Shown: piece after piece, positions 1-64,000 of the stretch
Layout of the letters: every line of letters begins with the position of its first letter
Position numbering within the stretch: the stretch's first letter is position 1
Source: Fidelibacterota bacterium
GTDB lineage: Bacteria; Fidelibacterota; UBA8477; JABMPR01
NCBI GenBank assembly: GCA_021734325.1
Contig: JAIPJF010000005.1
Coordinates: 4,028 to 68,027 of the forward strand
DNA: 64,000 bases
Direction of reading: 5' to 3'
Notes under the pieces: model-generated
What the model was told of the DNA's origin: nothing
Seen by the model: the letters and a program-made list of their open reading frames with translations, nothing else
Database searches by the model: none
Made by a program: the position numbers and the translations under genes

Positions 1-1289
1 CCTACCGTATCGATCTTTCCATGTACTCCTGTGAGGACCTTGCCGATGCTGTTGATCCAAGTGATGGATCCCAGAACCAGGCTCCCGTTGCAGAAGCAGG
101 TGCTGATCAATCAATCGATTGTGTGGTAGAATCAGCAGACGTGACCTTGAGTGGTTCCGGTAGTGATGCTGATGGTGATGACCTGACCTACAGCTGGAGC
201 GATGGTAGTTCAGTTGTTTCTACTGACGCCAGTTTCACAACTTCACTTGGTGGCGGTAGTCATACATTTACACTGACCGTTTCAGATGGCCAGGTAAGTG
301 CTTCGGATGTTGTGACTATAACTGTCAATCTGGATGAAACTGCTCCTACTCTGACCCTGCCAGGTGACATCACACAGGCAAATGATCCTGGTGTTTGTGG
401 TGCTGTAGTGAGTTTTGAAGTGACTGGCGATGATGATTGCAGTGCCGTGACAGTGGTATCTGACCCGGAATCTGGTAGCTTGTTCGGAGTTGGAACGACG
501 ACTGTAAATGTGACAGCCACAGATGCTGCTGGTAATGAGACTACAGGTTCATTCAAGGTTACAGTCGAGGATAACGAAGCCCCAAGTTTCGTTGTCTCTG
601 GTACACCCACAGTCATGTGGCCGCCAAATCACAAATACAGCTCCTTTGATGCATCTGACTTTGTTGTCTCCGTAGATGATAATTGCTCGGATCTCAGTGC
701 AGCTGATGTTGTGATCACGCGTGTTACCAGTGACGAAGCTGAGGATGCAAAAGGCGGTGGTGACGGTAGTACCAAGAAAGACATGGTTATCAATGGAACT
801 TCTCTCGATCTACGTGCCGAAAGACAGGGTGGCGGTAACGGAAGAGTCTATACGATCTATCTGTCCGTATCCGATGAGCATGGTAATTCCAGTACTGCTA
901 GTTATCAGGTCCAGGTCCCCCATGATAAGAAGGATACGGCCTTTGATGACGGTCCGGCATACGAGGTGAATGGTTCTACCTTAGGGAAATTCACTGGAAA
1001 CCGTGATAATGCAGATCTTATTCCTGACCGATATATGCTGGCACAAAACTATCCGAACCCCTTTAACCCCAGTACCAGCATCAGATACGATATGCCTGAG
1101 GAGGGATTCGTGAGCTTGAGTGTTTATGATATACAGGGTGCCTTTGTTGCACAATTGGTACGTGATTACCAGTCAGCTGGAATCCATCAGGTAAACTTTG
1201 ATGCGAGCAGCCTGGCTGCTGGAACCTACTTGTATGTTCTCAAGGTCAATGGTGAACATCAGGTTAGGAAAATGCTCCTCGTCAAATAA
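1..1289 (+). CDS. Surface protein with PKD-like and HYR-like Ig-fold repeats and a T9SS C-terminal sorting domain; the 5' end lies outside the window
   Basis: The frame is open from base 3 to the window edge, and the first Met (21) has no signal peptide. 'DLTYSWSDGS...HTFTLTVSDGQ' is PKD-like. 'APTLTLPGDITQANDPGVCGAVVSFEVTG...GTTTVNVTATDAAGNETT' is HYR-like. The C-terminus 'NYPNPFNPSTSIRYDMPEEGFVSLSVYDIQG...YLYVLKVNGE..KMLLVK' is the classic Por_Secre_tail (T9SS type A) signal. Confidence 0.8.
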   Translation, partial: YRIDLSMYSCEDLADAVDPSDGSQNQAPVAEAGADQSIDCVVESADVTLSGSGSDADGDDLTYSWSDGSSVVSTDASFTTSLGGGSHTFTLTVSDGQVSASDVVTITVNLDETAPTLTLPGDITQANDPGVCGAVVSFEVTGDDDCSAVTVVSDPESGSLFGVGTTTVNVTATDAAGNETTGSFKVTVEDNEAPSFVVSGTPTVMWPPNHKYSSFDASDFVVSVDDNCSDLSAADVVITRVTSDEAEDAKGGGDGSTKKDMVINGTSLDLRAERQGGGNGRVYTIYLSVSDEHGNSSTASYQVQVPHDKKDTAFDDGPAYEVNGSTLGKFTGNRDNADLIPDRYMLAQNYPNPFNPSTSIRYDMPEEGFVSLSVYDIQGAFVAQLVRDYQSAGIHQVNFDASSLAAGTYLYVLKVNGEHQVRKMLLVK

Positions 1290-1310
1290 ACCAACCCGTA
1301 AATATGAACA

Positions 1311-1345
1311 AAACAAAAGCTCCAGAAATGGGGCTTTTGTTTTGC
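1311..1345 (+). terminator. Rho-independent terminator after the T9SS cargo gene
   Basis: Stem aaacaaaagctcc / ggggcttttgttt (one G-U pair), 6-nt loop agaaat, running into the T-rich tract ttttgttttg. It lies about 20 nt after the stop codon. Confidence 0.8.
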
Positions 1346-1634
1346 TCTCATTACCGAATGCCTACCTTCGTCAAAATATAAACGAAGAGTTATGCCAAAT
1401 ATCATTAGCCAGTACCTCATCTAAAACAGGGCAATGAATTTGGTGAAATAGTTTAATGGTGTTGTTCCTTCTTCCTGAGCCACCACAAGTTTGGCTGAAT
1501 TTGACAGTCAATCATTCCACAGAGCTTATTTAGTTGTTCCCCACACCACTTAATACGATATTGTTACACCTTGCTAAACATTCTGGGGAAAATATGGAAG
1601 CGTTCTAGCAGATTGTCGGGCTCTAGGGGGCAAA

Positions 1635-4600
1635 ATGAATCTTAGTAAAAAAGATCTCAGAGCACAGAACTCAGAAATCGAATATTCTCATGAATTGATG
1701 CAGTACATCATTGAGCACAGTCGCAGTGCCATTGCAGTTCATGACAAAGACTTAAAATATATATACGTCAGTCGCCGCTATCTTGAAGAGTACGGAGTAC
1801 AAGAGCAGGATGTTATCGGCAAACATCACTACGACATATTTCCAGACCTCCCCCAGAAATGGAGAGATGTTCATCAGAGGGTTCTAGCTGGAGAGATATT
1901 AAGCGCTGAAGACGATCCCTATCCCAGGGCAGATGGACGTGTTGACTGGACCCGATGGGAGTGCCGTCCCTGGTATGAATCTGATGGTTCCATCGGTGGA
2001 ATTATCGTTTATACCGAGGTCATTACCGAACGCAAACAGGCAGAAATTCGTTTAGCCGAAAGTGAAGAGCGATTCCGTAATATGTTTCAGAAGCATAATG
2101 CCATTATGCTTTTGATCAACCCTGAGAGTGGAAAGATTATTGATTCAAATAATGCGGCGGTGTCATTCTATGGCTATTCGAGCCAACAACTATCAGAGCT
2201 TCGGATCCAGGATATAAACCAGTTATCTGATGATGAGATAGCCGAAGAGATGCGAAAGGTCCTCAATCAATCAAAAAATTATTTCATTTTCCCACACAAA
2301 CTAGCCAATGGCAAAATTCGCACAGTCGAGGTTCACTCGACACCGATGGAAATCGATAATAATACGCTACTCTTTTCCATAGTTAATGATATCACCAAGC
2401 GCAAGCAGGCCGAAAAGACCATTCAGAAGCAACAGTATTATCTCGAAAAAGCCCAGGAAATGGGAAGCATTGGTACCTGGGAGCTTGACATAAAAGAGAA
2501 TGTTCTCATCTGGACAGAGGAGAACTATCGGATATTTGGGGTACCCATTGGAACCCCTCTCACCTATGAGATCTTTTTTAATCAGGTACACCCTGAGGAC
2601 AGAGATCATGTGAATCATGCATGGATGGCTGCCCTGGAAGGCAAGCCATATGACATTGAACATCGTTTGCTGATCAACGACAAGGTAAAATGGGTAAGAG
2701 AAAAAGCTGATATTGATTTTGATGAGAATAGGAAAGCAGTCCGTGGCATTGGATTCACTCAGGATATTTCAGATCGCAAGAACACGGAATTGGCACTGGT
2801 AGCCGAGAAAACCACCGCTCAAAAATATCTGGATATTGCCGGGGTCATGATCGTTAGTTTGAATGCAGAGGGTAAAATCACGCTCATCAATAAAAAGGGA
2901 TGTGAAATACTTGGTTATTCTTATCGTGAAATAATAAATAAGGACTGGTTTAAGCTATGTATTCCTGAAGAAGAGCGTGAAATGATCAAGGGTGTCTTCC
3001 AGAAGCTGTTTGAAGGCAAGATGGAGCTCATTGAGTATTATGAAAGTTCAGTTATTACTAAGGAGGGCGAAACTCGGGTAATTGCCTTTCATAATTCAGT
3101 AATCAGGGATGAGAACTCACAAATCACACATATCCTGTCTTCTGGTGAGGATATCACTGAAAGAAAGCTTTCTGAGAGGATGTTGAAGGAGGTTACAGAC
3201 CGTTATGCCATGGCCATGAACGCAACAAAGGATGGCATATTTGACTGGAACCTGGTAACGAATGAAATATACTACTCTCCAGGGTGGAAGGGTATGCTGG
3301 GCTTTGCTGATGATGAACTAGCGAACGATTTTTCCATTTGGGAGCAATTAACTGCACCCGAGGATGTGGAAAGATCCTGGAAAATGCAGACAGAGCTTAT
3401 CAACAGAAAACGTGATCGCTTTGAAATAGAATTCAAAATGAAACATAAGGATGGACATTGGGTTGATATCCTGTCTCGTGCAAATGCAGTTTTTGATGAT
3501 ACGGGGCAGGCTATTAGAATAGTTGGAACGCATATTGATATCAGTGAGCGGAAGCGAGCAGAAGCAGAGAAATTGGCCCTGGAAAGCCAGTTGCTTCGGT
3601 CTCAAAAGCTGGAGGCCATCGGCACGATGGCCGGCGGGATCGCCCATGATCTCAACAACATTTTACAAGAGCTCTATCTGTATACGGGGATCCTCAAGGA
3701 TCGCCTGCCTGCTGATGAACAACTGCATTCGATTGTTCAGAACATCAAGGCAGCTGAATATCGTGCCAGTGATCTGGTCTCTCAAATGCTCACCTTTAGT
3801 CGACGAGAAAAAACAGAGCTAAAACCAGTCAAGATTCAGAATCTTCTTAAGGAAGCACTAACACTTATACGGGCTTCAACACCCTCAACCATCGAGATCA
3901 ATCACAACATCGACACAGACTGTGGTGCTGTGCTAGGCAATGTCAGCCAGGTTCCCCAGGTGATCATCAATCTGTGTAACAATGCCGTCCACGCCATGCG
4001 AGATGGTGGCGGTACTTTGTCTGTTAGCCTCAGGGAAGTGGATGCACTGATTAAAACGGAGGCAGGAGAAGTGGTACCGTCAGAGAATGGCGTTGTAGAG
4101 CTTATGGTTAACGATACCGGCCACGGAATGGATTCGGAAACATTGGATCTGATCTTTGATCCCTTCTTTACCACAAAAGATGTGAATGAGGGTACAGGTC
4201 TGGGCTTGTCCATGGTCCACGGGATTGTGAAAAGTATGCACGGCCAGATTGAGGTGATGAGTGAACCAGCTAAAGGAACAAGCATTAGAGTCCTGTTCCC
4301 CATCACTGCCGAACAAGAGCAGCAAAGTGGTGACCCCGCAGAAGCGCCCAGAAAACCCTCCAGAGCATTAAAAATCATCTTTGTGGATGATGATGCCATG
4401 ATCGCCAATGCCGGTAAACTGATCCTCGAAGCAGAGGGCCACATAGTCGATACTGCGAAAGATGGACACGAGGCATTGGAACTCTTTCAAAAAGAAGCAA
4501 GTAGTTATGATCTGATTATTACCGATCTTACCATGCCCAGGGTGACAGGATTGGAGCTGGGAAATGCTGTGCGAGAGCTCTCTGCAGACGTGCTCCTGGT

Positions 4601-4757
4601 TTTGATCAGTGGTAATCTTGATCCTAAATTGCAATCAGAATTTGAATTACACGGTTTCAATGCTTTTTTACGGAAACCCTGGACAGCTACTGAATTGATC
4701 AGCATGATCAATTCGCTGGAGCTTGGGAGACATTCTCAAAATCCAGGAGGGTCTTAA
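1635..4757 (+). CDS. Hybrid sensor histidine kinase: about five PAS/PAC domains, HisKA, HATPase_c and a C-terminal receiver
   Basis: Repeated PAS/PAC blocks each end in '..DITERK/DISERK'. The H-box is 'LEAIGTMAGGIAHDLNNILQ'. The G-boxes are 'DTGHGMDSETLDLIFDPFFTTK..GTGLGLSMVHGIV'. The receiver is 'KIIFVDDD...DLIITDLTMP...LISG...FLRKP'. Confidence 0.9.
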   Translation: MNLSKKDLRAQNSEIEYSHELMQYIIEHSRSAIAVHDKDLKYIYVSRRYLEEYGVQEQDVIGKHHYDIFPDLPQKWRDVHQRVLAGEILSAEDDPYPRADGRVDWTRWECRPWYESDGSIGGIIVYTEVITERKQAEIRLAESEERFRNMFQKHNAIMLLINPESGKIIDSNNAAVSFYGYSSQQLSELRIQDINQLSDDEIAEEMRKVLNQSKNYFIFPHKLANGKIRTVEVHSTPMEIDNNTLLFSIVNDITKRKQAEKTIQKQQYYLEKAQEMGSIGTWELDIKENVLIWTEENYRIFGVPIGTPLTYEIFFNQVHPEDRDHVNHAWMAALEGKPYDIEHRLLINDKVKWVREKADIDFDENRKAVRGIGFTQDISDRKNTELALVAEKTTAQKYLDIAGVMIVSLNAEGKITLINKKGCEILGYSYREIINKDWFKLCIPEEEREMIKGVFQKLFEGKMELIEYYESSVITKEGETRVIAFHNSVIRDENSQITHILSSGEDITERKLSERMLKEVTDRYAMAMNATKDGIFDWNLVTNEIYYSPGWKGMLGFADDELANDFSIWEQLTAPEDVERSWKMQTELINRKRDRFEIEFKMKHKDGHWVDILSRANAVFDDTGQAIRIVGTHIDISERKRAEAEKLALESQLLRSQKLEAIGTMAGGIAHDLNNILQELYLYTGILKDRLPADEQLHSIVQNIKAAEYRASDLVSQMLTFSRREKTELKPVKIQNLLKEALTLIRASTPSTIEINHNIDTDCGAVLGNVSQVPQVIINLCNNAVHAMRDGGGTLSVSLREVDALIKTEAGEVVPSENGVVELMVNDTGHGMDSETLDLIFDPFFTTKDVNEGTGLGLSMVHGIVKSMHGQIEVMSEPAKGTSIRVLFPITAEQEQQSGDPAEAPRKPSRALKIIFVDDDAMIANAGKLILEAEGHIVDTAKDGHEALELFQKEASSYDLIITDLTMPRVTGLELGNAVRELSADVLLVLISGNLDPKLQSEFELHGFNAFLRKPWTATELISMINSLELGRHSQNPGGS

Positions 4758-4770
4758 TCCCTCTTATTTA

Positions 4771-5304
4771 TTAATCAGAATTGGATGGCCAGGGACGCTT
4801 ACTCTCAGCCTGTATCCAGGCGTTTACCCAATCCGGAAGGGGCTCATTCCAGTCAAGGTCTGGGAATTCCTTGAGCACCTCTTTTGCCGGTATCAATCCA
4901 GATTTAGATACCACCCCGGCTTTCACCAATGCTGAAGAGCAAATGTTGTCCTGACACCACATTTCCTGCAAAAAATAGAACCAACGCTCATCATGGGAGA
5001 GCACACGGGACTTTAAAGTGTATCTTCTCAAAAAGGGAATTCTGCGACGGTAGCGGATGCTGATACCGCCCACTGCCAACCCCCAATTCTTTTTGCGCAC
5101 CACCTCCATCAGTCCGACTCTCACACCAAGATCATAGCGCCCCAGATCCATGAGAGTGAGCTGGCGACCATTATTAATTTCGCCGTACATATCAATATCG
5201 TTGATTCCTGCTCTCAACGTGATCTGACTGATCCCGTCAAATTGAAGTGTAGGTCTAAAACGAGCGGTTAGTACTGTTCGCAGGGTAAGCAGATAGGGAT
5301 ACAT
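4771..5304 (-). CDS. Hotdog-fold acyl-CoA thioesterase-like protein (4HBT_2-like)
   Basis: 177 aa. The 'INDIDMYGEINNGRQLTLMDLGRYDLGVRVGL' pattern resembles thioesterase-like hotdog proteins. It converges with the kinase gene across a 13-nt gap. Confidence 0.55.
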   Translation of the reverse strand: MYPYLLTLRTVLTARFRPTLQFDGISQITLRAGINDIDMYGEINNGRQLTLMDLGRYDLGVRVGLMEVVRKKNWGLAVGGISIRYRRRIPFLRRYTLKSRVLSHDERWFYFLQEMWCQDNICSSALVKAGVVSKSGLIPAKEVLKEFPDLDWNEPLPDWVNAWIQAESKRPWPSNSD

Positions 5305-5539
5305 ACTTTCACGAGCCTTTGCTTTGAATATTTAGTCATCAGTTTATTTCCAGTTATATAGAAATGCAGGCCCCTTAAAACAACATGTATTGGGCAATAT
5401 AAAGGAAAGTAATGAGTTGAATACACGCTTCAGGTAGGGTTTTGCCGTGGAAGAAACTGAAGTCCATTGTTCGGGTCACGAGAATCTGATAAGCTCTAGC
5501 ACCTCTAAATTTTGTCGGGACGAAATATTTTCTGTCACC

Positions 5540-6571
5540 TTATTCTGGCACGCCAAGGGCAACCAGGGGAACACCAGGATGGGCCGCTGCTGAGTCGGCA
5601 TGTCCGAGAATCAATCCTGCCTGGCTGGCCTTAATGGTCTCCAGACGTTTCCCGAATACATTCCTGATCTGAGCAAGACCCTGGCCTCCTCTGACAGACA
5701 TCCCCGGTTTTACCATGAAGCGGATGACGCCTGTGTGAGTTCCGTATGGTTTATCAGTGTAACGCAGGATTCTCCTCGCTTGATATTGGGAAGGAAGGGG
5801 ATATCTAAAGGGCTCTGTCGTCTGGTGAACAATGCCTAATGTTGCCAGCATATTCCATATACCATTGAATCCGTGTTCCAGATTCAGCTCGCTGAAAACG
5901 TGGGGTTTCCCCAATTCGACTGTTAAAGCGGGGATGTTTTTTTGCAGGAGAGTGTAGGACAGGGATGTGTATAATTCATCCGTATCCCTGATCACACAAA
6001 AGCCTGAATCAAGTGCGATGCGCTGGATAAATGAAACAGTTTCAGCTTGTGCCTTTCCCGGGTCATGGTCAATGAGGACATAGGGAATTGATTCAATCCA
6101 GTCATTATGCAGGTCCAGCACCAGATCAGGTCGGGTCTCTTCGATCACCTTCGATATGGCATGGGCCATGCGTTCACCAAGAGTACCATCCGGATTTCCA
6201 GGGAATGAACGATTCAGATCTTCCCTGCTAAGCGGGAGATGACGTGTGGCTGTTTCAAATCCCAATGGATTCATCAGGGGCAAGGCATGAACGGAGCCAC
6301 ATAAAAGGGCTTTGCCAAGACGTTTGAAGAGCTCCTGAATGATCACCATTCCACTGACCTCATCTCCGTGCCCACAGGCGGTGAGCCAGAGGGTCGGACC
6401 TGGTACGGGGCTCACAATGGACATACGGGGCAGCCGACGACGGGTAAGATCCGAGGCTGACAGAATATTCACAAAGGAGTAATGTTTACTTGCTGTCTTA
6501 TGTGATGAATTCAAATGCTTCAAAATTACTCCTCGATTAGCTCGGATATGTTCGTCCAAAGTGGGGTTCAT
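5540..6571 (-). CDS. Succinylglutamate desuccinylase/aspartoacylase (AstE/AspA) family zinc hydrolase
   Basis: 'GPTLWLTACGHGDEVSGMVIIQEL' carries the HxxE zinc motif. 'NPLGFE...R....DLNRSFPG' and 'LDLHND' are typical of M14-like AstE/AspA proteins. Confidence 0.7.
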   Translation of the reverse strand: MNPTLDEHIRANRGVILKHLNSSHKTASKHYSFVNILSASDLTRRRLPRMSIVSPVPGPTLWLTACGHGDEVSGMVIIQELFKRLGKALLCGSVHALPLMNPLGFETATRHLPLSREDLNRSFPGNPDGTLGERMAHAISKVIEETRPDLVLDLHNDWIESIPYVLIDHDPGKAQAETVSFIQRIALDSGFCVIRDTDELYTSLSYTLLQKNIPALTVELGKPHVFSELNLEHGFNGIWNMLATLGIVHQTTEPFRYPLPSQYQARRILRYTDKPYGTHTGVIRFMVKPGMSVRGGQGLAQIRNVFGKRLETIKASQAGLILGHADSAAAHPGVPLVALGVPE

Positions 6572-6798
6572 TCCCGACAGCTTAAACTCTTTTCATAGAC
6601 AAGTTGGGTGGTCTCTGATCCCAAGTGCGCATAAATTTAATTCTTTTACCACTCATTAGATCAATTGATTTTAGGCCTTGGAAAATTGTGTGACCACTGT
6701 CCGATTCTGTCTGAGGACTTACCTTAGACCATTTTTTTCTCGCCCACTCCTGACCCCCATTAATTGAGTGTCCTATTGATATTCGCTTCAACAGGAGT

Positions 6799-6827
6799 AT
6801 ATTCAATTTTCGCTTAAAATTGAATAT
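6799..6827. promoter_or_regulatory. AT-rich perfect inverted repeat immediately upstream of the TPR kinase gene (possible operator or hairpin)
   Basis: atattcaatttt-cgctt-aaaattgaatat: 12-bp arms with a 5-nt spacer, ending 18 nt before the ATG at 6845. Confidence 0.3.
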
Positions 6828-6844
6828 GTGGAGCATGTAAGGGT

Positions 6845-9049
6845 ATGCACTGGTACGCTATATTTTTCCTTCTGTTTAGTATCACTCAACTTTTTTCAGG
6901 TATTGACAGCTTGAGGTATGTGATCAGTAACACGACTGGGGCCGATCGGATTAAGGCCAGGCTGGAATATTCTGAGGAAAGCGCTGGCAGTGATTATAAA
7001 AGCGCAGTCAGTCAAGCTGAGGATGCCTTGGCAGAAGCGAGGGCTATCCACGACCAGAGTTTTACTGTGCGAGCTCTGACCCAATTATCGATACTCGAAA
7101 GACAAAAAAGTGATCTGGACAATGCAGAAAAGCATTTACTACTTGCACTCCCGCTTGCTGAAGAAATGAAGGACTTTGAGTTGAGCAGTAAAATTCGCAT
7201 GGAGTTAGGGCGGGTCTATATCTCACGCGGTGATAATTACATGGCTATGGAATATGTCAAAAATGCCAGAGATGATGCAGAGAAGATCAATAATCATAGG
7301 ATTCTGGGATCCTGTTATGCCATGATTAGTAATATTTACAGGGTGCTCGGCGTCTTTGACAAATCCCTGGAGTCAATTATTCAGGCGAAAAGTGAATACG
7401 AATTGGCAGGTTTTGAGGAGGGGGCGGCTTGGGTTGCCTACTCTTTGGGTCGTCTTTATCGTGATCTCGGTATGTATGATGAGGCAATGAATTCTGTAAA
7501 TGAGGCATTAGCGACTTACTCAATCATGGCCGAAGCAAATGGTGATAGTATCGGTGTCGCGCTCTGTCTCGATCAAATCGGATTGCTCCATTTGGAGCAG
7601 AATAATGCTGAACTCGCACAGAGTTACCTCCTACGATCCTTGAAGATTTACACTGAGGGAAATTCGAATTATGGAGTCTCCAACGCCCGGAAAAATCTGG
7701 GGAAAGTGGCATATGTCAATGGGCATTATACCATAGCAAAAGAATATCTCCAACAATCTCTGGAAGAGAAGCTTCGGATTCATGATGCTCTCGGCATTCC
7801 AGGTGTCTATGAATATTTGGGACTGGTTCTTGTTGGAGAGGGCCATTGGCAGGCAGGAGTCGATACGCTTATCGTTGGTTTGGAGAAGGCGAATTCCAAC
7901 AATCAACGCCAGGCTCAGTTTAATCTCAATGGGCATTTGGCGCACGCTTTCGAGGATGTCAATATGCCGTTAGAGGCTATAAAATATTATAAATTGCAAC
8001 ATAGTTTACAGGACTCTATTCTTCCCAATCCCGTTCGATTCAAACTGCCTGAACTTCGCAGTATATACGAGTCTGAGCAAAATCGTCAGGAAATCAAAGA
8101 GCTTAATCAGAAAAATGAGATCATCAAATTGGAATTGGCGCGACAGCGAGCGATTCAATGGGGATTATATATTGGCAGTTTGTTCCTGCTCATCTTTACC
8201 GCAGTGGTGATCAGACAATACCTAAATGTTCGCAGTTTGAATTCAGTGAATGAAGAACTGATCAAAAATCTGCAGCTGGAAATCAAACAGCGTAAAAAAG
8301 CTGAAGCTGAGCGCCTCATTGTTGAAAATAAACTGAGACAATCTCAAAAGCTGGAGGCAGTGGGTACCATGGTGAATGGTATTGCCCATGAGCTGAACAA
8401 TGTTCTTCAACGGATATTTCTGTATGCTGGAATTTTGGAGAATCAACTCCAGGATGTCAATAGTAAGCATAGTTTGAAAGCAATCATGGACAGCGGTGAA
8501 TACGCAAAGAAGATTGTTACCCAGGTTATGATTTTCAGTCGGAGATCAATCGCAGCCATGGAAGCACAGGATCTTCAGCCCATCCTGAAGGATGCCCTTG
8601 ACCTGGTAAAAGCTGAACTTCCCACACAGATAGAGCTCATTGAAAATATCCCCGAAGACCTTGGTCCAGTCCTGTGTGATGCCACTCAAATGAAGGAAGT
8701 TATTTCAAATTTATTAAAGAATGCTCTTGAAGCGATGGTCGATGGTGGCAAGCTGAGTATTGATTTGCACAAGGTCATGTCCAGCGAGCTGAATGGAAAT
8801 ATAAATGAATCGAAGAATCAGGTCTCCCTTGAATTGAGTATCTCAGATACGGGTCATGGAATTGACCCAGAGACACTTGAAAAAATATTTGATCCCTTTT
8901 TCACAACCAAAGAGGTTGGGAAAGGAACAGGTTTGGGTCTATCGGTTGCACATGGTCTGATCACCCAAATGGGCGGAAGTATTTCGGTGGCAAGCCAGAT
9001 CGGGGTGGGGAGCACCTTTCGGATTTTGCTACCGCTTTTTGAATCCTGA
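6845..9049 (+). CDS. TPR-repeat sensor histidine kinase
   Basis: N-terminal signal/anchor, then about 400 aa of TPR-like repeats ('AAWVAYSLGRLYRDLGMYDEAMNSVNEAL'), one TM helix ('WGLYIGSLFLLIFTAVVI') and a coiled coil. The H-box is 'LEAVGTMVNGIAHELNNVLQ'. The ATPase region is 'DTGHGIDPETLEKIFDPFFTTK..GTGLGLSVAHG'. Confidence 0.85.
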   Translation: MHWYAIFFLLFSITQLFSGIDSLRYVISNTTGADRIKARLEYSEESAGSDYKSAVSQAEDALAEARAIHDQSFTVRALTQLSILERQKSDLDNAEKHLLLALPLAEEMKDFELSSKIRMELGRVYISRGDNYMAMEYVKNARDDAEKINNHRILGSCYAMISNIYRVLGVFDKSLESIIQAKSEYELAGFEEGAAWVAYSLGRLYRDLGMYDEAMNSVNEALATYSIMAEANGDSIGVALCLDQIGLLHLEQNNAELAQSYLLRSLKIYTEGNSNYGVSNARKNLGKVAYVNGHYTIAKEYLQQSLEEKLRIHDALGIPGVYEYLGLVLVGEGHWQAGVDTLIVGLEKANSNNQRQAQFNLNGHLAHAFEDVNMPLEAIKYYKLQHSLQDSILPNPVRFKLPELRSIYESEQNRQEIKELNQKNEIIKLELARQRAIQWGLYIGSLFLLIFTAVVIRQYLNVRSLNSVNEELIKNLQLEIKQRKKAEAERLIVENKLRQSQKLEAVGTMVNGIAHELNNVLQRIFLYAGILENQLQDVNSKHSLKAIMDSGEYAKKIVTQVMIFSRRSIAAMEAQDLQPILKDALDLVKAELPTQIELIENIPEDLGPVLCDATQMKEVISNLLKNALEAMVDGGKLSIDLHKVMSSELNGNINESKNQVSLELSISDTGHGIDPETLEKIFDPFFTTKEVGKGTGLGLSVAHGLITQMGGSISVASQIGVGSTFRILLPLFES

Positions 9050-9302
9050 CAGCTTGTTCGCGAAGTCGTATCGGGAAATTACCTGGAAAACCAGGTCAGT
9101 TCGTGGATTTCGCAGAAATAAATTATTGAAATAGATCAACTTCTTAATGTTTAAGCCATTCCTTGAGTTCCGGATTCCGGCTTTCCCTCCAAAACCCAGT
9201 TAAAAAAAACAAGTGTGCTAAATCACCTAAGGTTTTGATTTCTTTTACCTTTACAAAAAATTAATGTAAATTAATGATAGAATTTTAACTGCCAAGGAGG
9301 CA

Positions 9303-11669
9303 ATGATGAAAACCAATCGCTTTAATTTTCTAATAACAAGTATGCTCCTGGTCGCCAGTATTTTTGCTCAAACACCAGATCTGGTATTGCAGCAGAACAT
9401 TGATCCAGCATATATCAACTACCTTAGTTCCAAAGAAGCAGACTGGGAGGCCCAGGTGGCCATCGCTGATGATGATGCAGCAACCATGAAGGCCTACATT
9501 GGACTGGCGGTACTGTCCTTCGCCTGGACCCATATCGATGCGGATACTGCCCATGCGGATCTTGAATTGGTGGTTGATTCTATCCAGGCGAACCTTGATT
9601 CGGTCTTCGCACGTCTGGAGGATGACATTTTCTCCATGCTTGACCCCTGGGAGATGAATGCGGTGCTTAGCAAGCTCACCGATTTTTTTAATACCGGTGA
9701 TTATGCCGCCTTGAGAGACTTTATGAACAGCATGGATGAAACCCTGGGATACAATTTTGACCACCTCGGTGATATCATGGATAATCTCGGTCAGGACATT
9801 GAAGACAATTTCACCATCAACGATTTCGAGCATGGGGTGAGCTATGTGTATGACCACGAGGCTGATTTTGAATTCTCTCTGCAGATACTGGCCACTGATG
9901 TTCCTGATACAGTATTCATCATCGATCGTGCCTTCTTCGACCATGTCCACGATCTGCAGTGGCTCGGTGATTCGTTAGGCACTCACATGGAATTTGTGGC
10001 AAATTTCATGGATTCAGTCATGAACAGCAACAATGTGGACATCATGCCCGCAGTCGACACACTCAGATTGGGTTTGGCCATGATGGATGAAATGTTAGAT
10101 ACTGTCCGTGTGATCATGAGTAGCCAGCCCTTTAGCCCCTTTGAAATAGATACAGCCCCCATTGACTCCCTGCAGGATTTTATCTCCGAAATTGATGCCC
10201 TTCTTGGTGGGAAGGAATATTCCTTTGGACCAGAGACGGAAGGTAAGACCATCAAGCCGTTGGCCCTGATCCAATTGTTTCCTGACGGTGAGTTTATTGA
10301 TTATTTCTGGGAATTCTATCGAGTTCCCGATAAAGCCAGCTTTACATTTGGAGGGATATTCCCCTATGGTCTGGATGCACAAACGCTGGACCTGATCTCA
10401 CCTGACATGGTGGTAAATAACTGGGATGATGATACAGCCCTCGAACTGAGATTGGATAACTTGAAAGCAGGCTGGGAAGGCGAGCTCCTGGCCCATCCTG
10501 CTGACCCTGATGCCCATTTAGGTCTGGCAGCAATCCTGGGCTACGATATGATCAATAAATACAGTGCAAGCTTTGATGAGATTTTCAGACTTCTGGATGA
10601 TGGCCGGATTGACAGCCTTACCTATCTCTATGATTGGGATAGTGTGGACATCTTTAAGGACCTGGATGTGATAGAAGATCATCTCTCTTATTTTACTGAC
10701 GCGGATGAGGCAACCAATTTTATGGTCCTTGTCAAGAGCCAGCCTGACGCACTGGGCTCCTATATCATTGGCCCTGGATCTGAATTTGATATTATCCCGA
10801 TTCCAAAGCCTGCTGTGGCTGCACTTCAAATGGAAATAAAAGTACTGCGTGGAGCGGCTGAGCTTATGGTTGACGGCATTTCAGCAGCTTATGCCGAGCT
10901 GGATGATATCTTTGTTCTGAATTTGGATCCCAGCGTACTTGACTTCAGTAATGTCGACACTGATCAGGATCTGATCCAGATGCTTGAGTTATCAAATCCC
11001 AACTTCCTGACCCTTACTCCATACGGACATGAGAAATTCATTCAAATGGGAGAGGATATTGAGCTAGCCACGAATACAATTCATGAGTTCTTCGAGTTGA
11101 TGTCAGGATTGGCTGTTGCCATGGAACCCTATGCCAATGATTTTGATATGGATGGTGTTTCCTTTATCGCAGACATGGAAGAGATGGAGGATATGACATT
11201 TTCCGTTTGGCAGGATTTTGCCATACCAGACTCCATGATGTGGATGAATGACGAACGGGTCAATTTATCCGCCTGGTTTGACAATCCTCCCTCCAGCTTC
11301 CTGCTGATGTGGCGTGGAGAGGTCTTTGGAAATGATCAGACCTGGGGTGGTTTGTTCCCGGACCGCTACATTACTGCTACCAATCCGGATAGAGAGAATT
11401 TGCCAAAGGAATTTGCCTTATACGAGGCTTATCCCAATCCTTTCAATCCAGTCACCAACATCCGCTTTGATCTACCTGAGGATGGACTGGTAACGGTGAG
11501 TATATTCAATATTCGCGGGCAGCTGGTGGAAACCCTGGTTCAGGAAGAACTATCCGCTGGCCAGCATATTATCCCGTGGGCTGCACAACAAATGCCATCA
11601 AATTTGTATTTGTATCAGATTCAATACGCTGGGAAAACGAAAACAAATAAGGTTCTATTGATTAAATAG
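9303..11669 (+). CDS. Secreted, strongly acidic protein of unknown function with a T9SS C-terminal sorting domain
   Basis: RBS aaggagg. Signal peptide 'MMKTNRFNFLITSMLLVASIFAQ'. The C-terminus 'YPNPFNPVTNIRFDLPEDGLVTVSIFNIRGQ...YLYQIQYAGKTKTNKVLLIK' is a Por_Secre_tail. The body is Asp/Glu/Phe/Met-rich, and I saw no Cys. Confidence 0.8.
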   Translation: MMKTNRFNFLITSMLLVASIFAQTPDLVLQQNIDPAYINYLSSKEADWEAQVAIADDDAATMKAYIGLAVLSFAWTHIDADTAHADLELVVDSIQANLDSVFARLEDDIFSMLDPWEMNAVLSKLTDFFNTGDYAALRDFMNSMDETLGYNFDHLGDIMDNLGQDIEDNFTINDFEHGVSYVYDHEADFEFSLQILATDVPDTVFIIDRAFFDHVHDLQWLGDSLGTHMEFVANFMDSVMNSNNVDIMPAVDTLRLGLAMMDEMLDTVRVIMSSQPFSPFEIDTAPIDSLQDFISEIDALLGGKEYSFGPETEGKTIKPLALIQLFPDGEFIDYFWEFYRVPDKASFTFGGIFPYGLDAQTLDLISPDMVVNNWDDDTALELRLDNLKAGWEGELLAHPADPDAHLGLAAILGYDMINKYSASFDEIFRLLDDGRIDSLTYLYDWDSVDIFKDLDVIEDHLSYFTDADEATNFMVLVKSQPDALGSYIIGPGSEFDIIPIPKPAVAALQMEIKVLRGAAELMVDGISAAYAELDDIFVLNLDPSVLDFSNVDTDQDLIQMLELSNPNFLTLTPYGHEKFIQMGEDIELATNTIHEFFELMSGLAVAMEPYANDFDMDGVSFIADMEEMEDMTFSVWQDFAIPDSMMWMNDERVNLSAWFDNPPSSFLLMWRGEVFGNDQTWGGLFPDRYITATNPDRENLPKEFALYEAYPNPFNPVTNIRFDLPEDGLVTVSIFNIRGQLVETLVQEELSAGQHIIPWAAQQMPSNLYLYQIQYAGKTKTNKVLLIK

Positions 11670-11682
11670 AATCGCTGGCACC

Positions 11683-13131
11683 TTGATTTCATCACAAAAC
11701 ACGTGGAAGAAGCTTATGCTCTTCCACGTGTTTTTCCTTATGTCCAATTCTATCATTGCCCAGGAATTCTTCTCCCTGCTGGACGATGTGTTCGAGCAAT
11801 CGAATGTGACCAGGCTGAGTCTGAAGGATCTTCAGCAGACACAGTTGAAACTATCCACAGAATACGCTTATCAGGATTATTATCGAGAATCGAAACCTGT
11901 TGTTGGCAACCAGATGCTATCAGGGAATAACAACGGTCTGAGCATGATGGGTACAAATGCCAGGGGACATTTAAAATATGGGTTTATTACCTGGATACAG
12001 GGACAGAGTCAGCATTTTTCTAACCTTGATGCTGATCTGGATGTCAATGCGGATTATCTCCGCACCACCAGCAGTGTGCACCTTCAGATTGCCCTGGCCA
12101 CAGAGAAATTACTGTGGGGCCTGGGTATGGAGCAGCAGCAAAAAAGCCTTGATGCGCAGATTCTGATCAATGCCTATCCCACTTCGGATGACTTGCAGAT
12201 GAACCGCTACTTTCTTGATTGGCTGGAACCCAGTTTTGGGAACCAGCTGGATATTCAGGGTGAATTTGATTTGATGGCTTTTCAGACCTATTCGACAATT
12301 ACCCTATGGACCAATCTGCTTGTAAAACTAAATTACAGCCAATCCGACCAGATATTTTCTCCCAATATGGACTATCTGAATGATTCCAACATCCCGGAAC
12401 TACAAGGTAATCGGCGCATGCTCTTTAATGGTGTCTATGGTAGACAATGTCTGGGAATAAGCCTGGAAAGACCAGCTTGGTTACTAATACCGCAGATAAA
12501 ATTACATAACGCACACGCTGATCTGAACATCCTAAATACCCTGCCTGAGATCATTATTGATGATTTTCATGAGTACGGTTGGCTGGAATTGGATCGTAAA
12601 GGAGCCTCCATTGGATTTGGTGCTCTGCTCAGGGATTTGAATTTAGAAGCCGGGATTGGCTACTCTCTATGGGATGCAACTGCAGACCTGGAAACCCCGG
12701 TGCTTGGACGGTACTGGTTTTTCCCAATCTCGCATGCAGCCCAAGTGTCTATTTCTGGTAAAAGTATCTCACAGCATTTGAACCTCCGGAGAGATTTGGC
12801 TAACGGGAATTTTGGAGTAGGGCTGCATGGGGGCTACCAGCATACCTACTTCGACCTCACGGTCAAAGGTGAGGCCGAACTTGAATTCAATATCCGGTCC
12901 GTTCCCATTGACGCACCTTACCAATTCCACTTGCATGCGATTTCGGTCGGGTTCCCCATGAGTTATACCTTCAAAACTTTTTCGTTAGTGTATGAATTCA
13001 ATCAGACCATGCCCTGGTATAAGAGAGTGGATGACAGCGACCTGAAACTTCAAGGGGAAGGAACACATCCAGACAAGGAAATCAGAGGGGGAGGGGAACA
13101 TGCGTTCACCTTTAGTTGGACACTCAGGTAA
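11683..13131 (+). CDS. Hypothetical secreted or outer-membrane protein; start codon uncertain (TTG 11683, ATG 11716 or ATG 11740)
   Basis: Long ORF with coding-like composition. Only the TTG start gives a full signal peptide ('MISSQNTWKKLMLFHVFFLMSNSIIAQ'). Alternating-polarity segments suggest beta structure. I recognised no family. Confidence 0.55.
   Translation: MISSQNTWKKLMLFHVFFLMSNSIIAQEFFSLLDDVFEQSNVTRLSLKDLQQTQLKLSTEYAYQDYYRESKPVVGNQMLSGNNNGLSMMGTNARGHLKYGFITWIQGQSQHFSNLDADLDVNADYLRTTSSVHLQIALATEKLLWGLGMEQQQKSLDAQILINAYPTSDDLQMNRYFLDWLEPSFGNQLDIQGEFDLMAFQTYSTITLWTNLLVKLNYSQSDQIFSPNMDYLNDSNIPELQGNRRMLFNGVYGRQCLGISLERPAWLLIPQIKLHNAHADLNILNTLPEIIIDDFHEYGWLELDRKGASIGFGALLRDLNLEAGIGYSLWDATADLETPVLGRYWFFPISHAAQVSISGKSISQHLNLRRDLANGNFGVGLHGGYQHTYFDLTVKGEAELEFNIRSVPIDAPYQFHLHAISVGFPMSYTFKTFSLVYEFNQTMPWYKRVDDSDLKLQGEGTHPDKEIRGGGEHAFTFSWTLR
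11696..11734 (+). terminator. Perfect 15-bp hairpin with a T-run (intrinsic terminator or attenuator) after the acidic T9SS cargo gene
   Basis: aaaacacgtggaaga-agcttatgc-tcttccacgtgtttt followed by t. It starts 27 nt after the stop at 11669 and overlaps the first codons of the next predicted ORF. Confidence 0.6.
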
Positions 13132-13333
13132 TGTTTACCGGTGTCCTGGCAGCATATCACAAAAGTCTAATCTTAACCAATATTGCCCTTGAAAAGAGTT
13201 TGTAAAGCTTGATTTAGAATTATTTTGAAACTCAGGGTTAACAGGATTTTCCCTGGATTTGATTTTTTACTCGCACGGACAAGCTAGTTTTGAGTTTTTT
13301 AATAATTATTAGTGCAATCAATAGGGGTTCCAC

Positions 13334-15562
13334 ATGCCATCATCAAAAATAATCTGGACAAAGATTGACGAAGCGCCTGCTTTGGCCACGTATATGCTTC
13401 TGCCAATTGTCAGAGCCTTCACAAAAGATACTGGAATTGATATTGAGGTCAGTGACATTTCGCTCGCCGGTAGAATTATTTCTCAATTTCCAGACCATCT
13501 TACCGAAGACCAGAAAATGGTAGACGCCTTGAAACAACTTGGTGATTGGACGCATTCTCCTGATGCAAACATTATCAAGCTGCCCAATATCAGCGCATCA
13601 ATACCTCAGCTCAAAGCTGCCATAGATGAATTGCAGAAAAAAGGGTACCAGATACCAAATTATCCAGACGAGCCTGCAACCGTAGCTGAAGCGGAGCTCC
13701 AGAAGCGTTTTGCCAAAGTACTTGGATCAGCCGTAAACCCTGTTCTACGTGAAGGCAACGCGGACCGCAGAGCTGCCATGTCAGTTAAACGTTTTGCTCA
13801 GAAAAATCCCCACCGCATGATGAAGGACTGGCCAAAGTCAGGCTCCAAGACCCGGGTGGCTCACATGAATGAGCAGGATTTTTATGGTTCCGAGATCTCG
13901 ATGACCCTTTCTGAACCTACTGTAGCAAGGATCGAAGCGGTAGCGGCTGATGGATCGATTACTACACTTAAGGAAAATCTGGAACTGCAAAAGGGTGAGG
14001 TGGTCGATGCCTCTGTGATGAATATCAAGGCGCTGCGCGCGTTCTATGCCAAGACCATCGCTGATGCCAAAGAAGAGGGGATTCTCCTTTCGCTCCACCT
14101 GAAAGCAACGATGATGAAGATCTCTGACCCCATCATGTTTGGTCATGCCGTTTCTGTTTACTATCAAAAAGCTCTGAATAAGCATGCAAAGATTCTGGCT
14201 GAGGTCGGTGCAAATGTGAACAATGGTTTGGCAGATATTCTGAATAAACTGGACCGCCTCTCATCAGAAAAGCGAGCAGAGATCGAGGCGGACATCAATG
14301 CCGTATATCAAGATCGACCCGCTCTGGCAATGGTTGATTCATCAAAAGGAATTACCAATCTCCACGTACCCAACAATGTGATCATTGATGCTTCTATGCC
14401 CAATGTTGTCCGTGACGGTGGTCGGATGTGGAATAGTAATGACGAATTGCAGGATGTTATCGCCATGATCCCGGACCGTTCCTACGCGACGATCTATTCT
14501 GAGATCATTGAGGATTGCAAAGTGCTTGGTCAGTTTGACCCTGCCACCATGGGAAGTGTTTCCAATGTGGGTCTGATGGCTCAGAAAGCGGAAGAATATG
14601 GCTCACATGACAAGACCTTTGAGGCCGCTAATGCTGGAATTATCAGGGTAGTCGATGCTGATGGGAAGGCACTCCTGGAGCAGACGGTTGAAGCAGGTGA
14701 CATATTCAGAATGTGTCAAGCCAAAGATGCACCGATTCAGGACTGGGTCAAGCTGGCAGTTTCCAGGGCAAAAGCAACTGGCGCTCCAGCGGTTTTCTGG
14801 CTGGATAAGGATCGCGGTCATGATGCACAGATGATTCAAAAGGTTGAGCGCTATCTAAAGGATCATGATACCAGTGATCTGGACATCCGGATCCTCAGTC
14901 CTGATGAGGCCATGAAATATTCACTGGTAAGAGTGCGCAAAGGTCAGGACACGATCTCCGTTACTGGCAACGTCCTGCGGGATTATCTCACGGACCTGTT
15001 CCCCATTTTGGAGTTGGGGACCAGTGCCCGAATGCTTTCCATCGTTCCGCTCATGAAGGGTGGTGGGTTATTCGAAACTGGTGCCGGCGGTTCAGCTCCC
15101 AAGCATGTGCAGCAATTCCTGAAGGAGGGGCATCTGCGCTGGGATTCCCTCGGTGAATATTGTGCCCTGGTCCCCTCATTTGAAATGATCGAGCAGAACT
15201 CGGCCAATCCAAAGGCCGGCATTCTGGCCAAAACCCTGGATCAGGCGATCAGCACCTATCTGGAAAATGAAAAGTCACCATCGCGAAAAGTGAATGAGCT
15301 GGATAACCGGGGATCGAGCTTCAGTCTGGCCCTATATTGGGCAAAAGCACTCTCTGAGCAAACTCAGGATCATGAACTGAAGATCAAATTTGAACCAGTT
15401 TACAGCCAGCTTTTGCAGAATGAGGAAAAGATCAATAAGGAACTGTTAAGTGCTCAGGGTCACCCGGTAGATATAGGCGGGTACTATTTCCCCGACGAGG
15501 AAAAGACCGAAAAGGCCATGCGGCCAAGCGTGACATTCAACAGGATCATTGAGGCGCTTTAG
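13334..15562 (+). CDS. icd: Monomeric NADP-dependent isocitrate dehydrogenase
   Basis: 742 aa. The N-terminus '[22 protein letters not shown]', the length and blocks such as '[11 protein letters not shown]' and '[18 protein letters not shown]' match the monomeric IDH family. Confidence 0.95.
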
Positions 15563-15597
15563 CCATTGAAAAGCCTTTCGAGATCAATGGCGATTGT

Positions 15598-16296
15598 TCA
15601 GATATTTTTCAGCCGAGGTATAATCATGTCTGCCATCTCATCGATGGAGGATTTTTCATTATTCAGGATCAGATGGTACAGGTTGGGATCTGAAATATCC
15701 ATCTTGGTGAAATGCTCGATGAATTTATTCCTCTCACCCTGACGAGCCTCTATGTGCTTTCGCGCCTCAACCGCAGATATGCCCATGCTCTGCATAATAT
15801 TATGGATTTTGAAGGACATGGGTGCAATGAGACGAATATGAACTGTATTTGGGAAGTTCTGGGCAATGCAGACACCACCCCGGCCAACGATGATACTATT
15901 ACCAGCCCTGGCAAAATACTGAATACTCTCCTTGATGTAGGTGAAAGCCTTTACCGGTTTCGTTGCATCTGGACCCAACAGATTGGCCATCATGGACTGG
16001 AAGGCCGGGCCGATTTGAGTAACATAGTTTAATTCTGATTTAGAATATCCGGAACCCTGCGCAACCTTCTCCAAAAGGAGTCGGTCCAACATGATCCACT
16101 CCTGCTCATCCTCAAGCTCCGCACTAAGCCTGTTGGCCAGGGTCTCAGCCAGGACATATGCCTGACACCCATATTCACGGGAGATCGTAATACAGGGTCT
16201 GGGAGCCAGGTCTTGCTTTGCTTGTCGTTCTGTCCAATCAGTCCAGACCTGTAGTCGCTTCTCAATGCCTGGAGGAATCGCAAAATGGGTCTTCAT
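15598..16296 (-). CDS. Cytidylate kinase-like family protein
   Basis: 'ITISREYGCQAYVLAETLANRL' and the overall size and pattern are typical of the cytidylate-kinase-like (AAA_28-like) family. The substrate is unknown. Confidence 0.55.
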   Translation of the reverse strand: MKTHFAIPPGIEKRLQVWTDWTERQAKQDLAPRPCITISREYGCQAYVLAETLANRLSAELEDEQEWIMLDRLLLEKVAQGSGYSKSELNYVTQIGPAFQSMMANLLGPDATKPVKAFTYIKESIQYFARAGNSIIVGRGGVCIAQNFPNTVHIRLIAPMSFKIHNIMQSMGISAVEARKHIEARQGERNKFIEHFTKMDISDPNLYHLILNNEKSSIDEMADMIIPRLKNI

Positions 16297-16503
16297 TTCT
16301 TTTCTCCTTATCGGGAGAGAATGCCCAGGGTTAGATTGAAACCGATTCCAAAGTCAAGTAGCAGGATAACGTGAAAGTTTGTGAGTATTCTCAACCGTTG
16401 ATAAGTTAATAAATTGAAAATTATAAACCACTAGGCAAATGCAGGTAGTAAAACAGAAGGAGTCTTTTAAACAGGGAAGACTAAGGGATTAAAAAATCGC
16501 TGA

Positions 16504-17292
16504 TCAATCTGCTGTGTAGGAAAAATCCTTCATCAAGGGGCCAGCAACTTCCATGAACTCGGAAATTTGATCAGGACTGAGATCTTGATGCCAGCGCCCG
16601 ATTTTTGAATCATCCAGGGGCTTGATCACACGATCCCGGCTGATATGATGACTCTTGGATATCAGGTGGGATTGTTCATGGTGAGCGGCCATTTCTGGTT
16701 CATAATCGAGACCCATGAAATCACAGGCTTTTTGAAGTACTGTCGAAGGGTCCCTGATAAGCTGTTCATATGATAATAGGTAAAAGTTGGCAGGGGCTTT
16801 CTCCTGATAATCCAACATTGTCTGATGCGTATTCACCCAAACCTCGGCAATCTTGGCAGGGGTTTGATCCGTACTGAATTTTTTTGTGCCGAATTGAGAA
16901 GCCATCACATCCCGACCATCCCGCACAATATCCAGGATGCGGACATCTGGCCAGCGTTCCAGACATGCATCATAATTGCGTAGTATTTTACAACCCCAGA
17001 TCTGTTTATGTTCGTTTTCCATCTTGTAACGACAAACGTTCTCAACAAAATCGAGCTGCTCCTGAATACTCACGCCTGCTTGTCGGATCATTTTCCTGGC
17101 TTTGAGATAAGGTATGCCAGCACGTTCGCTCATGTACTTTCTTAAACGCTTATGCAGCTCAGGATTCTCGAGATAATGGGGATAAATTTCATAGGACATG
17201 GATATGAGACTGTGGCTGTCAAGGATGGTACAAAGCAAAGTGCCACCACTCCGACTCATGCCTCGTACAAAAACGGGTCCGGCTTGATTCAT
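16504..17292 (-). CDS. Sulfotransferase family protein
   Basis: The N-terminal PAPS 5'-phosphosulfate loop 'RGMSRSGGTLL' and a downstream 'IVRDGRDVMAS' (3'-PB-like) fit soluble sulfotransferases. Confidence 0.7.
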   Translation of the reverse strand: MNQAGPVFVRGMSRSGGTLLCTILDSHSLISMSYEIYPHYLENPELHKRLRKYMSERAGIPYLKARKMIRQAGVSIQEQLDFVENVCRYKMENEHKQIWGCKILRNYDACLERWPDVRILDIVRDGRDVMASQFGTKKFSTDQTPAKIAEVWVNTHQTMLDYQEKAPANFYLLSYEQLIRDPSTVLQKACDFMGLDYEPEMAAHHEQSHLISKSHHISRDRVIKPLDDSKIGRWHQDLSPDQISEFMEVAGPLMKDFSYTAD

Positions 17293-17302
17293 TTAAAATT
17301 CC

Positions 17303-18154
17303 TTATCTGCCAACTGTCTCTTTCCAATAATCCCCGTCAGGAGTCTGCTCGTAGAATGCTGTTATCTGCTGGAACCAGTCAAAGCGGCTCAAGTTTTTAT
17401 AGGTCGGGTTTGCTTCATCCTCGATAAGATTTTGACTGTAGTATTGCGGATGAATCAATATCTGGTATCGTTTTCCAGGTTTCATCTTTTTTACGAAACG
17501 AAGCAAATCACCCTTGCGTCTTGGGGCTGAAGCAAGCCCACCATCACTGAAGCGTGCCGCAAACTTTAAGGGATCTCCATTGTGTACCCAATGGACATTG
17601 AGTTCTGGGTCAACCTGCTTTAAAACTTCATTTGACTTGCCGCGGGAATCTCTGATTCCGCCGTGGAAGGAATAATAATTCACTTCAAAATTATGCCTGA
17701 GTGCATTTAAATCAGCTGTAAATATTTCCCTGGCGTGGTCAAGATCGAAAAGTGCCTGTTCGTAGGCGTTGGAATGGTATCCAATAATGATTCCAGCTGT
17801 GTCCTGGAAGTTTTTTAACTCAAGGAGCTGTGCATCAGACAAATACTCAGTATACGCAAGCTCGCCACTACTTTTTAGTAGCCCACGGTCAACACGACGA
17901 TGAAAGATCATCACATTTGAGCGGATTTGATATTCCTTCTGTACCTGGAGAATGTCCAGCGTTTGCTGAACCTGGCTATCTACATCATGCTGGATCACCA
18001 CATAGATCTTGTTTGGATCTCGTATTTTTTTCCACTTTGATTCATCATTACGATCACCATGAACGAAATCTGAGTAAGCGATAACTTCGATCTCATCCTG
18101 ACGAGCCAGAAAGGCAAAGAAATCAGATAAATATTTGAACGGTATATAGCCCAT
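17303..18154 (-). CDS. Hypothetical protein, possibly a polysaccharide-deacetylase (CE4)-like fold
   Basis: 'VVIQHDVDS', 'IIGYHSN' and 'ILIHPQYY' resemble the metal/His motifs of deacetylase-superfamily proteins. The match is weak and made by eye only. A 10-nt gap separates it from the sulfotransferase gene. Confidence 0.4.
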   Translation of the reverse strand: MGYIPFKYLSDFFAFLARQDEIEVIAYSDFVHGDRNDESKWKKIRDPNKIYVVIQHDVDSQVQQTLDILQVQKEYQIRSNVMIFHRRVDRGLLKSSGELAYTEYLSDAQLLELKNFQDTAGIIIGYHSNAYEQALFDLDHAREIFTADLNALRHNFEVNYYSFHGGIRDSRGKSNEVLKQVDPELNVHWVHNGDPLKFAARFSDGGLASAPRRKGDLLRFVKKMKPGKRYQILIHPQYYSQNLIEDEANPTYKNLSRFDWFQQITAFYEQTPDGDYWKETVGR

Positions 18155-18203
18155 CTAATGATAAATACTTATTTCGACGGTCATTGTCTATTAAAATTTG
18201 ATC

Positions 18204-18872
18204 CTATTTGGTGATTTCAGCATCTTCAATGATGTTCGGATAAAAGTAGCCGGCTCCAAAATCCTTATCAAGGGTGAGCACTCCTTTTGCTGTCACACGC
18301 ATACCGACATCAACGGAATTATCACCTGTTGTGATGACGATTGTTGATGAATCAGATTCACCATCACTTAGATGGATCCATGTTTTTCCCATAATTCCGT
18401 GAAGAACCTTAATCGCTTCACCCTGGATCGAAATTGTGTGATTATTCAATACGTCCCTTGATCGCTTCACCTCAATGATCGGCTTGAATCCGGGTAGCGT
18501 CTTGTGAATTGTTTTGGGAGCGGTCATTGACATCATCTTATGGTCAGGTCTATTGAGCTGGGCATTTGCTGCAAATAATATTCGCGGGAAAGTTCTATTC
18601 ATTGTCTTGCTATGGAAGTCTACCATCCACATTTGACCTTCAAATTCAATTTTTGCACCTACAATTGCAGGCATCAGGCGAACTGCTATCCAGAATGTGC
18701 TGTCTGCCTCCTCAATTTGAAAATAGCTATAGCCACCAGACTCCAATATCTCCTTCACAATCCCGGAATGTTTTCCCTCCTGACCCATTAGAAATGAGCT
18801 AAGCCCTAGAAAAAGAATGAGTATAGTTAATACTCTTCGAGAACCGGGGTGCTTAATATCTTGATTGGCCAT
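18204..18872 (-). CDS. Secreted or anchored protein with two related small beta-rich repeats (OB-like); function unknown
   Basis: N-terminal anchor 'VLTILILFLGLSSFLMG'. Repeat 1 is 'GGYSYFQIEEADSTFWIAV', repeat 2 is 'GKTWIHLSDGESDSSTIVITT...DKDFGAGYFYPNIIEDAEI'. It starts 8 nt after the radical SAM gene ends. Confidence 0.55.
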   Translation of the reverse strand: MANQDIKHPGSRRVLTILILFLGLSSFLMGQEGKHSGIVKEILESGGYSYFQIEEADSTFWIAVRLMPAIVGAKIEFEGQMWMVDFHSKTMNRTFPRILFAANAQLNRPDHKMMSMTAPKTIHKTLPGFKPIIEVKRSRDVLNNHTISIQGEAIKVLHGIMGKTWIHLSDGESDSSTIVITTGDNSVDVGMRVTAKGVLTLDKDFGAGYFYPNIIEDAEITK

Positions 18873-18880
18873 ACTTAACC

Positions 18881-20407
18881 CTATTCAGATAGTATATTGA
18901 GTTGTGTCAGTGTATGGGGGTGTATGACCCCTGTTTTCGTCTTCGGGTGTTTGCCGGTCATGGCGTCGAACATGCGTGAAAATGCCGATTCCTGACCAGA
19001 GCTCCGAATAAGCTCCGTTAAGAATGAGTTTTTCATAATCAAACGCATGGAGGTCTTCAGGTACTCTTTCTTGAAAGCATCAGGTTCAGTAAAAAAGTCA
19101 TGAGCCTTATTCATGTAATATCTTCTGTAGCAATCCACAAGTTGACTGCGGACCTCCTTCAGGCTCATGGTTTCTGGCTTTATGATAGGTTCAACCAGAT
19201 TGTACCTACCATAATCATACACCTCGATGAACGGTTCCATTTCCCTATACATTTCAGCATAGGGCCAGGGAGTAATGGCCAGAAAATGGGCAAAATCCGG
19301 ACTGTACTCTTGCGCGAGACGGAGTGTTTCATCAATACTCTCTTTGGTTTCCCAGGGAAAGCCTATCACAAATGATGTTTCAGTTATCATGTGATGCGCA
19401 TGGATAAGTCTGATTGCTTTCCGAGACGCCTCGATGCTCAATTCTTTATTGATCAGATCCAGCGTTTCCTGGCTGGTGGCTTCAAGACCGATGTAAATAT
19501 GGATGACCCCGGCAGCCTTATATTTTTCTAGAATATCTTCATCCCTTACAATGTCCTCAGCCCTTGTTTCAAGCAAAATGTAGACATCTAATTCGCTGAC
19601 AATAATGAGATCAAGCAGCCGCTCCCACCGCTCTCTATCTTTTGTAGGATATTCGTCCACGAATAGAAAAATATTGACGCCGTATTCTGAATGCAAGTGC
19701 TGCATTTCTGCTAGAATATTTTGTGGATCGCGGCCTCTCCAGGTTTTCCCCCAAAATTTTTGCTGAGAACAAAAGGTGCAGCCATGGGTGCATCCTCGAG
19801 AGGTGCTAATGGCCGCTAACCTGGAATCAGGGATAACAAAATATCGGTAATCTTCCCAGTCGATGAGATCCCAGGCTGTGGGTAGACTATCCAAGTCCTG
19901 ACAGAAAGGTCGTACCGCTGTGTGCTTTACTTCACCCTCATCAACATAGGTGAGTCCTGCGACATCTTTGACATCGTTCCCTAGATCCAGGGCTTTAAGA
20001 AGCTCAGGAAGTGTCTCCTCGCCTTCACCGACGACGATATAATCAATGATATTTGAATGCTCTCCAAATAGGTCTTGATAACAAAACGTTGGATGTACGC
20101 CACCCATGATCGTTTTTACTCCCGGGTGAATCCGCTTCGCCAGAGCCAGGACATCGATGCTGGCGTTAATACTTGCAGTGATTGAGGTGATGGCAATATA
20201 GTCAAATGCTTCCCGCCTGAGTGTGGTTCCAATTTCTTCAAGACTGTGCTGCTTTGACATGGCATCATAAATTTTTGCTTCATATCCGGCTTTTCTGACC
20301 GCTCCAGCGAGATAAACGAATACGAGTGGCATCCAGGTTCCTGCCGATTCAACCACGCCAGCGTGATAGGGAGGGGTGATAAATAATATTTTTTTCTTAC
20401 TACTCAT
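18881..20407 (-). CDS. B12-binding-domain radical SAM enzyme
   Basis: N-terminal cobalamin-binding Rossmann-like domain ('KILFITPPYH...AITSITAS'). Radical SAM cluster motif 'SRGCTHGCTFCSQ' (CxxxCxxC). The long C-terminal helical tail is typical of class B radical SAM proteins. Confidence 0.9.
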   Translation of the reverse strand: MSSKKKILFITPPYHAGVVESAGTWMPLVFVYLAGAVRKAGYEAKIYDAMSKQHSLEEIGTTLRREAFDYIAITSITASINASIDVLALAKRIHPGVKTIMGGVHPTFCYQDLFGEHSNIIDYIVVGEGEETLPELLKALDLGNDVKDVAGLTYVDEGEVKHTAVRPFCQDLDSLPTAWDLIDWEDYRYFVIPDSRLAAISTSRGCTHGCTFCSQQKFWGKTWRGRDPQNILAEMQHLHSEYGVNIFLFVDEYPTKDRERWERLLDLIIVSELDVYILLETRAEDIVRDEDILEKYKAAGVIHIYIGLEATSQETLDLINKELSIEASRKAIRLIHAHHMITETSFVIGFPWETKESIDETLRLAQEYSPDFAHFLAITPWPYAEMYREMEPFIEVYDYGRYNLVEPIIKPETMSLKEVRSQLVDCYRRYYMNKAHDFFTEPDAFKKEYLKTSMRLIMKNSFLTELIRSSGQESAFSRMFDAMTGKHPKTKTGVIHPHTLTQLNILSE

Positions 20408-20777
20408 AGAGAGACATTGATCTTCTTAACCGTGTTTGGATGACTAACCCCCATATGACAAGACTGACAAGCAAAATATGTTTTACGATGAGTGCGACTA
20501 TTTGTCCCCGTCCAGCGGCCGGTAACCATTCATATTGTTCATAAGCCATTGTTCTGATCACACCACCGATGATAATCCATATCCAGGCTATCCAGATCGC
20601 TTTTCTGAAATAATTATAAATTCCGATGTATAGCGTCATCCCATCCCGGGAGAGATCCTTTTTACTGGATTTATAGAGATAGCTGAGACCAAACAGGCTC
20701 ACAAATAACAAGGCTACTGCAAAATCATGAAAAAAATTGTTCAGCATGATGAATATTGACATGAACACTCCCATCAT
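20400..20777 (-). CDS. Small integral membrane protein (3-4 TM helices, His residues in the helices)
   Basis: 125 aa and hydrophobic. 'FFHDFAVALLF' and 'IVKHILLVSLVIWG' place His residues within predicted helices. Its start overlaps the upstream stop (TGATG), and its stop overlaps the radical SAM start by 8 nt (ATGAGTAG). Confidence 0.7.
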   Translation of the reverse strand: MMGVFMSIFIMLNNFFHDFAVALLFVSLFGLSYLYKSSKKDLSRDGMTLYIGIYNYFRKAIWIAWIWIIIGGVIRTMAYEQYEWLPAAGRGQIVALIVKHILLVSLVIWGLVIQTRLRRSMSLYE

Positions 20778-21790
20778 CAGAATTTATAGAACTTTAGTTC
20801 GGTGCTGGCCATATCAGTAATCATAATTAAGCGCTTTTCATTGTCAATTGCGAGATTTATCGGGGATTCCAGTTCTTCACCGTAGGTTAATATCTGGGTC
20901 CCAGACGGGTCAAATACGTGGATCATGCCGGTTTCACTATCTGCGATATGCAGTCGGCCTTGCTGGTAAATTCCTGAGGGATCAAATACACTGTCTGCTC
21001 GCGCCAGGAATTTCGGTGATGGGATATTATCGAAAGCCATTCCCTGGGGCGATTGTAGCGCATTGCTTTCAGGTTTGACCAGCAGGCCCATGTCTCTGCC
21101 ATTACAGCTAAACACTCTTACATTCGCCGGGTGTAAAGTGCTAACGAGTAGCCTTCCATCAGGAGATATGATACAGTAGCCAGGGGCGAAGAAATCTAAA
21201 TCAGACCCGTTTAAATCCGGCGCGGAAAAAATGAGTTCTCCTGGTTCGCTGATTCCCGGTTTTTCCATGATATTTATGGCCATGACCTGCTGAAGTTTGC
21301 GGTCAGTGACATAGAGGACACCATCGTGCAGGGTAATGCCATATGGACGTAATCTGCTCACGTGGTCAGGCAGCCAGGCGATACGCTGAATCAAAGTTCC
21401 CAACAGGTCATAAATACGTAAATCACCTATCTGACTATCGGTCATATAAATATGATCATGATCCGCAGTGATTCCGGTAATGGAACCTTTCCCCTCATGG
21501 GATAGGTCCAGTCGCTTGATGAATTTGAATCGCGTATCAAAGATGTCAACGAGAGATTTATTGTGATAGGAAAGAAAACGATATTGATCTGTCGAACAAA
21601 ATGCGAAGGGGCGCAGGTTTTTATCATCAGATAATTTCAGGCTCCCAAGGTAAACAGGAGGCTCATCGAATTGCGTGATCACGTGAGTATTCTGTATCTT
21701 TCTTTCCAGTGTTAGCCAGTCATCGTGACTGAAAATAGATATACTGAAAGCCAGAATAGCCCCCACAAGAATGGGGGTGCAGATCTTCAT
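20777..21790 (-). CDS. NHL-repeat six-bladed beta-propeller protein (paralogue 3)
   Basis: Start chosen at 'MKICTPILVGAILAFSISIFS' (signal peptide). An alternative ATG at 21826 would overlap the ccsA stop by 8 nt. Repeated 'GITxD..hIYVTD....I.hasp' blades (e.g. 'PYGITLHDGVLYVTDRKLQQVMAI'). Confidence 0.8.
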   Translation of the reverse strand: MKICTPILVGAILAFSISIFSHDDWLTLERKIQNTHVITQFDEPPVYLGSLKLSDDKNLRPFAFCSTDQYRFLSYHNKSLVDIFDTRFKFIKRLDLSHEGKGSITGITADHDHIYMTDSQIGDLRIYDLLGTLIQRIAWLPDHVSRLRPYGITLHDGVLYVTDRKLQQVMAINIMEKPGISEPGELIFSAPDLNGSDLDFFAPGYCIISPDGRLLVSTLHPANVRVFSCNGRDMGLLVKPESNALQSPQGMAFDNIPSPKFLARADSVFDPSGIYQQGRLHIADSETGMIHVFDPSGTQILTYGEELESPINLAIDNEKRLIMITDMASTELKFYKF

Positions 21791-21818
21791 TACTTTGCTA
21801 TTGATCAGGGAGTTCAGA

Positions 21819-22637
21819 TTAACCATAACTGTGAATGGTCTGATAGACGTAACCAACACCCCACAGAGAGAAAGCAGCGATGAGTACGGCGATAATCGCA
21901 TACCAGGCAGTAAATTTACCCCGCAAGCGTTTAAAGGTGAAGTGTATATGGAGATACAGTGCATATACGATCCAGGTGATCAAGCTCCAGGTCTCAATGG
22001 GATCCCAGGCCCAGTAACGTCCCCAGGCATTATTGGCCCACACCGCCCCGGAAGCGAGCATAATAGTATGGAAAAGGAATCCCATCATGATATAGCGAAA
22101 GACCATTTCATCTAATAGTTCAGGCGTGCTTGGGTTTATTTTATCTCCGGCTGTTGATTGTCGATTCCTTTTTAACCACATGAAGCTTATACCTGCTGCG
22201 ACGAGAAACAGGGCCACACTCGCAGTAGCAAAACTTGCATGAATAAAGAGCCATACGCTATCCAATCCTGCACTCAAGGGTTCACCTGCATAGGAGGGGG
22301 TGCTGGCCCAGCCCATAAGCAAAAATGATCCACCACTTACCCCCAGTCCGGCCAAATCGAATCCCTTACCCTGTATTTGAAGTATGAGATAGAATAAAAT
22401 GGCGAACCATGCTGTAGCAGAAGCAGATTCAAACAGCGAAACAAAGGGAGGGTGCCCAGTGTAGATCCACCTGAGGATCTGGAAGAGAGTATGCATACTC
22501 AATCCAAAATAGACTGCAATGATGGCAAAGGATGAAAATTTGTCCTTTGCAAAAAAGAAGGCAATACAAAAGACTCCAAATGCCGTAGCATAACTTAACA
22601 CTGCCAACCAATACGAGATAATTTCAAATAATTGCAT
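21819..22637 (-). CDS. ccsA: Cytochrome c biogenesis System II haem-handling protein CcsA/ResC
   Basis: Polytopic membrane protein with the Trp-rich WWD motif 'WGRYWAWDPIETWSLITW' and flanking conserved His residues. Confidence 0.9.
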   Translation of the reverse strand: MQLFEIISYWLAVLSYATAFGVFCIAFFFAKDKFSSFAIIAVYFGLSMHTLFQILRWIYTGHPPFVSLFESASATAWFAILFYLILQIQGKGFDLAGLGVSGGSFLLMGWASTPSYAGEPLSAGLDSVWLFIHASFATASVALFLVAAGISFMWLKRNRQSTAGDKINPSTPELLDEMVFRYIMMGFLFHTIMLASGAVWANNAWGRYWAWDPIETWSLITWIVYALYLHIHFTFKRLRGKFTAWYAIIAVLIAAFSLWGVGYVYQTIHSYG

Positions 22638-23937
22638 GTTTTTGCTCTGATTCCTCTGTGTGAATTGGGTCCGTTTGAGGAGAAAGGGTAATTAATGGAT
22701 TGAGCAGTGGCTCCAATTCTGATAACAGGTCTTGGATTTCCTTATGCATGCTTGCCCTGTATTTTTCTGCTTTGCTTGAGATCTTGATGCTCGTGTAATG
22801 TTTCAATTCGTCAATGCTTATCATGATAGTGGTCCGACTGAACAAAGCTCGTAACAGAAGTCCGATAATCATAGATATTAAACCCATCTGGAGAGGAATT
22901 TGTCCAGGATTAGTCTGCAGTTCGAATTGATTCCAGGTTCGGATGTCGGAGTAAAATATTTGAAGACCCTGCAAAAATCCAGATGCACCAGGGAATAATG
23001 ATAGGGAGGCTGTCATGGTATTTGGACCTTTGGGCTCTTGGATCGAGATCTGGAGCTTGTTTTGATCTTCGATCTTCAGGTTTAAAACAACACCATTGGG
23101 CAGAGTAAAATGATCCGAATGGATACGCGTACCATTGGTCCAGCGGTTCGCAATTCTGATATATCCAGCAAGTTGTTGTCCTGTGTCATCAAGAATTCTG
23201 AGACCTGGTGAATACCCCCAGTTCATTAAAATGAACCCGTAGTCGTCTATATGTCCCCCTTCTCCATAAATGATTGTTTTTTCAGTATGGGTTTTAGGGG
23301 AAAATACAGTAGCACTACCGGGAGTGACCACTTGATCCTTGTACAATACGGGGGGGATGAAACTGCTCAGGGACACAGAGAATGACTCCCGAGTCCCTGG
23401 AGTGACAAACCAGCCTGGATCTGAATGCTGCCAGGATTGAGTTGGACTATCAAAAGTTTCACCCTCTGTCAAGGAGAAAACCATTTTATGACCCAAGGCC
23501 ATATTCATGAACAGAGCGATTAAAATTATTAATAAGGCGAAATGGAATATAAATGAGCCCCAAATACCAACATTCAGGTTTGAATAGGTCATGCCAGTAT
23601 GGAAGAGGTATCTGCGATTAAAGGATCTGACATTTGTCATATGCTCGGTTATGATCTCCTCGACCTGCTGACTTCGGAAGGGGGAATAGAGGGCAAATAT
23701 CTTGGGCGAATGCTTGAAGCCTGTCTTTGCAGCCTTCGATCGTTTCAACTCACTTCTTATACGACGGAAAAGAGAGAGCGAGAGCATGATGATGGTCAGG
23801 AGTCCTAATGTTACACCTATCTGTTCCAGTGAACCCACGTCTACGATTGATGGGAAAAGGGCAATATTCACAGACAAGATGAGCAAAGCGATTAGAAATA
23901 GAAATGCGAGTCTATTAATAGTCAAAAATCGAGACAT
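22624..23937 (-). CDS. ccsB: Cytochrome c biogenesis System II protein ResB/CcsB-like
   Basis: Start chosen at 'MSRFLTINRLAFLFLIALLIL'; the longer ORF would overlap the upstream cytochrome gene. The topology is ResB-like: N-terminal TMs including the His-bearing 'IFHFALLIILIAL', a large soluble domain and a C-terminal TM. It overlaps ccsA by 14 nt. Confidence 0.7.
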   Translation of the reverse strand: MSRFLTINRLAFLFLIALLILSVNIALFPSIVDVGSLEQIGVTLGLLTIIMLSLSLFRRIRSELKRSKAAKTGFKHSPKIFALYSPFRSQQVEEIITEHMTNVRSFNRRYLFHTGMTYSNLNVGIWGSFIFHFALLIILIALFMNMALGHKMVFSLTEGETFDSPTQSWQHSDPGWFVTPGTRESFSVSLSSFIPPVLYKDQVVTPGSATVFSPKTHTEKTIIYGEGGHIDDYGFILMNWGYSPGLRILDDTGQQLAGYIRIANRWTNGTRIHSDHFTLPNGVVLNLKIEDQNKLQISIQEPKGPNTMTASLSLFPGASGFLQGLQIFYSDIRTWNQFELQTNPGQIPLQMGLISMIIGLLLRALFSRTTIMISIDELKHYTSIKISSKAEKYRASMHKEIQDLLSELEPLLNPLITLSPQTDPIHTEESEQKHAII

Positions 23938-23957
23938 TTTTGCTAAAGTTTCATCTC

Positions 23958-25841
23958 TTAGTAATTTGTACCTTTGTGGGTCTTGGCACAATTTGCCGCA
24001 CCTGATTCTGACCAGCATTTGGGCACAGTGAAATCAATGTCTGCAATATAGCCGTTTACGAAGGCTCTCAGAGGTTGGGCAGTACCGGCACTGGATAATT
24101 GCTCATTTGTCACATATGCTTTATTCTGTCCATGGACATAGATCACCTTACTGTTTCCCCCTGACGTTGCCCCTATTTCAGAGCTTTCATACATATGGCA
24201 TGAGAAACATCCCATTGTCAATCGATGGGCACTTTTTACCGAGGGATGTTGACCAAATTGAGAGGACACCAAGCCACCATTCCAATAATTTGCATAGGAG
24301 TGGCACACATTGCAGAGGGGCGTGCCATTGGTTGCATCGCTGGCGATTGTCGCCACCAACATGGCAGATTGATTGGATGCGGGATCTGGGCTGTCCACGA
24401 TAACCGAAGAACCATGTGGTCCGGTGGCGTCAGTTCGATCAGGTATTCCTGTACCTGTGGACGTCCATCCTAAATCACTTCCATGACAATCTGAACATAG
24501 CACCAGACGGGTTGCGGAATCAAATGGGGGATTGGCATTGCTGGAATTCACCCACACGGTTTCATTTCTCTGTACAATTCCATGTGTGGAAGCATGGTTA
24601 GGATTGATCTCAAGGGCGATATTTCTTTTGCCTGCACCCTGCGTCGTATAATCAGAATGACATTTCAGACAGATCTGCCATTCAGCTGTCACCGGGTCCA
24701 CCACTGTATAGGTGATTGTAGGGCTGCCAAAATCGTTTGAGTTATCGGAAAAACTAGTTGGAGGCGTCCACCAGGTTGGCTGAACTCCCCATGTTCCTTT
24801 TAGAGCCGTTGCTAACGATGAGCCTGTCGTACCACCTGCAAGATGTGGCTCATGACAATCAAAACACTCTGCGTGTCGCTTGTCTGGATCTCTGAAAAAT
24901 GTATCTGCAGGAGCGGTCATAAATGTTTCACCACTAACATGAATTCCGGAAATTGTATTTGTTGGATGAGCATTGAGACTATTTAGTGGAGTCTCTATAT
25001 CCAAACTTCTGCCGCTGCTGGTCCCTGTTGCTGCTGTTGGTGCGTGACACCCCGAGACAGAGCAGGTAGCTTCTTCAACACCGGATAAAAGTGAGTTCCC
25101 ACCTCCATGGGGTTTATGACAGCCGGCACAACCTGTGGTATAATGAGCGACATCCACATCCCAGCCTGATTTAGCGTGACAGGTATTACATAGGTCTGCA
25201 CTGGGTTGGTGCAGGAAAGGTGCATATGTGGTATTGTGAGGATCATGGCAGGTATGACATTCAACGGTACCAGAAATATCATTGGGGTCAAGAAGGACAC
25301 CGCCAGTCAATGATGGATCCCAAGGGAAAGTCCTTGCGACAAGGTCTGGATCCTGACCCGGTCCACTTCCCTGATCATAAGTGAATCCGATTGGATGATC
25401 ATCTGTGAGATCGGTGCCTATGTATCCTGCGGCAACAAGTGGCATGGTTGTGACGCCGCCGGCCATGGTAATGGCGGATCCCGTGCCACTCCCCGGTGCA
25501 TTGTATACAGAACCGATAGCCACGGTTCCATCGTGACAGCTCATACAGAGTTTGGATTTGTCATTCGGTTGTGATGGTGTTGCATAACCTGAGAGCCTGG
25601 TGCTTGAGTATAAAGTATAGTCTGTTACAGAGCTCATCTGTTGGTTCCAGAGCTGATCAATGGTCTGGGTACTATGAGCAGTATGACAGAAAATGCAAAC
25701 CCCTTGTTCTGTGTCGGCCTGGTATGTGGCTCCCGTTGAAGAAGCTGAGAGGTCGTGCTTTGAATTTATAATTGATTGACCGGAGAGGACTGCATTCATT
25801 ACAAGGGCAGAAATAAACAAATAAAGAAGCTGTCTAATCAT
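23958..25841 (-). CDS. Multiheme cytochrome c, 11 haem-binding motifs (10 CxxCH + 1 CxxxxCH)
   Basis: Signal peptide 'MIRQLLYLFISALVMNAVLSGQ' (ATG 25841 overlaps the upstream stop by 8 nt, ATGATTAG). Motifs: CIFCH, CMSCH, CHTCH, CNTCH, CAGCH, CSVSGCH, CFDCH, CLKCH, CSDCH, CNVCH, CFSCH. The N-terminal 'SKHDLS...CIFCHTAH' resembles the doubled-CXXCH family. Confidence 0.95.
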   Translation of the reverse strand: MIRQLLYLFISALVMNAVLSGQSIINSKHDLSASSTGATYQADTEQGVCIFCHTAHSTQTIDQLWNQQMSSVTDYTLYSSTRLSGYATPSQPNDKSKLCMSCHDGTVAIGSVYNAPGSGTGSAITMAGGVTTMPLVAAGYIGTDLTDDHPIGFTYDQGSGPGQDPDLVARTFPWDPSLTGGVLLDPNDISGTVECHTCHDPHNTTYAPFLHQPSADLCNTCHAKSGWDVDVAHYTTGCAGCHKPHGGGNSLLSGVEEATCSVSGCHAPTAATGTSSGRSLDIETPLNSLNAHPTNTISGIHVSGETFMTAPADTFFRDPDKRHAECFDCHEPHLAGGTTGSSLATALKGTWGVQPTWWTPPTSFSDNSNDFGSPTITYTVVDPVTAEWQICLKCHSDYTTQGAGKRNIALEINPNHASTHGIVQRNETVWVNSSNANPPFDSATRLVLCSDCHGSDLGWTSTGTGIPDRTDATGPHGSSVIVDSPDPASNQSAMLVATIASDATNGTPLCNVCHSYANYWNGGLVSSQFGQHPSVKSAHRLTMGCFSCHMYESSEIGATSGGNSKVIYVHGQNKAYVTNEQLSSAGTAQPLRAFVNGYIADIDFTVPKCWSESGAANCAKTHKGTNY

Positions 25842-26844
25842 TGCTGCTGCTCCTGAGATATTGAAAAATCTGGATGCGCCCATTCATGGTATCAGCAATG
25901 TAAATCTTATCGTTATTATCGATCCATATTCCAGAGGGCATATTGAATTGTCCATGCCCATTTCCTGGGCTTCCGACAACCAGAAGTAATTGGCCCTCGG
26001 CATTGAAAATCTGGAATACATTAAACAGGTTGTCCACGACATAAATGTGATCCTGACTGTCACTGGCAATTCCTTTTGAACGCATAAACGTTCCCTGCAC
26101 ATCTCCCTGTTCTCCAAATATGTTTGTGATTTTATGGCTCTCATTCACTGCTTGTACCCGGAAGTTCATGGAATCGTTTATATACAGGTGTTTCCCTGTT
26201 CCCATAAATACAGGAAAATTGAATTCACCTGGACCAATGCCCTGCTGACCAAACTCAAACAAATATGTACCATCAAGGTTAAAGATGAAGATCTTGTGAT
26301 AACCCGTGTCTGCGACATATAATCGATTTTGATAGATGCAAAGTCCAGTCGGTCGAGAAAAATATCCCTCTATAGCATATTCCAATCGTCCTTTTTCATT
26401 GAGGATAAAAACAGACCCTATCTCCGAATCACTTATAAATATTTTTCTGCTCTGGGAAACCACAACATCTACAGGACTGATAAAAGGAGTTGAGCCGGCG
26501 TGATCAATGCGCTGGTAGCTTTTATCCTTTTGGTCGAACACATGCAGTGTCCTTAGTCCCTGATCTGTTACATACAGCCTGCCCATTCCATCGACGCACA
26601 AGCTTAGGGGTTTGACCAGTGACTCACTTCGGGAATCTCTTCCTAAAACGAAATCGACCACCTTGCTCCAGAATTTTTTTTCAATTCCCAAATCCTGACT
26701 GGAATAAATACTCGAGACGTAGCGTATGCGTGCCATTTCAGGTGGTTCGGGCCAGACGGGTTTCTCCTCTGCCCAGGCGAAGTCCAATGCTCCCAGTAGG
26801 AGAATAGTAATGCAGAGGCCCTTTATTGGCAGAAAAACTTTCAT
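25834..26844 (-). CDS. NHL-repeat six-bladed beta-propeller protein (paralogue 2), secreted
   Basis: Signal peptide 'MKVFLPIKGLCITILLLGALDFAWA'. NHL blades include 'GEFNFPVFMGTGKHLYINDSMNFRVQAV' and 'GQFNMPSGIWIDNNDKIYIADTMNGRIQIF'. Confidence 0.85.
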   Translation of the reverse strand: MKVFLPIKGLCITILLLGALDFAWAEEKPVWPEPPEMARIRYVSSIYSSQDLGIEKKFWSKVVDFVLGRDSRSESLVKPLSLCVDGMGRLYVTDQGLRTLHVFDQKDKSYQRIDHAGSTPFISPVDVVVSQSRKIFISDSEIGSVFILNEKGRLEYAIEGYFSRPTGLCIYQNRLYVADTGYHKIFIFNLDGTYLFEFGQQGIGPGEFNFPVFMGTGKHLYINDSMNFRVQAVNESHKITNIFGEQGDVQGTFMRSKGIASDSQDHIYVVDNLFNVFQIFNAEGQLLLVVGSPGNGHGQFNMPSGIWIDNNDKIYIADTMNGRIQIFQYLRSSSND

Positions 26845-26923
26845 ATACCTAGGTAGTCCATCTAATTATGTGCCAACGTAACCTGGGATAGCTTGAGAAT
26901 GATGATAAAATTCACTTTCTATG

Positions 26924-28597
26924 CTATAACGTTATCGTTATTGGACGGCTTATCGTAATAAAATATCGATTCCCGGAATTGAATTTACTTTCTCGATATT
27001 CATATCGAAAGCTGATTCGATATGCGTATACACGTGCGTTTAAATTTGCATTCAGGGTCGTTGAAATGAAATGCACCAAATTACTTGTATCAGTTGGGTC
27101 CGATCCAATGGTTATTGTTTGATGACTGTATAATCCTGAGATCTGAGTGGAAAAATTTCGAAAAAGACCTGAATTGGCAAAGCTGATTCTGGCTGATCTC
27201 GCTTTATCAAGTGGCTTATCAAGGTTTGTCCACGAGAGGTTTGCCTCCAAGCTTCCGGTTGTGGCTCGACCCAGTTTTATATTTGATCGGCCTTTTAATA
27301 TTCTTGAATGGACAATGTCGGAGCTACTGACCAGGCCAGTGCGTGCCTGCCCTTGAATGACACTCAAATCCAGAAATATATTTGAGCTGACATTGCTTTG
27401 AAATCCAAAGTGAACGCTATTTCTAAATGCTGAGTTAGACAAATAGCTCAACAGATGTGTGAAGCTTTCTTCTCCATTCAGCTCAATTTTTTGGTTTAGC
27501 TTCCATCTCATTCTACCACTGATGCTCAAGGTGTTTGCATAGTGATATTTCTCCTGGTGTCTTAATCTCTGTACGCCAGTCTTATCGCTGATGGTCAAAG
27601 AAGTTCGTGCGCTCCTGATCCGCTTGTTGTATAGAAAATTGGCTCTGACCCAGTAGGCATTTTCGGACATGCGTTCAACAGGTGATATGGAATTGGTCTC
27701 AGAAAGATCTGCTCCCAGGGATAGACGTTTACCATTTGGAAGTGTAAACGAACTTGAATGAATTGCGCTGATCGATTGAGTGCTGAATAGGGCAGTACTC
27801 TGCTTTTGCATACCAAGCACTGTTGTATGACGCGTACCTGGAGGAGTATCAGGGATAATATTTATTTTTCCGTTCGAAGATTGGGCCTGATTAAGTTTGT
27901 TCAGATTTGCCTGTGTCGTTATCCTGATTTTGTCAATCAATCTGGTGAAGGAATTAAAAGAAACAGTTTCGTAGGTATTATCAAGATTCACCAGGTAATT
28001 ATGATCCCTTGCCTTGGAATAATACATCGAATAGCCAGCTGTTACATCACGACTCTGATTATTGATGGCAATTGAAAATTGATTCCCACTTTGAAGCAGC
28101 GCGTTTTGATTTGCAATTTGTGAAAGACTAGTACTATAAACGATCTTTGGCAAAAGTTTGGTCCCGGGTATACTTCCCTGAAGTCTCAGAAAATCATTGT
28201 TCTCAAATATTTTCCCCAATAATTGGGATGATCCATTGCTCTCTTCTCTTCTATTCCTTATAAGGCTCAGGCTGATCGGAAAGCGCGATTTTTTTAGCAG
28301 GTTGCTTCTTAAGTTATAATTCCATTGTCTTGGTATAAAAGTCGTGCTCCCAGCGGCTTCACGTATCAGGGTCCGTTGGTCATTATAAGCTGTGGTTAGA
28401 ACATAATCACCGATGCGCTCATGGAGAAGTCTGCCCATGATCCTTAGCTGATAGTTTTGGCGATAATTTGAAATTTGATTGGCATCTTTATCAAACGAAT
28501 TTGTCATATTGAGCGTTATCGTCGATATCTGAGCAATGCCGCTTGACAGCAGGATCAAAATAAAAAAACAGACTTTATAACTGCTCTTGAGAGTCAT
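26924..28597 (-). CDS. Predicted outer-membrane beta-barrel protein (candidate porin of the cytochrome cluster)
   Basis: Signal peptide 'VCFFILILLSSGIAQ'. 557 aa, Ser/Thr/Asn/Arg-rich with many short alternating hydrophobic/polar stretches, no Cys-haem motifs and no TM helices. I recognised no family by eye. Confidence 0.55.
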   Translation of the reverse strand: MTLKSSYKVCFFILILLSSGIAQISTITLNMTNSFDKDANQISNYRQNYQLRIMGRLLHERIGDYVLTTAYNDQRTLIREAAGSTTFIPRQWNYNLRSNLLKKSRFPISLSLIRNRREESNGSSQLLGKIFENNDFLRLQGSIPGTKLLPKIVYSTSLSQIANQNALLQSGNQFSIAINNQSRDVTAGYSMYYSKARDHNYLVNLDNTYETVSFNSFTRLIDKIRITTQANLNKLNQAQSSNGKINIIPDTPPGTRHTTVLGMQKQSTALFSTQSISAIHSSSFTLPNGKRLSLGADLSETNSISPVERMSENAYWVRANFLYNKRIRSARTSLTISDKTGVQRLRHQEKYHYANTLSISGRMRWKLNQKIELNGEESFTHLLSYLSNSAFRNSVHFGFQSNVSSNIFLDLSVIQGQARTGLVSSSDIVHSRILKGRSNIKLGRATTGSLEANLSWTNLDKPLDKARSARISFANSGLFRNFSTQISGLYSHQTITIGSDPTDTSNLVHFISTTLNANLNARVYAYRISFRYEYRESKFNSGNRYFITISRPITITL

Positions 28598-28664
28598 AAA
28601 CGACGCTTATAAAGAATTGAGATTATTCCCATTTCACAATACCCCACTTGCCCTGGAAATAGAA

Positions 28665-28701
28665 AAAGGACCAAAAAAGTTTTGAGCTCCCTTGGTCCTT
28701 T
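28665..28701 (-). terminator. Rho-independent terminator directly after the tetrahaem cytochrome gene
   Basis: On the minus strand: aaaggaccaa-(17-nt loop)-ttggtccttt followed by ttctattt. It lies 40 nt after the stop at 28741. Confidence 0.8.
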
Positions 28702-28740
28702 TACCCGGTTTAAACGATGATTAAGCCGTGGGAGAAATCC

Positions 28741-29388
28741 TTATTTCGAATGACAGGTGATACATAGTGCGCTGGAAGCATTGCTCTTCCGTAAAAATGT
28801 ACCGTTCGTGTTGTCATGCGGATCATGACAGCTATTACACTCAACCTTGCCATTTGTCAGCTTCAAACCGCCTGTGCTTGTGACCGTAGCTGCTGCGACG
28901 AATCCAGAAGCATCTGCAGCAATACTTTCAGAGTATAATATCCCAACTGGATGATCACCACTTAAATCCCTTGTCATGTCTGGCATACCGGCAGCAATGA
29001 TTCCACTAGTCACATTTCCACCATCAGTTATAGCAATGGTTGCACCACTGGCACCAGATCCCGATTCATTCAGTATGACGCCGATAGCTGTGGCACCATC
29101 ATGGCAGCTCATGCAGGCAGTAGATCCTTCGCCAGAGGAACCGGCTGTGCTAGCCAGGGCCACAGTGTTGTAAGTGGCTATGGTTCCTGATCCCTTGTTC
29201 CAGAGCAGGTCAGCGCCATTGGTTGTGTGTGGCGTATGGCAAAAGATACAGGTACCCGTCTCAGTTGTAGCGACAGCACCACCGCTGGTCGAACTGGTGG
29301 ACAGGTCATGCTTTGTGTTCGCGATTTGAGCATTTGTCACGCCGATAGCGATCAACAGCACTAAGCTTGAAAGTAACAGTTTTTTCAT
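28741..29388 (-). CDS. Small secreted tetrahaem cytochrome c (215 aa), Ser/Thr/Gly/Ala-rich
   Basis: Signal peptide 'MKKLLLSSLVLLIAIGVTNAQ'. Motifs: CIFCH, CMSCH, CNSCH, CITCH. It is collinear with the first four haem motifs of the 11-haem protein (KHDLS, CIFCHT.H, LWN, CMSCHDG..AIG, DHP.G, VEC..CHDPH, LC.TCH.K). Confidence 0.95.
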   Translation of the reverse strand: MKKLLLSSLVLLIAIGVTNAQIANTKHDLSTSSTSGGAVATTETGTCIFCHTPHTTNGADLLWNKGSGTIATYNTVALASTAGSSGEGSTACMSCHDGATAIGVILNESGSGASGATIAITDGGNVTSGIIAAGMPDMTRDLSGDHPVGILYSESIAADASGFVAAATVTSTGGLKLTNGKVECNSCHDPHDNTNGTFLRKSNASSALCITCHSK

Positions 29389-29506
29389 TTTTTCCCCTCT
29401 TCGTTTATAAGCCGGATAGAAATCTAATTCTACCTTTTACAATACCTCCAATTTCAAACATCTGTATTTGTCGATACTATTGTTTGTCACAGGTGAGATA
29501 ACTTGC

Positions 29507-29522
29507 GGCAATATCCGTGCCA
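29507..29522 (-). promoter_or_regulatory. Near-consensus sigma-54 (-24/-12) promoter for the tetrahaem cytochrome gene
   Basis: The minus strand reads TGGCACGGATATTGCC against the consensus TGGCACG-N4-TTGCW, with exact GG-N10-GC spacing. The -12 GC lies about 120 nt upstream of the ATG at 29388, inside a 230-nt intergenic region. Confidence 0.75.
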
Positions 29523-29619
29523 TTAGGAAATAATGACAATAGCACAAATAAAAGATTAGAGCAATTGTTGTTAAAAGTAAAATAATGTGATATGAGAGTA
29601 TTGGCTAGCTGATAGGCGT

Positions 29620-30633
29620 CTATCCCGCTCCAAGAAAGCGGAATACCTGGACACGTGAATTGTGCTGATCAACCACATAAATCAAATTATTTTCGTCAAT
29701 ATGTATCCCCATGGGAGTATGAAATTCACCCGCAGCAGTTCCGGGAATACCGACAAATAAATAGACATTGCCAGCTTCATCAAATATTTGGAAATTGTGG
29801 TACATCCCGTCTGTCACAAAGATATACTCATCATTTGTGACTGCCAAGCCCTTGGGTCTGTAGAGATCACCAGGGGCATCACCTGCCTGCCCGAACTTGG
29901 AAATGAAATTTCCGTCGAGATCAAAAATCTGAACTCGGAAATTCATGGCATCCACGACATAAATTTTATCATTCTTGATGGACATATAGGAAGGAAAATT
30001 AAACTCACCCTCTCCACTTCCTCTTGCGCCAATGGTAAACAACTGATCTCCGCTGTGAGCATTAAAAACAATGATTTGATGTGAATTGCTATCGGTAACG
30101 TAGAGTCTGTCTGTCCCGGCATGATAGGCTAAGCCTCCGGGTCGGTTCAATTCGCCCTTTTTGCCTATCAGTTTTATAAATTTGCCGTTTGTGGTCATAC
30201 AGACAATTTTTTGCAAATAGCTGTCGGCTACCCAGATAAGACTATCATGGATGGCCAGACCTACAGGCCATAATAATTTAGTCTTTCCCTGCTGACCAAT
30301 TTTTCGAATTTTGCCTTGCTCTCTGTCGAACACTTTTATTGAGCGATCGGCACTATCGCTGACATAGACATTTCCCCTGGCATCTGTCGCGACATCAAAG
30401 GCTTGAATGAGCTTTTGACCGGCTTCCGCACCAAATACAATGGTGCTAAGTTTGTCTTGATAGCTTTGTCCCTGGAAATATTGATCCTGTAAAATTTCAA
30501 CAAATTCAATTCGTGCCTGATCTGGAGGATCCGGCCAGACGAGCTCTGGCCACACTGAAACTGTTGGTGTACACCCAGTGAGGGAAAAGAGCGTTGAAAT
30601 AAAAGACACATATAATTTGATTATTTTTTTCAC
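29620..30633 (-). CDS. NHL-repeat six-bladed beta-propeller lipoprotein (paralogue 1)
   Basis: Lipobox 'LFSLTGC'. NHL blades include 'GEFNFPSYMSIKNDKIYVVDAMNFRVQIF' and 'GEFHTPMGIHIDENNLIYVVDQHNSRVQVF'. It is clearly paralogous to 25834-26844. Confidence 0.85.
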   Translation of the reverse strand: MKKIIKLYVSFISTLFSLTGCTPTVSVWPELVWPDPPDQARIEFVEILQDQYFQGQSYQDKLSTIVFGAEAGQKLIQAFDVATDARGNVYVSDSADRSIKVFDREQGKIRKIGQQGKTKLLWPVGLAIHDSLIWVADSYLQKIVCMTTNGKFIKLIGKKGELNRPGGLAYHAGTDRLYVTDSNSHQIIVFNAHSGDQLFTIGARGSGEGEFNFPSYMSIKNDKIYVVDAMNFRVQIFDLDGNFISKFGQAGDAPGDLYRPKGLAVTNDEYIFVTDGMYHNFQIFDEAGNVYLFVGIPGTAAGEFHTPMGIHIDENNLIYVVDQHNSRVQVFRFLGAG

Positions 30634-30649
30634 TGGAAGCGTCCTTTAT

Positions 30650-31699
30650 TCAATTATTGGGATCCTGCTTAAGCACCTCAAGGGAGGGGGGAACAGGGAG
30701 TTTCAATCTTTCTGGAATGATAAATTCAGGCTGCTCAATATCGGTTGTTTTCCCATTCTCATTCGCTTTGAGTGCACTTAGCGATGGAGCCAGCGGTAGA
30801 TCGTAATCTTTGGGACCTACATAGAATTCAGGTCTACTGATTGAACTATCATAAGGGGGACTGAACAGACCAAACCCACTGAATAAATCTTTCAGATCCT
30901 GCCACAAGTTTGTGTGCTTGGCAAGCGGAAAACCAATCAGGGGTCTCGTCGAAAAACCTGCCATAGCCTGTATGACCGGTTGTGATTGATCACCAGACAT
31001 GCAAAAGCCGTATGCCATGCCCACCTGTAAATGACTGAAAACGAAGGTCTTGATCCCGGCATTGATAAATGATTCATATCCTTCAGGTGCAGACCCATCC
31101 AGAAAATACTCCCCGCTGACCTGAAGATTCTTGAACAGGGGTCGACTTCCAGCCAATCCGAAATACAGCCCTCTTTTTACTCTCCTCTCCTCAAAGGTCC
31201 TTTCCTGCAAACCGACTTGTAATATTGCATTCACATTACCCAGAGTATACTCTGAGATCAAGGTAGCCTGGTAAAAACGATAATTCGAGACGGATGAAGG
31301 GAGAGGATTGGAAATATATTCCACCTGTGAGGACTTTGCTGAGAGGGCGAGATTAGCGTCATGCCAGGTAAGCAGGTTGATCTTTGTGCCAATTTGTGAA
31401 TCACCAAGTAAAGCATTATTAAAGGTACTTTGCTGATTATGGGAAAGGAAAATCTCAATTTTGGGAGAAATCCCCAGGGCAAAATTAAAGGGAATAAACT
31501 GACTTGAATGAGCAGGCAGCAGTCCGATGCGGATATGGCCAACATCCAGGGTCTGGGCACTCGGGATATAAAACAATCCCGTTGAACCATTCAAGCTTAT
31601 CCCGAGATCTGGTATATATGGTGATTGATCTGCAGCATGGAGGCCGCAGACAACTTGTAGAAACAGGGCGAACAGGACAAGTTTGGGTGTATGTTTCAT
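30650..31699 (-). CDS. Secreted, outer-membrane-like protein with a Pro-rich C-terminal tail
   Basis: Start chosen at 'MKHTPKLVLFALFLQVVCGLHA' (signal peptide, 4 nt after the upstream stop). 'STGLFYIPSAQTL' resembles the N-terminal motif of YjbH-like beta-barrel proteins. The C-terminal roughly 80 aa are Pro-rich. Confidence 0.5.
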   Translation of the reverse strand: MKHTPKLVLFALFLQVVCGLHAADQSPYIPDLGISLNGSTGLFYIPSAQTLDVGHIRIGLLPAHSSQFIPFNFALGISPKIEIFLSHNQQSTFNNALLGDSQIGTKINLLTWHDANLALSAKSSQVEYISNPLPSSVSNYRFYQATLISEYTLGNVNAILQVGLQERTFEERRVKRGLYFGLAGSRPLFKNLQVSGEYFLDGSAPEGYESFINAGIKTFVFSHLQVGMAYGFCMSGDQSQPVIQAMAGFSTRPLIGFPLAKHTNLWQDLKDLFSGFGLFSPPYDSSISRPEFYVGPKDYDLPLAPSLSALKANENGKTTDIEQPEFIIPERLKLPVPPSLEVLKQDPNN

Positions 31700-31703
31700 A
31701 GGC

Positions 31704-32909
31704 CTAATTTTTAAAATGACATTGTTGACAAAGCTCACTCCAATTCCCCCTCAGCAGAAATTCCTCATCTGAAGCGTGGGGGTGGTGACAGGAGGCACAG
31801 CTCAATTCGTGATCAGGATCCAGGGGATTTGGGTACCCTGAATGAGGATGTTTTTTGACCGGGTGGAATCCAGCTTTGATATGATCATGGCAGCTTAGGC
31901 ATAATTCATTTGTCTTTTTAACAAGGAGGGCGTCAGCCGATGTTCCGTGGGGGTCATGACAAATGAGACAGCTTTCCTCCATGGGCGGATGGATATTTTC
32001 CATATTGTTAACTTCGTCTTCCTGATCGCTATGACACATCATGCAAGTACTCGGGTCTCCGCGGAAATCTTCTAGAAGTTGATGTTTGGGATCGGATCCA
32101 TCATCATGACAGGAATTGCATTCCATTTCTTCAGTGGGAGAATGCATCATTGCTTTGTCCAGGATTGATGAGTGGCAGAACGAGCAGTCGTCTTCCTCCA
32201 TCTCCGTATGACAATAGGAGCACTTTTCCTCATTTTCGCCATGGAACTCACTACGGACGGCATTCTCAGGGACATCTTCAGCCAGAGAGGAAATGAAATA
32301 ATAGAAATTCAGGGTGTCGGCATATTGCAATTCATATTCTTCGTTCAGGAAATGCAGATAGAATGAATTAGAACCAGGTTTAAACGCAAGTTGTGAGGCG
32401 ATGAGGTCTGGATGATTGGGGCGACTTAATGGATTCAGTATCCTTTTCTCAACATTCCAGCCAATTAAAGTGATTTTCAGATTAAGAGCGTTAATTTCGG
32501 TGACTTTTTGAAGGGCCCGTCGGAAATCGGTCGTTCGCCAGAAATCTTCCAGATCGAGGGGGCGACTGGTTGAAAAATTGTATTCATAGGTCGAGGTGTC
32601 ATTATTTATATGAATAAAATTCAGGATCATGATATTGACATTGAACCGAGGGGTGAACATGTTCATCATGGTTTTGGGAAAGGCATCTTTTTCCTCGGGA
32701 CTGAGGATGCCCATTGATGTACTGATAGTTGTATCCTGGAGGAGTTGGTATTCGGTGCGGGTAGAGGAAGTGTAGAGTGCTTTTAAAAACCCTCCCTGTG
32801 CATAACTGATTTTTTCGTGGGTTAGCGGAAAGAGTAATTGGAGATCATCACCGTAATTAGGGCTGGATATTAGAACCAAAAACAGCAGAAAAAGGACATG
32901 TATTTTCAT
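31704..32909 (-). CDS. Octahaem cytochrome c with a roughly 220-aa N-terminal non-haem domain
   Basis: Signal peptide 'MKIHVLFLLFLVLISS'. Motifs: CSYCH, CSFCH, CNSCH, CMMCH, CLICH, CLSCH, CASCH, CQQCH, all in the C-terminal 180 aa. 'CHDPHGT...LL....LCLSCH' is a doubled-CXXCH-like spacing. Confidence 0.95.
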   Translation of the reverse strand: MKIHVLFLLFLVLISSPNYGDDLQLLFPLTHEKISYAQGGFLKALYTSSTRTEYQLLQDTTISTSMGILSPEEKDAFPKTMMNMFTPRFNVNIMILNFIHINNDTSTYEYNFSTSRPLDLEDFWRTTDFRRALQKVTEINALNLKITLIGWNVEKRILNPLSRPNHPDLIASQLAFKPGSNSFYLHFLNEEYELQYADTLNFYYFISSLAEDVPENAVRSEFHGENEEKCSYCHTEMEEDDCSFCHSSILDKAMMHSPTEEMECNSCHDDGSDPKHQLLEDFRGDPSTCMMCHSDQEDEVNNMENIHPPMEESCLICHDPHGTSADALLVKKTNELCLSCHDHIKAGFHPVKKHPHSGYPNPLDPDHELSCASCHHPHASDEEFLLRGNWSELCQQCHFKN

Positions 32910-32981
32910 TACGCAATCATTTCTGTTTGCAGCGAGTAGGCCGCAATATATAAAAGTTAGTGAACATTGAGAGAATAGATG

Positions 32982-32997
32982 TGCATATATGATACCA
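32982..32997 (-). promoter_or_regulatory. Possible weak sigma-54-type promoter upstream of the octahaem gene
   Basis: The minus strand reads TGGTATCATATATGCA. The GG-N10-GC spacing is correct, but only about 9 of the 12 specified consensus positions match. It lies 73-88 nt upstream of the ATG at 32909. Confidence 0.3.
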
Positions 32998-33187
32998 TAT
33001 CCACAAAATTTTCAATATTTTCACTGATTCGAGACTGAGCAGGTTGGGCAAAAATCTCAGTAGTGCATTGAGATCCAGCTTTTTAGAAAAATTGAGCGAC
33101 AGGATTATTAATTAACTGTCAGTTCAAGACATTAATTATTTTTGGTATAACTGGCCCCGGGACTAACTTCTTCTCAATTCACAAGCT

Positions 33188-34660
33188 ATGTTGAGGATTT
33201 CCATATATTACCTGTTTTCACTTGCTGTCATGACCATTTACGGCGGACAGGTCTGTCCTTTCATTGATACCCTCACCGTATTTGAATGGGGAAAGACGCT
33301 TTCTGCCTTTTTTCTTATCCTATTTGTTGTTCGACACCAACTCATTAAGAAATTTGTGTACTCGAAACCGGCCATGCACCAGCCAAGGCAACAGATGGTT
33401 TTCGAATTTTGTCTTTTTATCATTGCCGGGATGGCCATCGCCACCTACAACCACTTTGTTTATGTATTCCCACCTATCGGGAGTGGGGGCAAGGTCACTG
33501 TTGGCATGTTCACACTCGGCTCATTCCTCGCCATGGACATGGCATTGCTCAGAGAGCGTCTCATCCTACAGGAGGCTAAAGCGCATGGTGAACGTCTAGC
33601 TCCTGTGAAAGAATTTAGTTCTCTGATCAAAAAGTTCACAATCTTTGCCATCCTGGTCCTATCGTTCGTGTCCGTGGTCATTCTGCTGGTCATAAGCAAG
33701 GATATCTATTGGATCTCAATGGCAGAGATGGAGGATCTGGATGATGTTCGAAGGACAATATCATTTGAGGTCCTGTTTGTCATTATAATCACTCTGGGTC
33801 TGGTCCTGAATCTGATCTACTCCTATTCCCAAAATCTAAAACTTTTCTTCGCCAATGAGACACAGGTGCTTAACGAGGTGAATCAGGGTAATCTGGACGG
33901 CTATGTTCCCGTTTTGAGCAGGGATGAATTTGCCCACATTGCAGAGCATACCAACCAGATGATCGATGGGCTTCGAGAAAAACGACGTATTCAAAATATC
34001 TTTGGTAAGGTGGTCAGTCCGGAAGTTGCCACCCACCTGCTCTCCCTCAAAGAAAATGAGCTCAAACTGGGAGGACAGCGTCGTGAACTGGTGATTCTGC
34101 TCTCAGATATCAGAGGTTTTACCTCACTCACCGAGAATTATGAACCGGAAGAAATGGTCGCAGGGCTGAATAAGTACTTCACTGACATGGTGAAGATCAT
34201 CCATAAAGAAAACGGTGTGGTTGATAAGTTTATCGGTGATGGGATTCTGGCTGTCTTTGGTCTAACGGATACAGAAGAGGCTCCTGAACAGGCCTTGAGG
34301 GCTGCACGCGAGATGTTCAATATCTGTCGGGAGAATAATACAAGCTATGAATTACCCATTAAAATGGGTATAGGGATTCACTCAGGTGTCGTGATCGCCG
34401 GTAATATTGGGTCTGAGGAACGGCTGGAATATACGGTAATCGGTGATGCGGTCAACGTCACCGCCCGACTGGAAACACTGACCAAGGATCTGGATGCCTC
34501 CATCGTAATCTCAAAGGCCTTGTACGAAAAATTAAAACAATCCCGAGAGGATCTTCCCTGGCAGGATCATGGTCCCCAAACCTTAAAAGGTAAGCGTGAA
34601 AAAATTCATGTTTATGGACTTGCCATAAACAATGCCGATTCAAATCCAGTGAAAATATAG
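33188..34660 (+). CDS. Membrane-bound class III adenylate/guanylate cyclase (multi-TM sensor, HAMP, cyclase)
   Basis: N-terminal TM helices and a HAMP-like linker. The catalytic core is 'LVILLSDIRGFTSLTE...VDKFIGDGILAVFG...GIGIHSGVVIAGNIGSEERLEYTVIGDAVNVTARLE'. Confidence 0.9.
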   Translation: MLRISIYYLFSLAVMTIYGGQVCPFIDTLTVFEWGKTLSAFFLILFVVRHQLIKKFVYSKPAMHQPRQQMVFEFCLFIIAGMAIATYNHFVYVFPPIGSGGKVTVGMFTLGSFLAMDMALLRERLILQEAKAHGERLAPVKEFSSLIKKFTIFAILVLSFVSVVILLVISKDIYWISMAEMEDLDDVRRTISFEVLFVIIITLGLVLNLIYSYSQNLKLFFANETQVLNEVNQGNLDGYVPVLSRDEFAHIAEHTNQMIDGLREKRRIQNIFGKVVSPEVATHLLSLKENELKLGGQRRELVILLSDIRGFTSLTENYEPEEMVAGLNKYFTDMVKIIHKENGVVDKFIGDGILAVFGLTDTEEAPEQALRAAREMFNICRENNTSYELPIKMGIGIHSGVVIAGNIGSEERLEYTVIGDAVNVTARLETLTKDLDASIVISKALYEKLKQSREDLPWQDHGPQTLKGKREKIHVYGLAINNADSNPVKI

Positions 34661-34934
34661 CATTCTAAAGGCAGATATTTTTTCTGTTGTCAGTCGATTC
34701 ATAAAGGCACCTGCCGACCCGGGATAATTCTCAGAAATCCAGATTATTTTCGATTGTCATATTTGGAATATAGCAACCAGAAATATCGACAGATATTAAC
34801 TCTCATTTTTATTCTGAATATCGAATCTCAGTACGCGTGTAAATTATGATAAAAACAGTCATTAATATAAGTTGCATCATATATGCTGTTATCACATATT
34901 AAATGACTGCGAAAAGCTTCAATATGGGGAAAAT

Positions 34935-36947
34935 ATGATTAAGGAACAAAAAGGGTTATCAACCTTCATCCAGGAACTCCGGAATCGTCGTGTTTTTCGG
35001 GTAGCTACGGTGTATCTGGGAACCGGTTTCGTCATACTCGAAGCGGCAGATATGATCTTGCCACGTCTCGGATTGCCAGATTGGACCGTGACCTTCATCA
35101 TGATCCTGCTCGGCTTAGGATTCCCTGTTGCCCTGGGTCTCGCCTGGACCTTTCAGTTTACCCCCGACGGCCTAAAACGCTCTCCCAAAACCGGTGAAAA
35201 GCAGAGTCCCGATTCCAAACCCTTCACTGGCAATGCCATCATCATCGTTCTGCTGGCTCTGATTCTGGGAGTTCTGGCCTATCCCCGCTTTTCCAGAAAC
35301 CCTGATCACAGTTCCCTCCAGAATGCATTGGTGGTTCTGGATGAAAAATCGGTGGCCGTGCTACCCTTTACGCCCTTTACCAAAACGGCAGAGGATGAAA
35401 GTTTTGCCGATGGCATGCATGACGATATTCTGACACAACTTTCCAAAGTGGGAGAACTGAAGGTCATCTCTCGCACCTCTGTGATGAAGTACAAGGAAAC
35501 CACCAAATCCATTCCGGAGATCGCTGAAGAGCTTGGTGTTGTTAACCTTCTCGAAGGAAGTGTACGCCGGGCCGGGGATCAGATCCGAATTGTGGCTCAG
35601 CTGATCAATGCCAGGACAGACGAGCATCTATGGGCGGAGACCTATGATCGCACCTACGCAGACATCTTTTCCATTCAATCTGACGTGGCCAGGAAGATCG
35701 CCAGCGCTCTGAAGGCCAAACTGAGTCCTCAGGAAAGTTCTTATATTGAGTCTCACTATACAGACGATCCAGATGCCTGGGAATTATACCTGAAAGCCAA
35801 GCTCTTGTATGCAGCTGATATCACCGACAAGGATTCTATCGTAGTTATTCTGAATCAGGCAGTTGAAAAGGATCCTGACTTCCTGTTGCCTTACGCACTT
35901 TTAACCCGCATCAACGCCTGGCTGTATTTCGATGGGACGGGTACATATCCAACCCCCGAGAGGCTAACCCTTGCTCAGAAGGCTCTGGACAAGACCATAT
36001 TCCTGAATCCCGACGCCCCTGAAACCCACATGGCGAAGGGTTACTTCCAATACTATGCCTACCGAAATTACCAGAAAGCACTGGAGGAGATGAACCTGGC
36101 TCTGGAGATGCAGCCCAACAACACAGAATTGATCGCCGGGGTTGCCTATGTAAATAGACGTTTGGGTCAATGGGGTGAAGCTACTCGTCAAATGGAAAAG
36201 GCTGTCTCCTTGGACCCCAATGACGCCCAGAAAGTAGGTGAATTGCGAGATATGTACCTTATGCTGAAAGACTGGGAGCGCGGGCAGAAATTCGAGCAGC
36301 GTTTGGAAGCTGTTACTGGGGGAGTTGGACCTGAAGTTGACAACGGTCGCTACTGGATCCCATTGTGGGTGTCCGGGGGAGATATTGTTGCCTCCCGCAA
36401 GACTCTGGATGACCTCATTCGGACCTCAGGCAAAAAAAAGAACAGGGGTAAACGATTTAACCAGGCCATCTATGAACGCGATTTTGATCTGGCCTACGCC
36501 GTGGCCATGGAAAATGGTCAACTTTCGCTTAGCGAGACACTCAGTCTCCTTAACAAGGTATCGAAAGATCTAATCGATCTCAGCATTTTGGACTCCCTGA
36601 TGCAGGTAGTGGAGGAGCAAGCTGTACAGGAACCAAACAACTGGGTGCCACTAGCCGACAAAGCACTGATTCTGGCAGCCCAAGGCCACTCGGAAGAAGC
36701 AATAAAACTTGCCAAATCTGTGGTCAAGGCAATGCCCTTAAGCCGCGATGCCTTAGGTGGTGCTGATGCACTCACTTATCTTGGGGATATCTATTTATGG
36801 TCAGGTTTGCCTGATTTGGCGATCCAAACTTATGAAGCCGTTCTGGCAGTTCCCAATTGGAACAACAGAACTCAATTTTTAATCGATCCCTATTATGACC
36901 CCCTCCGTGGACATCCTGACTTTGGGAAACTCCTCCCCAATCCTTAG
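34935..36947 (+). CDS. Membrane-anchored TPR-repeat protein with a TolB-N-like domain
   Basis: Start chosen at 'MIKEQKGLSTFIQELRNRRVFRVATVYLG'. It has a TM segment. 'KSVAVLPFTPFT..EDESFADGMHDDILTQLSKVGELKVISRTS' is TolB-N/CsgG-like. The C-terminal half consists of TPR-like repeats. Confidence 0.7.
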   Translation: MIKEQKGLSTFIQELRNRRVFRVATVYLGTGFVILEAADMILPRLGLPDWTVTFIMILLGLGFPVALGLAWTFQFTPDGLKRSPKTGEKQSPDSKPFTGNAIIIVLLALILGVLAYPRFSRNPDHSSLQNALVVLDEKSVAVLPFTPFTKTAEDESFADGMHDDILTQLSKVGELKVISRTSVMKYKETTKSIPEIAEELGVVNLLEGSVRRAGDQIRIVAQLINARTDEHLWAETYDRTYADIFSIQSDVARKIASALKAKLSPQESSYIESHYTDDPDAWELYLKAKLLYAADITDKDSIVVILNQAVEKDPDFLLPYALLTRINAWLYFDGTGTYPTPERLTLAQKALDKTIFLNPDAPETHMAKGYFQYYAYRNYQKALEEMNLALEMQPNNTELIAGVAYVNRRLGQWGEATRQMEKAVSLDPNDAQKVGELRDMYLMLKDWERGQKFEQRLEAVTGGVGPEVDNGRYWIPLWVSGGDIVASRKTLDDLIRTSGKKKNRGKRFNQAIYERDFDLAYAVAMENGQLSLSETLSLLNKVSKDLIDLSILDSLMQVVEEQAVQEPNNWVPLADKALILAAQGHSEEAIKLAKSVVKAMPLSRDALGGADALTYLGDIYLWSGLPDLAIQTYEAVLAVPNWNNRTQFLIDPYYDPLRGHPDFGKLLPNP

Positions 36948-37155
36948 GCGTATAGTGGTCATGCCGGCAGCTATCACCCGATTATTTTTCGCTGATTACA
37001 TCCAATCCAAATCACAGTATTTGATTCTTTGACAACCCACAGAGAATTATTTTTAGTATTAATAGATAAATATAGAAATAGTTGACTCTAGCAATTTGAC
37101 TGATCCCTGATTATATTTTATGCATATTTTTCAATCTTGATTAACAGGAAGTATT

Positions 37156-37629
37156 ATGAATAAACGGGACCCCTTGGAGGAATCGCCTCCTGGACTGACC
37201 TCAAGACGATCATTTCTAGACATTTTGCTTGGTGCCACTTTGTTTGCCTGGCTGGGCTCCATGATCTATCCAGTCATTCGATTTCTTATTCCCCCCAAGC
37301 AGCCGGATCTCAATGTAAGCAGCCTGGATGCTGGTATGGCGGATGCATTTAAAAGAAATACAGCAAAGATTTTACGATTTGGTCGAAAACCTGTGATCCT
37401 GGTTCGGAAAAAAGGGGGAGAATTTAAAGCTCTATCGGCAACCTGCACCCATCTTGACTGTACAGTTCAGTATAAAGATGATACAGAGCAAATCTGGTGT
37501 GCCTGTCATAATGGTCTTTATGACCTGGAGGGACGAAATATCTCCGGGCCACCGCCCAAACCCCTGACACCCTTTAATGTCACCGTAAAAGAAAATAAGA
37601 TATTTGTGACCCGGGATGAGAGCGCATAA
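37156..37629 (+). CDS. Rieske [2Fe-2S] subunit of a cytochrome bc/b6f-type complex
   Basis: Tat-like 'SRRSFLDILLGA' plus a TM helix. Cluster boxes 'CTHLDC' and 'CACHNG'. It shares an ATAATG stop/start junction with the cytochrome b gene. Confidence 0.9.
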   Translation: MNKRDPLEESPPGLTSRRSFLDILLGATLFAWLGSMIYPVIRFLIPPKQPDLNVSSLDAGMADAFKRNTAKILRFGRKPVILVRKKGGEFKALSATCTHLDCTVQYKDDTEQIWCACHNGLYDLEGRNISGPPPKPLTPFNVTVKENKIFVTRDESA

Positions 37630-38681
37630 TGTCTGTCACTAGCTGGCTGCAAGAACGTTTTGATATCGCGGCGGTGCAGAAATTTGCTGCTAAAAAGCAG
37701 GTCCCCGTGTTTTTTGGGACGGTCTGGTATTATCTCGGCGGTGTATCCCTATTCTTGTTTATTCTACAAGTACTGACAGGAATACTTCTGTCCCTTTATT
37801 ATCAGCCCGGTGCGGCGACCGCCTATGAAAGCGTAAAATTTATTGTCAGCAAGGTTGAATTTGGTTGGCTCATGCGTGAAATCCACAGCTGGTCGGCAAA
37901 CCTGTTCGTCTTCTTTATCTTTCTTCACATGTTCACGGTTTTCTTTTCAAAGGCCTATCGAAAACCCCGGGAATTGACCTGGGTTTCAGGTATGATCCTG
38001 CTGGCCCTGGCCATGGTATTTGGTTTTTCAGGATATCTGCTACCCTGGAATGAGCTGGCCTATTTTGCCACCAAGGTGGGCACAGACATCGCCGGAGCGG
38101 TTCCCTTTATTGGCAGCTTTCTGACTCAGGTACTACGTGCAGGGGATGAAGTATCTGGAGCAACACTTTCCAGATTTTACAGCATTCATACAGCCATATT
38201 ACCGCTTGTGTTTATCGTTTTCCTCGGGATACACCTGATCATGATCCAGGTCCAGGGCATGAGTGTACCTGAGGCCCAGGAAAATGTTCCTCCCGAGAAG
38301 AAAAAGACCATGCCCTTCTTTCCGAATTTTGTCGTGCGTGACTTGATGCTGTGGCTGATCATGCTGAATGTCATCGCATTGCTGGCCGTTTTTTTCCCCT
38401 GGGAAATTGGCCTGAAAGCCGATCCCCTGACTTCTGCACCAGCCGGGATCAGGCCGGAGTGGTATTTTATGTTCATGTTCCAGACGCTTAAATTATTACC
38501 AGCACATCTATGGTTTTTGGAGGGAGAGGTTTTTGGCATCCTCATGTTTGGTGTTGGTGGGATTATCTGGCTTTTGGTCCCCTTTCTCGAAAAACCGAAA
38601 TACACAAAACTATGGACCAGCGTTGGGGTGGGTATAGTGCTGTATATGATCGTGCTTACAGCCTGGGGGTATTTAGTATGA
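37629..38681 (+). CDS. Cytochrome b (fused b6 + subunit IV-like, 350 aa)
   Basis: 'WYYLGGVSLFLFILQVLTGILLSLYY', 'GWLMREIHSWSANLFVFFIFLHMF' and 'PEWYFMFMFQTLK' are hallmark cytochrome b/b6 and PEWY Qo-site motifs. Confidence 0.9.
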   Translation: MSVTSWLQERFDIAAVQKFAAKKQVPVFFGTVWYYLGGVSLFLFILQVLTGILLSLYYQPGAATAYESVKFIVSKVEFGWLMREIHSWSANLFVFFIFLHMFTVFFSKAYRKPRELTWVSGMILLALAMVFGFSGYLLPWNELAYFATKVGTDIAGAVPFIGSFLTQVLRAGDEVSGATLSRFYSIHTAILPLVFIVFLGIHLIMIQVQGMSVPEAQENVPPEKKKTMPFFPNFVVRDLMLWLIMLNVIALLAVFFPWEIGLKADPLTSAPAGIRPEWYFMFMFQTLKLLPAHLWFLEGEVFGILMFGVGGIIWLLVPFLEKPKYTKLWTSVGVGIVLYMIVLTAWGYLV

Positions 38682-39958
38682 GAATCTTGACCATGCATTT
38701 AATTGTTTTGCTTTATTTCATCACCTCCGTAAACACTTTCGGGCAACAACCGGAAGATGCCTGCTATCAATGTCATCTGGAGATTGATCAGGATCAGGAT
38801 GCCGACGATCGACTGTTCAAGAATTATCTACAAGATATTCATGTCCAGCGTGGTTTCGGTTGTGCAGACTGCCACGGTGGAGACCCAGAGGCTTTTGATG
38901 ATGAGGATGCAGCTATGTGGGACAATGACTCCTACCTTGGAGAGTTGAGTCCCCTGGACGAGGTCAAAATGTGTGCAAAATGCCACAGCAATCCAACATT
39001 CATGAGCAAATTTTCTGTCTCTGTATCGGTTGACCAGGAATCGCAATACTGGAGCAGCAAACATGGCCAGGAGTTGAAACAAGGGAATGAGAAGGTGGCC
39101 ACTTGTAGTGATTGTCATGGTGTCCATGGGATACTGGCAACGGATAATCCAAATTCTGCGGTCTACGATTTTAATGTGCCCAAAACCTGTTCAAAGTGCC
39201 ACAGTTCAAAGAACTATATGGCAGGTCTACTGGATAAAACGGATCAGTATGATGATTATGTGAACTCCGTCCATGGGGTAGCGCTTCTTGATAAACAGGA
39301 TGTTGCAGCACCGGCTTGCAACGATTGTCACGGCAATCATGGAGCAGCCCCTCCAGAGATAGGGTCGATAAAGGAAATTTGTGGTTCTTGTCATGCCCAA
39401 AACAGGGACTTGTTCCAAAAAAGTCATCTCAATAAGATTTTTAAGGATAGGGGCATACCTCAGTGTGAAAGTTGTCACGGGAATCACAGAATTCTGAAAC
39501 CTTCTGACAACTATTTAAAATGGGATGGTGGAGTTTGTGTTAAATGTCATCCGGCAGGGGGTAAACCAAAGCTCCTGGCAGCTGAATTATTTAACATTCT
39601 CGACAGTCTGAATACTCAATTAGAATCAGCAAATCTGCTCGTGGAGCAAGCTGAAATCAAGGGCATGGAAATATCAGAGCTATATTTCAGCCTGGAAGAG
39701 GCTCATAATGCACTGATACATTCCCGGACAGCCGTACACAGTTTTAACAAGGATTTCCTGTTGGAAGCAGCAAGACCGGGATTGACAGCCAGCGCAGATG
39801 CTCTAGCAGGAGCTCAGGCATCGCTTAATGAATTTGATTTTAGACGGAAAGGATTGTTTGGCGCATCCCTGATCTTCTCATTTTTAGCTCTACTCCTATA
39901 TCTGAAAATTAAACAAGTCGAAAGCAGCAAGCGAAAGGATACAAAACATGAAAAATAA
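38678..39958 (+). CDS. Nonahaem cytochrome c with a C-terminal membrane anchor
   Basis: Start at 'MRILTMHLIVLLYFITSVNTFGQ' gives an ATGA overlap with the cytochrome b stop. Motifs: CYQCH, CADCH, CAKCH, CSDCH, CSKCH, CNDCH, CGSCH, CESCH, CVKCH. The C-terminal TM helix is 'LFGASLIFSFLALLLYL'. Confidence 0.9.
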   Translation: MRILTMHLIVLLYFITSVNTFGQQPEDACYQCHLEIDQDQDADDRLFKNYLQDIHVQRGFGCADCHGGDPEAFDDEDAAMWDNDSYLGELSPLDEVKMCAKCHSNPTFMSKFSVSVSVDQESQYWSSKHGQELKQGNEKVATCSDCHGVHGILATDNPNSAVYDFNVPKTCSKCHSSKNYMAGLLDKTDQYDDYVNSVHGVALLDKQDVAAPACNDCHGNHGAAPPEIGSIKEICGSCHAQNRDLFQKSHLNKIFKDRGIPQCESCHGNHRILKPSDNYLKWDGGVCVKCHPAGGKPKLLAAELFNILDSLNTQLESANLLVEQAEIKGMEISELYFSLEEAHNALIHSRTAVHSFNKDFLLEAARPGLTASADALAGAQASLNEFDFRRKGLFGASLIFSFLALLLYLKIKQVESSKRKDTKHEK

Positions 39959-40559
39959 ATTATTAACACTTCTTTTTTTAACAGGTGCCATTACTGGAAC
40001 CATCTCTGCTCAAGCCCATGAATTTGTCGGCACACAAAAATGCAAGAGTTGTCACAAAAGTGAAAGTAAGGGAGCCCAATATGTGCTTTGGGAGAATTCC
40101 GCGCACGGACATGCCTTTGAGACCATGCTCTCTGATCAGGCAATCGCTGTCGCAATGAAACTTGGCCTGAAAACCGCTCCTTCCGAATCCCCAGAATGTC
40201 TCGTTTGTCATACCGTAGGTTTTGGTAAAGGGGGATATGAAGTGAAAGATGCTGCCTTCTGGACTCCTGCCGAAGATGATCGGGATGGTCAAAAAGCCGT
40301 CAAGCGCATGGAAGGCTTGCGAAATGTGGGCTGTGAAATGTGCCATGGTGCTGGTGGTGACTATATGAAGAAGAAAGTTATGGAGGGAATATTTACCGGC
40401 GAAATGATGGCTGCAGATTATGGGCTCCTAAAGCCGACAGAAGAAACCTGCAGGGGATGTCATAACAAGAAAAGCCCCACTCATAAGGAATTTAATTTTG
40501 AAAAGGGCTTGGCGAAAATAGCTCATCCTTACCCCGAAGGGATGCGTCCAGGTAAATAA
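39948..40559 (+). CDS. Tetrahaem cytochrome c, c554-like family
   Basis: Signal peptide 'MKNKLLTLLFLTGAITGTISAQA'. Motifs: CKSCH, CLVCH, CEMCH, CRGCH. 'CKSCHKSE..GAQYVLWENSAH' resembles the Cytochrome_C554 family. It overlaps the upstream gene by 11 nt. Confidence 0.85.
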   Translation: MKNKLLTLLFLTGAITGTISAQAHEFVGTQKCKSCHKSESKGAQYVLWENSAHGHAFETMLSDQAIAVAMKLGLKTAPSESPECLVCHTVGFGKGGYEVKDAAFWTPAEDDRDGQKAVKRMEGLRNVGCEMCHGAGGDYMKKKVMEGIFTGEMMAADYGLLKPTEETCRGCHNKKSPTHKEFNFEKGLAKIAHPYPEGMRPGK

Positions 40560-40589
40560 ACCATACCATACAATTGAGTGTAGGCATAA

Positions 40590-40613
40590 AAAAGGCAGCA
40601 GGAGCTGCCTTTT
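40590..40613 (+). terminator. Rho-independent terminator ending the Rieske/cyt b/cytochrome c operon
   Basis: aaaaggcagc-agga-gctgcctttt: a GC-rich 6-bp core extended by A/T pairs and followed by T residues, about 30 nt after the stop. Confidence 0.75.
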
Positions 40614-40918
40614 CAGTATGTCTGGAAACGTACTTTCATGCTAGCCAATCAGGCAATTTTTGTTTTAATACTTAGCCCTTCATTGATTAGTATCAAGGGT
40701 GTGTAGATTTTGTCAATTTGCACATGGACCGGACTCGAATCTTTTAGCGTATTAGAAAGGTCTGTGGACATTTTCAGTGTTAAAATTTCTCCCCTATCTG
40801 TGTTTATTATTGTGTTCACCCAATTTAAGACTATTATAGTCACGTATATATGAGTTACGCACCTTTAGTATCCAAAATTTCTTCTATGTTTAATACATTT
40901 ATTATTGCGAGGTAAATC

Positions 40919-43591
40919 GTGGCAAGTGTCAATTTAAATCATGATACAGATCCCCAGGAAACCGGTGAATGGCTGGATTCCCTGGCTGCTGTCTTTGAAG
41001 AAGCAGGGGTAAACAGAGCTCATTTTTTGGTCAATGAACTCATTGACTATGCCCGAAGACATGGCGTTCGATTACCATACAGCCCCAACACATCCTATCT
41101 AAACACGATTCCCGTATCTCAGCAGCCTCAATTCCCTGGTGATCGTGAGATCGAACGACGCATCAAATCCATCATTCGCTGGAATGCCATGGCCATGGTC
41201 GTCAGGGCAAACAAGGCCAGTGATGGTATAGGCGGGCATATTTCAACATTTGCTTCATCGGCCACTCTGCTGGAAATTGGATTCAACCATTTTTTCAGAG
41301 CAGCTACTGACGAATTTGGGGGAGATCTGGTCTACTTCCAGGGACATGGATCACCAGGCATTTATGCTCGTGCCTTTTTGGAAGGCAGACTCAGTGAAGA
41401 GCATTTAATCAATTTTCGGCGAGAACTGGCTCCCGGTGGTGGATTATCGTCTTATCCACACCCTTGGCTCATGCCGGACTTCTGGCAGTTCCCGACTGTT
41501 TCAATGGGCTTGGGACCTTTGCAGGCCATCTACCAGGCCCGTTTTATGCGCTATATGGAAAACCGTGAGTTTATTCCCAAAAGTGACCGCAAAGTGTGGG
41601 CCTTCCTTGGAGATGGGGAAATGGATGAACCGGAATCTCTGGGCGCAATCACGTTAGCCTCCAGAGAAAAGCTGGATAATCTCATTTTTGTTGTGAATTG
41701 CAATATGCAGCGACTTGATGGTCCTGTTCGGGGTAATAGTAAGATCGTTCAGGAACTTGAAGGTGCCTTTCGAGGCGCCGGTTGGAATGTCATTAAGGTG
41801 ATCTGGGGTTCAGAATGGGATGCATTGTTGGCCAGGGATAAAGATGGCATTCTGGCAAAACGCATGGAAGAGGTCGTAGACGGTGACATTCTAAAATACA
41901 TTGTCGAAGGCGGTGCCTACATTCGTAAACACTTCTTTGGGAAATATCCGGAATTGCTGGAAATGGTTAATCATTTAAGTGATGAGGATCTAGAAAAGTT
42001 GAAACGGGGAGGCCATGATCCTGTAAAAGTGTATGCCGCATTTGCCGAAGCTTTTGCCCACACGGAGCAGCCAACCGTCATTCTTACCAGCACGGTGAAG
42101 GGCTATGGAATGGGGGAGGCCGGTGAAGGTAAAAATATTACCCACGGCCAGAAAAAATTGAATGATGAGGAACTGAAGGCATTTCGCAGCCGCTTTGGTA
42201 TCCCAATTTCTGACGAAGAGGTTGTTAAGGCACCCTTCTATCGTCCAGATGAAGATTCAGAAGAAATAAAATATCTGAAAAGTCGGCGTGAAGCCCTTGG
42301 AGGCAACTTTCCAGTTCGCCGCCAGGCCGCTGACCCGCTTAAAACCCCTGAACTCAGTTCATTTTCTGCCGCTTTAGAGGGAACCGGGGATCGTACCCAA
42401 TCCACGACAATGGCTTTTGTCAGAATCCTGGCCATGTTGACGAAAGATAAGACGATCGGGAAAAGAATCGTGCCGATCATACCGGACGAGGCTAGAACAT
42501 TTGGAATGGAGTCGTTATTCCGCAGCCTCGGTATTTATTCCAGTGTAGGTCAGCTCTATGATCCTGTGGACTCAGATCAGTATCTTTATTATCGTGAAGA
42601 TATCAAGGGTCAGATCCTGGAAGAGGGAATCACCGAAGCCGGCTCCGCCAGTTCCTGGATATCTGCAGCCACCTCCTACAGTACCCATGGTGTCAATATG
42701 ATGCCTTTCTATATTTATTATTCAATGTTTGGTTTTCAGCGCGTGGGCGACCTGTTCTGGTTGGCCGGTGATATCCGGGCTAGGGGATTCCTTCTGGGAG
42801 CAACTGCGGGTCGAACAACACTCAATGGCGAAGGTCTGCAACACCAGGATGGACACAGTCTCCTTGCGGCAGCGACCATTCCGAACTGCCGTGCCTATGA
42901 CCCGTCCTATTCCTATGAGATCGCAGTTATCATTCAGCATGGTATGCAGCGGATGATGAATGATCAAATTGATGAGTTCTACTATCTCACACTGGAAAAC
43001 GAGCCCTATCAGCATCCCGCCATGCCAGCAGGGGTTGAAGAGGGTATCATCAAAGGGATGTACCAGCTCAGTACAACGGGTACGGCAAAAGATGAAAAAC
43101 ATGTCCAACTCATGGGATCAGGTGCAATTCTTGGAGAAGTTCTTGCTGCAGCATATATGCTAAAGGATGAATGGCGGGTGACTGCCGATATCTGGAGTGT
43201 CACCAGCTATTCTGAACTTCGCCTGGATGCCCAGGATGCTCAGCGCTGGAATCGTCTCCATCCCACTGAGGAAAGAAGACAGGCATTTGCCTGTAAATCC
43301 ATGCAGGATAAAGTAGGTCCAGTCGTTGCAGCCTCCGATTATATCAAGCTGGTAGCTGAACAAATTGCCATTTTCCTCGATAAACCTTTTGTCGCTTTGG
43401 GTACTGATGGGTTTGGACGCAGTGAGTCCAGAGAAAATCTCCGTGATTTTTTTGAAGTGGATCGATATTCGATTGTGGTGGCGGCTCTTTATCAACTGCA
43501 AAAACTAGGTGCAGTTACTTCTGAACTTGTCGCCAAAGCCATTAAGAAATATGACATTTCAACTGAAACCGAAAATCCGGTTAAACGATGA
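40919..43591 (+). CDS. aceE: Pyruvate dehydrogenase E1 component, homodimeric type
   Basis: 890 aa, GTG start 6 nt after gaggt. 'DPQETGEWLDSL', 'GGHISTFASSATL', 'GDGEMDEPES' (ThDP motif) and the overall length match AceE. Confidence 0.95.
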   Translation: MASVNLNHDTDPQETGEWLDSLAAVFEEAGVNRAHFLVNELIDYARRHGVRLPYSPNTSYLNTIPVSQQPQFPGDREIERRIKSIIRWNAMAMVVRANKASDGIGGHISTFASSATLLEIGFNHFFRAATDEFGGDLVYFQGHGSPGIYARAFLEGRLSEEHLINFRRELAPGGGLSSYPHPWLMPDFWQFPTVSMGLGPLQAIYQARFMRYMENREFIPKSDRKVWAFLGDGEMDEPESLGAITLASREKLDNLIFVVNCNMQRLDGPVRGNSKIVQELEGAFRGAGWNVIKVIWGSEWDALLARDKDGILAKRMEEVVDGDILKYIVEGGAYIRKHFFGKYPELLEMVNHLSDEDLEKLKRGGHDPVKVYAAFAEAFAHTEQPTVILTSTVKGYGMGEAGEGKNITHGQKKLNDEELKAFRSRFGIPISDEEVVKAPFYRPDEDSEEIKYLKSRREALGGNFPVRRQAADPLKTPELSSFSAALEGTGDRTQSTTMAFVRILAMLTKDKTIGKRIVPIIPDEARTFGMESLFRSLGIYSSVGQLYDPVDSDQYLYYREDIKGQILEEGITEAGSASSWISAATSYSTHGVNMMPFYIYYSMFGFQRVGDLFWLAGDIRARGFLLGATAGRTTLNGEGLQHQDGHSLLAAATIPNCRAYDPSYSYEIAVIIQHGMQRMMNDQIDEFYYLTLENEPYQHPAMPAGVEEGIIKGMYQLSTTGTAKDEKHVQLMGSGAILGEVLAAAYMLKDEWRVTADIWSVTSYSELRLDAQDAQRWNRLHPTEERRQAFACKSMQDKVGPVVAASDYIKLVAEQIAIFLDKPFVALGTDGFGRSESRENLRDFFEVDRYSIVVAALYQLQKLGAVTSELVAKAIKKYDISTETENPVKR

Positions 43592-43619
43592 TCTTGGGTG
43601 AATGCAGGGAAAGTGAATC

Positions 43620-44900
43620 ATGCTTAAAGAAATAATCATTCCTGATCTTGGGGAAGGTATTGACTCTGTTGAAGTAGGGGAGATAAATATCAATCCAGGT
43701 GATCATGTAGACGTCGGCGATATTCTTGTTGTTCTGGAGAGCGACAAGGCATCCATGGAAATTGAGGCTGAAGTTGCCGGTACGATCAAAGAGTTGCGGG
43801 TCACACCAGGTGCTGAGGTCCATACCAATAGCATTTTAGCCATTATAGATCTGGATGATGTGACAGAGCAGGCAAGCATCCTCGATTCTGAACCCATTAT
43901 CAAAAGAGCACCGGAGATAAAAACAGATCCCAACCCAGAAAAAGGTTCCCTGGTTGCTGCTGAGGAGGAGATTCCGAAAGCCCCCATTGAGGTGCCGACA
44001 ACGAAACGGCGTCTTGTCCCAGCCAGTCCCTCCGTGAGAAGATTTGCCCGTGAATTGGGTTGTGATATCAATCTGGTTGCTGGTACAGGGCCTAAGGGTC
44101 GCATCCTGAAAGAAGATATCCAGAATTATGTAAAGAATATCCTCACAGGGATGCCCGCTGGAGGCGTACCTCGACCTCCTCAGGCTGAAATTGATTTTAG
44201 TCAATGGGGTGAAATTGAAACAAACCGTTTGAGTAAAATTCGGCGGGCCACGGCGATCAATCTACAAAATGCCTGGCAAACCATACCCCATGTCACTCAG
44301 ATGGACGAAGCTGATATTACTGATCTGGAAGCCTATCGTCAATCGCAAAAGGATCAAGTTTCCAAAGCAGGTGGCAGGCTTTCCATTCTTCCTTTTATCA
44401 TGCAGGCAGCTGCAAAAGCCTTATTAAAATTTCCTGACTTCAACAGCTCACTGGATGCTGAAGGCCAAAATCTTATTCACAAGAAATATATTCATCTTGG
44501 AATTGCAGTTGATACTGAAGCGGGGCTGGTCGTACCTGTTATCAGGGATGCGGATCAGAAGGATTTGATCCAGCTCTCTGTTGAATTGGTTGATGTTAGT
44601 GGGCGTACAAGGGATCGTAAGATCAAACCTGCTGAATTGATGGGCGCCACATTTACAATCTCAAGTTTAGGTGGTATTAGTGGAACCGGTTTCTCACCGA
44701 TTATTAATCCACCACAGGTTGCCATATTGGGAGTCTCTAAATCGATCATGAAACCGATGTATGATGGACATGAATTCAAGCCGAGACTAATGCTCCCATT
44801 TTCCTTATCCTATGATCATCGTGTTATTGATGGGGCCTCAGCCGCCCGCTTTACAAAATTTCTTGCGGCAGAATTATCCGCGGTTAAAAATCAGTCCTAG
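43620..44900 (+). CDS. aceF: Dihydrolipoamide acetyltransferase E2 (single lipoyl domain)
   Basis: Lipoyl motif '[12 protein letters not shown]'. E3-binding domain '[33 protein letters not shown]'. Catalytic motif '[12 protein letters not shown]'. Confidence 0.95.
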
Positions 44901-44913
44901 ACAGGAGTCGTTT

Positions 44914-46329
44914 ATGTCAGAGTCAATCCATGCAGAAGTAGTTGTCCTTGGAGCCGGACCCGGAGGTTATGCCGCGGCTTTTCGTGCCTCTGATCTTGGG
45001 AAAAGTGTTGTCCTTATTGATAAGGGGAAAACCCTGGGCGGTGTTTGCTTAAACCGGGGATGCATTCCATCAAAGGCCTTACTTCATCTGGCTCGAGTGA
45101 AATCAGAAAGTGCGGAAGTAAAGAGCTTTGGATTAAGTTTTTCTGAACCGGAATGGGATCTGGAGGCAGTGAAAAAGTGGAAGGATGAGAGAGTCGTTGG
45201 GCGCTTGACCAAAGGAATCGCCGCCCTGGCAAAGGTTCGGAAAGTTCAAGTTATTGAAGGCTCTGGGGTTTTTGTTTCAAAAGATACTATTGAAGTCACC
45301 AAGGAAGATTCAGTTACTCAGGTCACATTTGATGATGCCATCATAGCTGTTGGATCCCATCCGACCAAAATTCCTGGATTCCCTGAAGATCCCCGTATCA
45401 TGGATTCAACATCTGCGCTGGAGTTAGATGGTATTCCTGAAAAATTGTTGATCATCGGGGGTGGCTACATCGGATTGGAGATGGGTACCATTTATTCTGC
45501 AATGGGATCTGAAGTAACCGTGGTTGAATTTATGCCAAACCTATTACCTGGTGCTGATCCCGATGTGGTCAAGCCACTTGAGAAGCGTCTGCAAAAGGAT
45601 TTTGCATCCATCCGTACCGCTACAAAGGTTCAGGGCATTGAAGCTCTGCCTGATCATCTTGCAGTTAGCATAGAAGGTGCAAATGGCGTTGAGACCTTGA
45701 GTGTGGATAAAGTGCTGGTTGCCGTGGGTCGCCGTCCAAATACCCATGGGAGTGGTTTTGAGACCATTGGTCTGGACATAAATGAAAGAGGCTTTATCAA
45801 AGTCAATCAAAGACGTCAGACCAATATTCCACACATTTATGCCATTGGTGATATCACTGGTGATCCCATGTTGGCTCATAAAGCGACTCACGAAGGCAAG
45901 GTGGCAGCTGAGGTTATTGCCGGAGAGCCGGCAGCATTTGATTCATCTGTCATTCCTGCTGTTATATTTACCGATCCTGAAATTGCCTGGGCTGGTCTTA
46001 CTGAGACCCAGGCTAAAGAGCAGGGAATCGAGTATGATAAGGGTGTGTTCCCCTGGTCTGCAAGCGGTCGTGCGCTGGCATTGGGTCGCACTGAGGGTTT
46101 TTCAAAGGCACTGTTTGAGAAACAGACCGGCAGACTCATTGGGATGAGTATTGTAGGGACAAATGCCGGTGATCTCATAGCCGAAGCTGTTCTGGCTATT
46201 GAAATGGGAGCAGATGCTGAAGACATTGCACTTATTATTCATCCCCATCCAAGTCTCTCTGAATCGGTTGGCAATGCAGCTGAGATAGTTGCCGGGAGCA
46301 TCACAGACCTATTCGCGCCTAAAAAGTGA
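44914..46329 (+). CDS. lpd: Dihydrolipoyl dehydrogenase E3
   Basis: Start at 'MSESIHAEVVVLGAGPGGYAAAF', preceded by RBS aggag. Redox disulfide motif 'GGVCLNRGCIPSK'. The C-terminal interface contains 'HPHPSLSE'. Confidence 0.95.
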   Translation: MSESIHAEVVVLGAGPGGYAAAFRASDLGKSVVLIDKGKTLGGVCLNRGCIPSKALLHLARVKSESAEVKSFGLSFSEPEWDLEAVKKWKDERVVGRLTKGIAALAKVRKVQVIEGSGVFVSKDTIEVTKEDSVTQVTFDDAIIAVGSHPTKIPGFPEDPRIMDSTSALELDGIPEKLLIIGGGYIGLEMGTIYSAMGSEVTVVEFMPNLLPGADPDVVKPLEKRLQKDFASIRTATKVQGIEALPDHLAVSIEGANGVETLSVDKVLVAVGRRPNTHGSGFETIGLDINERGFIKVNQRRQTNIPHIYAIGDITGDPMLAHKATHEGKVAAEVIAGEPAAFDSSVIPAVIFTDPEIAWAGLTETQAKEQGIEYDKGVFPWSASGRALALGRTEGFSKALFEKQTGRLIGMSIVGTNAGDLIAEAVLAIEMGADAEDIALIIHPHPSLSESVGNAAEIVAGSITDLFAPKK

Positions 46330-46469
46330 GCTGCAAATCGGGGGCAATTTCAATTAGCAGGATCTGCAGAAGGTCATCACGCACTATTGGATGGTTTCAG
46401 TATGCGATTATATTTTACGAGAAATCTAGATATTTTAAATGACCCTGAAACACATCTAAAAGGCCGATT

Positions 46470-46925
46470 ATGCAATATCGATTGATAGATCATGGGACTG
46501 ATGCCTATGAACAATCGCTGAGACTGAGACATGATCTTCTGAGAGTTCCTCTTGGAATGGACTTGTATGATGGTTCTTATGATGATCTCAGCCAGGAACA
46601 TCGATACTATCATTTTGGAGCCTTTGATGAGGAGGGGAAGCTGGTTGCCAGTATCCTTGGTATCCCCAATTCCCCCTCGGAGGTACGTTTAAAGCAAATG
46701 GTGGTTTCAAAGGTTCAGCAGAAAAAGGGGATAGGGAAAAGACTCTTTTTGGCTTTTGAAGCCTATTTATTGAACCTTGGCTTCAAGGTTTTTATTCTGC
46801 ATGCCCGGAAAGCAGCCTATGGCTTTTACTTGAACATGGGCTATGAAATCATTGGTGATGAGTTTGAGGAAGTGGGCATCCCCCATTATAAAATGTCAAA
46901 GAAATTTATTTCAACTTCCGACTAA
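46470..46925 (+). CDS. GNAT family N-acetyltransferase
   Basis: 151 aa. The acetyl-CoA binding motif 'VQQKKGIGKRLFLAFE' fits the Q/RxxGxG/A pattern. Confidence 0.8.
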   Translation: MQYRLIDHGTDAYEQSLRLRHDLLRVPLGMDLYDGSYDDLSQEHRYYHFGAFDEEGKLVASILGIPNSPSEVRLKQMVVSKVQQKKGIGKRLFLAFEAYLLNLGFKVFILHARKAAYGFYLNMGYEIIGDEFEEVGIPHYKMSKKFISTSD

Positions 46926-46965
46926 TATCATTAGGTTACTTTTACTCAATTAGATGAAATGAAAA

Positions 46966-47001
46966 CCGCCCATCCCGTGTAGCGTTCTCCGGGATGGGCG
47001 G
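46966..47001. terminator. Bidirectional rho-independent terminator between convergent genes
   Basis: ccgcccatcccg-(12-nt loop)-cgggatgggcgg: a perfect 12-bp GC-rich stem flanked by an A-run (5') and ctttctttt (3'). Confidence 0.85.
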
Positions 47002-47027
47002 CTTTCTTTTCTAAAACTAAATGGTGC

Positions 47028-48275
47028 TTAGAACATATAGACGATGTCTGCGCAAATAGCAAAGGTTCCGAAAACAGCTGGGTCACCACTAAAAAGCATC
47101 TGTGGTCCCATAAGCCAGAAATTGTTATTGATCAGGACATCCAGTTTAAGATCACCATAATTAAATCCCATACCGGCATTGTAGTTATAAATACCATTGG
47201 CTCCCAGTACGAAAGATGATTGGGTATCCTCGTCATCAACCAAACCAGATTTGTAAACCTGAGTTGAACTTGAGTAGCCCAGGGAAGTGATCATTCGTTC
47301 CATGCCAAACCTGAGAGACGCGTATTTAAGTTTGGCCTCCAAACCTATATTAAATACAGGTGCAACAATGCCGAAACTCATATCAGTATCCTTGGATTCG
47401 CTTCCACTCAGAAGATTTTCATCAGCAGTGCGAGAAAAATTCATAAGGCCACCGAGACCATAGACCAGGAATATCTTGTCATTTGCTAAATTCTGGTTGT
47501 TAAACAGGTGATAGCTTGAGTAGATGGAGAATGCGCCCTCTGACTGGTCCTCAATTTTTGTGTTTGCAGCAGTGTATTCGCTGGAAGATCCTTGATATCC
47601 AATCCCGAATAATGCATAACTATTGTCGAAAAAGAATAATCCTTTCTTTGCTCTGGCTTTTGTCTGCAGAACAAAGCTCAGCTTGGAAGCTTTACCTTCA
47701 TCCTTGGTCGTGCTTGCTCCAGACTTCACTTCTCTGAAATAACTACCATGAGGTGTTGTCAAAGCGCCTACGAGTGCATTAATATCATCAGGAGTCAGGC
47801 CAAAAGACAGGTTGGTTGAGAATTCAGTATCACCCATATCCATACCAAACTCAAAATCCATCATCATATTCAGCTTGGATAAAGAAAATTCATCGGTCGT
47901 TGGTGGGGCCTCTTTGTCATCATCCAGGCTGGAGTCCCGTATGATACCAAAACGTCCCCCCAGACGGATGGCGCTCTTGCTCCCAAGACTGCGCAGAACA
48001 TTTATATAATCGTCTTTCTCAGTGCTTCCCCCATAAAATCCCCAGGTCTTTCCGGGGTCGCCCACGACAAGGAGATAATCTGGACTGGCCAAATGTACAT
48101 CCCGAAAATACACTAAATTCATATCGTTAATTCTTTGTGGGAAAAGTTGTATAGATGCATCGTCCCCCGGCAGCATATACGGGTCATTCCCCAGTGCCTG
48201 AACTCGTTTATCAGTTGCAAGTGCAGAGCTGAGTACTACGAGTATGGCCAAAATTGTCACAATAAGCTTCTTCAT
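47028..48275 (-). CDS. Predicted outer-membrane beta-barrel protein
   Basis: Start at 'MKKLIVTILAILVVLSSALA' (signal peptide). The body is Gly/Ser/Asp-rich with alternating strands. The C-terminus '...ADIVYMF' ends in an aromatic residue, as is typical of OMPs. Confidence 0.55.
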   Translation of the reverse strand: MKKLIVTILAILVVLSSALATDKRVQALGNDPYMLPGDDASIQLFPQRINDMNLVYFRDVHLASPDYLLVVGDPGKTWGFYGGSTEKDDYINVLRSLGSKSAIRLGGRFGIIRDSSLDDDKEAPPTTDEFSLSKLNMMMDFEFGMDMGDTEFSTNLSFGLTPDDINALVGALTTPHGSYFREVKSGASTTKDEGKASKLSFVLQTKARAKKGLFFFDNSYALFGIGYQGSSSEYTAANTKIEDQSEGAFSIYSSYHLFNNQNLANDKIFLVYGLGGLMNFSRTADENLLSGSESKDTDMSFGIVAPVFNIGLEAKLKYASLRFGMERMITSLGYSSSTQVYKSGLVDDEDTQSSFVLGANGIYNYNAGMGFNYGDLKLDVLINNNFWLMGPQMLFSGDPAVFGTFAICADIVYMF

Positions 48276-48693
48276 TATTTCCCTTCCTTTTATACCTTTA
48301 GTGTTCAGAATTATCATAAAATATAACTCCCAGAATCGAGAAAACCAAAACCATCATTATAGTTGCCTTTATTAATAATTAGTGAAAGTGAGTCATCTCA
48401 CTGAATATAATATATGACAAATATACTCACATAATGGCATTATAAATGGGGTTACACCAAAAAAATAAAATTAGAAAATCAGCATTTGTAACTATCGATT
48501 TTGACATTATATTCTTTTCGCAATTAATAATTAAAGTGAAATATAGGATAAAATCAGTCATGATTAGCGACTGTTTTTTTAATTCCGATATTGAAAAATT
48601 ATTGTAACCCCTGTCTTGAAAAGATGATGGCTGAGATCAGCCTTTGCATAGAAAACTATAGCTCAAATAACACCATCCGGAAAGGGTAACTGA

Positions 48694-49839
48694 ATGGGTA
48701 AATTAATGGAAACCAATGAAGCCCTGGAACTGTCCTACTCTGAAGAGTTGGCCGCACAGGGAGTATCACGTCGCAGTTTTTTAAAATTCTGTACAGCCAT
48801 TACGGCAGCTATGGGTCTGCCTGCATCCATGGTTGCCAGAGTAGCAGAAACGATTACAAGTCCAAAACGAACACCTGTAATCTGGTTACATTTTCAAGAA
48901 TGTACCGGTTGCACTGAATCTCTCTTGAGAACAACACATCCAACGGTTGAAGAACTGGTACTCGACATCATATCTCTCGATTATTCAGAGACGCTCTGTG
49001 CTGCTGCCGGACATCAGGTAGAGAAGTCACTCAATGACTCTGCAAAGGCAAACGAAGGCAAATATATACTGGTTGTAGAAGGTTCCATTCCCGTTAAAGC
49101 GGATGGTGTCTATTGCAAAATAGCCGGTCGTACGGCTTTGGATATACTCAATGATTATGGTTCAAGGGCTGCTGCCATTGTTGCCATAGGATCCTGTGCT
49201 TCATGGGGCGGTGTCCAATCATCCAGTCCCAATCCAACTGGCGCCACCGGCGTTCATAAGATTATTAAAGACAAACCTGTGATCAATCTTCCAGGTTGTC
49301 CAGCCAGTCCATACAACCTGCTCTCAACTGTTCTGTATTACCTTACACTGGGCAAACTTCCTCAATTGGACAGTAAAGGTAGGCCGAAGTTTGCCTATGG
49401 ACGATTGATCCATGAGCATTGCGAACGTCGGCCCCATTTTGATGCCGGTCGTTTTGCGCTAGAGTTTGGGGATGAGGGCCACAGAGAAGGTTATTGTCTG
49501 TACAAACTCGGGTGTAAGGGTCCAGAAACTTACAACAACTGTTCCTCCATTTTGTTTGGGGATGTTGGATCCGGTGCGTGGCCTGTTGGGACAGGACATC
49601 CCTGTGTTGGCTGCTCGGAAGAAGGCGTTGGGTTTACAAAATTCATCCATGAACAAGCGGATGTTTATACTGACACACCTCCTGCCTCACATTCAGGGAT
49701 TAACAGTGAGAAAGCTGGGGGTATCACTGTTGGCGGGGCCGCCGCAGCAGGTGCTGTTGGTGGTATTATCGTCGGAGCCAGTGTCATGGCTGCGAAAAAA
49801 ATGAAGACTGAAGCAAGCGCAACGGAATCAGACGCATAA
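48694..49839 (+). CDS. hybO: [NiFe] hydrogenase small subunit (membrane-bound uptake type) with Tat signal and C-terminal anchor
   Basis: Tat motif 'SRRSFLKFCTAITAAMG'. FeS ligand blocks 'LHFQECTGCTESLL' and 'GSCASWGG'. Distal-cluster Cys/His pattern 'HEHCERRPHF...CLYKLGCKGP.TYNNC...GHPCVGC'. C-terminal TM helix. The gene order matches hybOABCD. Confidence 0.93.
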   Translation: MGKLMETNEALELSYSEELAAQGVSRRSFLKFCTAITAAMGLPASMVARVAETITSPKRTPVIWLHFQECTGCTESLLRTTHPTVEELVLDIISLDYSETLCAAAGHQVEKSLNDSAKANEGKYILVVEGSIPVKADGVYCKIAGRTALDILNDYGSRAAAIVAIGSCASWGGVQSSSPNPTGATGVHKIIKDKPVINLPGCPASPYNLLSTVLYYLTLGKLPQLDSKGRPKFAYGRLIHEHCERRPHFDAGRFALEFGDEGHREGYCLYKLGCKGPETYNNCSSILFGDVGSGAWPVGTGHPCVGCSEEGVGFTKFIHEQADVYTDTPPASHSGINSEKAGGITVGGAAAAGAVGGIIVGASVMAAKKMKTEASATESDA

Positions 49840-49849
49840 GGAGTTGAAG

Positions 49850-50827
49850 ATGAACCTTGAACGTAGAGATTTTTTAAAGGTTCTTTCAGCCGGTGCATTG
49901 ACTGCTGGTAATGTCACGAGTGTTTTTGCTGATATTAGAAAAACCTTGTCACCTAATGCCGTTGGTATTCTATATGATGGAACCATCTGTATTGGGTGTA
50001 AAGCTTGTGAGGCTGCTTGCAAGCAGTACAATGATATGCCGCCTGAAAGCGGAAGTTTAGAAAAAGCATATGGTGTGAATGACATCTGGGACGATACCTC
50101 GGATATATCTGAAAAAACGCTGAATAAAATCAAGTTATTCGAACATGGTGATGCTTCAGTGCGCAATCGTGAAGAGAATGGCTTTGCATTTGTCAAGAGG
50201 GCCTGCATGCATTGCGTGGATCCTGACTGTGTCTCAGCTTGTCCAGTGACCGCACTCACTAAAAATGAGACTACGGGTATCGTCGAGTACAATAAAGATG
50301 CCTGTATAGGTTGTCGCTACTGTATGGTGGCCTGCCCGTATAATGTGCCAAAATTCGAATACGCCAAGGCCATACCGGAGATCGTAAAATGTGAAATGTG
50401 TGGTCATCGTCAGGTTGTGGGTGACATACCCGCTTGTTGTGAATTCTGCCCGACGGGTGCCTCTGTATTTGGCAAGGTAACGGACCTTCTGAAGGAAGCG
50501 CACAAGCGTATAGATCTTGCTGTCGGTTCGAGTTATGACTACCCCATGAGAAACTTGGATTCCGGAGATACCAGTCCGAAGACAGTCGCATCCTACATCA
50601 ACTACATCTATGGTGAGAGGGAAGGTGGCGGTACACAGTATCTACTTCTTTCTGCTATCCCATTTACAAAACTTGGTCTACCGGAAGTATCTGAGACGTC
50701 TTCTGCGTCCAAGTCCGAAGGTCTCCAACATGGGATTTACAAAGGTATGGTAGCCCCCATCGCACTTCTGGGTGGACTTTTGTATGGCGCTTACCAAACA
50801 ACAAAAAATGAAAATTCAGAAGGTTAG
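49850..50827 (+). CDS. hybA: Tat-exported 4x[4Fe-4S] ferredoxin-like subunit (HybA/NrfC/DsrO type) with C-terminal anchor
   Basis: RBS aaggag 6 nt upstream of the ATG. 'RRDFLKVLSAGAL' is the Tat motif. Cys clusters 'CIGCKACEAAC', 'CMHCVDPDCVSACP', 'CIGCRYCMVACP' and 'CEMCGHR'. C-terminal TM helix 'MVAPIALLGGLLYGAY'. Confidence 0.85.
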   Translation: MNLERRDFLKVLSAGALTAGNVTSVFADIRKTLSPNAVGILYDGTICIGCKACEAACKQYNDMPPESGSLEKAYGVNDIWDDTSDISEKTLNKIKLFEHGDASVRNREENGFAFVKRACMHCVDPDCVSACPVTALTKNETTGIVEYNKDACIGCRYCMVACPYNVPKFEYAKAIPEIVKCEMCGHRQVVGDIPACCEFCPTGASVFGKVTDLLKEAHKRIDLAVGSSYDYPMRNLDSGDTSPKTVASYINYIYGEREGGGTQYLLLSAIPFTKLGLPEVSETSSASKSEGLQHGIYKGMVAPIALLGGLLYGAYQTTKNENSEG

Positions 50828-50836
50828 GAGGAGCAG

Positions 50837-51979
50837 ATGACACACGAAAGAAAACCGCTCGGCGGCAAACTGCTCACAAAACCGTTCTGGGTTTTACTGA
50901 GCCTGGCAATGATCGCTGGTTTGTTGCTGATCAAACGCTTTCTGTTTGGAATAGGGGCAGTCACAAACCTATCAGACGGTTATCCCTGGGGCATCTGGAT
51001 CGTTTATGATGTTCTGGTGGGAACTGCACTGGGTTGCGGTGGCTATTCAATTGCACTCCTGGTTTATATCTTTAATAAAGGTGAGTATCATCCGCTGGTA
51101 AGAACTGCGCTTATGACCAGTGTCTTTGGCTACACCCTTGCCGGTGTATCTATCTTTATTGATATTGGTCGCTACTGGCAGATGTACAACGTATTCTTAC
51201 CCTGGCATATTAATGTGAATTCCATCATGTTCGAAGTTGCGGCATGTATTGGAGCATACGTTTTTGTGCTCTGGCTGGAATTCTCACCTACATTCATGGA
51301 AAAGCTGAATGCCGACAAAGCGAAAAACAAAATGAATAAAGTACTTTTCATTTTTATTGCCCTCGGTGTGGTCTTGCCGACCATGCATCAATCGTCCCTT
51401 GGATCATTGATGATCATTGCAGGTGAGAAACTATCACCCATTTGGCAGACCAGCTGGCTTCCTCTCCTGTTTCTACTCACAGCAATCACCATGGGTTATG
51501 CCATCGTGATTTTTGAGTCTCTGTTTACAGCAGTGGCTTTGAAGAGACCCCTGGAGGAAACTCCAATACTGGGTAAGTTGAGTAGAATCATGATTCCCTT
51601 ACTCGTTCTTTTTATGCTCTTACGTTTTGGTGATCTGGCCTGGAGGGGTCAACTTGGAAATATCTTTACCAACGGATTGTTGGGTGGCTTTTTTGTAATC
51701 GAAAACATACTGTTTCTGATTCCAATCGTCATGCTGGCATCCGCCAAGAACAGAATGAAAGCAAGTACTCTGTTCTGGTCATCCGGGGCCATGCTTCTGG
51801 GAGGGGCGCTCTATCGATTTGATACCTTCCTGGTTGCCTTTAATCCAGGTCCGGGATACCATTATTTCCCATCAGCATCAGAAATCTTGATCACAGTTGG
51901 CATCGTTTCCGTTGAGATCATGGCATATCTGATCTTTGTTAAGAAGCTCCCGGTTCTGCCGGTGGTCAAAACTTCATAA
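50837..51979 (+). CDS. hybB: NrfD/HybB-family integral membrane quinone-interacting subunit
   Basis: 380 aa, about 10 TM helices. 'YPWGIWIVYDVLVGTALGCGGY' and 'LPTMHQSSLGSLM' are NrfD/HybB-like. It sits between the hybA-like and large-subunit genes. Confidence 0.85.
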   Translation: MTHERKPLGGKLLTKPFWVLLSLAMIAGLLLIKRFLFGIGAVTNLSDGYPWGIWIVYDVLVGTALGCGGYSIALLVYIFNKGEYHPLVRTALMTSVFGYTLAGVSIFIDIGRYWQMYNVFLPWHINVNSIMFEVAACIGAYVFVLWLEFSPTFMEKLNADKAKNKMNKVLFIFIALGVVLPTMHQSSLGSLMIIAGEKLSPIWQTSWLPLLFLLTAITMGYAIVIFESLFTAVALKRPLEETPILGKLSRIMIPLLVLFMLLRFGDLAWRGQLGNIFTNGLLGGFFVIENILFLIPIVMLASAKNRMKASTLFWSSGAMLLGGALYRFDTFLVAFNPGPGYHYFPSASEILITVGIVSVEIMAYLIFVKKLPVLPVVKTS

Positions 51980-52003
51980 ATAGAAGACATGAGGATACTA
52001 TAA

Positions 52004-53710
52004 ATGACAAAAAGAATTGTAGTCGATCCGGTCACTCGCATAGAGGGCCATCTTAGAATTGATTGTGATGTAACCAATGGACAGGTGAGCAAAGCATGGT
52101 CATCAGGTCAGATGTGGCGTGGTATTGAGACGATCCTCAAGGGTCGGGATCCAAGAGATGCCTGGGTTTTCACGCAGCGGATTTGTGGTGTTTGTACAAC
52201 CGTACATGCCATCGCTTCTGTTCGTGCAGTCGAGAATGCCCTGGATATGGAAATTCCAGTCAACGCCCAGTACATTCGCAACATGGTCATTGCTGCCCAT
52301 GGTATTCATGATCATATCGTCCATTTTTATCATCTTTCTGCCCTGGATTGGGTGGATGTGGTCTCGGCACTTTCTGCAGATCCCAAAGCAGCCTCCAAGC
52401 TTGCCCAGAGTCTTTCAGGACATCCAAATAATGGCTGGCAAGAATACAAGGCCGTTCAGGATAAACTGAAAACCTTTGTGGGATCTGGCCAGCTTGGAAT
52501 TTTTGCCAATGGTTACTGGGGACACCCAGCCATGAAGCTTCCTCCAGAAGTGAACCTGATCGCAGCGGCTCACTATCTGGAAGCTTTTGAGATCCAGAGA
52601 AAGGCCAATCAGATCACCACCATCCTGGGGTCCAAAACACCCCATATTCAGAATGTGGCTGTGGGTGGTGTTTCCAACCCCATCAATCCAGATAGTCAGG
52701 CTGCTTTGAATATGGAGAGATTGGCACTGGTCAAAGAACTTATGAACCAGTTGCAGTCCTTTATCTATAATGCCTACATTGTCGATGTGTGCGTTGTAGC
52801 ATCCTTCTACCAGGATTGGCTCGGATACGGATCAGGTGTGATGGATTATCTAAGTGTTCCTGATTTCCCGACAGATTCCAAGGGAACACAATTTGGAACT
52901 CCCGGTGGGTATATTCCCGGTGGTGATGTTTCAAAATTCAAACCAATAACTTCCTTCCATGACAACTATTTTCGCGATGGCGTCAAGGAAAGTGTAAAAC
53001 ATGCCTGGTATAAAGGTGAGAGCAATCTACATCCTTATAAAGGTGAGACCGAGCCCAACTATACTGATTTTCAGGATAATGGCAAATATTCATGGGTGAA
53101 GGCACCTACATTCCTGGGCAAACCTGCTCAAGTAGGACCACTGTCCAATGTTCTGGCCATGTATGCTTCCGGTCACAAGACCACCCAAAAGGTGGCCGGT
53201 GTCGCCCTGGGCAAGATCAAGGCCATCACCAAATCAAGTACTGACATACCGATCACCGTTCTCCACTCGACCCTGGGTCGTCATGCTGCCCGTGCTGTTA
53301 GATGTGCAGTGCTGTTTGAGGAACTGGAGAAGAACTATGATCTCCTGATCAACAATATTGCTGGTGGCGATATGACAACCTTCAATCCTCCCGTTTTTCC
53401 AAAGGGTGAACAACAGGGTTTTGGTTTTCATGAAGCCCCCCGTGGCGTCCTTTCACACTGGATTGTGATCAAGAATGGCAAGATCGACAACTATCAAGCC
53501 GTTGTGCCTTCCACCTGGAATGCAGCACCACGGAATGATAATGATGCCATCGGTCCCTATGAAGCATCACTCATGGGAAATCCAATCGCGGATGAGAACA
53601 AACCGCTTGAGGTATTGAGAACGGTTCACTCCTTTGATCCTTGTCTTGCGTGTGCGATCCACCTGCATGACAATAAGGGGAAGGATATTTCGAAGGTCAA
53701 TGTCCTCTAA
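52004..53710 (+). CDS. hybC: [NiFe] hydrogenase large subunit
   Basis: N-terminal 'DPVTRIEGH' and 'RICGVCT' (L1/L2 motifs). The C-terminal 'DPCLACAIH' Ni-binding motif has Cys rather than Sec. Confidence 0.95.
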   Translation: MTKRIVVDPVTRIEGHLRIDCDVTNGQVSKAWSSGQMWRGIETILKGRDPRDAWVFTQRICGVCTTVHAIASVRAVENALDMEIPVNAQYIRNMVIAAHGIHDHIVHFYHLSALDWVDVVSALSADPKAASKLAQSLSGHPNNGWQEYKAVQDKLKTFVGSGQLGIFANGYWGHPAMKLPPEVNLIAAAHYLEAFEIQRKANQITTILGSKTPHIQNVAVGGVSNPINPDSQAALNMERLALVKELMNQLQSFIYNAYIVDVCVVASFYQDWLGYGSGVMDYLSVPDFPTDSKGTQFGTPGGYIPGGDVSKFKPITSFHDNYFRDGVKESVKHAWYKGESNLHPYKGETEPNYTDFQDNGKYSWVKAPTFLGKPAQVGPLSNVLAMYASGHKTTQKVAGVALGKIKAITKSSTDIPITVLHSTLGRHAARAVRCAVLFEELEKNYDLLINNIAGGDMTTFNPPVFPKGEQQGFGFHEAPRGVLSHWIVIKNGKIDNYQAVVPSTWNAAPRNDNDAIGPYEASLMGNPIADENKPLEVLRTVHSFDPCLACAIHLHDNKGKDISKVNVL

Positions 53711-54191
53711 TCCTGAAGTGGTCGTAATCGGCCTGGGTAACATCCTCATGGAAGACGAGGGTGTTGGTGTCCATGCTGTCCGCCATTTAGAGGATAAATA
53801 TCGCTTTAATCCAGAGATCGAGATCGTTGATGGGGGTACCAGCGGTCTCGATCTTCTGCCGTTCTTCGGACCTGAAAAATCAATCTTACTGATTGATGCA
53901 GTCAATTTCAACATGGAGCCCGGGACAGTCGCCTCTCTGGAAGATGATGCAATCCTCGCCCAACTGGACCCCAAGATCTCTCTCCATCATCTCGGATTAT
54001 CAGATTTGATCAGTATCAGCGAATTGACGGATAGAAAAGCCAAAAAAATGACCCTCCTGGGTATCCAGCCAGAGTCCATGGATAATCTTGATCTGGAGAT
54101 GACGGACACCATCAAAGGCATATTTGACAAGGTTATTCAAAACGCCCTTCGTATTTTGAATGAATGGGGGATTGACTCTCAAAAAAAATAG
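53700..54191 (+). CDS. hybD: Hydrogenase maturation endopeptidase (HybD/HyaD family)
   Basis: Start at 'MSSNPEVVVIGLGNILMEDEGVGVHAV', the typical 'GxGNxxxxDDGxG'-like motif. 'IVDGGTSGLDLL' and 'LIDAV' are present. It overlaps the large-subunit stop by 11 nt. Confidence 0.9.
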   Translation: MSSNPEVVVIGLGNILMEDEGVGVHAVRHLEDKYRFNPEIEIVDGGTSGLDLLPFFGPEKSILLIDAVNFNMEPGTVASLEDDAILAQLDPKISLHHLGLSDLISISELTDRKAKKMTLLGIQPESMDNLDLEMTDTIKGIFDKVIQNALRILNEWGIDSQKK

Positions 54192-54287
54192 CTCGAGAAA
54201 TATGAGCCCTTTGCTAAAGATGCTCGCAAGTAGCAACAGTTTGACATTACAAAAAATATTGGCTTGATATTTGAACGCTTGATTCCT

Positions 54288-54698
54288 ATGAATATTTTTA
54301 CCAAGCCACACTTATTCCGCCTTGCACTTCAATTAATTGCTGTCCACTCATTCGCCGTCGGTGTAGGACTTATCGTGCTTCCCTTTGGAACGCTCTCGTG
54401 GCTTGGATTTACCGTCGATCCCTATCGCTTTTTTTCAACTCAGGGAGGCGTTTTCCATATTGTGATGAGCGTCGCGTATATACTGGCTTCAAGGGAACTG
54501 ATGCACTCACGAAGTCTGGTGGTCTTTATTATTATCGCCAAATGGGCTGCTTTTCTATTCCTCAGTTTATATTTTCTTTTTTCAGAAATGGTGCCGGTCA
54601 TTGCTTTGTCAGCCATCGGGGACGGATTGATGGGTTTGATTGTCCTGTTCTTCTATCTGGAACTTGATCGCATAGAGAATCAACGTGAAAACAGCTAA
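54288..54698 (+). CDS. Small hypothetical membrane protein (about 4 TM helices)
   Basis: ATG at 54288 ('MNIFTKPHLF...'); the track uses TTG 54264. Four hydrophobic helices. It overlaps the next gene's GTG start by 14 nt. Confidence 0.5.
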   Translation: MNIFTKPHLFRLALQLIAVHSFAVGVGLIVLPFGTLSWLGFTVDPYRFFSTQGGVFHIVMSVAYILASRELMHSRSLVVFIIIAKWAAFLFLSLYFLFSEMVPVIALSAIGDGLMGLIVLFFYLELDRIENQRENS

Positions 54699-56238
54699 TC
54701 AACTCCCTGGTCTGGTGATTACTGGAGCTTCTGGATTTATTGGCAGAAATTTTATTGAGACTTTCAAGGATGTTTACCAGATCTATGCCATTGCCCGACG
54801 CAATCAGCATGAGGTAGGTATCCCCCGGCATAAGAACATCAAATGGTTTCTCTCTGACATTGCCGATCAAAAATCTATCAATGGGATAATGACTGAGATC
54901 ATTGCCAATGGCGGAGCAGATTACCTTATTCATCTGGCAGCATTTTTTGATTTCTCAAATGAAGCGAATCCAGAGTATGAAAGAACGAATATTATCGGGT
55001 CCAGGGTAATCTTCGAAGAAGCTTCCCGTCTGGAGCTAAAACGCTTCATTTTTGCCAGCTCACTGGTTGTCTCTGAATTTCCAAAAGCGGGGCAGCGACT
55101 TACGGAGAAAAGTCGACTGGATGCTGACTTTCCTTATGCAGTCACCAAAATTGCTGGAGAATCGATGGCTCGGGAATGGTCAAAAACATTTCCCTGCACA
55201 GTGGTTCGATTTGCCGCGGTCTTTAGTGATTGGTGTGAATACGGACCACTCTATAAATTTTTGGAAACCTGGTCCTCCTCTTCCTGGAAATCAAGGGTCC
55301 TTGGCGGTCAGGGAAAATCCGCCGTTCCCTATATCCATATTGCTTCTCTGGTAAAAATGTTGAACACGGTATTGGTCCAGACTGATACACTACCCGAGTA
55401 CGATGTTTTGATCGGTAGCCCGGATGACAGCAATTCCCATCAGCAACTTTATGATGAAAGCACGCGATTTATTTTTGGAGAGGTTCGCCAGGCTATTCAT
55501 ATGCCGGTACCTCTGGCCAGATTCGGCGTATGGATGTTGGATTTTCTGGGAAAACTCATCAGACGCAGACCTTTTGAGCGACCTTGGATGATGAAATACA
55601 TTGATGAGCGAATGGATGTGGACGCTTCCTATACGCGAGATTTGTTGGCTTGGGATATTGCTCCCAGATATTCGCTTGAGAGAAGAATGCTCCATGTAAT
55701 CGAAAACATGAAAACCTTTCCTGTTGAATGGCATCAAAAAAATGACGAGGCGCTTTATAAATCACCTGATAGACCCAATCTAAAGATCTCTGAAGCACTG
55801 GCATTCCAGGAAGATCATATTTTATCAACAATCCAGGAGCTGATCTCCCAATCCAGCAACGGAGATAGATTTCCATCATATCAGGAAATGGATTCTGAGA
55901 AACTCGCCTGGTATCTGGGGATTCTATTCAATCTGCTCAAAGTCTCGGTGCGTACTGGTGATAGGCTTTCAATGGCAAACTATGCCCGATTCATTGCTAG
56001 CATTCGTATTCATGAAGGGTTTAAATTAGAAGAGGTCGTAGATGTCTATCGCAGTCTCTCACAAATTGTAATAGAAAATCTACTCACATATGACCCCGTC
56101 CGTGATCTTGAACAGCGCATTCGAGATGCTATAGACCTTACGATCCAAATGGCTATCGATGAGATCGAAGAAGCATATGAGACTGCTCGGGAGATCACAC
56201 CATACACCCGATTTGATAAACGGTTTCCCATCAAATAA
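54685..56238 (+). CDS. Extended SDR (NAD-dependent epimerase/dehydratase-like) with a roughly 170-aa C-terminal helical extension, paralogue A
   Basis: GTG start. 'VITGASGFIGRNF' is the Rossmann motif. 'FPYAVTKIAGE' carries YxxxK. 'AAVFSDWCEYGPLYKFLETW' is conserved in the neighbouring paralogue. I did not recognise the C-terminal domain. Confidence 0.8.
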   Translation: MKTANQLPGLVITGASGFIGRNFIETFKDVYQIYAIARRNQHEVGIPRHKNIKWFLSDIADQKSINGIMTEIIANGGADYLIHLAAFFDFSNEANPEYERTNIIGSRVIFEEASRLELKRFIFASSLVVSEFPKAGQRLTEKSRLDADFPYAVTKIAGESMAREWSKTFPCTVVRFAAVFSDWCEYGPLYKFLETWSSSSWKSRVLGGQGKSAVPYIHIASLVKMLNTVLVQTDTLPEYDVLIGSPDDSNSHQQLYDESTRFIFGEVRQAIHMPVPLARFGVWMLDFLGKLIRRRPFERPWMMKYIDERMDVDASYTRDLLAWDIAPRYSLERRMLHVIENMKTFPVEWHQKNDEALYKSPDRPNLKISEALAFQEDHILSTIQELISQSSNGDRFPSYQEMDSEKLAWYLGILFNLLKVSVRTGDRLSMANYARFIASIRIHEGFKLEEVVDVYRSLSQIVIENLLTYDPVRDLEQRIRDAIDLTIQMAIDEIEEAYETAREITPYTRFDKRFPIK

Positions 56239-56277
56239 ATAGTAGGCCATAAAAGTTCAACTGATCTGGGGGTTTTC

Positions 56278-57795
56278 ATGGTGGCGAACATTACTAAATC
56301 TACCATCTTAATCACCGGTGCATCCGGATTCATTGGTCGGCATTTGGTGAGACAATTATGTCCGGACCACAAGATCATCGCGCTGGGTCGACGTACTCAG
56401 AAAGATATTGGTATCGAGGCACATCCAAATCTGGATTGGATCTTGGTCGACCTCATGGATGAGGTCCAGTTGAGGAACGCCTTTCAAAAGATTTCGAACA
56501 TATATGATCTGGATTTTATTTTCCATTTGGCGGCCTACTATGATTTTGGAGATCAGCTACCTTCAGAGCAATATGATAAAACCAATATCCAGGCCACAAA
56601 AACGCTTCTTGAGCTAGCGCGCAGGGCCAAGATAAAGCGTTTTATTTTCACAAGCTCACTTGTCGCGAGCAATTTTCCTCCACCTGGAGGTATGGTTGAC
56701 GAGAACAGCGAACTGGATGCCACTTTCCCTTATGCTATTACCAAACAGATAGGGGAACGGTTTGTTCGTGAAGCCTCTGAATTCTTTCCCTGCACAATTG
56801 TGAGGTTGGCAGCCGTATTCAGTGATTGGTGTGAGTATGAACCATTATACAATTTTCTCAAGACCTGGCTCTCCAAGCGTTGGGATTCCCGAATCATCCC
56901 TGGTCAAGGTAGTATGGCAATACCCTATGTGCATGTATCCTGTGTTATCGGATTATTTGAAAAAATTCTTGAGAAGAATGATGAGATTGGGAATTTTAAT
57001 ATTTTTCTGGCCAGCTCAGATCAGCCAATCACACTTATGGATCTATTCCTGAAATCCACCCGTTGCTATAATGGGATTGAGAGCACCCCCATTTATTTCT
57101 CACCAGCCCTGGCAAAATTTGGTGTCCTCGTAAGAGATACGTGGGGCAGAATTATCAGGAAGAGGCCATTTGAAAAAATGTGGATGATGAATTACCTTGA
57201 TAAACAATTTCCCACAGATTGCTCATATACCAGAAATACACTGGATTGGCATCCAAAATCACGGCATCAGTTATCAAGACGCATCCTCCATTTGATCGAG
57301 AACTTGAAATCCCGTCCGGATAAATGGCATCGGATGAATATCGATCGCTTGAGGCGCTTCGAGGGTGCCAGACCGGCACTGCTATTGGCTGAGGAGATGA
57401 TGCGTGCCCATGAGGAGTTGGTAGACAAGGTTTACACTGAGTTACGGCTCCCGGAGAATAAGGAGCGATTCAGCTTTTATCAAAGCATGAAACCAGAAGA
57501 CCTTACGTGGTACATAAATGTAGTGTTTAACCATCTGTTAACATCCGTCCGCCATGGGGACCGCTCGACAATGATCACTTTTGCCCAGGATCTATCTCAC
57601 TGGAGAATGAAGGACCTTGTGAGTTTAGATGAGTTGTGTGATGTATTGACCACGGTTCGTGATATCTTTGCAAAAGAACTTTACGCAAACCCAAAACTGG
57701 AATCAATGCAATTATTGATCGACGATTACATTACCTTGGCTATCCAATTGGCCATTGATGAGATCAAGGATCTATACGAGAATATTCCACATTAG
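56278..57795 (+). CDS. Extended SDR (NAD-dependent epimerase/dehydratase-like) with a roughly 170-aa C-terminal helical extension, paralogue B
   Basis: 'LITGASGFIGRHLV', 'FPYAITKQIGE' and 'AAVFSDWCEYEPLYNFLKTW'. It is collinear with 54685-56238 over the full length, including the C-terminal 'DLTWYINVVFNHLLTSVRHGDR'. Confidence 0.8.
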   Translation: MVANITKSTILITGASGFIGRHLVRQLCPDHKIIALGRRTQKDIGIEAHPNLDWILVDLMDEVQLRNAFQKISNIYDLDFIFHLAAYYDFGDQLPSEQYDKTNIQATKTLLELARRAKIKRFIFTSSLVASNFPPPGGMVDENSELDATFPYAITKQIGERFVREASEFFPCTIVRLAAVFSDWCEYEPLYNFLKTWLSKRWDSRIIPGQGSMAIPYVHVSCVIGLFEKILEKNDEIGNFNIFLASSDQPITLMDLFLKSTRCYNGIESTPIYFSPALAKFGVLVRDTWGRIIRKRPFEKMWMMNYLDKQFPTDCSYTRNTLDWHPKSRHQLSRRILHLIENLKSRPDKWHRMNIDRLRRFEGARPALLLAEEMMRAHEELVDKVYTELRLPENKERFSFYQSMKPEDLTWYINVVFNHLLTSVRHGDRSTMITFAQDLSHWRMKDLVSLDELCDVLTTVRDIFAKELYANPKLESMQLLIDDYITLAIQLAIDEIKDLYENIPH

Positions 57796-57805
57796 CTAAG
57801 TCGGG

Positions 57806-58336
57806 TTAATCCCGAAGACGTTTCAGCTCCAAATGGCAGCTCTTGCATAATAGATCTGATTTTTGATCCAGCTCCTCGACATAGGTGGTAGAAACCATTG
57901 TACATCCAGGCTGGAAACAGTGCTTTAGACCAAAAGTGTGACCGATTTCGTGAAGGATGGTCTTCAACAGTCTCTCTGCGTATATTTTTGGATCATCATT
58001 CAGACCGTAGCGACGATTATCCAGTCGATGAGCGGAGATCAGAGCCGCTGATCCACCGAGATAGGCCTGACCAAAGATATATCTAAGCACAGGTATAAAC
58101 AGATCCAATTCAGTCACCCCAACAATTTTGTCTTCACCACTTGCCATGGGCAACAATTCTTTGATGATCTCATTGGCATTATACTGTGATCGAACTGGAT
58201 CAAAAAATCGATTTAGATCCATATGATGAGAACTGAGACCACATTCTACACCATAGCGGTTGCTTATGGTAGAAAGCATCTGCTCCAAAATATCAAAATG
58301 GGCAAACTGAAGGGGTATGATCCTAATCAGGGACAT
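57806..58336 (-). CDS. amzA: Archaemetzincin-like zinc metallopeptidase (peptidase M54 family)
   Basis: 'HEIGHTFGLKHCFQPGCTMVSTTYVEELDQKSDLLCKSCH' matches the archaemetzincin signature HExxHxxGxxHC....CxM...(spacer)...CxxC. Confidence 0.8.
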   Translation of the reverse strand: MSLIRIIPLQFAHFDILEQMLSTISNRYGVECGLSSHHMDLNRFFDPVRSQYNANEIIKELLPMASGEDKIVGVTELDLFIPVLRYIFGQAYLGGSAALISAHRLDNRRYGLNDDPKIYAERLLKTILHEIGHTFGLKHCFQPGCTMVSTTYVEELDQKSDLLCKSCHLELKRLRD

Positions 58337-58356
58337 GAAAGTGTCCTGACCTTATC

Positions 58357-59700
58357 CTACTTGGGGCTCTCGATCTTATACTTTTTTATTTTGCTATAGA
58401 GTGTAACCCTATCCACCCCCAGTGCTTTGGCTGCGCGGGAAATATTCCAATCATATTTCTCGAGAATGCTCTGAATATGGTGGCTTTCCATTTCCTGGAT
58501 TGATTCCCAGGTCGGTTGACTTGTGTATTTATCAAGAGGAAGATCATTCAATCTGACAGTATCGCCGGTACCAATGACAATGGCTCGTTCTATGAGATTT
58601 TCCAATTCTCGAACATTCCCGGGAAATGGATAGTTCTCCAGCGCTTTGAGTGCTCTTTTTCCGATATATTTTGTTGGTTTATTCATCTGCTCGGCATACA
58701 AACGAATAAAATGTTCAGCCAGTATTTTTATATCTTCCTTACGTTCCCGAAGGGGTGGTATAGAGATGGCGAAAACATTCAATCTATAATAGAGGTCCTC
58801 TCTGAATTCACCTGCATCCACCATGGATTTTAGATCCCGATTTGTCGCGCAGATAACCCGAAAATCAGATTTATATTCACGGTTACCACCAACTCTGGTA
58901 AAGCGTTTGGTCTCCAGAACTCGTAGCAATTCGATCTGCATTTTCATAGAAATTGTCGAGATTTCATCGAGGAATAATGTAGCACCATCGGCCATTTCAA
59001 ATTTGCCTTTTCTGGCATATTGCGCACCAGTAAATGCACCCCGCTCATGACCAAACAATTCACTTTCCATGAGGGTCTCTGCAATGGCTCCGCAGTGTAC
59101 GGTGACCATGGGGAAAAATCTCCGTGGGGAATTCATGTGAATGGCTTTTGCAATAAGCTCTTTGCCAGTTCCGCTATCACCCCTGATGATCACAGTCGAA
59201 TCCGTATCCGCAACCTGGCGGACTTGCTCGAGGACCTTTAATATTGCCTCACTTCCACCAATTACAGCCTCGATATTCGTCAAACTTTTTATACGTTCCT
59301 GAAGGGAGAGATTCTCCTGGCTCAACTGGATGCTTTGACTGGCATTTCTGATCAGATGACTAACGGCGTCAGGATCAAAGGGCTTACAGACATAGTCATA
59401 TGCACCATCCTTGAGAGCTTCTACCGCCGAATCAACGGATGCAAAAGCGGTCATGATAATCACAACGATATCTTCATTAATTGACTTTATGCGACGATTC
59501 AACTCAAGTCCATCCATGCCAGGAAGTTTGATATCAACGAGAACGATGTGGAAGTTAAAGGCCTCCAATTTTTTAAGGGCGACCTTTGCATCTTCTGCAA
59601 CATCCACATTATAGCCATCTTCCAGGAACCAATTGGATAGAGAATCTCTTACTGAGAGCTCATCATCCACGATCAAAATGGAAAGATTGTTATCCATCAT
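58357..59700 (-). CDS. Sigma-54-dependent response regulator (NtrC family: REC, AAA+ and Fis-type HTH)
   Basis: Start at MMDNN/MDNN (59700 or 59697; ATGGATAA overlaps the kinase stop). REC domain 'ILIVDDE...VLVDIKLPGMDG'. Walker A 'GDSGTGKE'. The sigma-54 contact loop is 'GAFTGA', with 'ESELFGHERG'. C-terminal HTH 'NISRAAKALGVDRVTLYSKIKKY'. Confidence 0.9.
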   Translation of the reverse strand: MMDNNLSILIVDDELSVRDSLSNWFLEDGYNVDVAEDAKVALKKLEAFNFHIVLVDIKLPGMDGLELNRRIKSINEDIVVIIMTAFASVDSAVEALKDGAYDYVCKPFDPDAVSHLIRNASQSIQLSQENLSLQERIKSLTNIEAVIGGSEAILKVLEQVRQVADTDSTVIIRGDSGTGKELIAKAIHMNSPRRFFPMVTVHCGAIAETLMESELFGHERGAFTGAQYARKGKFEMADGATLFLDEISTISMKMQIELLRVLETKRFTRVGGNREYKSDFRVICATNRDLKSMVDAGEFREDLYYRLNVFAISIPPLRERKEDIKILAEHFIRLYAEQMNKPTKYIGKRALKALENYPFPGNVRELENLIERAIVIGTGDTVRLNDLPLDKYTSQPTWESIQEMESHHIQSILEKYDWNISRAAKALGVDRVTLYSKIKKYKIESPK

Positions 59701-61360
59701 CCACACTCCTATCAGCGAGTTCAAATATAAATTTAATTGAAGTTCCCTTTCCCAATTCCGAGTCTACAACAATTTTCGCCTTATGTTGTTCAAGGATTCC
59801 ATAGGTTACAGCCAGACCCAGACCTATCCCGGACATTTCTTTTTTCCGCGAGAAAAAGGGTTCAAATATATGCTCAATATCTTCGGTAGGGATACCGATA
59901 CCATTATCTTTGATATCGATGGTTATATGATTCATATCCTGATTATATGTGCGGTAAGTGACCTGACCCTCAGGGATATTATCCACAGCTTCTAGGGCAT
60001 TGGTCAGTACAGCCAGACAGGCTTGAATGATCTGATTGCCATTTGCCATTACCTGATCCCGGGATGCTGAAAAATCCGTTACGAATTTGACATTGGAGAT
60101 CTGAAAGCTGTGTTGGATAAGTTGTTCCGTCTCTTTGAGTACCGGATTTAATTTAATGAGAACAAACTTTTGATTCGGATCTCTGGAAAAATTTAGCAGC
60201 CCTTTTACAATATTTCCACAGCGAGTGGTTTCGGATTGGATCATGTTAAGATGCTTGAGTATCATCTCCTTTTTTTCATCTGTAAGGACAGGATTCTGGA
60301 GTAGACGGGAAACCAGTTTAGCATAAGTCAATACACCGGCCAGGGGATTGTTGATCTCGTGGGCGACGGAAGAAGAGAGTCGGCCTAGAGATGCCAATCT
60401 TTCTATTTGATAAATTTCATTCTGGGTTCTGGCAAAGTCCTCAGATTTTACCCTGACCTTATTCTCCAGTTCATTAGACCATATCTGCAGCTTCCGGTTG
60501 CTCTCGTTGATGGACTCAAGCATGGTATTCAGAGCAAGTCCCACATGATGGATATCCACAAGATCAGTTGGCTTGACATTTACTCGAACGGTCAAATTCC
60601 CGGCTGTCACCGCCCTGCTGGCCTTGACGATACGATTCAGGGGCAGATTGATATAGTACTGAATGAAAAGTACAATTGAAGTCATCAGGAGAATAAAGAC
60701 GATAGCAATGATGGCAAAATACTGGTAGAGAACACGATTGAGGGCCACATCCATTTCAGCCAGGGGAAGAATAATCTCAAGGAAGCCCAGAACCTCAGAA
60801 TCCTGACTTGTTTCATGGCAGCCGATTGATCGGCAGCCTGATGCAGAGAAAATAGGAGAAAGAACGATCATCTCCCTTCCGGTATTGTCCTCATCGACTT
60901 CATAGACGCAGGTCGCAGGCATACCCCACTGTTTGAGATCCACATCATTTTCTGAATGGCAATGTGAGCAGGGTAACAGGGGGTTTTTAAAATCAGGTTC
61001 CATGGTATGGTGGCGAATATCGCCATTACTATTGTAAATCCGAATTGCTTCAATCCCGGGAATTTCTTTTACTTTCCGGATCGCAATGGCTACTTCTTCA
61101 TGATTCTCAGTGATCATGCTGCTGCGAAGCGTTTGCTCAATGACCGTGGCCATGCGTTTACCACAGCGTGTCGTAACATTTTCCAGATAATTATTAGAAA
61201 TAGAAAAGATGATCCAGGCCAGAAAGGTGAAAAGCAGAATGAAGAGGGTCAAGAGCAGTATTACCATTCTTCCAGAGAGTGAGTTTGGCTTAAAAAAACT
61301 TTTCCAGGAAGTCTGGGAAATGAATTTATTCGATAATTCTGGCTCAGATCCTGAAATCAT
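59690..61360 (-). CDS. Sensor histidine kinase with a periplasmic domain bearing c-type haem-binding motifs, then HAMP, HisKA and HATPase_c
   Basis: TM1 is 'MVILLLTLFILLFTFLAWIIFSI', TM2 is 'YFAIIAIVFILLMTSIVLFIQYYI'. Between them lie 'CSHCH' (nt about 60956-60970) and 'CRSIGCH'. The H-box is 'SSSVAHEINNPL'. The ATPase region is 'DNGIGIPTEDIEHIFEPFFS..GIGLGLAVTYG'. Confidence 0.9.
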   Translation of the reverse strand: MISGSEPELSNKFISQTSWKSFFKPNSLSGRMVILLLTLFILLFTFLAWIIFSISNNYLENVTTRCGKRMATVIEQTLRSSMITENHEEVAIAIRKVKEIPGIEAIRIYNSNGDIRHHTMEPDFKNPLLPCSHCHSENDVDLKQWGMPATCVYEVDEDNTGREMIVLSPIFSASGCRSIGCHETSQDSEVLGFLEIILPLAEMDVALNRVLYQYFAIIAIVFILLMTSIVLFIQYYINLPLNRIVKASRAVTAGNLTVRVNVKPTDLVDIHHVGLALNTMLESINESNRKLQIWSNELENKVRVKSEDFARTQNEIYQIERLASLGRLSSSVAHEINNPLAGVLTYAKLVSRLLQNPVLTDEKKEMILKHLNMIQSETTRCGNIVKGLLNFSRDPNQKFVLIKLNPVLKETEQLIQHSFQISNVKFVTDFSASRDQVMANGNQIIQACLAVLTNALEAVDNIPEGQVTYRTYNQDMNHITIDIKDNGIGIPTEDIEHIFEPFFSRKKEMSGIGLGLAVTYGILEQHKAKIVVDSELGKGTSIKFIFELADRSVDDG

Positions 61361-61431
61361 AATCCCCTCCCAAAGACACTATTTTATTCTGTAAAGTATC
61401 TTGAATGTAAAATATGCAGATTACATGCCAA

Positions 61432-62136
61432 CTAGCAGATCAACGCTCTATTGTTACTGATAGATAGCAGATAAGTCATGAATTTATGCTTGTCGATTGG
61501 AGCGATTCGTGGGGAAGTATACTCTGAATCTGATCGCTTCGCTAATTGGATAAGTCTATATTTATCACAATCATCCCGGGTTTGCTGAAGATATTGTTCT
61601 CGGGTGAGACTTAACTTTTTCGCTTCGCTTGTCTCTTCAATTTCCAGCAGCCATGTTTCTTCTTCAGGTGTGAGATACAATTGAGCTCCATGGATATTTT
61701 CTTCTTGGAAATATGGGTTGGTGACGATGATCTTTCCAGAGAAGGGGGCTTTAAGATAGATAATCCCACCTTCGAGAACAATCCAACCGAAACATTGGTC
61801 TTGATGAAGATTGTTCCCGGGTCGAGTGATTATCACTTTGTGTGTGAAAGAGAGTAGCTGCCAGAGAATTGCATCGATACCTATTCTGATGCGACCAGCA
61901 GCTACTCTCTTGTACCAGAAATGACCTTCAAGATATTGTAGACCGGGGGAGAATTGGACAGATGAGATATCGGGACTTCGAACTGTGAGTGTCTGACTCG
62001 TGGAGCTTGAAGTGCTTGATCGATTTCCCCTGATCATTTCTTTATGGAAATCACAAAGATCGCAGTTCCGTTTTAGGGGGCAGAGTTGATAATCAACGAC
62101 TCCTGCTTCCATCCAAATGCACTTTTGTGATTCCAT
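61432..62136 (-). CDS. GcvH-like (lipoyl/biotinyl-fold) protein lacking the lipoyl lysine, with an N-terminal four-Cys motif
   Basis: The N-terminus 'CIWMEAGVVDYQLCPLKRNCDLCDFH' fits C-x12-C-x5-C-x2-C. The core 'GHFWYKRVAAGRIRIGIDAILWQLL...CFGWIVLEGGIIYLKAPFSGKIIVTNP...EETWLLEIE' aligns with GcvH (HxW..V.vGItD...ESVKA..d.yaPvsG.v..vN...e.WlfkI), but Gly replaces the lipoyl Lys. Confidence 0.6.
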   Translation of the reverse strand: MESQKCIWMEAGVVDYQLCPLKRNCDLCDFHKEMIRGNRSSTSSSTSQTLTVRSPDISSVQFSPGLQYLEGHFWYKRVAAGRIRIGIDAILWQLLSFTHKVIITRPGNNLHQDQCFGWIVLEGGIIYLKAPFSGKIIVTNPYFQEENIHGAQLYLTPEEETWLLEIEETSEAKKLSLTREQYLQQTRDDCDKYRLIQLAKRSDSEYTSPRIAPIDKHKFMTYLLSISNNRALIC

Positions 62137-62163
62137 GTCGATCTGCTTTTTGTTTTCGATTAT

Positions 62164-62859
62164 TTAGCTTTTGACAGCATCAATAAATTCGGTCTGGAAT
62201 TCTTCCCATATCTCTGAGGAAAGAGGTTCTAATACATGATCCCGAATCTCACCACCCTCCTGAAGTAGAACGGGCTCAGGTAGAGGACTGTATTTCCGCT
62301 CTGCGAATGCCAGGACATCACGAAGGCGAGTCTGCTCTTCCTGTACCCACTCACGAGCTTTCTCACCCAATAAAAGCATCTTCTTCTCAATATCCCAACG
62401 CAATGGTTTAAGATCGAAGAGCCAATTCTCGGTGAAATCATTATGGGTCCGTTTACTGAATGTTTTAAGTGCATGTCTGTTTGTACCACTTAAAACTCCA
62501 CTTACCGGAGAGTATATTTTTAATTTTTTATTATCACTCATTAGCGTCGCCAGGTGGTCACCGCGATTAACTGTCTCTCCATTCTGTTTCATGAGTTTCA
62601 GTGAGACTGGTCCGGTGAGCGCAGCCAGGAAGTCATCTATTCCTACCTGTACCTGACCAGCTGATCTCAGAAATGCCCAAGTATGAGTTTTATCAAACAG
62701 GATACCCTTCGGTAACCGTACATTTGACAGTGAGAAGAGAGGGCCTTCTACTTCTTTCAGGAAATTATAAAAGGGGATGAAGACTAAAAAGAAACTGATT
62801 ATGAGAATATATTCAATGCCCTTTGTGGCAAAAATATTGTGATAAATAAAACTATCCAT
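62164..62859 (-). CDS. Membrane-anchored GcvH-like protein lacking a correctly placed lipoyl lysine
   Basis: N-terminal TM helix 'IEYILIISFFLVFIPFYNFL'. The core 'THTWAFLRSAGQVQVGIDDFLAALTG...HLATLMSDNKKLKIYSPVSGVLSGTN...ENWLFDLKP' is GcvH-like. By eye, Asn occupies the position aligned to the lipoyl Lys. Confidence 0.6.
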   Translation of the reverse strand: MDSFIYHNIFATKGIEYILIISFFLVFIPFYNFLKEVEGPLFSLSNVRLPKGILFDKTHTWAFLRSAGQVQVGIDDFLAALTGPVSLKLMKQNGETVNRGDHLATLMSDNKKLKIYSPVSGVLSGTNRHALKTFSKRTHNDFTENWLFDLKPLRWDIEKKMLLLGEKAREWVQEEQTRLRDVLAFAERKYSPLPEPVLLQEGGEIRDHVLEPLSSEIWEEFQTEFIDAVKS

Positions 62860-62871
62860 TGTTTTAAATCC

Positions 62872-64000
62872 TTATGCTTTTGAAGTTTGTGCCATTGTTT
62901 CCATGGTTCGGAGAACTGGCATTCGATGTATAACCCAACGATAGATCCACACCTGGACAAACAGGATGGATATGGTAACAACAAACTCCATCCAAGAGGG
63001 GATATAGCGCGGCAAAACATCCCATCGATAGGCGATGACAGAAATATTCATACGGTTCAGGATGATACCCACCATGGTCATTAATGACGCTAATTTTATG
63101 ATACCAGGAGTTCCAATCCTCACACCATAAACGAAGAGCAGCATGGGTATGAATACAAATCCAAAAAGCTCCAGCAGATACCAGGCGCCCATTGGGGTCG
63201 CCAGCAAGCTGAGAGTGTGATTATGGACCATATCTATGATCTTCAGAAAAAAGTATGCAAACATGGAGATGGCACACACTTTGGACAAGCCCCGGATCAT
63301 GATGTTCTGTCGCTCTTCGGCGTGTTCATCCAACTGATAGGAAAAAACCCGCTGCAGGATACTTCCCTGAAAGATCACAACACTAAGTCCGGCAAATATG
63401 CTGGAAATAAAGAACAAAGTTGGGATGAATTCAGAATACCAGAGCGGGTGGATCTTCTCCTTGGCCATGAGGAACAAAGCGCCTAATCCTGACTGATGCA
63501 GGGTAGAGAGCGTGATTCCAAATACAACAGCACCGATGGTAAGCCGTTTCAGGTTTCGGCGAGCACGTTCTGATCCCAACCACTCAGCCACAGCCGGGGA
63601 AAACTCGATCATTTGGGCAACGATGTATAACATGAAATGCCAGGCCACCAGAAACAGGATGCTGCTGGTACCAAAAGAGTTGCCAATAATCGGATTGATA
63701 ATGTTCCAAGGTTTTCCCAGGTCCAGTATGAGGGCAAAGGCATAAAAGGTATAGGCCAAAAAACCATTTAAGACGGTCACTCTGACCAATGGTTTATATT
63801 TCTTTAGTCCCAGAATATATACCATAAAGGTTAGCACATAAGCGCCACCAGCGAAGGCAACCCCTGTAACAACATTAAACCCTTTCCATAATCCCCACGG
63901 AACACTTTGGGTAACATTGGAAACTGCCGAAAGACCATAAATAAAACGAAAAACGATAATCCCGACCGCCAGAAGTACGGTTGGAACAGAGATAATGTTA
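62872..64000 (-). CDS. NrfD/HybB-family polytopic membrane protein; the 5' end lies outside the window
   Basis: The frame stays open from 63837 to the window edge; I translated '...VPWGLWKGFNVVTGVAFAGGAY' upstream of the GTG used by the ORF track. 'LSTLHQSGLGALFLMAKEKIHPLWYS' parallels 'LPTMHQSSLGSLMIIAGEKLSPIWQT' of the HybB-like protein at 50837. Confidence 0.8.
   Translation of the reverse strand, partial: NIISVPTVLLAVGIIVFRFIYGLSAVSNVTQSVPWGLWKGFNVVTGVAFAGGAYVLTFMVYILGLKKYKPLVRVTVLNGFLAYTFYAFALILDLGKPWNIINPIIGNSFGTSSILFLVAWHFMLYIVAQMIEFSPAVAEWLGSERARRNLKRLTIGAVVFGITLSTLHQSGLGALFLMAKEKIHPLWYSEFIPTLFFISSIFAGLSVVIFQGSILQRVFSYQLDEHAEERQNIMIRGLSKVCAISMFAYFFLKIIDMVHNHTLSLLATPMGAWYLLELFGFVFIPMLLFVYGVRIGTPGIIKLASLMTMVGIILNRMNISVIAYRWDVLPRYIPSWMEFVVTISILFVQVWIYRWVIHRMPVLRTMETMAQTSKA

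Follow-up and report, generated by a model that had tools for sequence, protein, structure and literature searches.

A probable Fidelibacterota (Marinimicrobia) version of the Geobacter omcE nanowire locus with additional parts

Multihaem cytochromes, beta-propellers and candidate outer-membrane proteins are encoded side by side in a 64-kb stretch of DNA (the window). A first-pass annotation, made from the sequence alone, regarded them as a candidate undescribed machine for extracellular electron transfer or cytochrome assembly in an FCB-type organism. The host fits that description, being represented by a Fidelibacterota/Marinimicrobia MAG. We asked whether the locus is a new machine or belongs to a known kind of system.

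Gene content, synteny and comparison with omcE clusters

Positions 18204-32909 hold 13 minus-strand genes, and all ORFs of the earlier list are present among them. The annotation had described fourteen genes; the cluster and its strand stand, and the count becomes 13, which is also the number its own list names. No further coding sequence was found at 32909-32997, where the sole other ORF is 44 aa long. The spacing was described correctly: gaps of 231 nt and 143 nt lie 5' and 3' of the tetrahaem cytochrome gene, and the remaining junctions are all ≤79 nt or overlapping. The larger ORF overlaps vanish with internal Met starts. We also counted the reported 23 haem-binding motifs, of which 22 are canonical CxxCH and one is CX4CH. 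They are divided among a 401-aa protein (8), a 215-aa protein (4) and a 641-aa protein (10 CxxCH and the CX4CH).

The gene cluster is kept in relatives whose tetrahaem subunit is 87, 58, 42, and 39% identical to the one studied here. With the order of genes unchanged even in the relative at 39%, their juxtaposition is not due to chance. The same order was found in a Chlorobiaceae locus (L081). Over more than 15 phyla, a four-part core (OmcE-like tetrahaem, large OmcE-domain cytochrome, at least two NHL propellers, and a barrel-family protein) was present in 36 of 51 long genome loci.

The minimal omcE cluster, which adjoins resB/ccsB, comprises OmcE, a large beta-barrel, and two each of multihaem cytochromes and beta-propeller lipoproteins; nanowire-capable homologues were picked in the same preprint by a nearby large barrel and propeller lipoprotein (10.1101/2025.10.22.684050). 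This bears out the annotators' tentative link to Geobacter nanowire loci with NHL, porin-like and ResB/ResC genes, which explains the locus. An analogous cluster, osc, has been published for omcS (Shen et al., 2025). The present cluster likewise contains multihaem cytochromes, two propellers (one with a lipobox), a large haem-free candidate outer-membrane protein, and resB/ccsB. Because these neighbours of the OmcE homologue match the published minimal cluster, its core is a known kind of system; they also fit the features by which the nanowire-capable homologues were picked. The assignment to extracellular electron transfer is thus upheld and the term undescribed machine is not; propellers and an adjacent haem-attachment system, earlier taken as anomalies, are normal for such loci.

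We concluded that the cluster is the Marinimicrobia (Fidelibacterota) version of the Geobacter omcE nanowire locus with extra parts. Its gene order differs from that of the Geobacter type, in which the 11-haem cytochrome with a fused OmcE module has no counterpart. Beyond the described clusters it carries a small 349-aa barrel candidate, a 222-aa secreted protein and, beside ResB/CcsA, a third propeller, a CopD-like protein and a radical SAM enzyme. Together with a sigma-54 promoter and a hairpin, the fusion cytochrome, the small barrel and these ResB/CcsA neighbours characterize the variant. omcE clusters have been reported from five phyla, Fidelibacterota/Marinimicrobia not being among them.

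The OmcE-like subunit and its flanking signals

28741-29388, minus strand: OmcE-like tetrahaem cytochrome, 215 aa, with four CxxCH and PDB matches; proposed polymerising nanowire subunit
29508-29522, minus strand: candidate sigma-54 (-24/-12) promoter, TGGCACGGATATTGC, ~120 nt 5' of the OmcE-like start codon
28664-28702, minus strand: intrinsic-terminator-like hairpin (16-bp stem and T-run; terminator scan), directly 3' of the OmcE-like gene

The 215-aa protein was matched over its full length to PDB 7tfs_A, the G. sulfurreducens OmcE filament determined by cryo-EM (E 6.5e-29), and to 9yuq, the D. soudanensis OmcE bundle (E 1.3e-25). By these matches it is an OmcE homologue; the NCBI annotation reads only "cytochrome c3 family protein". 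It has exactly eight His (H27, H51, H54, H96, H146, H188, H191, and H213), all of them haem ligands and invariant across 24 homologues, and it retains the N-terminal arm of filament-forming OmcE. Its identity to the proven filament subunits is ~35% (estimated by eye from HMMER alignments). OmcE-type filaments have been proven only for three Desulfuromonadia species, with none seen in Fidelibacterota/Marinimicrobia. OmcE-like tetrahaems are very common (at least 571 confirmed among the 600 pattern matches listed), with some occurring singly on viral contigs, so homology alone does not prove polymerisation. Filament formation by the 215-aa subunit is inferred.

Within the window, TGGCACGGATATTGC alone matches TGGCAC-N5-TTGC without a mismatch; it falls within the 231-nt gap ahead of the OmcE-like gene. 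In related loci, sites with at most one mismatch were found upstream of 14 of 79 OmcE-like genes vs. ~1.6 expected; among them are perfect sites in Geobacteraceae L047 and also in L009, L011, L026, and L068. The RNA fold of the hairpin was estimated at -20.9 kcal/mol (z -2.4). The hairpin probably attenuates read-through, giving an excess of the subunit over the downstream products; a putative sigma-54 promoter and a hairpin on the two sides of the gene are as expected for a major structural subunit.

The locus is likely an omcE-type extracellular electron-transfer system of this Fidelibacterota (Marinimicrobia) bacterium. The OmcE homologue would be overproduced from its own sigma-54 promoter, with the hairpin attenuator behind it, then exported and polymerised into an insulated haem wire.

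Larger cytochromes, propellers and barrel candidates

31704-32909, minus strand: octahaem c-type cytochrome, 401 aa, with a signal peptide, a ~220-aa non-haem N-terminal domain and an 8-CxxCH haem domain
30650-31699, minus strand: small outer-membrane beta-barrel candidate, 349 aa counted from Met14 (start of the longest ORF, 31738)
29620-30633, minus strand: NHL-repeat six-bladed beta-propeller lipoprotein (NHL1), 337 aa, lipobox LTGC
26924-28597, minus strand: haem-free secreted protein, 557 aa, with a signal peptide, a single Cys and 30% N+S+T
25834-26844, minus strand: second NHL-repeat beta-propeller, 336 aa, with a signal peptide and no clear lipobox (Pfam NHL 7.7e-25)
23958-25883, minus strand: 11-haem cytochrome, 641 aa, with 10 CxxCH, one CX4CH and an N-terminal OmcE module
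20777-21964, minus strand: third, divergent beta-propeller, ~337 aa from Met59 (position 21790), recognized by phmmer

Family assignments were made with Pfam/NCBIfam profiles. The eight CxxCH of the octahaem cytochrome lie between residues 230 and 394 and match Pfam Paired_CXXCH_1 (5.6e-24); in NCBIfam, two decahaem families, DmsE and GSU2203, were matched in part at 59 bits, under the cut-offs. Among PDB entries the protein was closest to 6r2q_A (E 6.6e-12), a 333-aa chain that we take to be MtrA of the MtrCAB complex, although the file label differs. Full-length orthologues occur in L001 (68%), L003 (45%), L007 (41%), L008 (32%), and Chlorobiaceae L081 (25%). From this likeness we propose a periplasmic, barrel-inserted electron carrier like MtrA/DmsE, which would pass electrons from inner-membrane quinol oxidation to the outer membrane.

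The N-terminal domain of the 11-haem cytochrome (residues 16-238) is a complete OmcE module: residues 22-238 match 7tfs_A (E 2.4e-33), and the cluster's own tetrahaem subunit is matched over the subunit's full length at 38% identity (E 2e-41). The C-terminal half has seven further haem sites, and a second, weak OmcE-like stretch spans residues 399-563 (E 2e-4 vs. the tetrahaem subunit). Large OmcE-domain cytochromes (≥450 aa, ≥8 haems) are encoded in 65 of 80 genome loci. We propose that the protein sits at the base, anchor point or tip of the filament, or belongs to the conduit as its extracellular cytochrome; as a specialised end subunit (base, nucleus or tip) it would join the polymer to the conduit or substrate.

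NHL1 (Pfam NHL 1.1e-26; DUF5128 3e-25) has the only clear lipobox in the cluster, and in 76 of 80 genome loci a homologous propeller is encoded beside the OmcE-like cytochrome. Immediately downstream of the second propeller gene, most related loci have the large OmcE-domain cytochrome. The third propeller gave no Pfam hit. A single phmmer round retrieved 80 ORFs, and the converged set was the NHL propellers of the related loci; by sequence it is a divergent member of the same family, as the annotation had it. Its orthologues come after CcsA in L001, L003, and L045. The propellers may serve as assembly factors in the periplasm or at the outer membrane.

The 349-aa protein consists of ~12 strands followed by a disordered proline-rich tail with two LPxPPxLE motifs. 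AlphaFold2, run on an 11-sequence alignment, gave pLDDT 68.8 and pTM 0.60. The model has 12 long antiparallel strands between residues 56 and 250, where most blocks reached pLDDT 74-90 and four blocks 53-69. Outer-membrane barrels (OmpT, autotransporter beta-domains, FapF, and OmpG) made up nearly all the Foldseek PDB hits listed for this model, with E down to 1.3e-5 and TM-scores of 0.3-0.5, in line with the barrel suggested earlier. There was no Pfam or NCBIfam family match, and the family is tiny, with 12 representatives among 1.84 billion proteins. L001, L003, L007, and L008 each have a homologue at the corresponding place in the locus, where Chlorobiaceae L081 has a weak match (E 2.8e-4). 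A lineage-restricted small outer-membrane barrel is predicted.

An iterated HMM search from the 557-aa protein converged on 70 haem-free ORFs (205-943 aa) plus the seed, all 70 of them inside OmcE-like loci from many phyla; three more members appeared with filters off. The family profile matched the C-terminus of OmpG (2wvp; E 8e-4), the consensus C-terminus is R-x-F, and the amphipathic-alternation score of the protein was z 3.0 vs. ~0 for control proteins. Among 55 members, weak matches to Pfam OMP_b-brl were found in four and to Porin_4 (2.2e-5) in two; none matched MtrB_PioB at E up to 0.1. AlphaFold2 with 3 sequences only gave pLDDT 26.8, and alignment to the barrel of the Geobacter-type cluster (L047, 752 aa) gave an hhalign probability of 51% over 44 columns. 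We propose a large outer-membrane beta-barrel that would act as the export channel or anchor of the system.

The same proteins could form a porin-cytochrome conduit without a filament, i.e., an Mtr/Pcc/DFE-like trans-outer-membrane complex with the octahaem cytochrome on the periplasmic side, the 557-aa barrel, and the 11-haem cytochrome outside. The OmcE-like tetrahaem would then be a monomeric or oligomeric partner, periplasmic shuttle or surface cytochrome. The MtrA-like octahaem suits such a complex, and the commonest order in other phyla (tetrahaem, NHL, 5-/9-haem cytochrome, 650-720-aa barrel, NHL, 11-haem cytochrome) resembles a periplasmic cytochrome/porin/outer cytochrome set. There is also a likeness to the D. 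ferrophilus DFE_448-451 and DFE_461-465 clusters, which include NHL propellers and have been read as encoding a cytochrome complex of the outer membrane. We nevertheless consider a conduit alone unlikely, given a subunit that preserves the N-terminal arm and all haem ligands of filament-forming OmcE, expression signals such as a structural subunit in high copy would have, and a barrel family unmatched by MtrB_PioB. Conduit and wire are compatible, because the wire may be built on the conduit.

NHL propellers can be catalytic. A redox-enzyme system confined to the periplasm, in which the propellers carry out, e.g., sulfur or metal chemistry and the "barrels" are unrelated secreted proteins, could draw on such catalysis, on the generic NCBI name of the subunit and on the candidate status of the 557-aa barrel. 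It is very improbable in view of the specific homology of the subunit to extracellular OmcE, the outer-membrane barrel modelled for the 349-aa protein, and a weakly OmpG/porin-like barrel family tied to OmcE-like loci across phyla.

ResB/CcsA, their neighbours and the rest of the window

22624-24018, minus strand: divergent ResB (CcsB-type), likely start Met28 (Pfam ResB weak, 5.5e-10, 39 bits)
21819-22637, minus strand: CcsA/CcsB-type haem lyase subunit, 272 aa (Pfam Cytochrom_C_asm 3.8e-36, 125 bits)
20400-20777, minus strand: CopD-like integral membrane protein, 125 aa, with invariant His17 and His100
18881-20407, minus strand: BchE-like B12-binding radical SAM enzyme, 508 aa (Pfam B12-binding 1.8e-25, Radical_SAM 2e-25)
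18204-18872, minus strand: secreted two-module protein, 222 aa, with faint OB-fold-like matches

ResB handles haem in System II cytochrome c maturation, and it is retained in L001, L003, L008, and L045. CcsA scored 171 bits against the TIGR03144 equivalog, below the 187.6-bit cut-off. In the omcE-type system, this pair would be dedicated to attaching haem at the 23 sites of the cluster in the periplasm.

No signal peptide was found in the CopD-like protein. All four of its orthologues weakly matched Pfam CopD (best 3.9e-5), and it is 50-73% identical among lineages whose subunit is only 58% identical. The radical SAM enzyme scored 421 bits over its full length against TIGR02026 (BchE), under the 481-bit equivalog cut-off; the next family scored 141 bits. 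In L001 and L003 (76% identical), L008 (49%), and L045, its gene adjoins that of the membrane protein or of CcsA. Together with the third propeller, these two proteins may have some role in the system. The 222-aa protein matched no family at curated threshold; some homologues weakly match DUF1980_C, tRNA_anti-like, and GW. Six other genomes (Sulfurimonas, Chlorobiota, Wenzhouxiangellaceae, Lentimicrobiaceae, Nitrospiraceae, and Elusimicrobia) encode homologues within their OmcE-like loci.

ResB, CcsA, the third propeller, and the CopD-like and radical SAM proteins might instead constitute a separate cytochrome-maturation or haem-modification operon beside the electron-transfer genes. Other OmcE-like loci seldom carry these genes (CcsA, 10 of 80; radical SAM enzyme, 3 of 80), and conservation is higher in the radical SAM enzyme and the membrane protein than in the electron-transfer proteins. 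In Desulfuromonadia, resB/ccsB form a conserved flanking block outside the omcE cluster proper (10.1101/2025.10.22.684050). What makes a separate operon possible but doubtful is that in four lineages the genes are contiguous and co-oriented with the cytochrome genes, with tiny gaps or overlaps. In L003 and L008 more cytochrome genes follow the radical SAM gene, which is thus embedded among them. Moreover, the junction before ResB contains no terminator-like site; from ResB to the 222-aa gene, the minus strand has none with a stem above 5-6 bp and only three weak intragenic hairpins.

37629-40559, plus strand: candidate inner-membrane entry module of cytochrome b (Pfam Cytochrome_B 2.9e-52) with 9-haem and 4-haem cytochromes c
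58357-61360, minus strand: candidate regulator pair of a sensor histidine kinase and a sigma-54-dependent response regulator (Pfam Sigma54_activat 1.1e-68, HisKA, HATPase_c)

The cytochrome b module lies 4.7 kb from the cluster on the opposite strand, and the multihaem cytochrome c beside cytochrome b has c7/c3 and paired CXXCH domains (Pfam). It is a candidate electron entry for the cluster and possibly the source of the octahaem's electrons; nothing in the sequence fixes a direction of electron flow, and the outward direction given above is conditional. The kinase/regulator pair may control the cluster. Compared with the pair embedded in the cluster of L003 and L008, the regulator is 37-41% and the kinase 26-27% identical, and all three kinases have one CxxCH, a periplasmic motif, between two N-terminal membrane segments. 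A [NiFe] hydrogenase is also encoded in the window.

Cluster layout and the OmcE-like subunit

An ORF survey of the window placed 13 co-oriented minus-strand ORFs at 18204-32909. The first-pass annotation had counted fourteen genes, but it names thirteen itself, and no further coding sequence was found up to 32997. The genes that carry the analysis are, from the upstream end:

31704-32909 (-), octahaem cytochrome, 401 aa
30650-31699 (-), small barrel candidate, 349 aa
29620-30633 (-), first NHL propeller (NHL1), a lipoprotein
28741-29388 (-), OmcE-like tetrahaem subunit, 215 aa
26924-28597 (-), large barrel candidate, 557 aa
25834-26844 (-), second NHL propeller (NHL2)
23958-25883 (-), 11-haem cytochrome, 641 aa
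20777-21964 (-), third propeller

The downstream half also encodes ResB, CcsA, a 125-aa CopD-like membrane protein, a BchE-like radical SAM enzyme and a 222-aa secreted protein. Gaps of 231 nt before and 143 nt after the tetrahaem gene were found, and no other junction leaves a gap above 79 nt, some genes overlapping, in agreement with the spacing described earlier. The 23 haem motifs counted previously were recovered as 8, 4, and 10 CxxCH motifs plus one CX4CH. Pfam and NCBIfam searches supported the main gene assignments (paired-CXXCH cytochromes, two NHL propellers, ResB at a weak level, CcsA/CcsB, and a B12-binding radical SAM enzyme). For the third propeller no Pfam hit was obtained, but NHL propellers of related loci were retrieved with it in one phmmer round. 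The GC content across the cluster (0.42-0.48) is the same as in the rest of the window. The 557-aa and 215-aa proteins are 100% identical to NCBI entries of a Candidatus Marinimicrobia MAG. The description of the host as FCB-type was also correct, as Candidatus Marinimicrobia is Fidelibacterota, of the FCB group, in the current NCBI taxonomy, and two secreted proteins of the window, at 21-1289 (+) and 9303-11669 (+), carry Por_Secre_tail, the type IX secretion C-terminal sorting domain.

The cluster is flanked by the following genes:

16504-18154 (-), two further co-oriented genes after the cluster (gaps 49 and 10 nt), for a 283-aa protein without a family and a sulfotransferase
33188-34660 (+), MASE10-domain adenylate/guanylate cyclase, divergent from the cluster
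34872-36947 (+), TPR protein

The 283-aa protein and sulfotransferase genes probably lie outside the cluster because they are absent after it in L003 and L008, two related metagenomic contigs. Glycan-modifying genes do come after omcE in Geobacter-type loci. The cyclase and TPR genes also stand beside the cluster in its closest relative (contig L001), not in more distant relatives.

The 215-aa protein is homologous over its full length to the solved filament subunits. It matched Geobacter sulfurreducens OmcE (7tfs_A) with an E-value of 6.5e-29 (query 6-215, chain 9-232) and Desulfuromonas soudanensis OmcE (9yuq) with an E-value of 1.3e-25 (query 1-215, chain 1-218), and OmcS, a hexahaem protein of another family, matched it at E 0.014. 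Exactly eight histidines are present, four within CxxCH motifs and the others at H27, H54, H146, and H191; all eight are kept throughout an alignment of 24 homologues and line up with those of OmcE. Four CxxCH motifs and four distal histidines, enough for four bis-His haems, are thus in place, and one of the histidines may ligate a haem across the subunit interface. The N-terminal arm, I-x-N-T-K-H-D-L-S, has the same spacing as in OmcE.

It was reported previously that nanowire-capable OmcE homologues, chosen by a nearby barrel and propeller lipoprotein, were found in five phyla, Fidelibacterota not among them (10.1101/2025.10.22.684050). In the window, NHL1 (lipobox LTGC) is encoded immediately upstream of the OmcE-like gene and NHL2 downstream, past the barrel gene. 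Two more multihaem cytochromes (8-haem and 11-haem) and contiguous ResB and CcsA genes are also present, as in the published omcE cluster. An assembly-factor role was proposed earlier for the NHL protein beside omcS (GSU2505). The first-pass annotation had proposed a candidate undescribed machine and had suggested, as a point to be checked, a link to Geobacter nanowire loci. That link was right and the machine is at its core an already known kind of system: the subunit is an OmcE homologue and the core gene content is that published for omcE clusters. We assign the locus to the omcE-type clusters for extracellular electron transfer, as a variant in a phylum without an earlier report of such a cluster. 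Judged from the sequences, the core as a whole is very probably homologous to omcE clusters, and the odds that the locus actually forms filaments are about even. The overall mechanism proposed here, in which conduit and filament are compatible with each other, appears likely.

Barrel candidates and accessory cytochromes

HMMER, run exhaustively against 1.84 billion proteins, gave 12 representatives of the very small 349-aa family. AlphaFold2 modeling of the 349-aa protein with these family sequences (pLDDT 68.8, pTM 0.60) predicted twelve long antiparallel strands at residues 56-250, followed by a disordered tail; block pLDDT was mostly 74-90, and 53-69 in four blocks. Among the Foldseek matches listed for this model, almost all were outer-membrane barrels (OmpT, OmpC, autotransporter domains, FapF, and OmpG), with E-values down to 1.3e-5 and TM-scores of 0.3-0.5. 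By this model and its matches the protein is predicted to be a barrel, in agreement with the earlier suggestion. Two conserved LPxPPxLE motifs were found in the tail. One member of the family gave a faint match to YjbH (E 0.083), and a PDB sequence search with the family profile returned nothing usable.

A relationship of the 349-aa protein to the ~330-aa proteins beside the barrel in other phyla was rejected (hhalign probability 0.2%); the latter are SurA-like PpiC rotamases. Such a rotamase (310-426 aa) adjoins the OmcE gene, propeller or barrel in 12 OmcE-like loci of other phyla (L011, L014, L016, L025, L026, L061, L077, L078, L080, L082, L084, and L088). The window's cluster lacks a periplasmic chaperone of this kind.

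The 557-aa protein, encoded directly downstream of the OmcE-like gene, is predicted to be a haem-free secreted protein; it carries a signal peptide and a single cysteine, and N, S, and T are abundant in its sequence. Its amphipathic alternation reached a z of 3.0 vs. about 0 in control proteins. An iterated HMM search converged on 70 haem-free ORFs in addition to the seed, every one within OmcE-like loci, and three more members appeared with filters off, giving a locus-specific family of 70-plus members. The family profile matched the C-terminus of OmpG (E 8e-4), a few members gave weak Pfam OMP_b-brl and Porin_4 matches, and the family consensus ends in R-x-F at the C-terminus. Comparison with the 752-aa barrel of a Geobacter-type locus (Geobacteraceae MAG L047) gave an hhalign probability of 51%. 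None of the family members tested matched Pfam MtrB_PioB at E up to 0.1. A word-indexed search with the 557-aa protein, single or concatenated with the small barrel, returned its own entry and one relative (57% identity), and AlphaFold2 gave a pLDDT of 26.8 from an alignment of 3 sequences. The sequence features and family matches point indirectly to the 557-aa protein as a candidate outer-membrane barrel.

The haem domain of the octahaem cytochrome has its best solved relative in 6r2q chain A (E 6.6e-12). We take 6r2q to be the MtrCAB complex and its 333-aa chain A to be MtrA; the PDB copy names this chain 'Cystathionine beta-synthase', which looks like a deposit or annotation error. The octahaem protein matched TIGR03508 (DmsE family) in part, at 59 bits vs. 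a 192-bit cut-off, and the GSU2203 decahaem family also in part and under the cut-off.

The N-terminus of the 641-aa cytochrome is a complete OmcE module. It matched 7tfs with an E-value of 2.4e-33 and the window's own subunit at 38% identity over the full subunit length (E 2e-41), and a second, weaker OmcE-like stretch lies at residues 399-563. A large OmcE-domain cytochrome was present in 65 of the 80 best genome loci. No OmcE-like tip or stopper candidate was encoded in the operons examined previously (10.1101/2025.10.22.684050). The 641-aa cytochrome may be a specialised end subunit of an OmcE filament, because it is OmcE-like, is encoded in the operon, and is kept in so many of the best loci.

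Maturation genes, expression signals and electron flow

ResB and CcsA are adjacent, as expected of a System II cytochrome assembly pair (Pfam ResB 5.5e-10, Cytochrom_C_asm 3.8e-36). The CcsA-type subunit scored 171 bits against TIGR03144, slightly under the equivalog cut-off of 187.6 bits. The radical SAM enzyme scored 421 bits over its full length against TIGR02026 (BchE), the next best family giving 141 bits. BchE is the anaerobic Mg-protoporphyrin IX monomethyl ester cyclase. Assignment of the window enzyme as a true BchE was rejected, since the score falls under the 481-bit equivalog cut-off and no photosynthesis genes were found in the window; by its profile scores it is a close full-length paralogue of BchE. 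Of all proteins of the locus, the radical SAM enzyme and the CopD-like membrane protein show the strongest conservation. In L003 and L008, cytochrome genes continue past the radical SAM gene, and the enzyme is therefore embedded in the operon. Outside the window's lineage it is rare in OmcE loci (3 of the best 80).

A relative of a porphyrin enzyme tied to a private haem lyase may point to haem or cytochrome modification. A literature search for BchE together with multihaem cytochromes found nothing relevant. One could go further and read ResB-CcsA, the third propeller, the CopD-like protein, and the radical SAM enzyme jointly as a maturation line that would also modify the porphyrin or cytochrome, with the 11-haem protein as nucleator and anchor of the OmcE polymer. 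Besides haem attachment, the line might for example perform a radical-SAM methylation or cyclisation, like that of BchE, the closest relative, on Mg-protoporphyrin, and nanowire assembly or the tuning of redox potential would depend on this modification. The 11-haem protein, with its OmcE module and weak second one, would act as a covalent 'pre-formed dimer' that nucleates the polymer and anchors it in the barrel. If true, it would be the initiator or tip subunit sought by the 2025 preprint and not found in Geobacter-type operons. We consider this combined scheme improbable. As for the last gene, the 222-aa secreted protein gave faint OB-fold-like matches and nothing usable in a PDB sequence search, and homologues were found in the OmcE-like loci of six unrelated genomes.

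For a subunit that is required in great excess, a dedicated strong promoter and an attenuator are expected. The sole perfect match to the sigma-54 consensus TGGCAC-N5-TTGC in the 64-kb window lies at 29508-29522 (-), ~120 nt upstream of the subunit start codon, and a 16-bp hairpin with a T-run is located directly 3' of the subunit gene. Near-perfect sigma-54 sites precede 14 of 79 OmcE-like genes in related loci (~1.6 expected), and one of these sites, in the Geobacteraceae MAG, is perfect. Three modules elsewhere in the window bear on control and electron supply:

37629-40559 (+), cytochrome b (350 aa), then 9-haem and 4-haem c-type cytochromes, 4.7 kb from the cluster
48694-53710 (+), four-gene [NiFe] uptake-type hydrogenase (small subunit, 4Fe-4S protein, NrfD-like membrane subunit, large subunit)
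58357-61360 (-), sensor kinase and sigma-54 activator, 26 kb from the cluster

The kinase and activator are likely counterparts of the pair embedded in the clusters of relatives (L003 2342-5199; L008 5256-8151), and we infer that they are linked to the sigma-54 promoter of the subunit. A lone CxxCH occurs in the periplasmic segment of all three kinases, and it may make them redox sensors based on haem. Similar pairs of ~500 aa (one CxxCH) and ~455 aa were observed in the OmcE loci L011, L024, L061, L064, and L085.

The cytochrome b module is a plausible Cbc-like candidate quinol:cytochrome oxidoreductase, and the hydrogenase is a possible electron source for the conduit. Together with the pyruvate dehydrogenase complex, also encoded in the window, these modules fit an electron flow that runs outward, from H2 or organic donors to an acceptor outside the cell. 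Electron uptake, as proposed for the NHL-containing D. ferrophilus clusters (PMC5815863), is also conceivable. A literature search for Marinimicrobia or Fidelibacterota with multihaem cytochromes or extracellular electron transfer (EET) found no work linking EET to the phylum.

Relation to known systems and distribution

The locus shares with the Desulfuromonadia omcE cluster a tetrahaem subunit with an identical haem-ligand pattern, NHL/beta-propellers on both sides, a large haem-free outer-membrane protein (a candidate here), extra multihaem cytochromes, adjacent resB/ccsB, and a sigma-54-type promoter ahead of the subunit gene. It differs in gene order, and one of its two accessory cytochromes is the 11-haem protein that starts with an OmcE module. 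The 349-aa small barrel, the third propeller, the CopD-like protein, the BchE-like radical SAM enzyme, and the 222-aa secreted protein are extras, whereas the glycosylation block of the Desulfuromonadia cluster is lacking. The osc (omcS companion) cluster of G. sulfurreducens, for which folding, secretion, and morphology functions were proposed (Shen et al., 2025, Cell Chem Biol), follows the same logic as far as citing descriptions go: a nanowire subunit gene amid dedicated factors, the NHL-repeat GSU2505 beside omcS, and a porin-like secretion route. Its subunit belongs to a different family, OmcS being hexahaem and the window's subunit tetrahaem.

By description, Desulfovibrio ferrophilus IS5 DFE_448-451 and DFE_461-465 also combine multihaem cytochromes with two NHL beta-propellers. 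The encoded proteins are co-expressed and were proposed to form an outer-membrane cytochrome complex, with homologues widespread in sediment bacteria (Deng et al., 2018, PMC5815863). Electron uptake was proposed for them, however, and no OmcE-type subunit or barrel was identified there. MtrCAB of Shewanella and Pcc/Ext of Geobacter share a periplasmic multihaem cytochrome, an outer-membrane barrel (a candidate here), and an outer cytochrome, whereas Mtr/Pcc lack propellers and a polymerising subunit. With no MtrB_PioB match and an octahaem protein far under the DmsE-family cut-off, the locus does not belong to the MtrCAB type, and its likeness to MtrCAB is functional. A looser analogy can be drawn to chaperone-usher pili and FapF fibre secretion, in which a strongly expressed gene for the major subunit, a hairpin attenuator behind it, a barrel in the outer membrane, periplasmic helpers, and a subunit-like specialised end protein would have their parallels here; FapF and autotransporter barrels are among the structural neighbours of the small barrel. 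Sequence homology to ushers or chaperones is absent, and the cargo here would be a folded haem protein.

The gene order recurs in related genomes. On metagenomic contigs with 87, 58, 42, and 39% identical subunits, the order octahaem, small barrel, NHL, OmcE, large haem-free protein, and NHL is kept, continuing with a ~630-655-aa cytochrome, ResB, CcsA, the third propeller and 125-aa membrane protein (missing from some lineages), and the B12 radical SAM enzyme. Between the small barrel and the first NHL gene, the three more distant lineages have an insertion that encodes a sensor kinase, a sigma-54 activator, and a receiver protein. The downstream half stands in the same order on L045, a fragment of a Fidelibacterota MAG, and a Chlorobiaceae locus (L081) has the window's gene order, with a weak small-barrel homologue at the same position. 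The Geobacteraceae MAG has the published Geobacter-type order.

A wider scan for OmcE-like genes, with one genome per species, confirmed at least 571 genes among 600 pattern matches examined. The best 80 of these loci come from >15 phyla, including Ignavibacteriota, Bacteroidota, Calditrichota, Chlorobiota, Acidobacteriota, Planctomycetota, Verrucomicrobiota, Nitrospirota, Campylobacterota, Proteobacteria, Desulfobacterota, KSB1, Elusimicrobia, and Myxococcota. Four core elements were defined: an OmcE-like tetrahaem protein, a large cytochrome with an OmcE domain and 8 or more haems, two or more NHL propellers, and a barrel-family member. ORF mapping found all four in 36 of the 51 loci of at least 15 kb among the best 80.

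Nanowires are well studied in a few Desulfuromonadia only, and their secretion, initiation, and anchoring are an open question. What looks like a complete omcE-type system is now placed in Marinimicrobia/Fidelibacterota, and among the best 80 loci the four-part core is spread well beyond the five phyla reported. The locus also offers testable candidates: the subunit-like end protein, the second small barrel with its two proline-rich docking-like motifs, the sigma-54 promoter and haem-motif sensor kinase as a control circuit, and the porphyrin-enzyme-like radical SAM protein tied to a private haem lyase.

OmcE-like genes were also observed in phage-like settings. At 10001-12197 of L005, an 84-kb metagenomic scaffold (ENA ERZ23498442 scaffold_158), an OmcE-like tetrahaem gene, its product 50% identical to the window's subunit, occurs with a 494-aa barrel-family member; nearby genes encode a T4-type RNA ligase, three HNH endonucleases, a DprA-like protein and NUDIX proteins, besides dozens of small ORFs on the same strand. 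On eight IMG/VR viral contigs (L089-L096), the largest of 536 kb, OmcE-like tetrahaem genes stand alone. The OmcE-like genes in these settings may be phage-borne nanowire-subunit genes.

Follow-up and report, generated by a model that had tools for sequence, protein, structure and literature searches.

Systems I, II and III are regarded as a complete inventory of cytochrome c maturation, and haem c as chemically uniform, barring a few autocatalytic crosslinks. What, then, would a cobalamin-dependent radical SAM enzyme contribute to an operon of multihaem cytochromes? The question is raised by a 64,000-nt stretch of contig JAIPJF010000005.1 from a Fidelibacterota bacterium (the window), in which all cluster genes, from the radical SAM gene to an octahaem cytochrome, lie on the minus strand (ORF coordinates):

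18204..18872, minus strand: secreted protein of 222 aa with no cysteines (ORF list).
18881..20407, minus strand: cobalamin (class B) radical SAM enzyme, sister to BchE, 508 aa, predicted to be cytoplasmic (Pfam, TIGR02026, tree, motif).
20400..20777, minus strand: mini membrane protein, three predicted helices, ORF of 125 aa (ORFs, homologues, AlphaFold2 model).
20777..21826, minus strand: NHL3, the third NHL/beta-propeller-like protein, predicted periplasmic; its longest ORF extends to 21964 (ORFs, homologues).
21819..22637, minus strand: CcsA (ResC), the subunit that handles haem in a dedicated system II cytochrome c synthase (PF01578, TIGR03144, tree).
22624..24018, minus strand: ResB/CcsB-like partner of CcsA; probable start Met28 at 23937 (PF05140).
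23958..25883, minus strand: secreted multihaem cytochrome, 641 aa (Paired_CXXCH_1 match, motif count).
25834..32909, minus strand: upstream part of the cluster, with NHL2, a 557-aa barrel-like protein, a terminator-like hairpin (28664-28702), a tetrahaem cytochrome (28741-29388), NHL1, a 362-aa outer-membrane-like protein and the octahaem cytochrome (ORFs, CXXCH counts, terminator scan).

The genes are tightly packed. The 8-nt overlap between mini and the radical SAM gene, described in the initial annotation, is seen in the sequence at 20400-20407: the mini stop TAG occupies 20400-20402 and the radical SAM start ATG 20405-20407, with the minus-strand letters ...TAT GAG TAG read over ATG AGT AG. 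Upstream of mini lie NHL3, CcsA and ResB, every junction being an overlap or a gap of at most 20 nt. The CcsA and ResB ORFs share 14 nt, and NHL3 most likely starts at Met47 (21826), giving an 8-nt overlap with the CcsA stop, as in the related locus L021, where a 348-aa NHL3 homologue overlaps the ccsA stop by the same 8 nt; further NHL3 homologues occur in L025 and L052. The overlap of the mini start with the NHL3 stop, also claimed earlier, stands for the first ATG of the longest ORF, which shares one base with that stop (TGATG at 20775-20779). The more likely start is Met6 (ATG 20760-20762), giving 120 aa and a 14-nt spacer after the NHL3 stop with no overlap; it has GGGAG five bases 5′, is the gene-caller start in P0121 (120 aa) and aligns with the methionine of homologues.

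On its other side, the radical SAM gene is 8 nt from the next gene downstream. This gene, encoding the 222-aa protein, is probably part of the same transcript; a homologue lies downstream of the radical SAM gene in L021 and a paralogue on contig C8, and the protein has no Pfam or NCBIfam match. The terminator scan gave a single strong minus-strand terminator-like site in the cluster (28702-28664) and none on that strand between 28597 and 18204.

Both Pfam domains expected of the class B radical SAM enzyme named in the initial annotation match the 508-aa protein: the B12-binding domain PF02310 covers residues 15-137 (E = 1.8e-25) and Radical_SAM, PF04055, residues 200-365 (E = 2e-25). The CX3CX2C motif sits in RGCTHGCTFCSQ (about residues 204-215), and the cluster motif CTHGCTFC shows no variation across 53 family members. 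Judged from its sequence, the protein is a class B enzyme that looks cytoplasmic and appears catalytically competent. Its nearest characterised family, by a wide margin, is BchE, the anaerobic Mg-protoporphyrin monomethyl ester cyclase of bacteriochlorophyll synthesis, which targets the C13 propionate of a metalloporphyrin. The score on TIGR02026 (BchE) is 421 bits, under the equivalog cut-off of 481.35, while true BchE representatives (P0185 and P0186) reach 761 and 770 bits; the second-best family is HpnR at 141 bits (NCBIfam scan). In our tree, the family forms a separate clade (SH-aLRT 96), sister to BchE together with P0201/P0202, and a sequence search of solved structures returned distant class B enzymes only (best E = 1.7e-12). 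Score and tree together identify the enzyme as a member of an uncharacterised sister clade, not as BchE.

Both families place a B12-binding domain at the N terminus, ahead of a radical SAM core, and they share the cluster motif RGCxxxCxFCSQxxFW, with 38-39% identity over about 455 residues. In contrast, 11 residues invariant in the new family differ in BchE, and the C-terminal 40-50 residues of the enzyme have no match there. The carriers are non-phototrophs without Mg-branch genes, here even without ALAD, and the enzyme's neighbours are ResB/CcsA and multihaem cytochromes rather than bch genes. Some relatives bring additional domains. An SRPBCC ligand-binding domain is fused to the enzyme in Nitrospirota members, and P0181 carries a fused LuxE-type adenylating domain, which L047, L050 and L051 encode as a separate gene; such partners would fit a hydrophobic, carboxylate-bearing small molecule. 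Long radical SAM ORFs at L049 and L051, considered as SRPBCC fusions in a CcsA context, proved to be merely N-terminal ORF extensions, and P0177, a supposed 1075-aa fusion, ends in a barrel-like tail and probably reflects artefactual read-through.

Placement of the enzyme as sister of a tetrapyrrole enzyme favours haem among the candidate substrates that had been listed for it; a quinone, a lipid and a protein residue are less favoured.

We examined the neighbourhood in 37 loci that hold a member of the family, many of them from related genomes and not independent. CcsA is the commonest neighbour, present in the fetched flank at 27 of the 37 loci (28 counting Geotalea, where it is about 11 kb away). 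ResB follows, beside CcsA in about 23 loci, then mini in 15; mini is absent from more than half of the loci, and hidden mini fusions at these were rejected, since the NNFxHD motif of mini is found in small ORFs only. Genomes hold 1-6 CcsA-family genes, so a chance radical SAM-CcsA adjacency within 9 kb either side is expected in a few per cent of cases at most. Among the phyla of the 37 loci are Marinisomatota, Desulfobacterota, Actinomycetota and Spirochaetota. CcsA-linked loci are present in every subclade of the radical SAM tree, and in Geotalea daltonii the radical SAM enzyme, ResB, CcsA, mini and a giant cytochrome form one co-directional array. For the SRPBCC-fused Nitrospirota members (L034), no CcsA lies within 9 kb. 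Because the linkage is conserved in other genomes, the arrangement is more than chance, and the earlier view that the radical SAM enzyme and mini belong functionally to the cytochrome/CcsA operon is borne out. The orthologues neither sit among unrelated neighbours nor fall inside a family of known function. The suggested association with NHL and cytochrome genes holds for the cytochromes, since most of the 37 loci encode ones with 7-26 CXXCH motifs; NHL propellers occur in only about nine, and ResB/CcsA is the conserved partner. The enzyme is not needed for cytochrome c maturation in general, as only 15 of 351 sampled Desulfobacterota genomes carry it.

The cytochrome at 23958..25883 has 10 CXXCH motifs and one CX4CH motif, and its orthologues occupy the same position in L021, L025 and L052; it is a likely client of the ResB/CcsA-mini-radical SAM module. 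Counts of CXXCH, CX3CH, CX4CH, CXXCK and long-spacer motifs revealed no unusual haem-binding motif common to the neighbouring cytochromes, and a special motif was therefore rejected as the cause of a dedicated synthase. The same comparison bears on the idea that the enzyme modifies the apocytochrome polypeptide itself, methylating or crosslinking a residue in the cytoplasm before Sec export, much as in RiPP maturation. Many class B enzymes are peptide C-methyltransferases, weaker matches to ApyD (133 bits) and rSAM_ocin_1 (114 bits) are present, and cytochrome genes are nearly always close by. We nevertheless regard this as improbable: the neighbouring cytochromes belong to different families with no motif in common, and the constant partner is the haem handler CcsA rather than any single apoprotein. 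In addition, the Pfam search found no peptide-recognition domain in the enzyme, and its BchE score is threefold that of the peptide enzymes.

The synthase itself has the hallmarks of system II, with a WWD-bearing CcsA that retains its ligand histidines and an adjoining ResB/CcsB partner. CcsA matches PF01578 (E = 3.8e-36, 125 bits) and TIGR03144 (171 bits, slightly under the cut-off of 187.6); ResB scores 39.1 bits on PF05140, against a cut-off of 24.6. CcsA carries the WWD motif WGRYWAWDPIETW with His61, His133, His230 and His269, of which WGRYWAWDPIETW, H133, H230 and H269 are conserved. CcsAs linked to the enzyme represent at least four phyla; they split with SH-aLRT 100 from 12 housekeeping CcsAs encoded in the same Desulfobacterota genomes, and the protein at 21819..22637 falls within the linked clade. 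These linked proteins score 94-136 bits on PF01578 versus 180-200 for the housekeeping ones, and they retain the WWD motif and histidine ligands.

This divergent lineage also weighs on the proposal that the substrate is a membrane lipid, hopanoid or quinone needed by the electron conduit, with the enzyme's linkage to CcsA reflecting co-regulation only. The next-best matches of the enzyme are indeed HpnR, HpnJ and the ladderane-lipid families (109-141 bits), and an SRPBCC fusion would suit a lipid or quinone ligand. Those scores, however, are far under the BchE score, and co-regulation leaves unexplained both why a divergent CcsA/ResB lineage travels with the enzyme and why CcsA, rather than barrels or cytochromes, is its commonest neighbour. 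We consider a lipid or quinone substrate unlikely.

The host carries the module as an accessory: none of 22 congeners was found to have it, and within the phylum 2 of 401 genomes carry it. To the left of the island lies an isocitrate dehydrogenase gene (13334-15562) present in 12 of the 15 congeners searched, at 74-80% identity; the gene to the right (33188-34660) is also rare in congeners and so marks no right-hand border. Base composition gives no sign of recent transfer, as the GC content of the cluster (42-46%) matches that of its flanks. Both the host and its congeners possess Ccm system I (CcmF/CcmC), yet the island supplies a ResB/CcsA of its own.

In the host genome, which is 84% complete, we did not find ALAD, HemC, ferrochelatase, a true UroD or CobN/BchH (Mg-chelatase H), and only 2 of the 22 congeners have ALAD. 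Tetrapyrrole auxotrophy of the host is probable, though not proven, because of this level of completeness. Without detected tetrapyrrole genes the host must salvage its haem, and biosynthetic intermediates are therefore unlikely substrates of the radical SAM enzyme here. A role as a filler of gaps in haem biosynthesis, the enzyme replacing HemN or AhbD and mini acting as a HemJ-like oxidase, was rejected for three reasons: no ALAD could be detected in the host or in 20 of the 22 congeners, nor HemC or ferrochelatase in the host; Ccm is present even in congeners that have no such enzyme; and an actinobacterial carrier owns an AhbD-like gene and a ferrochelatase. The HemJ idea for mini was dropped because the host has no detected tetrapyrrole synthesis, and Pfam and NCBIfam scans gave no HemJ match at E ≤ 0.01. 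It is likewise scarcely credible that the enzyme is a true BchE (ring E cyclase), or that its adjacency to the cytochrome genes is chance or an annotation artefact. It scores under the equivalog cut-off and lies outside the BchE clade, Mg-chelatase/CobN, ALAD and HemC were not found in the genome, and the linkage in 27 of 37 loci spans phyla.

The mini membrane protein offers clues of its own. The histidines noted initially are H17 and H100 (125-aa numbering), the first invariant and the second nearly so among 36 homologues. Further conserved residues are N13, N14 and D18 in the first transmembrane helix (NNFxHD, together with H17), G72 and R75 in the second, E83 and W84 in the loop, and K99 beside H100 in the third. 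An AlphaFold2 model predicts three helices (pLDDT 83.7), and a fold search of this model against solved structures returned nothing below E = 1. CopD (PF05425) gives a weak profile match over helices 2-3 in 24 of the 36 family members (best E = 9.4e-7), with scores of 20.5-21.2 bits, all under the Pfam gathering cut-off of 32.1. Like CopD, mini is a small helical membrane protein that has conserved histidines; it differs in having only three helices, and the NNFxHD motif of helix 1 is specific to its family. These matches suggest remote kinship only.

By the positive-inside rule, the outer leaflet would contain the conserved histidine pair and one arginine of mini, so that the protein may hold haem or a metal. 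The two histidines at similar membrane depth would also suit a scheme in which the radical SAM enzyme leaves haem unaltered, acting as a haem chaperone for CcsBA or as an electron or redox supplier, with mini as a haem-b redox subunit that would keep haem or cysteines reduced. HemW, a haem chaperone of the radical SAM family, is a precedent, and we know of no haem reductant of system II. Such a scheme is nonetheless unlikely in our estimation, since the CX3CX2C motif and B12 domain are strictly kept over a deep family, which argues for catalysis, and the adenylating-domain fusions point to substrate chemistry.

On balance, we think it more likely than not that the radical SAM enzyme and mini are accessory parts of a dedicated system II module, in which the enzyme tailors haem for the adjoining cytochromes. 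Homology and context suggest the following scheme. ResB-CcsA-[NHL]-mini-radical SAM would be a self-contained cytochrome c maturation module serving the adjacent multihaem cytochromes. As the host seems unable to make tetrapyrroles and has system I, the most likely substrate is finished haem obtained by salvage; the radical chemistry of the enzyme would most likely be directed at a propionate side chain. This reaction would precede haem export and ligation to CXXCH sites by the divergent CcsA/ResB, with mini as a putative membrane adaptor next to that pair. The best reading is thus that salvaged haem is tailored or handed over in the cytoplasm, as one step of a dedicated system II.

More tentatively, and with decidedly less confidence, the enzyme might turn haem b into a chemically new haem that only the divergent ResB/CcsA attach, in some multihaem cytochromes. 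Oxidation or cyclisation of a propionate, of the BchE type, would be one possibility, and in some lineages activation of the carboxylate may come first, through a LuxE-like adenylating partner. To our knowledge, no naturally modified haem c of this kind is known. If the idea is right, a subset of extracellular or periplasmic electron-transfer cytochromes would carry a new covalent cofactor, with altered redox properties or packing.

The initial annotation had held that no such enzyme is a known component of cytochrome maturation, and the literature searched agrees, showing no haem or cytochrome role for B12 radical SAM enzymes. Full-text searches found no publication describing the enzyme or mini as a system II component, and neither haem nor cytochrome is mentioned anywhere in a 2026 review of this enzyme class. 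That the two recur as a pair beside multihaem cytochromes in several phyla suggests that cytochrome production includes a step not yet described. A radical SAM enzyme accompanied by a ResB/CcsA pair of its own, next to giant multihaem cytochromes, implies that an unrecognised step exists, be it cofactor tailoring, a special hand-over or redox support. The cytochromes concerned matter for extracellular electron transfer, metal cycling and bioelectronics. The linkage is also a first functional lead for a large group of 'BchE-like' genes of non-phototrophs, which public databases mis-annotate as chlorophyll cyclases.

Dedicated system II haem lyases have a parallel in Wolinella succinogenes, where NrfI reportedly serves CXXCK and CcsA1 the CX15CH site of MccA. 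As in the present cluster, an extra CcsA/ResB-type synthase there reportedly stands beside particular multihaem cytochromes, in addition to a housekeeping system. The Wolinella systems are reportedly explained by their unusual haem-binding motifs and have neither a radical SAM partner nor mini, whereas here no consistent unusual motif was found and the housekeeping system is Ccm (system I). The module also resembles canonical system II (CcsB/ResB and CcsA/ResC, with CcdA and ResA) in its WWD-bearing CcsA with ResB directly upstream. Its linked CcsAs, however, branch separately from the housekeeping CcsAs encoded in the same genomes, and it supplements the canonical machinery with a B12 radical SAM enzyme, predicted to be cytoplasmic, and, often, with a three-helix protein bearing two histidines.

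We located the window's BchE-like class B (cobalamin) radical SAM enzyme and its two-histidine membrane-protein neighbour in the ORF listing and raw sequence:

18881-20407, minus strand: radical SAM gene, 508 aa
20400-20777, minus strand: small membrane protein ORF, 125 aa

The enzyme, the sole one of its kind in the host genome, combines a B12-binding domain with a radical SAM core (Pfam). Against the BchE model of NCBIfam, TIGR02026, it scores 421 bits over positions 1-459 of 497, threefold higher than against the next family, HpnR (141 bits), and under the equivalog cut-off of 481 bits. When 1.8 billion representatives were searched exhaustively, a compact family emerged down to ~44% identity, followed by true BchE at 38-39% (database proteins P0185 and P0186, which reach 761 and 770 bits on TIGR02026). 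The enzyme's family forms a separate clade sister to BchE in a maximum-likelihood tree (quick search, with SH-aLRT the sole support measure; SH-aLRT 96). The RGCxxxCxFCSQ cluster motif is invariant across this family, as are eleven positions unlike those of BchE, and a search of solved structures gave no close match. While similar to BchE in sequence, the enzyme fell outside that family in three membership tests; that it is a true BchE, or lacks a functional link to the module described below, is very improbable.

We then compared 37 distinct loci carrying a family member, drawn from a pattern scan of species genomes, look-ups of database hits and Desulfobacterota carriers (15 of 351 genomes, taken with up to 9 kb of sequence to each side). 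The same neighbours emerged whether we searched with proteins of the window or clustered all ORFs without bias. CcsA is the commonest (27 of the 37 loci), followed by its system II partner ResB (~23), the small membrane protein (15) and cytochromes resembling the secreted, multihaem 641-aa protein encoded upstream of ResB in the window (23958-25883, minus strand). Of the cytochrome and NHL genes whose co-occurrence the initial annotation proposed to test, the former are well represented, cytochromes with 7 to 26 CXXCH motifs being present in most loci, and the latter less so, NHL proteins being present in ~9 loci, well behind CcsA. The 641-aa cytochrome itself has 10 CXXCH motifs and one CX4CH (CSVSGCH), and its C-terminal CWSESGAANCAKTH stretch includes two further cysteines; in Actinomycetota and part of the Desulfobacterota, the giant cytochromes adjacent to the enzyme often have CX4CH sites (up to 8 per protein).

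A genome has 1-6 CcsA-family genes, so adjacency by chance within 9 kb on each side would amount to a few per cent at most. Although related genomes among the loci are not independent, linkage to CcsA extends to all subclades of the enzyme tree and to Marinisomatota, Desulfobacterota, Actinomycetota and Spirochaetota. Among the flanks without CcsA, L003, L004 and L036 are contigs shorter than 9 kb (L004 nonetheless has the membrane protein gene), L006 is a contig slightly below that length, and in four further loci a multihaem cytochrome adjoins the enzyme. An extended flank in Geotalea daltonii places the BchE-like enzyme and CcsA in one co-directional array (giant cytochrome, ResB-like, CcsA, ResB, second B12 radical SAM, spermine-synthase-like membrane protein, small membrane protein, MacB-type transporter, FtrD-like, BchE-like enzyme). 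The clear exception is L034, in which a Nitrospirota form of the enzyme bears an SRPBCC domain at its C-terminus. That the constant partner is a haem handler, and not one particular cytochrome family, points to haem as the substrate; modification of a peptide, even beside such frequent cytochromes, is unlikely. A LuxE-type adenylating enzyme also recurs, fused in the database protein P0181 and as a separate gene in L047, L050 and L051. Fusion partners would suit a hydrophobic carboxylate, again in line with haem. We regard a lipid or quinone target as distinctly unlikely.

Some lineages have two class B enzymes beside ResB/CcsA, as a further B12-binding radical SAM enzyme (~420-460 aa), more distantly related, recurs in these modules:

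L018, 6177-7538
L036, 69-1325
L041, 6671-8047
L050, 14378-15715
L070, 8574-9917

Likewise recurrent beside the enzyme in Spirochaetota and Desulfobacterota, and absent from the host genome, is a membrane protein whose N-terminal part is MFS-like and which also has a spermine/spermidine-synthase-like domain:

L014, 4740-7733
L036, 1603-4008
L070, 10001-11620

The linked CcsA retains the WWD motif and histidines. In carriers with several paralogues, it scores 94-136 bits on PF01578, versus 180-200 for the other copies. A branch with SH-aLRT 100 (again a quick tree with this measure alone) separates all 28 of the linked copies, which represent at least four phyla, from 12 housekeeping copies taken from the same Desulfobacterota genomes. 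On this narrow sample of housekeeping CcsAs, the linked CcsA is a separate lineage within those Desulfobacterota genomes, and not yet a universal subfamily. At residue 214, the WWD motif of the window CcsA (21819-22637) reads WDPIE, where housekeeping CcsAs have WDPKE; in linked CcsAs this Lys is mostly replaced by Ile or a different residue.

Within the window, the 8-nt overlap of the membrane protein stop with the radical SAM start (ATGAGTAG) is exactly as first described. The coupling claimed at the other end stands only for the longest reading, in which the first ATG and the third NHL gene's stop have one base in common (TGATG); the better start, Met6 (ATG 20760-20762), leaves a 14-nt spacer. 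Met6 has GGGAG five bases upstream, is the start in the database copy P0121 (120 aa) and lines up with the first Met of homologues. The longest ORF of this third NHL gene (20777-21964) extends 146 nt into its upstream gene and probably starts at Met47 (21826), 8 nt within the ccsA end; that of ResB (22624-24018) extends 61 nt and likely starts at Met28 (23937). Both starts agree with gene lengths and the 8-nt overlap in the related locus L021. The ccsA/resB overlap is 14 nt. No terminator-like hairpin was found on the minus strand from 28597 to 18204, the single strong one being at 28702-28664. A near-consensus sigma-70-like site (TTGACA, 16 nt, TATGAT; 20847-20820, minus strand) lies within the end of the third NHL gene, ~45-60 nt upstream of the membrane protein start, and could act as an internal promoter giving the membrane protein and the enzyme a separate transcript; promoter-like sites in the cluster region are not enriched over shuffled sequence. 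Downstream of the enzyme follow:

18204-18872, minus strand: secreted, cysteine-free 222-aa protein without family match, beginning 8 nt after the radical SAM gene
15598-18154, minus strand: 283-aa protein without family, sulfotransferase and cytidylate-kinase-like protein

The 222-aa protein has a homologue downstream of the enzyme in L021; a paralogue with 32% identity is encoded on host contig C8. The three remaining genes are not conserved beside the L021 module and so are probably unrelated to it.

The cluster is not set apart by GC content; to its left, the isocitrate dehydrogenase gene has counterparts in 12 of the 15 congeners examined. Searches of 40 relatives, 22 of them species of the same genus, did not turn up the enzyme; across the phylum, 2 of 401 genomes carry it. 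The host belongs to the same phylum as G354, for whose identical proteins NCBI gives the label Candidatus Neomarinimicrobiota. Since the host, like all congeners, has CcmF and CcmC, the window ResB/CcsA is an extra, cluster-dedicated system. Searches of the host genome (2.93 Mb, 84% complete) did not find ALAD, HemC, ferrochelatase, true UroD or CobN/BchH. HemC and ferrochelatase were also not found in most congeners, and only 2 of 22 have ALAD: G002, with HemC and UroD, and G016, where a third CcsA/HemX-like gene lies ~8 kb away from it. Tetrapyrrole synthesis thus has a patchy distribution in the genus, and the host is probably a haem and corrinoid auxotroph.

The small membrane protein matches no family above threshold in profile scans, although 24 of 36 members show weak similarity to CopD. 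Its model comprises three long helices (pLDDT 84), with no match in a fold search. Invariant or nearly invariant residues lie in helix 1 (N13, N14, H17, D18), helix 2 (G72, R75), the loop (E83, W84) and helix 3 (K99, H100). With positive loops inside, both histidines and R75 are predicted to fall in the outer leaflet, a placement compatible with a bis-His haem or metal site. For the enzyme, a chaperone or redox role that leaves haem unmodified is unlikely.

Requiring SAM, an iron-sulfur cluster and cobalamin, the radical SAM enzyme must act in the cytoplasm. It is from this side that haem enters CcsBA, whereas apocytochromes are exported unfolded. We favour, with moderate confidence, a reading in which it carries out radical chemistry on finished haem, or its controlled hand-over, from where the haem would pass to the dedicated ResB/CcsA, with the small protein as membrane adaptor. 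Haem is supported by the chemistry of BchE, the nearest relative, whose substrate group is the propionate of a metalloporphyrin, and finished haem is indicated because a probable auxotroph would have no supply of biosynthetic intermediates.

The initial annotation knew of no class B enzyme in cytochrome maturation; a full-text search agreed, although it covered few subscription journals and absence there is not proof. Neither haem nor cytochromes come up in a review of B12 radical SAM enzymes from 2026. The window contributes a host background of system I and probable tetrapyrrole auxotrophy, the rarity of the module in genus and phylum, a residue map and predicted topology for the membrane protein, and corrected gene starts. 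By analogy, the module may work as a dedicated synthase, as do the dedicated system II lyases of Wolinella; unlike these, it has no diagnostic motif and is accompanied by a radical SAM partner.

Follow-up and report, generated by a model that had tools for sequence, protein, structure and literature searches.

A putative OmcE-type filament cytochrome of a Marinimicrobia (Fidelibacterota) bacterium and its sigma-54 promoter-terminator cassette

The window analysed here, namely the whole stretch of 64 kb of DNA, carries on its (-) strand a cluster of genes for multihaem cytochromes and their companions. The first gene of the cluster (31704..32909) encodes a 401-aa octahaem cytochrome with eight CxxCH motifs, three Paired_CXXCH_1 matches and weak DmsE/GSU2203-like matches, which is likely a periplasmic electron donor. 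It is followed by the gene of a 362-aa secreted protein (30650..31738), not assigned to a family and without any Pfam or NCBIfam match, whose conservation in the cluster is seen from its synteny in the related loci L001 (41% identity) and L004 (24% identity). Next come an NHL six-bladed beta-propeller (29620..30633; Pfam NHL and DUF5128), a likely partner of the small cytochrome, and the gene of this small tetrahaem cytochrome itself (28741..29388), whose 215-aa product is assigned to the OmcE family on the basis of homology, conservation and predicted fold. Further downstream are found a 557-aa putative outer-membrane beta-barrel (26924..28597), a second NHL beta-propeller (25834..26844; Pfam NHL) coupled to the gene of a 641-aa cytochrome of about 11 haems (23958..25883), and the ResB and CcsA proteins of System II cytochrome c maturation (21819..24018; Pfam ResB and Cytochrom_C_asm). 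The first propeller possesses a lipobox (LTGC), which is present in only one of the two, and an NHL gene adjoins 28 of 44 small forms. Taken together, the two multihaem cytochromes, the two propellers, the OmcE-like gene, the large outer-membrane protein and resB/ccsA correspond to the minimal omcE cluster defined in a recent preprint (10.1101/2025.10.22.684050), in which the adjacency of resB/ccsA is likewise described for the omcE clusters of Desulfuromonadia. Two orthologous loci, L001 and L004, maintain this synteny, as does L044, a locus from Fidelibacterota.

The assignment of the 557-aa protein, a candidate secretion or anchoring pore, relies on profile comparison, the barrel itself being predicted. 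The protein has a signal peptide, only two to three close relatives in a word-indexed search (also when a profile was used), no Pfam match, and a profile without any match in the PDB; iterating an HMM search over the collected loci returned nothing beyond its orthologues. It was profile-profile comparison alone that tied it to a wider, cluster-associated outer-membrane family of 650 aa ending in a C-terminal R-x-F (hhalign probability 99.2%, E 2.4e-19).

As read from its sequence, the 215-aa protein starts with a Sec-type signal peptide (residues 1-20, MKKLLLSSLVLLIAIGVTNA, the mature form beginning with QIANTKHDL) and contains four CxxCH haem motifs, at C47, C92, C184 and C209, together with exactly eight histidines, the distal ones being located at positions 27, 54, 146 and 191. 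Its mature form counts 195 aa, 51% of which are Ser, Thr, Gly or Ala, and an identical protein is available at NCBI under MCF7823150.1 (Fidelibacterota) with the public name 'cytochrome c3 family protein'. A Shine-Dalgarno-like GAGGGG (29399-29394) precedes the ATG by 5 nt, a comparable site being found for a single further gene of the 13 in the cluster, that of the 362-aa protein. Besides, the two largest intergenic gaps of the cluster border this gene, with 231 nt upstream and 143 nt downstream, whereas the other neighbours overlap or sit 8-79 nt apart.

Within the upstream gap, in the correct orientation and 134 nt ahead of the gene, lies a sigma-54 (-24/-12) promoter sequence, TGGCACGGATATTGC (29508..29522, read from 29522 to 29508 on the (-) strand). 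It matches the consensus TGGCAC-N5-TTGC at 10/10 positions, with GGATA as spacer, and is the sole exact occurrence on both strands of the 64 kb, against 0.12 expected from shuffled sequences. The locus L001, which bears an 87% orthologue, keeps TGGCATAAATCTTGC at about 135 nt from the ATG, that is, at the same distance as in the window, while the remaining spacer is about 53% identical between the two. A weaker sigma-54-like sequence, TGGCATGTATGTTGA, is present in L004, whose cluster contains an inserted kinase and sigma-54 activator followed by an exact sigma-54 consensus site. With a transcription start about 12 nt past the GC of the sigma-54 site, the predicted 5' leader would extend over about 108 nt (29389..29496), with GAGGGG at its end. 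This leader has no Rfam family match, is not unusually structured (z = -1.1) and is poorly conserved in comparison with L001; a regulatory RNA was therefore discarded for want of both an Rfam match and significant structure.

Regarding the regulator, neither a recognisable activator-binding site near the promoter nor inverted repeats upstream of it were detected, and the GGGnnAAATAnCCC pairs considered as an activator-binding motif, which precede the small gene in L004, L063 and L084, are absent near the promoter of the window. An NtrC-type activator and a kinase are encoded at 58357-61360, 29 kb away from the promoter, but this activator is only 36% identical to the cluster-linked one of L004, which provides no evidence of orthology, and it was not retained as regulator of the cluster. 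No rpoN gene lies within the 64-kb window, and no link between omcE and RpoN was found in the literature searched. In related clusters, some sigma-54 activators are encoded beside CxxCH-bearing kinases.

On the other side of the gene, an intrinsic terminator (28655..28702) was delineated by hairpin search and folding. More precisely, a hairpin with a 16-bp stem and a 7-nt loop (28702-28664 on the (-) strand), followed by the U-tract UUUUUCUAUUU, starts 38 nt past the stop codon and folds at -20.6 kcal/mol (z = -3.15), and no other strong terminator-like site exists on this strand between 20 and 34 kb. Stable equivalent hairpins are present in L001, L004 and L006; the relatives of 58% and 50% identity carry non-homologous terminators behind the gene, the hairpin sequences of L004 and L006 being unrelated. 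These data agree at every point with the original prediction, which had described a 215-aa tetrahaem gene with a mature protein of about 195 aa rich in Ser, Thr, Gly and Ala, endowed as the only gene of the cluster with its own near-consensus sigma-54 promoter, a leader of roughly 108 nt and a strong intrinsic terminator after the stop, amid otherwise tightly coupled genes.

This arrangement had been likened to a structural-subunit cassette, and the likeness holds beyond the window, with the promoter kept in L001, terminators in the relatives, and both elements enriched across phyla. The comparison covered 79 small OmcE-like genes, drawn from more than 15 phyla, of which 78 could be scored for the promoter. 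An exact sigma-54 consensus is found upstream of 6/78, compared to 0/291 other cluster genes (p = 7.6e-5), and a match of 9/10 or better upstream of 14/78, compared to 6/291 (p = 1.7e-6). In the same line, a terminator stands behind 28 of the 79 small genes and behind 15 of 301 other cluster genes (p = 1.4e-11). The promoter-gene-terminator layout is thus, in statistical terms, a typical feature of the small OmcE-like genes of diverse phyla, although the sigma-54 match, seen at only 8-18% of them, represents a recurrent option rather than a rule.

The resemblance to OmcE, which had first been proposed by analogy of size and haem count, turns out to reflect true homology, as indicated by full-length matches, ligands, fold and cluster. 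The G. sulfurreducens OmcE (GSU0618, 7TFS) matches the 215-aa protein with a phmmer E of 6.5e-29 (residues 6-215 vs 9-232), and that of D. soudanensis (DSOUD_2954, 9YUQ) with an E of 1.3e-25 (residues 1-215 vs 1-218); length, signal peptide and the four CxxCH motifs are also alike. Each of the eight histidines aligns with a histidine of OmcE, the four distal ones being shared in the contexts NTKHDL, CxxCHTPH, DHP and CHDPH, and the eight haem-ligand histidines and eight cysteines are invariant or nearly so in alignments of 41 and 120 relatives. An AlphaFold2 model of the haem-free monomer, obtained from the 120-sequence alignment, reached a pLDDT of 77 and a pTM of 0.72, with low confidence at the loop residues 51-80; it replaced an earlier, unusable model from the 41-sequence alignment (pLDDT 42). 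In the Foldseek comparison that the original prediction had called for, 7TFS was the single PDB match to this model (E 1.2e-8, probability 1.00, TM 0.53/0.56). The moderate TM-score agrees with the strong divergence of the loops reported even between the two solved OmcEs (preprint 10.1101/2025.10.22.684050). By its sequence, ligand set and predicted fold, the 215-aa protein is a member of the OmcE family.

The similarity extends to the cluster, since that of OmcE likewise comprises two propellers, two multihaem cytochromes, a large outer-membrane protein and resB/ccsB. Differences nevertheless exist: the identity to OmcE is about 35%; the host belongs to Fidelibacterota, a phylum missing from the list of five with OmcE homologues; the cluster of the window has no evident block of glycosylation genes beside it; and one of its two multihaem cytochromes bears an OmcE-like module of its own. 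Moreover, OmcE is polymerised by Geobacter into conductive filaments outside the cell, which is a prediction for the protein of the window. With the hexahaem OmcS (6EF8), which has six haems in about 400 aa, the 215-aa protein shares no significant overall sequence similarity; its N-terminal region is weakly alignable (E 0.014), the histidine of CxxCHxxH falling opposite His16, the inter-subunit ligand of OmcS. The OmcS cluster is organised on a comparable logic, genes for outer-membrane beta-barrels being located nearby, and OmcS reportedly has a companion assembly cluster (Shen et al. 2025).

In the light of these elements, the product of the 215-aa gene is probably the major subunit of a cytochrome filament of the OmcE type in this Marinimicrobia (Fidelibacterota) bacterium. 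According to the proposed mechanism, a sigma-54 enhancer-binding protein would activate the promoter in response to a signal, and most transcripts would end, or gain stability, at the hairpin, so that the subunit would be made in large excess over the products of the downstream genes (outer-membrane protein, propeller and 11-haem protein), which would rely on read-through. The same logic of excess applies to pilins such as papA. Indeed, the cassettes of the major subunits of surface fibres, such as the sigma-54/PilR-dependent pilA, the sigma-54-dependent flagellins and papA with its stem-loop, are similarly built, with a single short structural gene that is driven by a strong, activator-dependent promoter and separated by a hairpin from the assembly genes that follow; the product being here a haem protein, the analogy covers regulation only. 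The pre-protein would then be exported by Sec, receive its four haems from ResB/CcsA and go to or through the 557-aa outer-membrane protein, aided by the NHL propellers. Outside the cell, the subunits would polymerise head-to-tail, each of them contributing one histidine as the missing ligand of a bis-His haem in the next subunit, thereby giving rise to an uninterrupted chain of haems that would serve extracellular electron transfer. Such inter-subunit haem ligation is stated for both OmcE and OmcS (PMC9473688, PMC12954529), and the physiological role of cytochrome filaments is itself a matter of dispute (PMC11077965).

An OmcE fold does not by itself imply polymerisation, and the protein could act as a monomeric tetrahaem shuttle at the outer surface or in the periplasm, for example as the extracellular partner of a porin-cytochrome conduit formed by the 557-aa protein and the 8-haem and 11-haem cytochromes. 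The breadth of the family leaves room for this reading, as OmcE-like proteins occur at no fewer than 571 genomic loci from more than 15 phyla while only two members have been shown to form filaments, and so does the likeness of the cluster to porin-cytochrome clusters, including the weak DmsE/GSU2203-like character of the 401-aa protein. We nevertheless regard it as unlikely: with exactly the eight histidines of OmcE, the protein has no spare ligand, the OmcE interface leaves a haem that requires the histidine of the next subunit (preprint 10.1101/2025.10.22.684050), and a cassette made of a strong regulated promoter and a terminator suits a product needed in large excess. As to the distribution of the family, OmcE-like genes are also encountered on phage-like contigs, and no OmcE-like protein was found among GenBank phages.

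Even less probable, and indeed quite improbable in our estimation, is that there is no monocistronic cassette at all. In that case, the 215-aa gene would be expressed as part of the complete operon, from a promoter ahead of the 401-aa gene or from a sigma-70-like site, and the hairpin would merely stabilise the 3' end of the mRNA or be too leaky to matter. Several features fit such a scheme: there is no terminator between the upstream propeller gene and the 215-aa gene, a weak sigma-70-like site (9/12) overlaps the sigma-54 site, no activator-binding site was detected, the downstream assembly genes must be transcribed from somewhere, and the hairpin matches a family of 3'-UTR stem-loops with a score below threshold. 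Against this, the chance of meeting an exact sigma-54 consensus on the right strand of the 231-nt spacer amounts to about 2e-4 (scaled from the shuffles), L001 retains its promoter at an equal distance from the ATG in spite of a diverged spacer, and, over the phyla compared, both promoter and terminator are strongly over-represented at the small OmcE-like genes. Furthermore, a stabilising stem-loop would likewise raise the subunit mRNA and thereby lead to the same functional outcome, an excess of subunit. Finally, a compact periplasmic c3/c7 (PpcA-type) cytochrome of 70-120 aa with purely intramolecular ligands, whose fold had been named beforehand as the finding that would speak against a filament, was rejected. 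Multihaem c-type character, bis-His ligation and the public annotation are in common, but the 215-aa protein exceeds this type two- to threefold in size and consists mostly of coil; its Cytochrome_C7 and c3 Pfam matches are confined to some 35 residues at the C-terminus (180-214), and the Foldseek PDB matches of its model include no c3/c7 structure.

Returning to the filament reading, a further component deserves attention. The 641-aa cytochrome, with ten CxxCH motifs and one CxxxxCH, consists of an N-terminal OmcE-like four-haem module and a 7-haem C-terminal extension. The suspected paralogy between its first four-haem unit and the 215-aa protein is corroborated by 38% identity (E 2e-41), and this module also matches 7TFS (E 2.4e-33). 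The relationship is ancient rather than the product of a local duplication, as the long and small forms constitute old, separate clades. At least 42 long-form loci exist in many phyla, with a fixed spacing of 10-11 haem motifs, the small form being also present in 35 of these 42 loci and an NHL propeller gene of its own directly preceding the long form in 39. The C-terminal extension has 355 relatives and is met again as the very C-terminal end of other proteins, some of them giant. A speculative reading, to which we give a low but not negligible likelihood, is that the 641-aa protein might be a dedicated filament-end component, whose N-terminal module would dock on the end of the filament via the OmcE subunit interface while the 7-haem extension would link the filament electrically to the outer-membrane protein and the periplasm, as a base, anchor or nucleator, or else to the external acceptor, as a tip. 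The long form could equally build a filament of its own or be an ordinary conduit cytochrome. A ninth, self-capping 'stopper' histidine was considered in the long form and abandoned, the FLH concerned being present in the window and L001 but not conserved elsewhere. A study on D. soudanensis looked for an initiator, stopper or tip protein in the omcE operons of Desulfuromonadia and found none; if the filament-end role were true, the 641-aa protein would supply this missing element. The conserved 11-haem paralogue with its OmcE module offers a concrete candidate for starting, anchoring or capping filaments.

In terms of biological meaning, the cassette provides a simple genomic signature by which the gene of the polymerising subunit can be recognised in a genome with many multihaem genes, and it points to sigma-54 activators as candidate regulators. 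The public annotation as 'cytochrome c3 family protein' conceals the relationship to OmcE, and no connection of Marinimicrobia with OmcE, OmcS or cytochrome nanowires was found in the literature searched. The OmcE family is hereby extended to a new lineage, the uncultured Marinimicrobia (Fidelibacterota), and the complete omcE-type gene cluster suggests that members of this lineage are able to exchange electrons with particles or partner cells.

The small gene of the cluster (28741-29388, minus strand) encodes a 215-aa cytochrome that belongs to the family of OmcE, the tetrahaem cytochrome polymerised by Geobacter into conductive extracellular filaments. Its sequence contains four CxxCH motifs and eight His in all, and its hydrophobic N-terminus ends in VTNA followed by Q; the mature product is of 195 aa, with Ser, Thr, Gly and Ala making up 51%, in agreement with the small four-haem protein rich in these residues of the original prediction. 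An identical protein from a Candidatus Marinimicrobia MAG (phylum Fidelibacterota), MCF7823150.1, is annotated at NCBI as 'cytochrome c3 family protein', and the Pfam c7 and c3 matches are confined to the last 35 residues. The likeness to OmcE, raised earlier on size and haem count, is one of homology: a phmmer search of all PDB sequences matched the protein over its full length to the G. sulfurreducens OmcE nanowire 7TFS (E 6.5e-29) and to the D. soudanensis OmcE bundle structure 9YUQ (E 1.3e-25; preprint 10.1101/2025.10.22.684050), all eight His pair with His of OmcE in the alignment, and alignments of 41 and 120 relatives show little or no variation at the eight Cys and eight His. AlphaFold2 returned an unusable model with the 41-sequence alignment (pLDDT 42) and, with 120 sequences, a model of pLDDT 77 and pTM 0.72. 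Comparison of the latter with the PDB by Foldseek, a check proposed together with the original prediction, retrieved 7TFS as the single match (E 1.2e-8, probability 1.00, TM 0.53/0.56, 35% identity) and no c3/c7 structure.

From 32909 to 18204 on the minus strand run thirteen genes in one orientation; they overlap or lie at most 79 nt apart, with the exception of two gaps of 231 and 143 nt, both flanking the small gene. The 231-nt spacer contains, on the coding strand of this gene, the sigma-54 promoter-like site TGGCACGGATATTGC (29522-29508), the only exact TGGCAC-N5-TTGC on both strands of the 64-kb window, for an average of 0.12 in shuffled sequences; scaled from these shuffles, the chance of an exact consensus in the spacer on one strand is roughly 2e-4. 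Sites with one mismatch occur in the window at chance level and are located in coding sequence. A hairpin with a 16-bp stem, followed by a U-tract, begins 38 nt past the stop codon and folds with -20.6 kcal/mol (z = -3.15), and no second strong terminator-like site was found on the same strand between 20 and 34 kb of the window. Besides, only two of the 13 cluster genes, the small gene and the 362-aa gene, have a clear GAGGGG ribosome-binding site. The sequence observation of the original prediction, namely that the small gene has its own sigma-54 promoter and a strong intrinsic terminator amid tightly coupled neighbours, is thereby confirmed in every detail.

Promoter and terminator signals are conserved in related loci. 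The whole gene order is common to an 87% orthologue (loci L001-L003) and a 58% orthologue (L004, L005), and the downstream half of the cluster is present in the Fidelibacterota contig L044. The spacer of L001 is about 53% identical to that of the window, but TGGCATAAATCTTGC stands as far from the ATG as in the window, about 135 nt; in L004, the promoter site is weaker (TGGCATGTATGTTGA), and an insertion just upstream encodes a histidine kinase, a sigma-54 activator and a receiver protein, the activator gene being followed by the exact sigma-54 consensus TGGCACACTCATTGC. The small genes of L001, L004 and a third locus, L006, have hairpins with U-tracts of -16 to -22 kcal/mol (z -2.8 to -4.6), the L004 and L006 hairpins being unrelated in sequence.

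At the scale of the family, a scan of one genome per species yielded OmcE-like relatives in at least 571 loci from more than 15 phyla, and the cassette was compared in the best 80 of these loci plus the orthologues, in which 79 small four-haem, 42 long 10-11-haem and 249-259 other cluster genes were sorted. An exact sigma-54 consensus lies upstream of 6/78 small genes and 0/291 of all other cluster genes (Fisher p 7.6e-5), a match of at least 9/10 upstream of 14/78 and 6/291, respectively (p 1.7e-6), and a hairpin of -12 kcal/mol or better with a U-tract, at most 120 nt from the stop, follows 28/79 and 15/301 (p 1.4e-11). The sigma-54 matches come from Ignavibacteriae, Acidobacteriota, Geobacteraceae, Nitrospirota, Myxococcota, Betaproteobacteria and Planctomycetota, and the terminator matches include two Geobacteraceae loci. 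In the light of this double enrichment, the 'structural-subunit cassette' first proposed for the window gene is a recurrent, though not universal, trait of small OmcE-like genes. A literature search found no paper linking omcE to RpoN.

Concerning regulators, an NtrC-type activator and a kinase are encoded in the window at 58357-61360; this activator is only 36% identical to the cluster-linked one of L004, and no activator-binding motif was found near the window promoter. A sigma-54-like site, TGGCATGTAATCTGC (8/10; 61416-61430, minus strand), 56 nt upstream of the pair, hints at its autoregulation. Several related clusters encode, next to cytochrome genes, a histidine kinase that has one CxxCH motif and may be a haem-c sensor (L004 2342-5199, L063 9637-12540, L084 2791-5747, L023 9701-11216). 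In L004, L063 and L084, a sigma-54 activator gene comes after this kinase, directly upstream of the small OmcE-like gene, and the spacer contains GGGnnAAATAnCCC motifs in pairs as well as a variant promoter, TGGCAT-N5-TTG(A/T). Finally, a MASE10-guanylate/adenylate cyclase gene (33188-34660, plus strand) is divergent from the first cluster gene, and since its position is identical in L001-L003, a cyclic-nucleotide input to cluster expression is possible.

In terms of gene content, an octahaem cytochrome (401 aa), a conserved, family-less 362-aa secreted protein and a 337-aa, lipobox-bearing NHL propeller are encoded upstream of the small gene, which is followed by genes for a family-less 557-aa secreted protein, another NHL propeller (336 aa), a 641-aa cytochrome whose haem motifs are ten CxxCH and one CxxxxCH, ResB and CcsA. 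The last four genes (18204-21964, minus strand) encode a propeller-like protein, a small membrane protein (125 aa), a BchE-like B12-binding radical SAM protein (its 421 bits fall short of the cut-off of 481) and a family-less 222-aa protein; synteny with L001 and L004 extends to the first three, synteny with L044 to the first two, and relatives of the fourth occur near the clusters of five other loci. The 557-aa protein is fast-evolving, with 2-3 close relatives found, and its profile, built with the equivalent ORFs of related loci, aligns with that of 650-aa cluster-associated proteins over 527 columns (hhalign probability 99.2%, E 2.4e-19). These 650-aa proteins terminate in the outer-membrane signature R-x-F and their profile weakly matches the Opa60 barrel; the 557-aa protein is, with good reason, predicted to be an outer-membrane barrel.

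The OmcE nanowire and its cluster are the closest known system. The Desulfuromonadia minimal omcE cluster comprises two multihaem cytochromes, two beta-propeller lipoproteins, OmcE and a large beta-barrel, beside resB/ccsB (preprint 10.1101/2025.10.22.684050), and the window cluster closely matches it in gene content; the window protein is of the OmcE type in sequence, predicted fold and cluster. However, its host phylum is absent from the five phyla given for OmcE homologues in the same preprint, and the window cluster differs from the OmcE system in being without an evident glycosylation block and in containing a long OmcE-module cytochrome.

This long form, the 641-aa cytochrome (23958-25883, minus strand), joins an OmcE-like module of four haems to an extension of seven. 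Its N-terminal 238 residues match OmcE at E 2.4e-33, better than the small protein does, and are 38% identical to the latter, which bears out the suspected paralogy between the small protein and the first four-haem unit of its 11-haem neighbour. In a rough neighbour-joining tree, the long-form N-modules and the small forms, whose side includes both solved OmcEs, make up mostly separate, old groups, indicating that the duplication is ancient. The long form, with 10-11 haem motifs at nearly fixed spacing, occurs in at least 42 loci of many phyla; its own NHL gene directly precedes it in 39/42 loci (25834-26844, minus strand, in the window), and the small form accompanies it in 35/42, five of the seven exceptions being contigs shorter than 10 kb. 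Among 1.84 billion representatives, the 403-aa C-terminal extension (23958-25169, minus strand) finds 355 relatives. They often lie at the very C-terminal end of 600-750-aa proteins, and many at that of 1,100-3,400-aa proteins, much like a terminal module that can be reused. A tip-like OmcE relative is not encoded in the omcE operons examined in the preprint 10.1101/2025.10.22.684050, and the long form is a candidate filament end component. A ninth, self-capping His predicted for the long form did not hold across the family.

OmcE-like genes were also encountered on phage-like contigs (L006, L007, L088-L095). Outside the Marinimicrobia clade, the nearest relative shares 50% identity and is found on the 84-kb contig L006 (10001-12197; also L007). 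Around it lie genes for a T4-type RNA ligase, three HNH endonucleases and a DprA-like protein, as well as ten tRNA genes; a terminator comes after the gene, as does a 490-aa ORF with weak similarity (E 3e-6) to the 557-aa protein. Eight IMG/VR contigs (L088-L095), four of them of 166-536 kb, carry OmcE-like genes that stand alone, with neither propellers nor long cytochromes; in the two examined, L088 and L090, neighbours match phage HNH endonuclease, RtcB and DnaB-like families. A search of GenBank phages found no OmcE-like protein.

The adjacent subunit supplies a His ligand for one haem in both OmcE and OmcS (PMC9473688, PMC12954529); at the subunit interface, a haem is therefore left in need of a His of the next subunit (preprint 10.1101/2025.10.22.684050). 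The main rival explanation, which keeps the OmcE fold of the model and supposes a cytochrome that does not polymerise, is considered unlikely; the small protein is probably a filament subunit, expressed as its cassette suggests, and the original interpretation of a polymerising or abundant extracellular cytochrome is supported. For such a filament subunit, a sigma-54 activator would switch the small gene on and the hairpin would halt or stabilise most of its transcripts, so that the subunit would be in excess over the products of the outer-membrane, propeller and 11-haem genes, which would depend on read-through. The subunit would be exported by Sec and then matured by ResB/CcsA, the outer-membrane protein and the propellers would handle its export and mounting, and polymerisation would produce an insulated haem wire. 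That OmcE relatives are widespread is what a specialist would expect; the value for follow-up lies in the Marinimicrobia host, the family-wide expression cassette, the sigma-54 link and the 11-haem paralogue, which would offer a testable answer to how filaments start or get capped.
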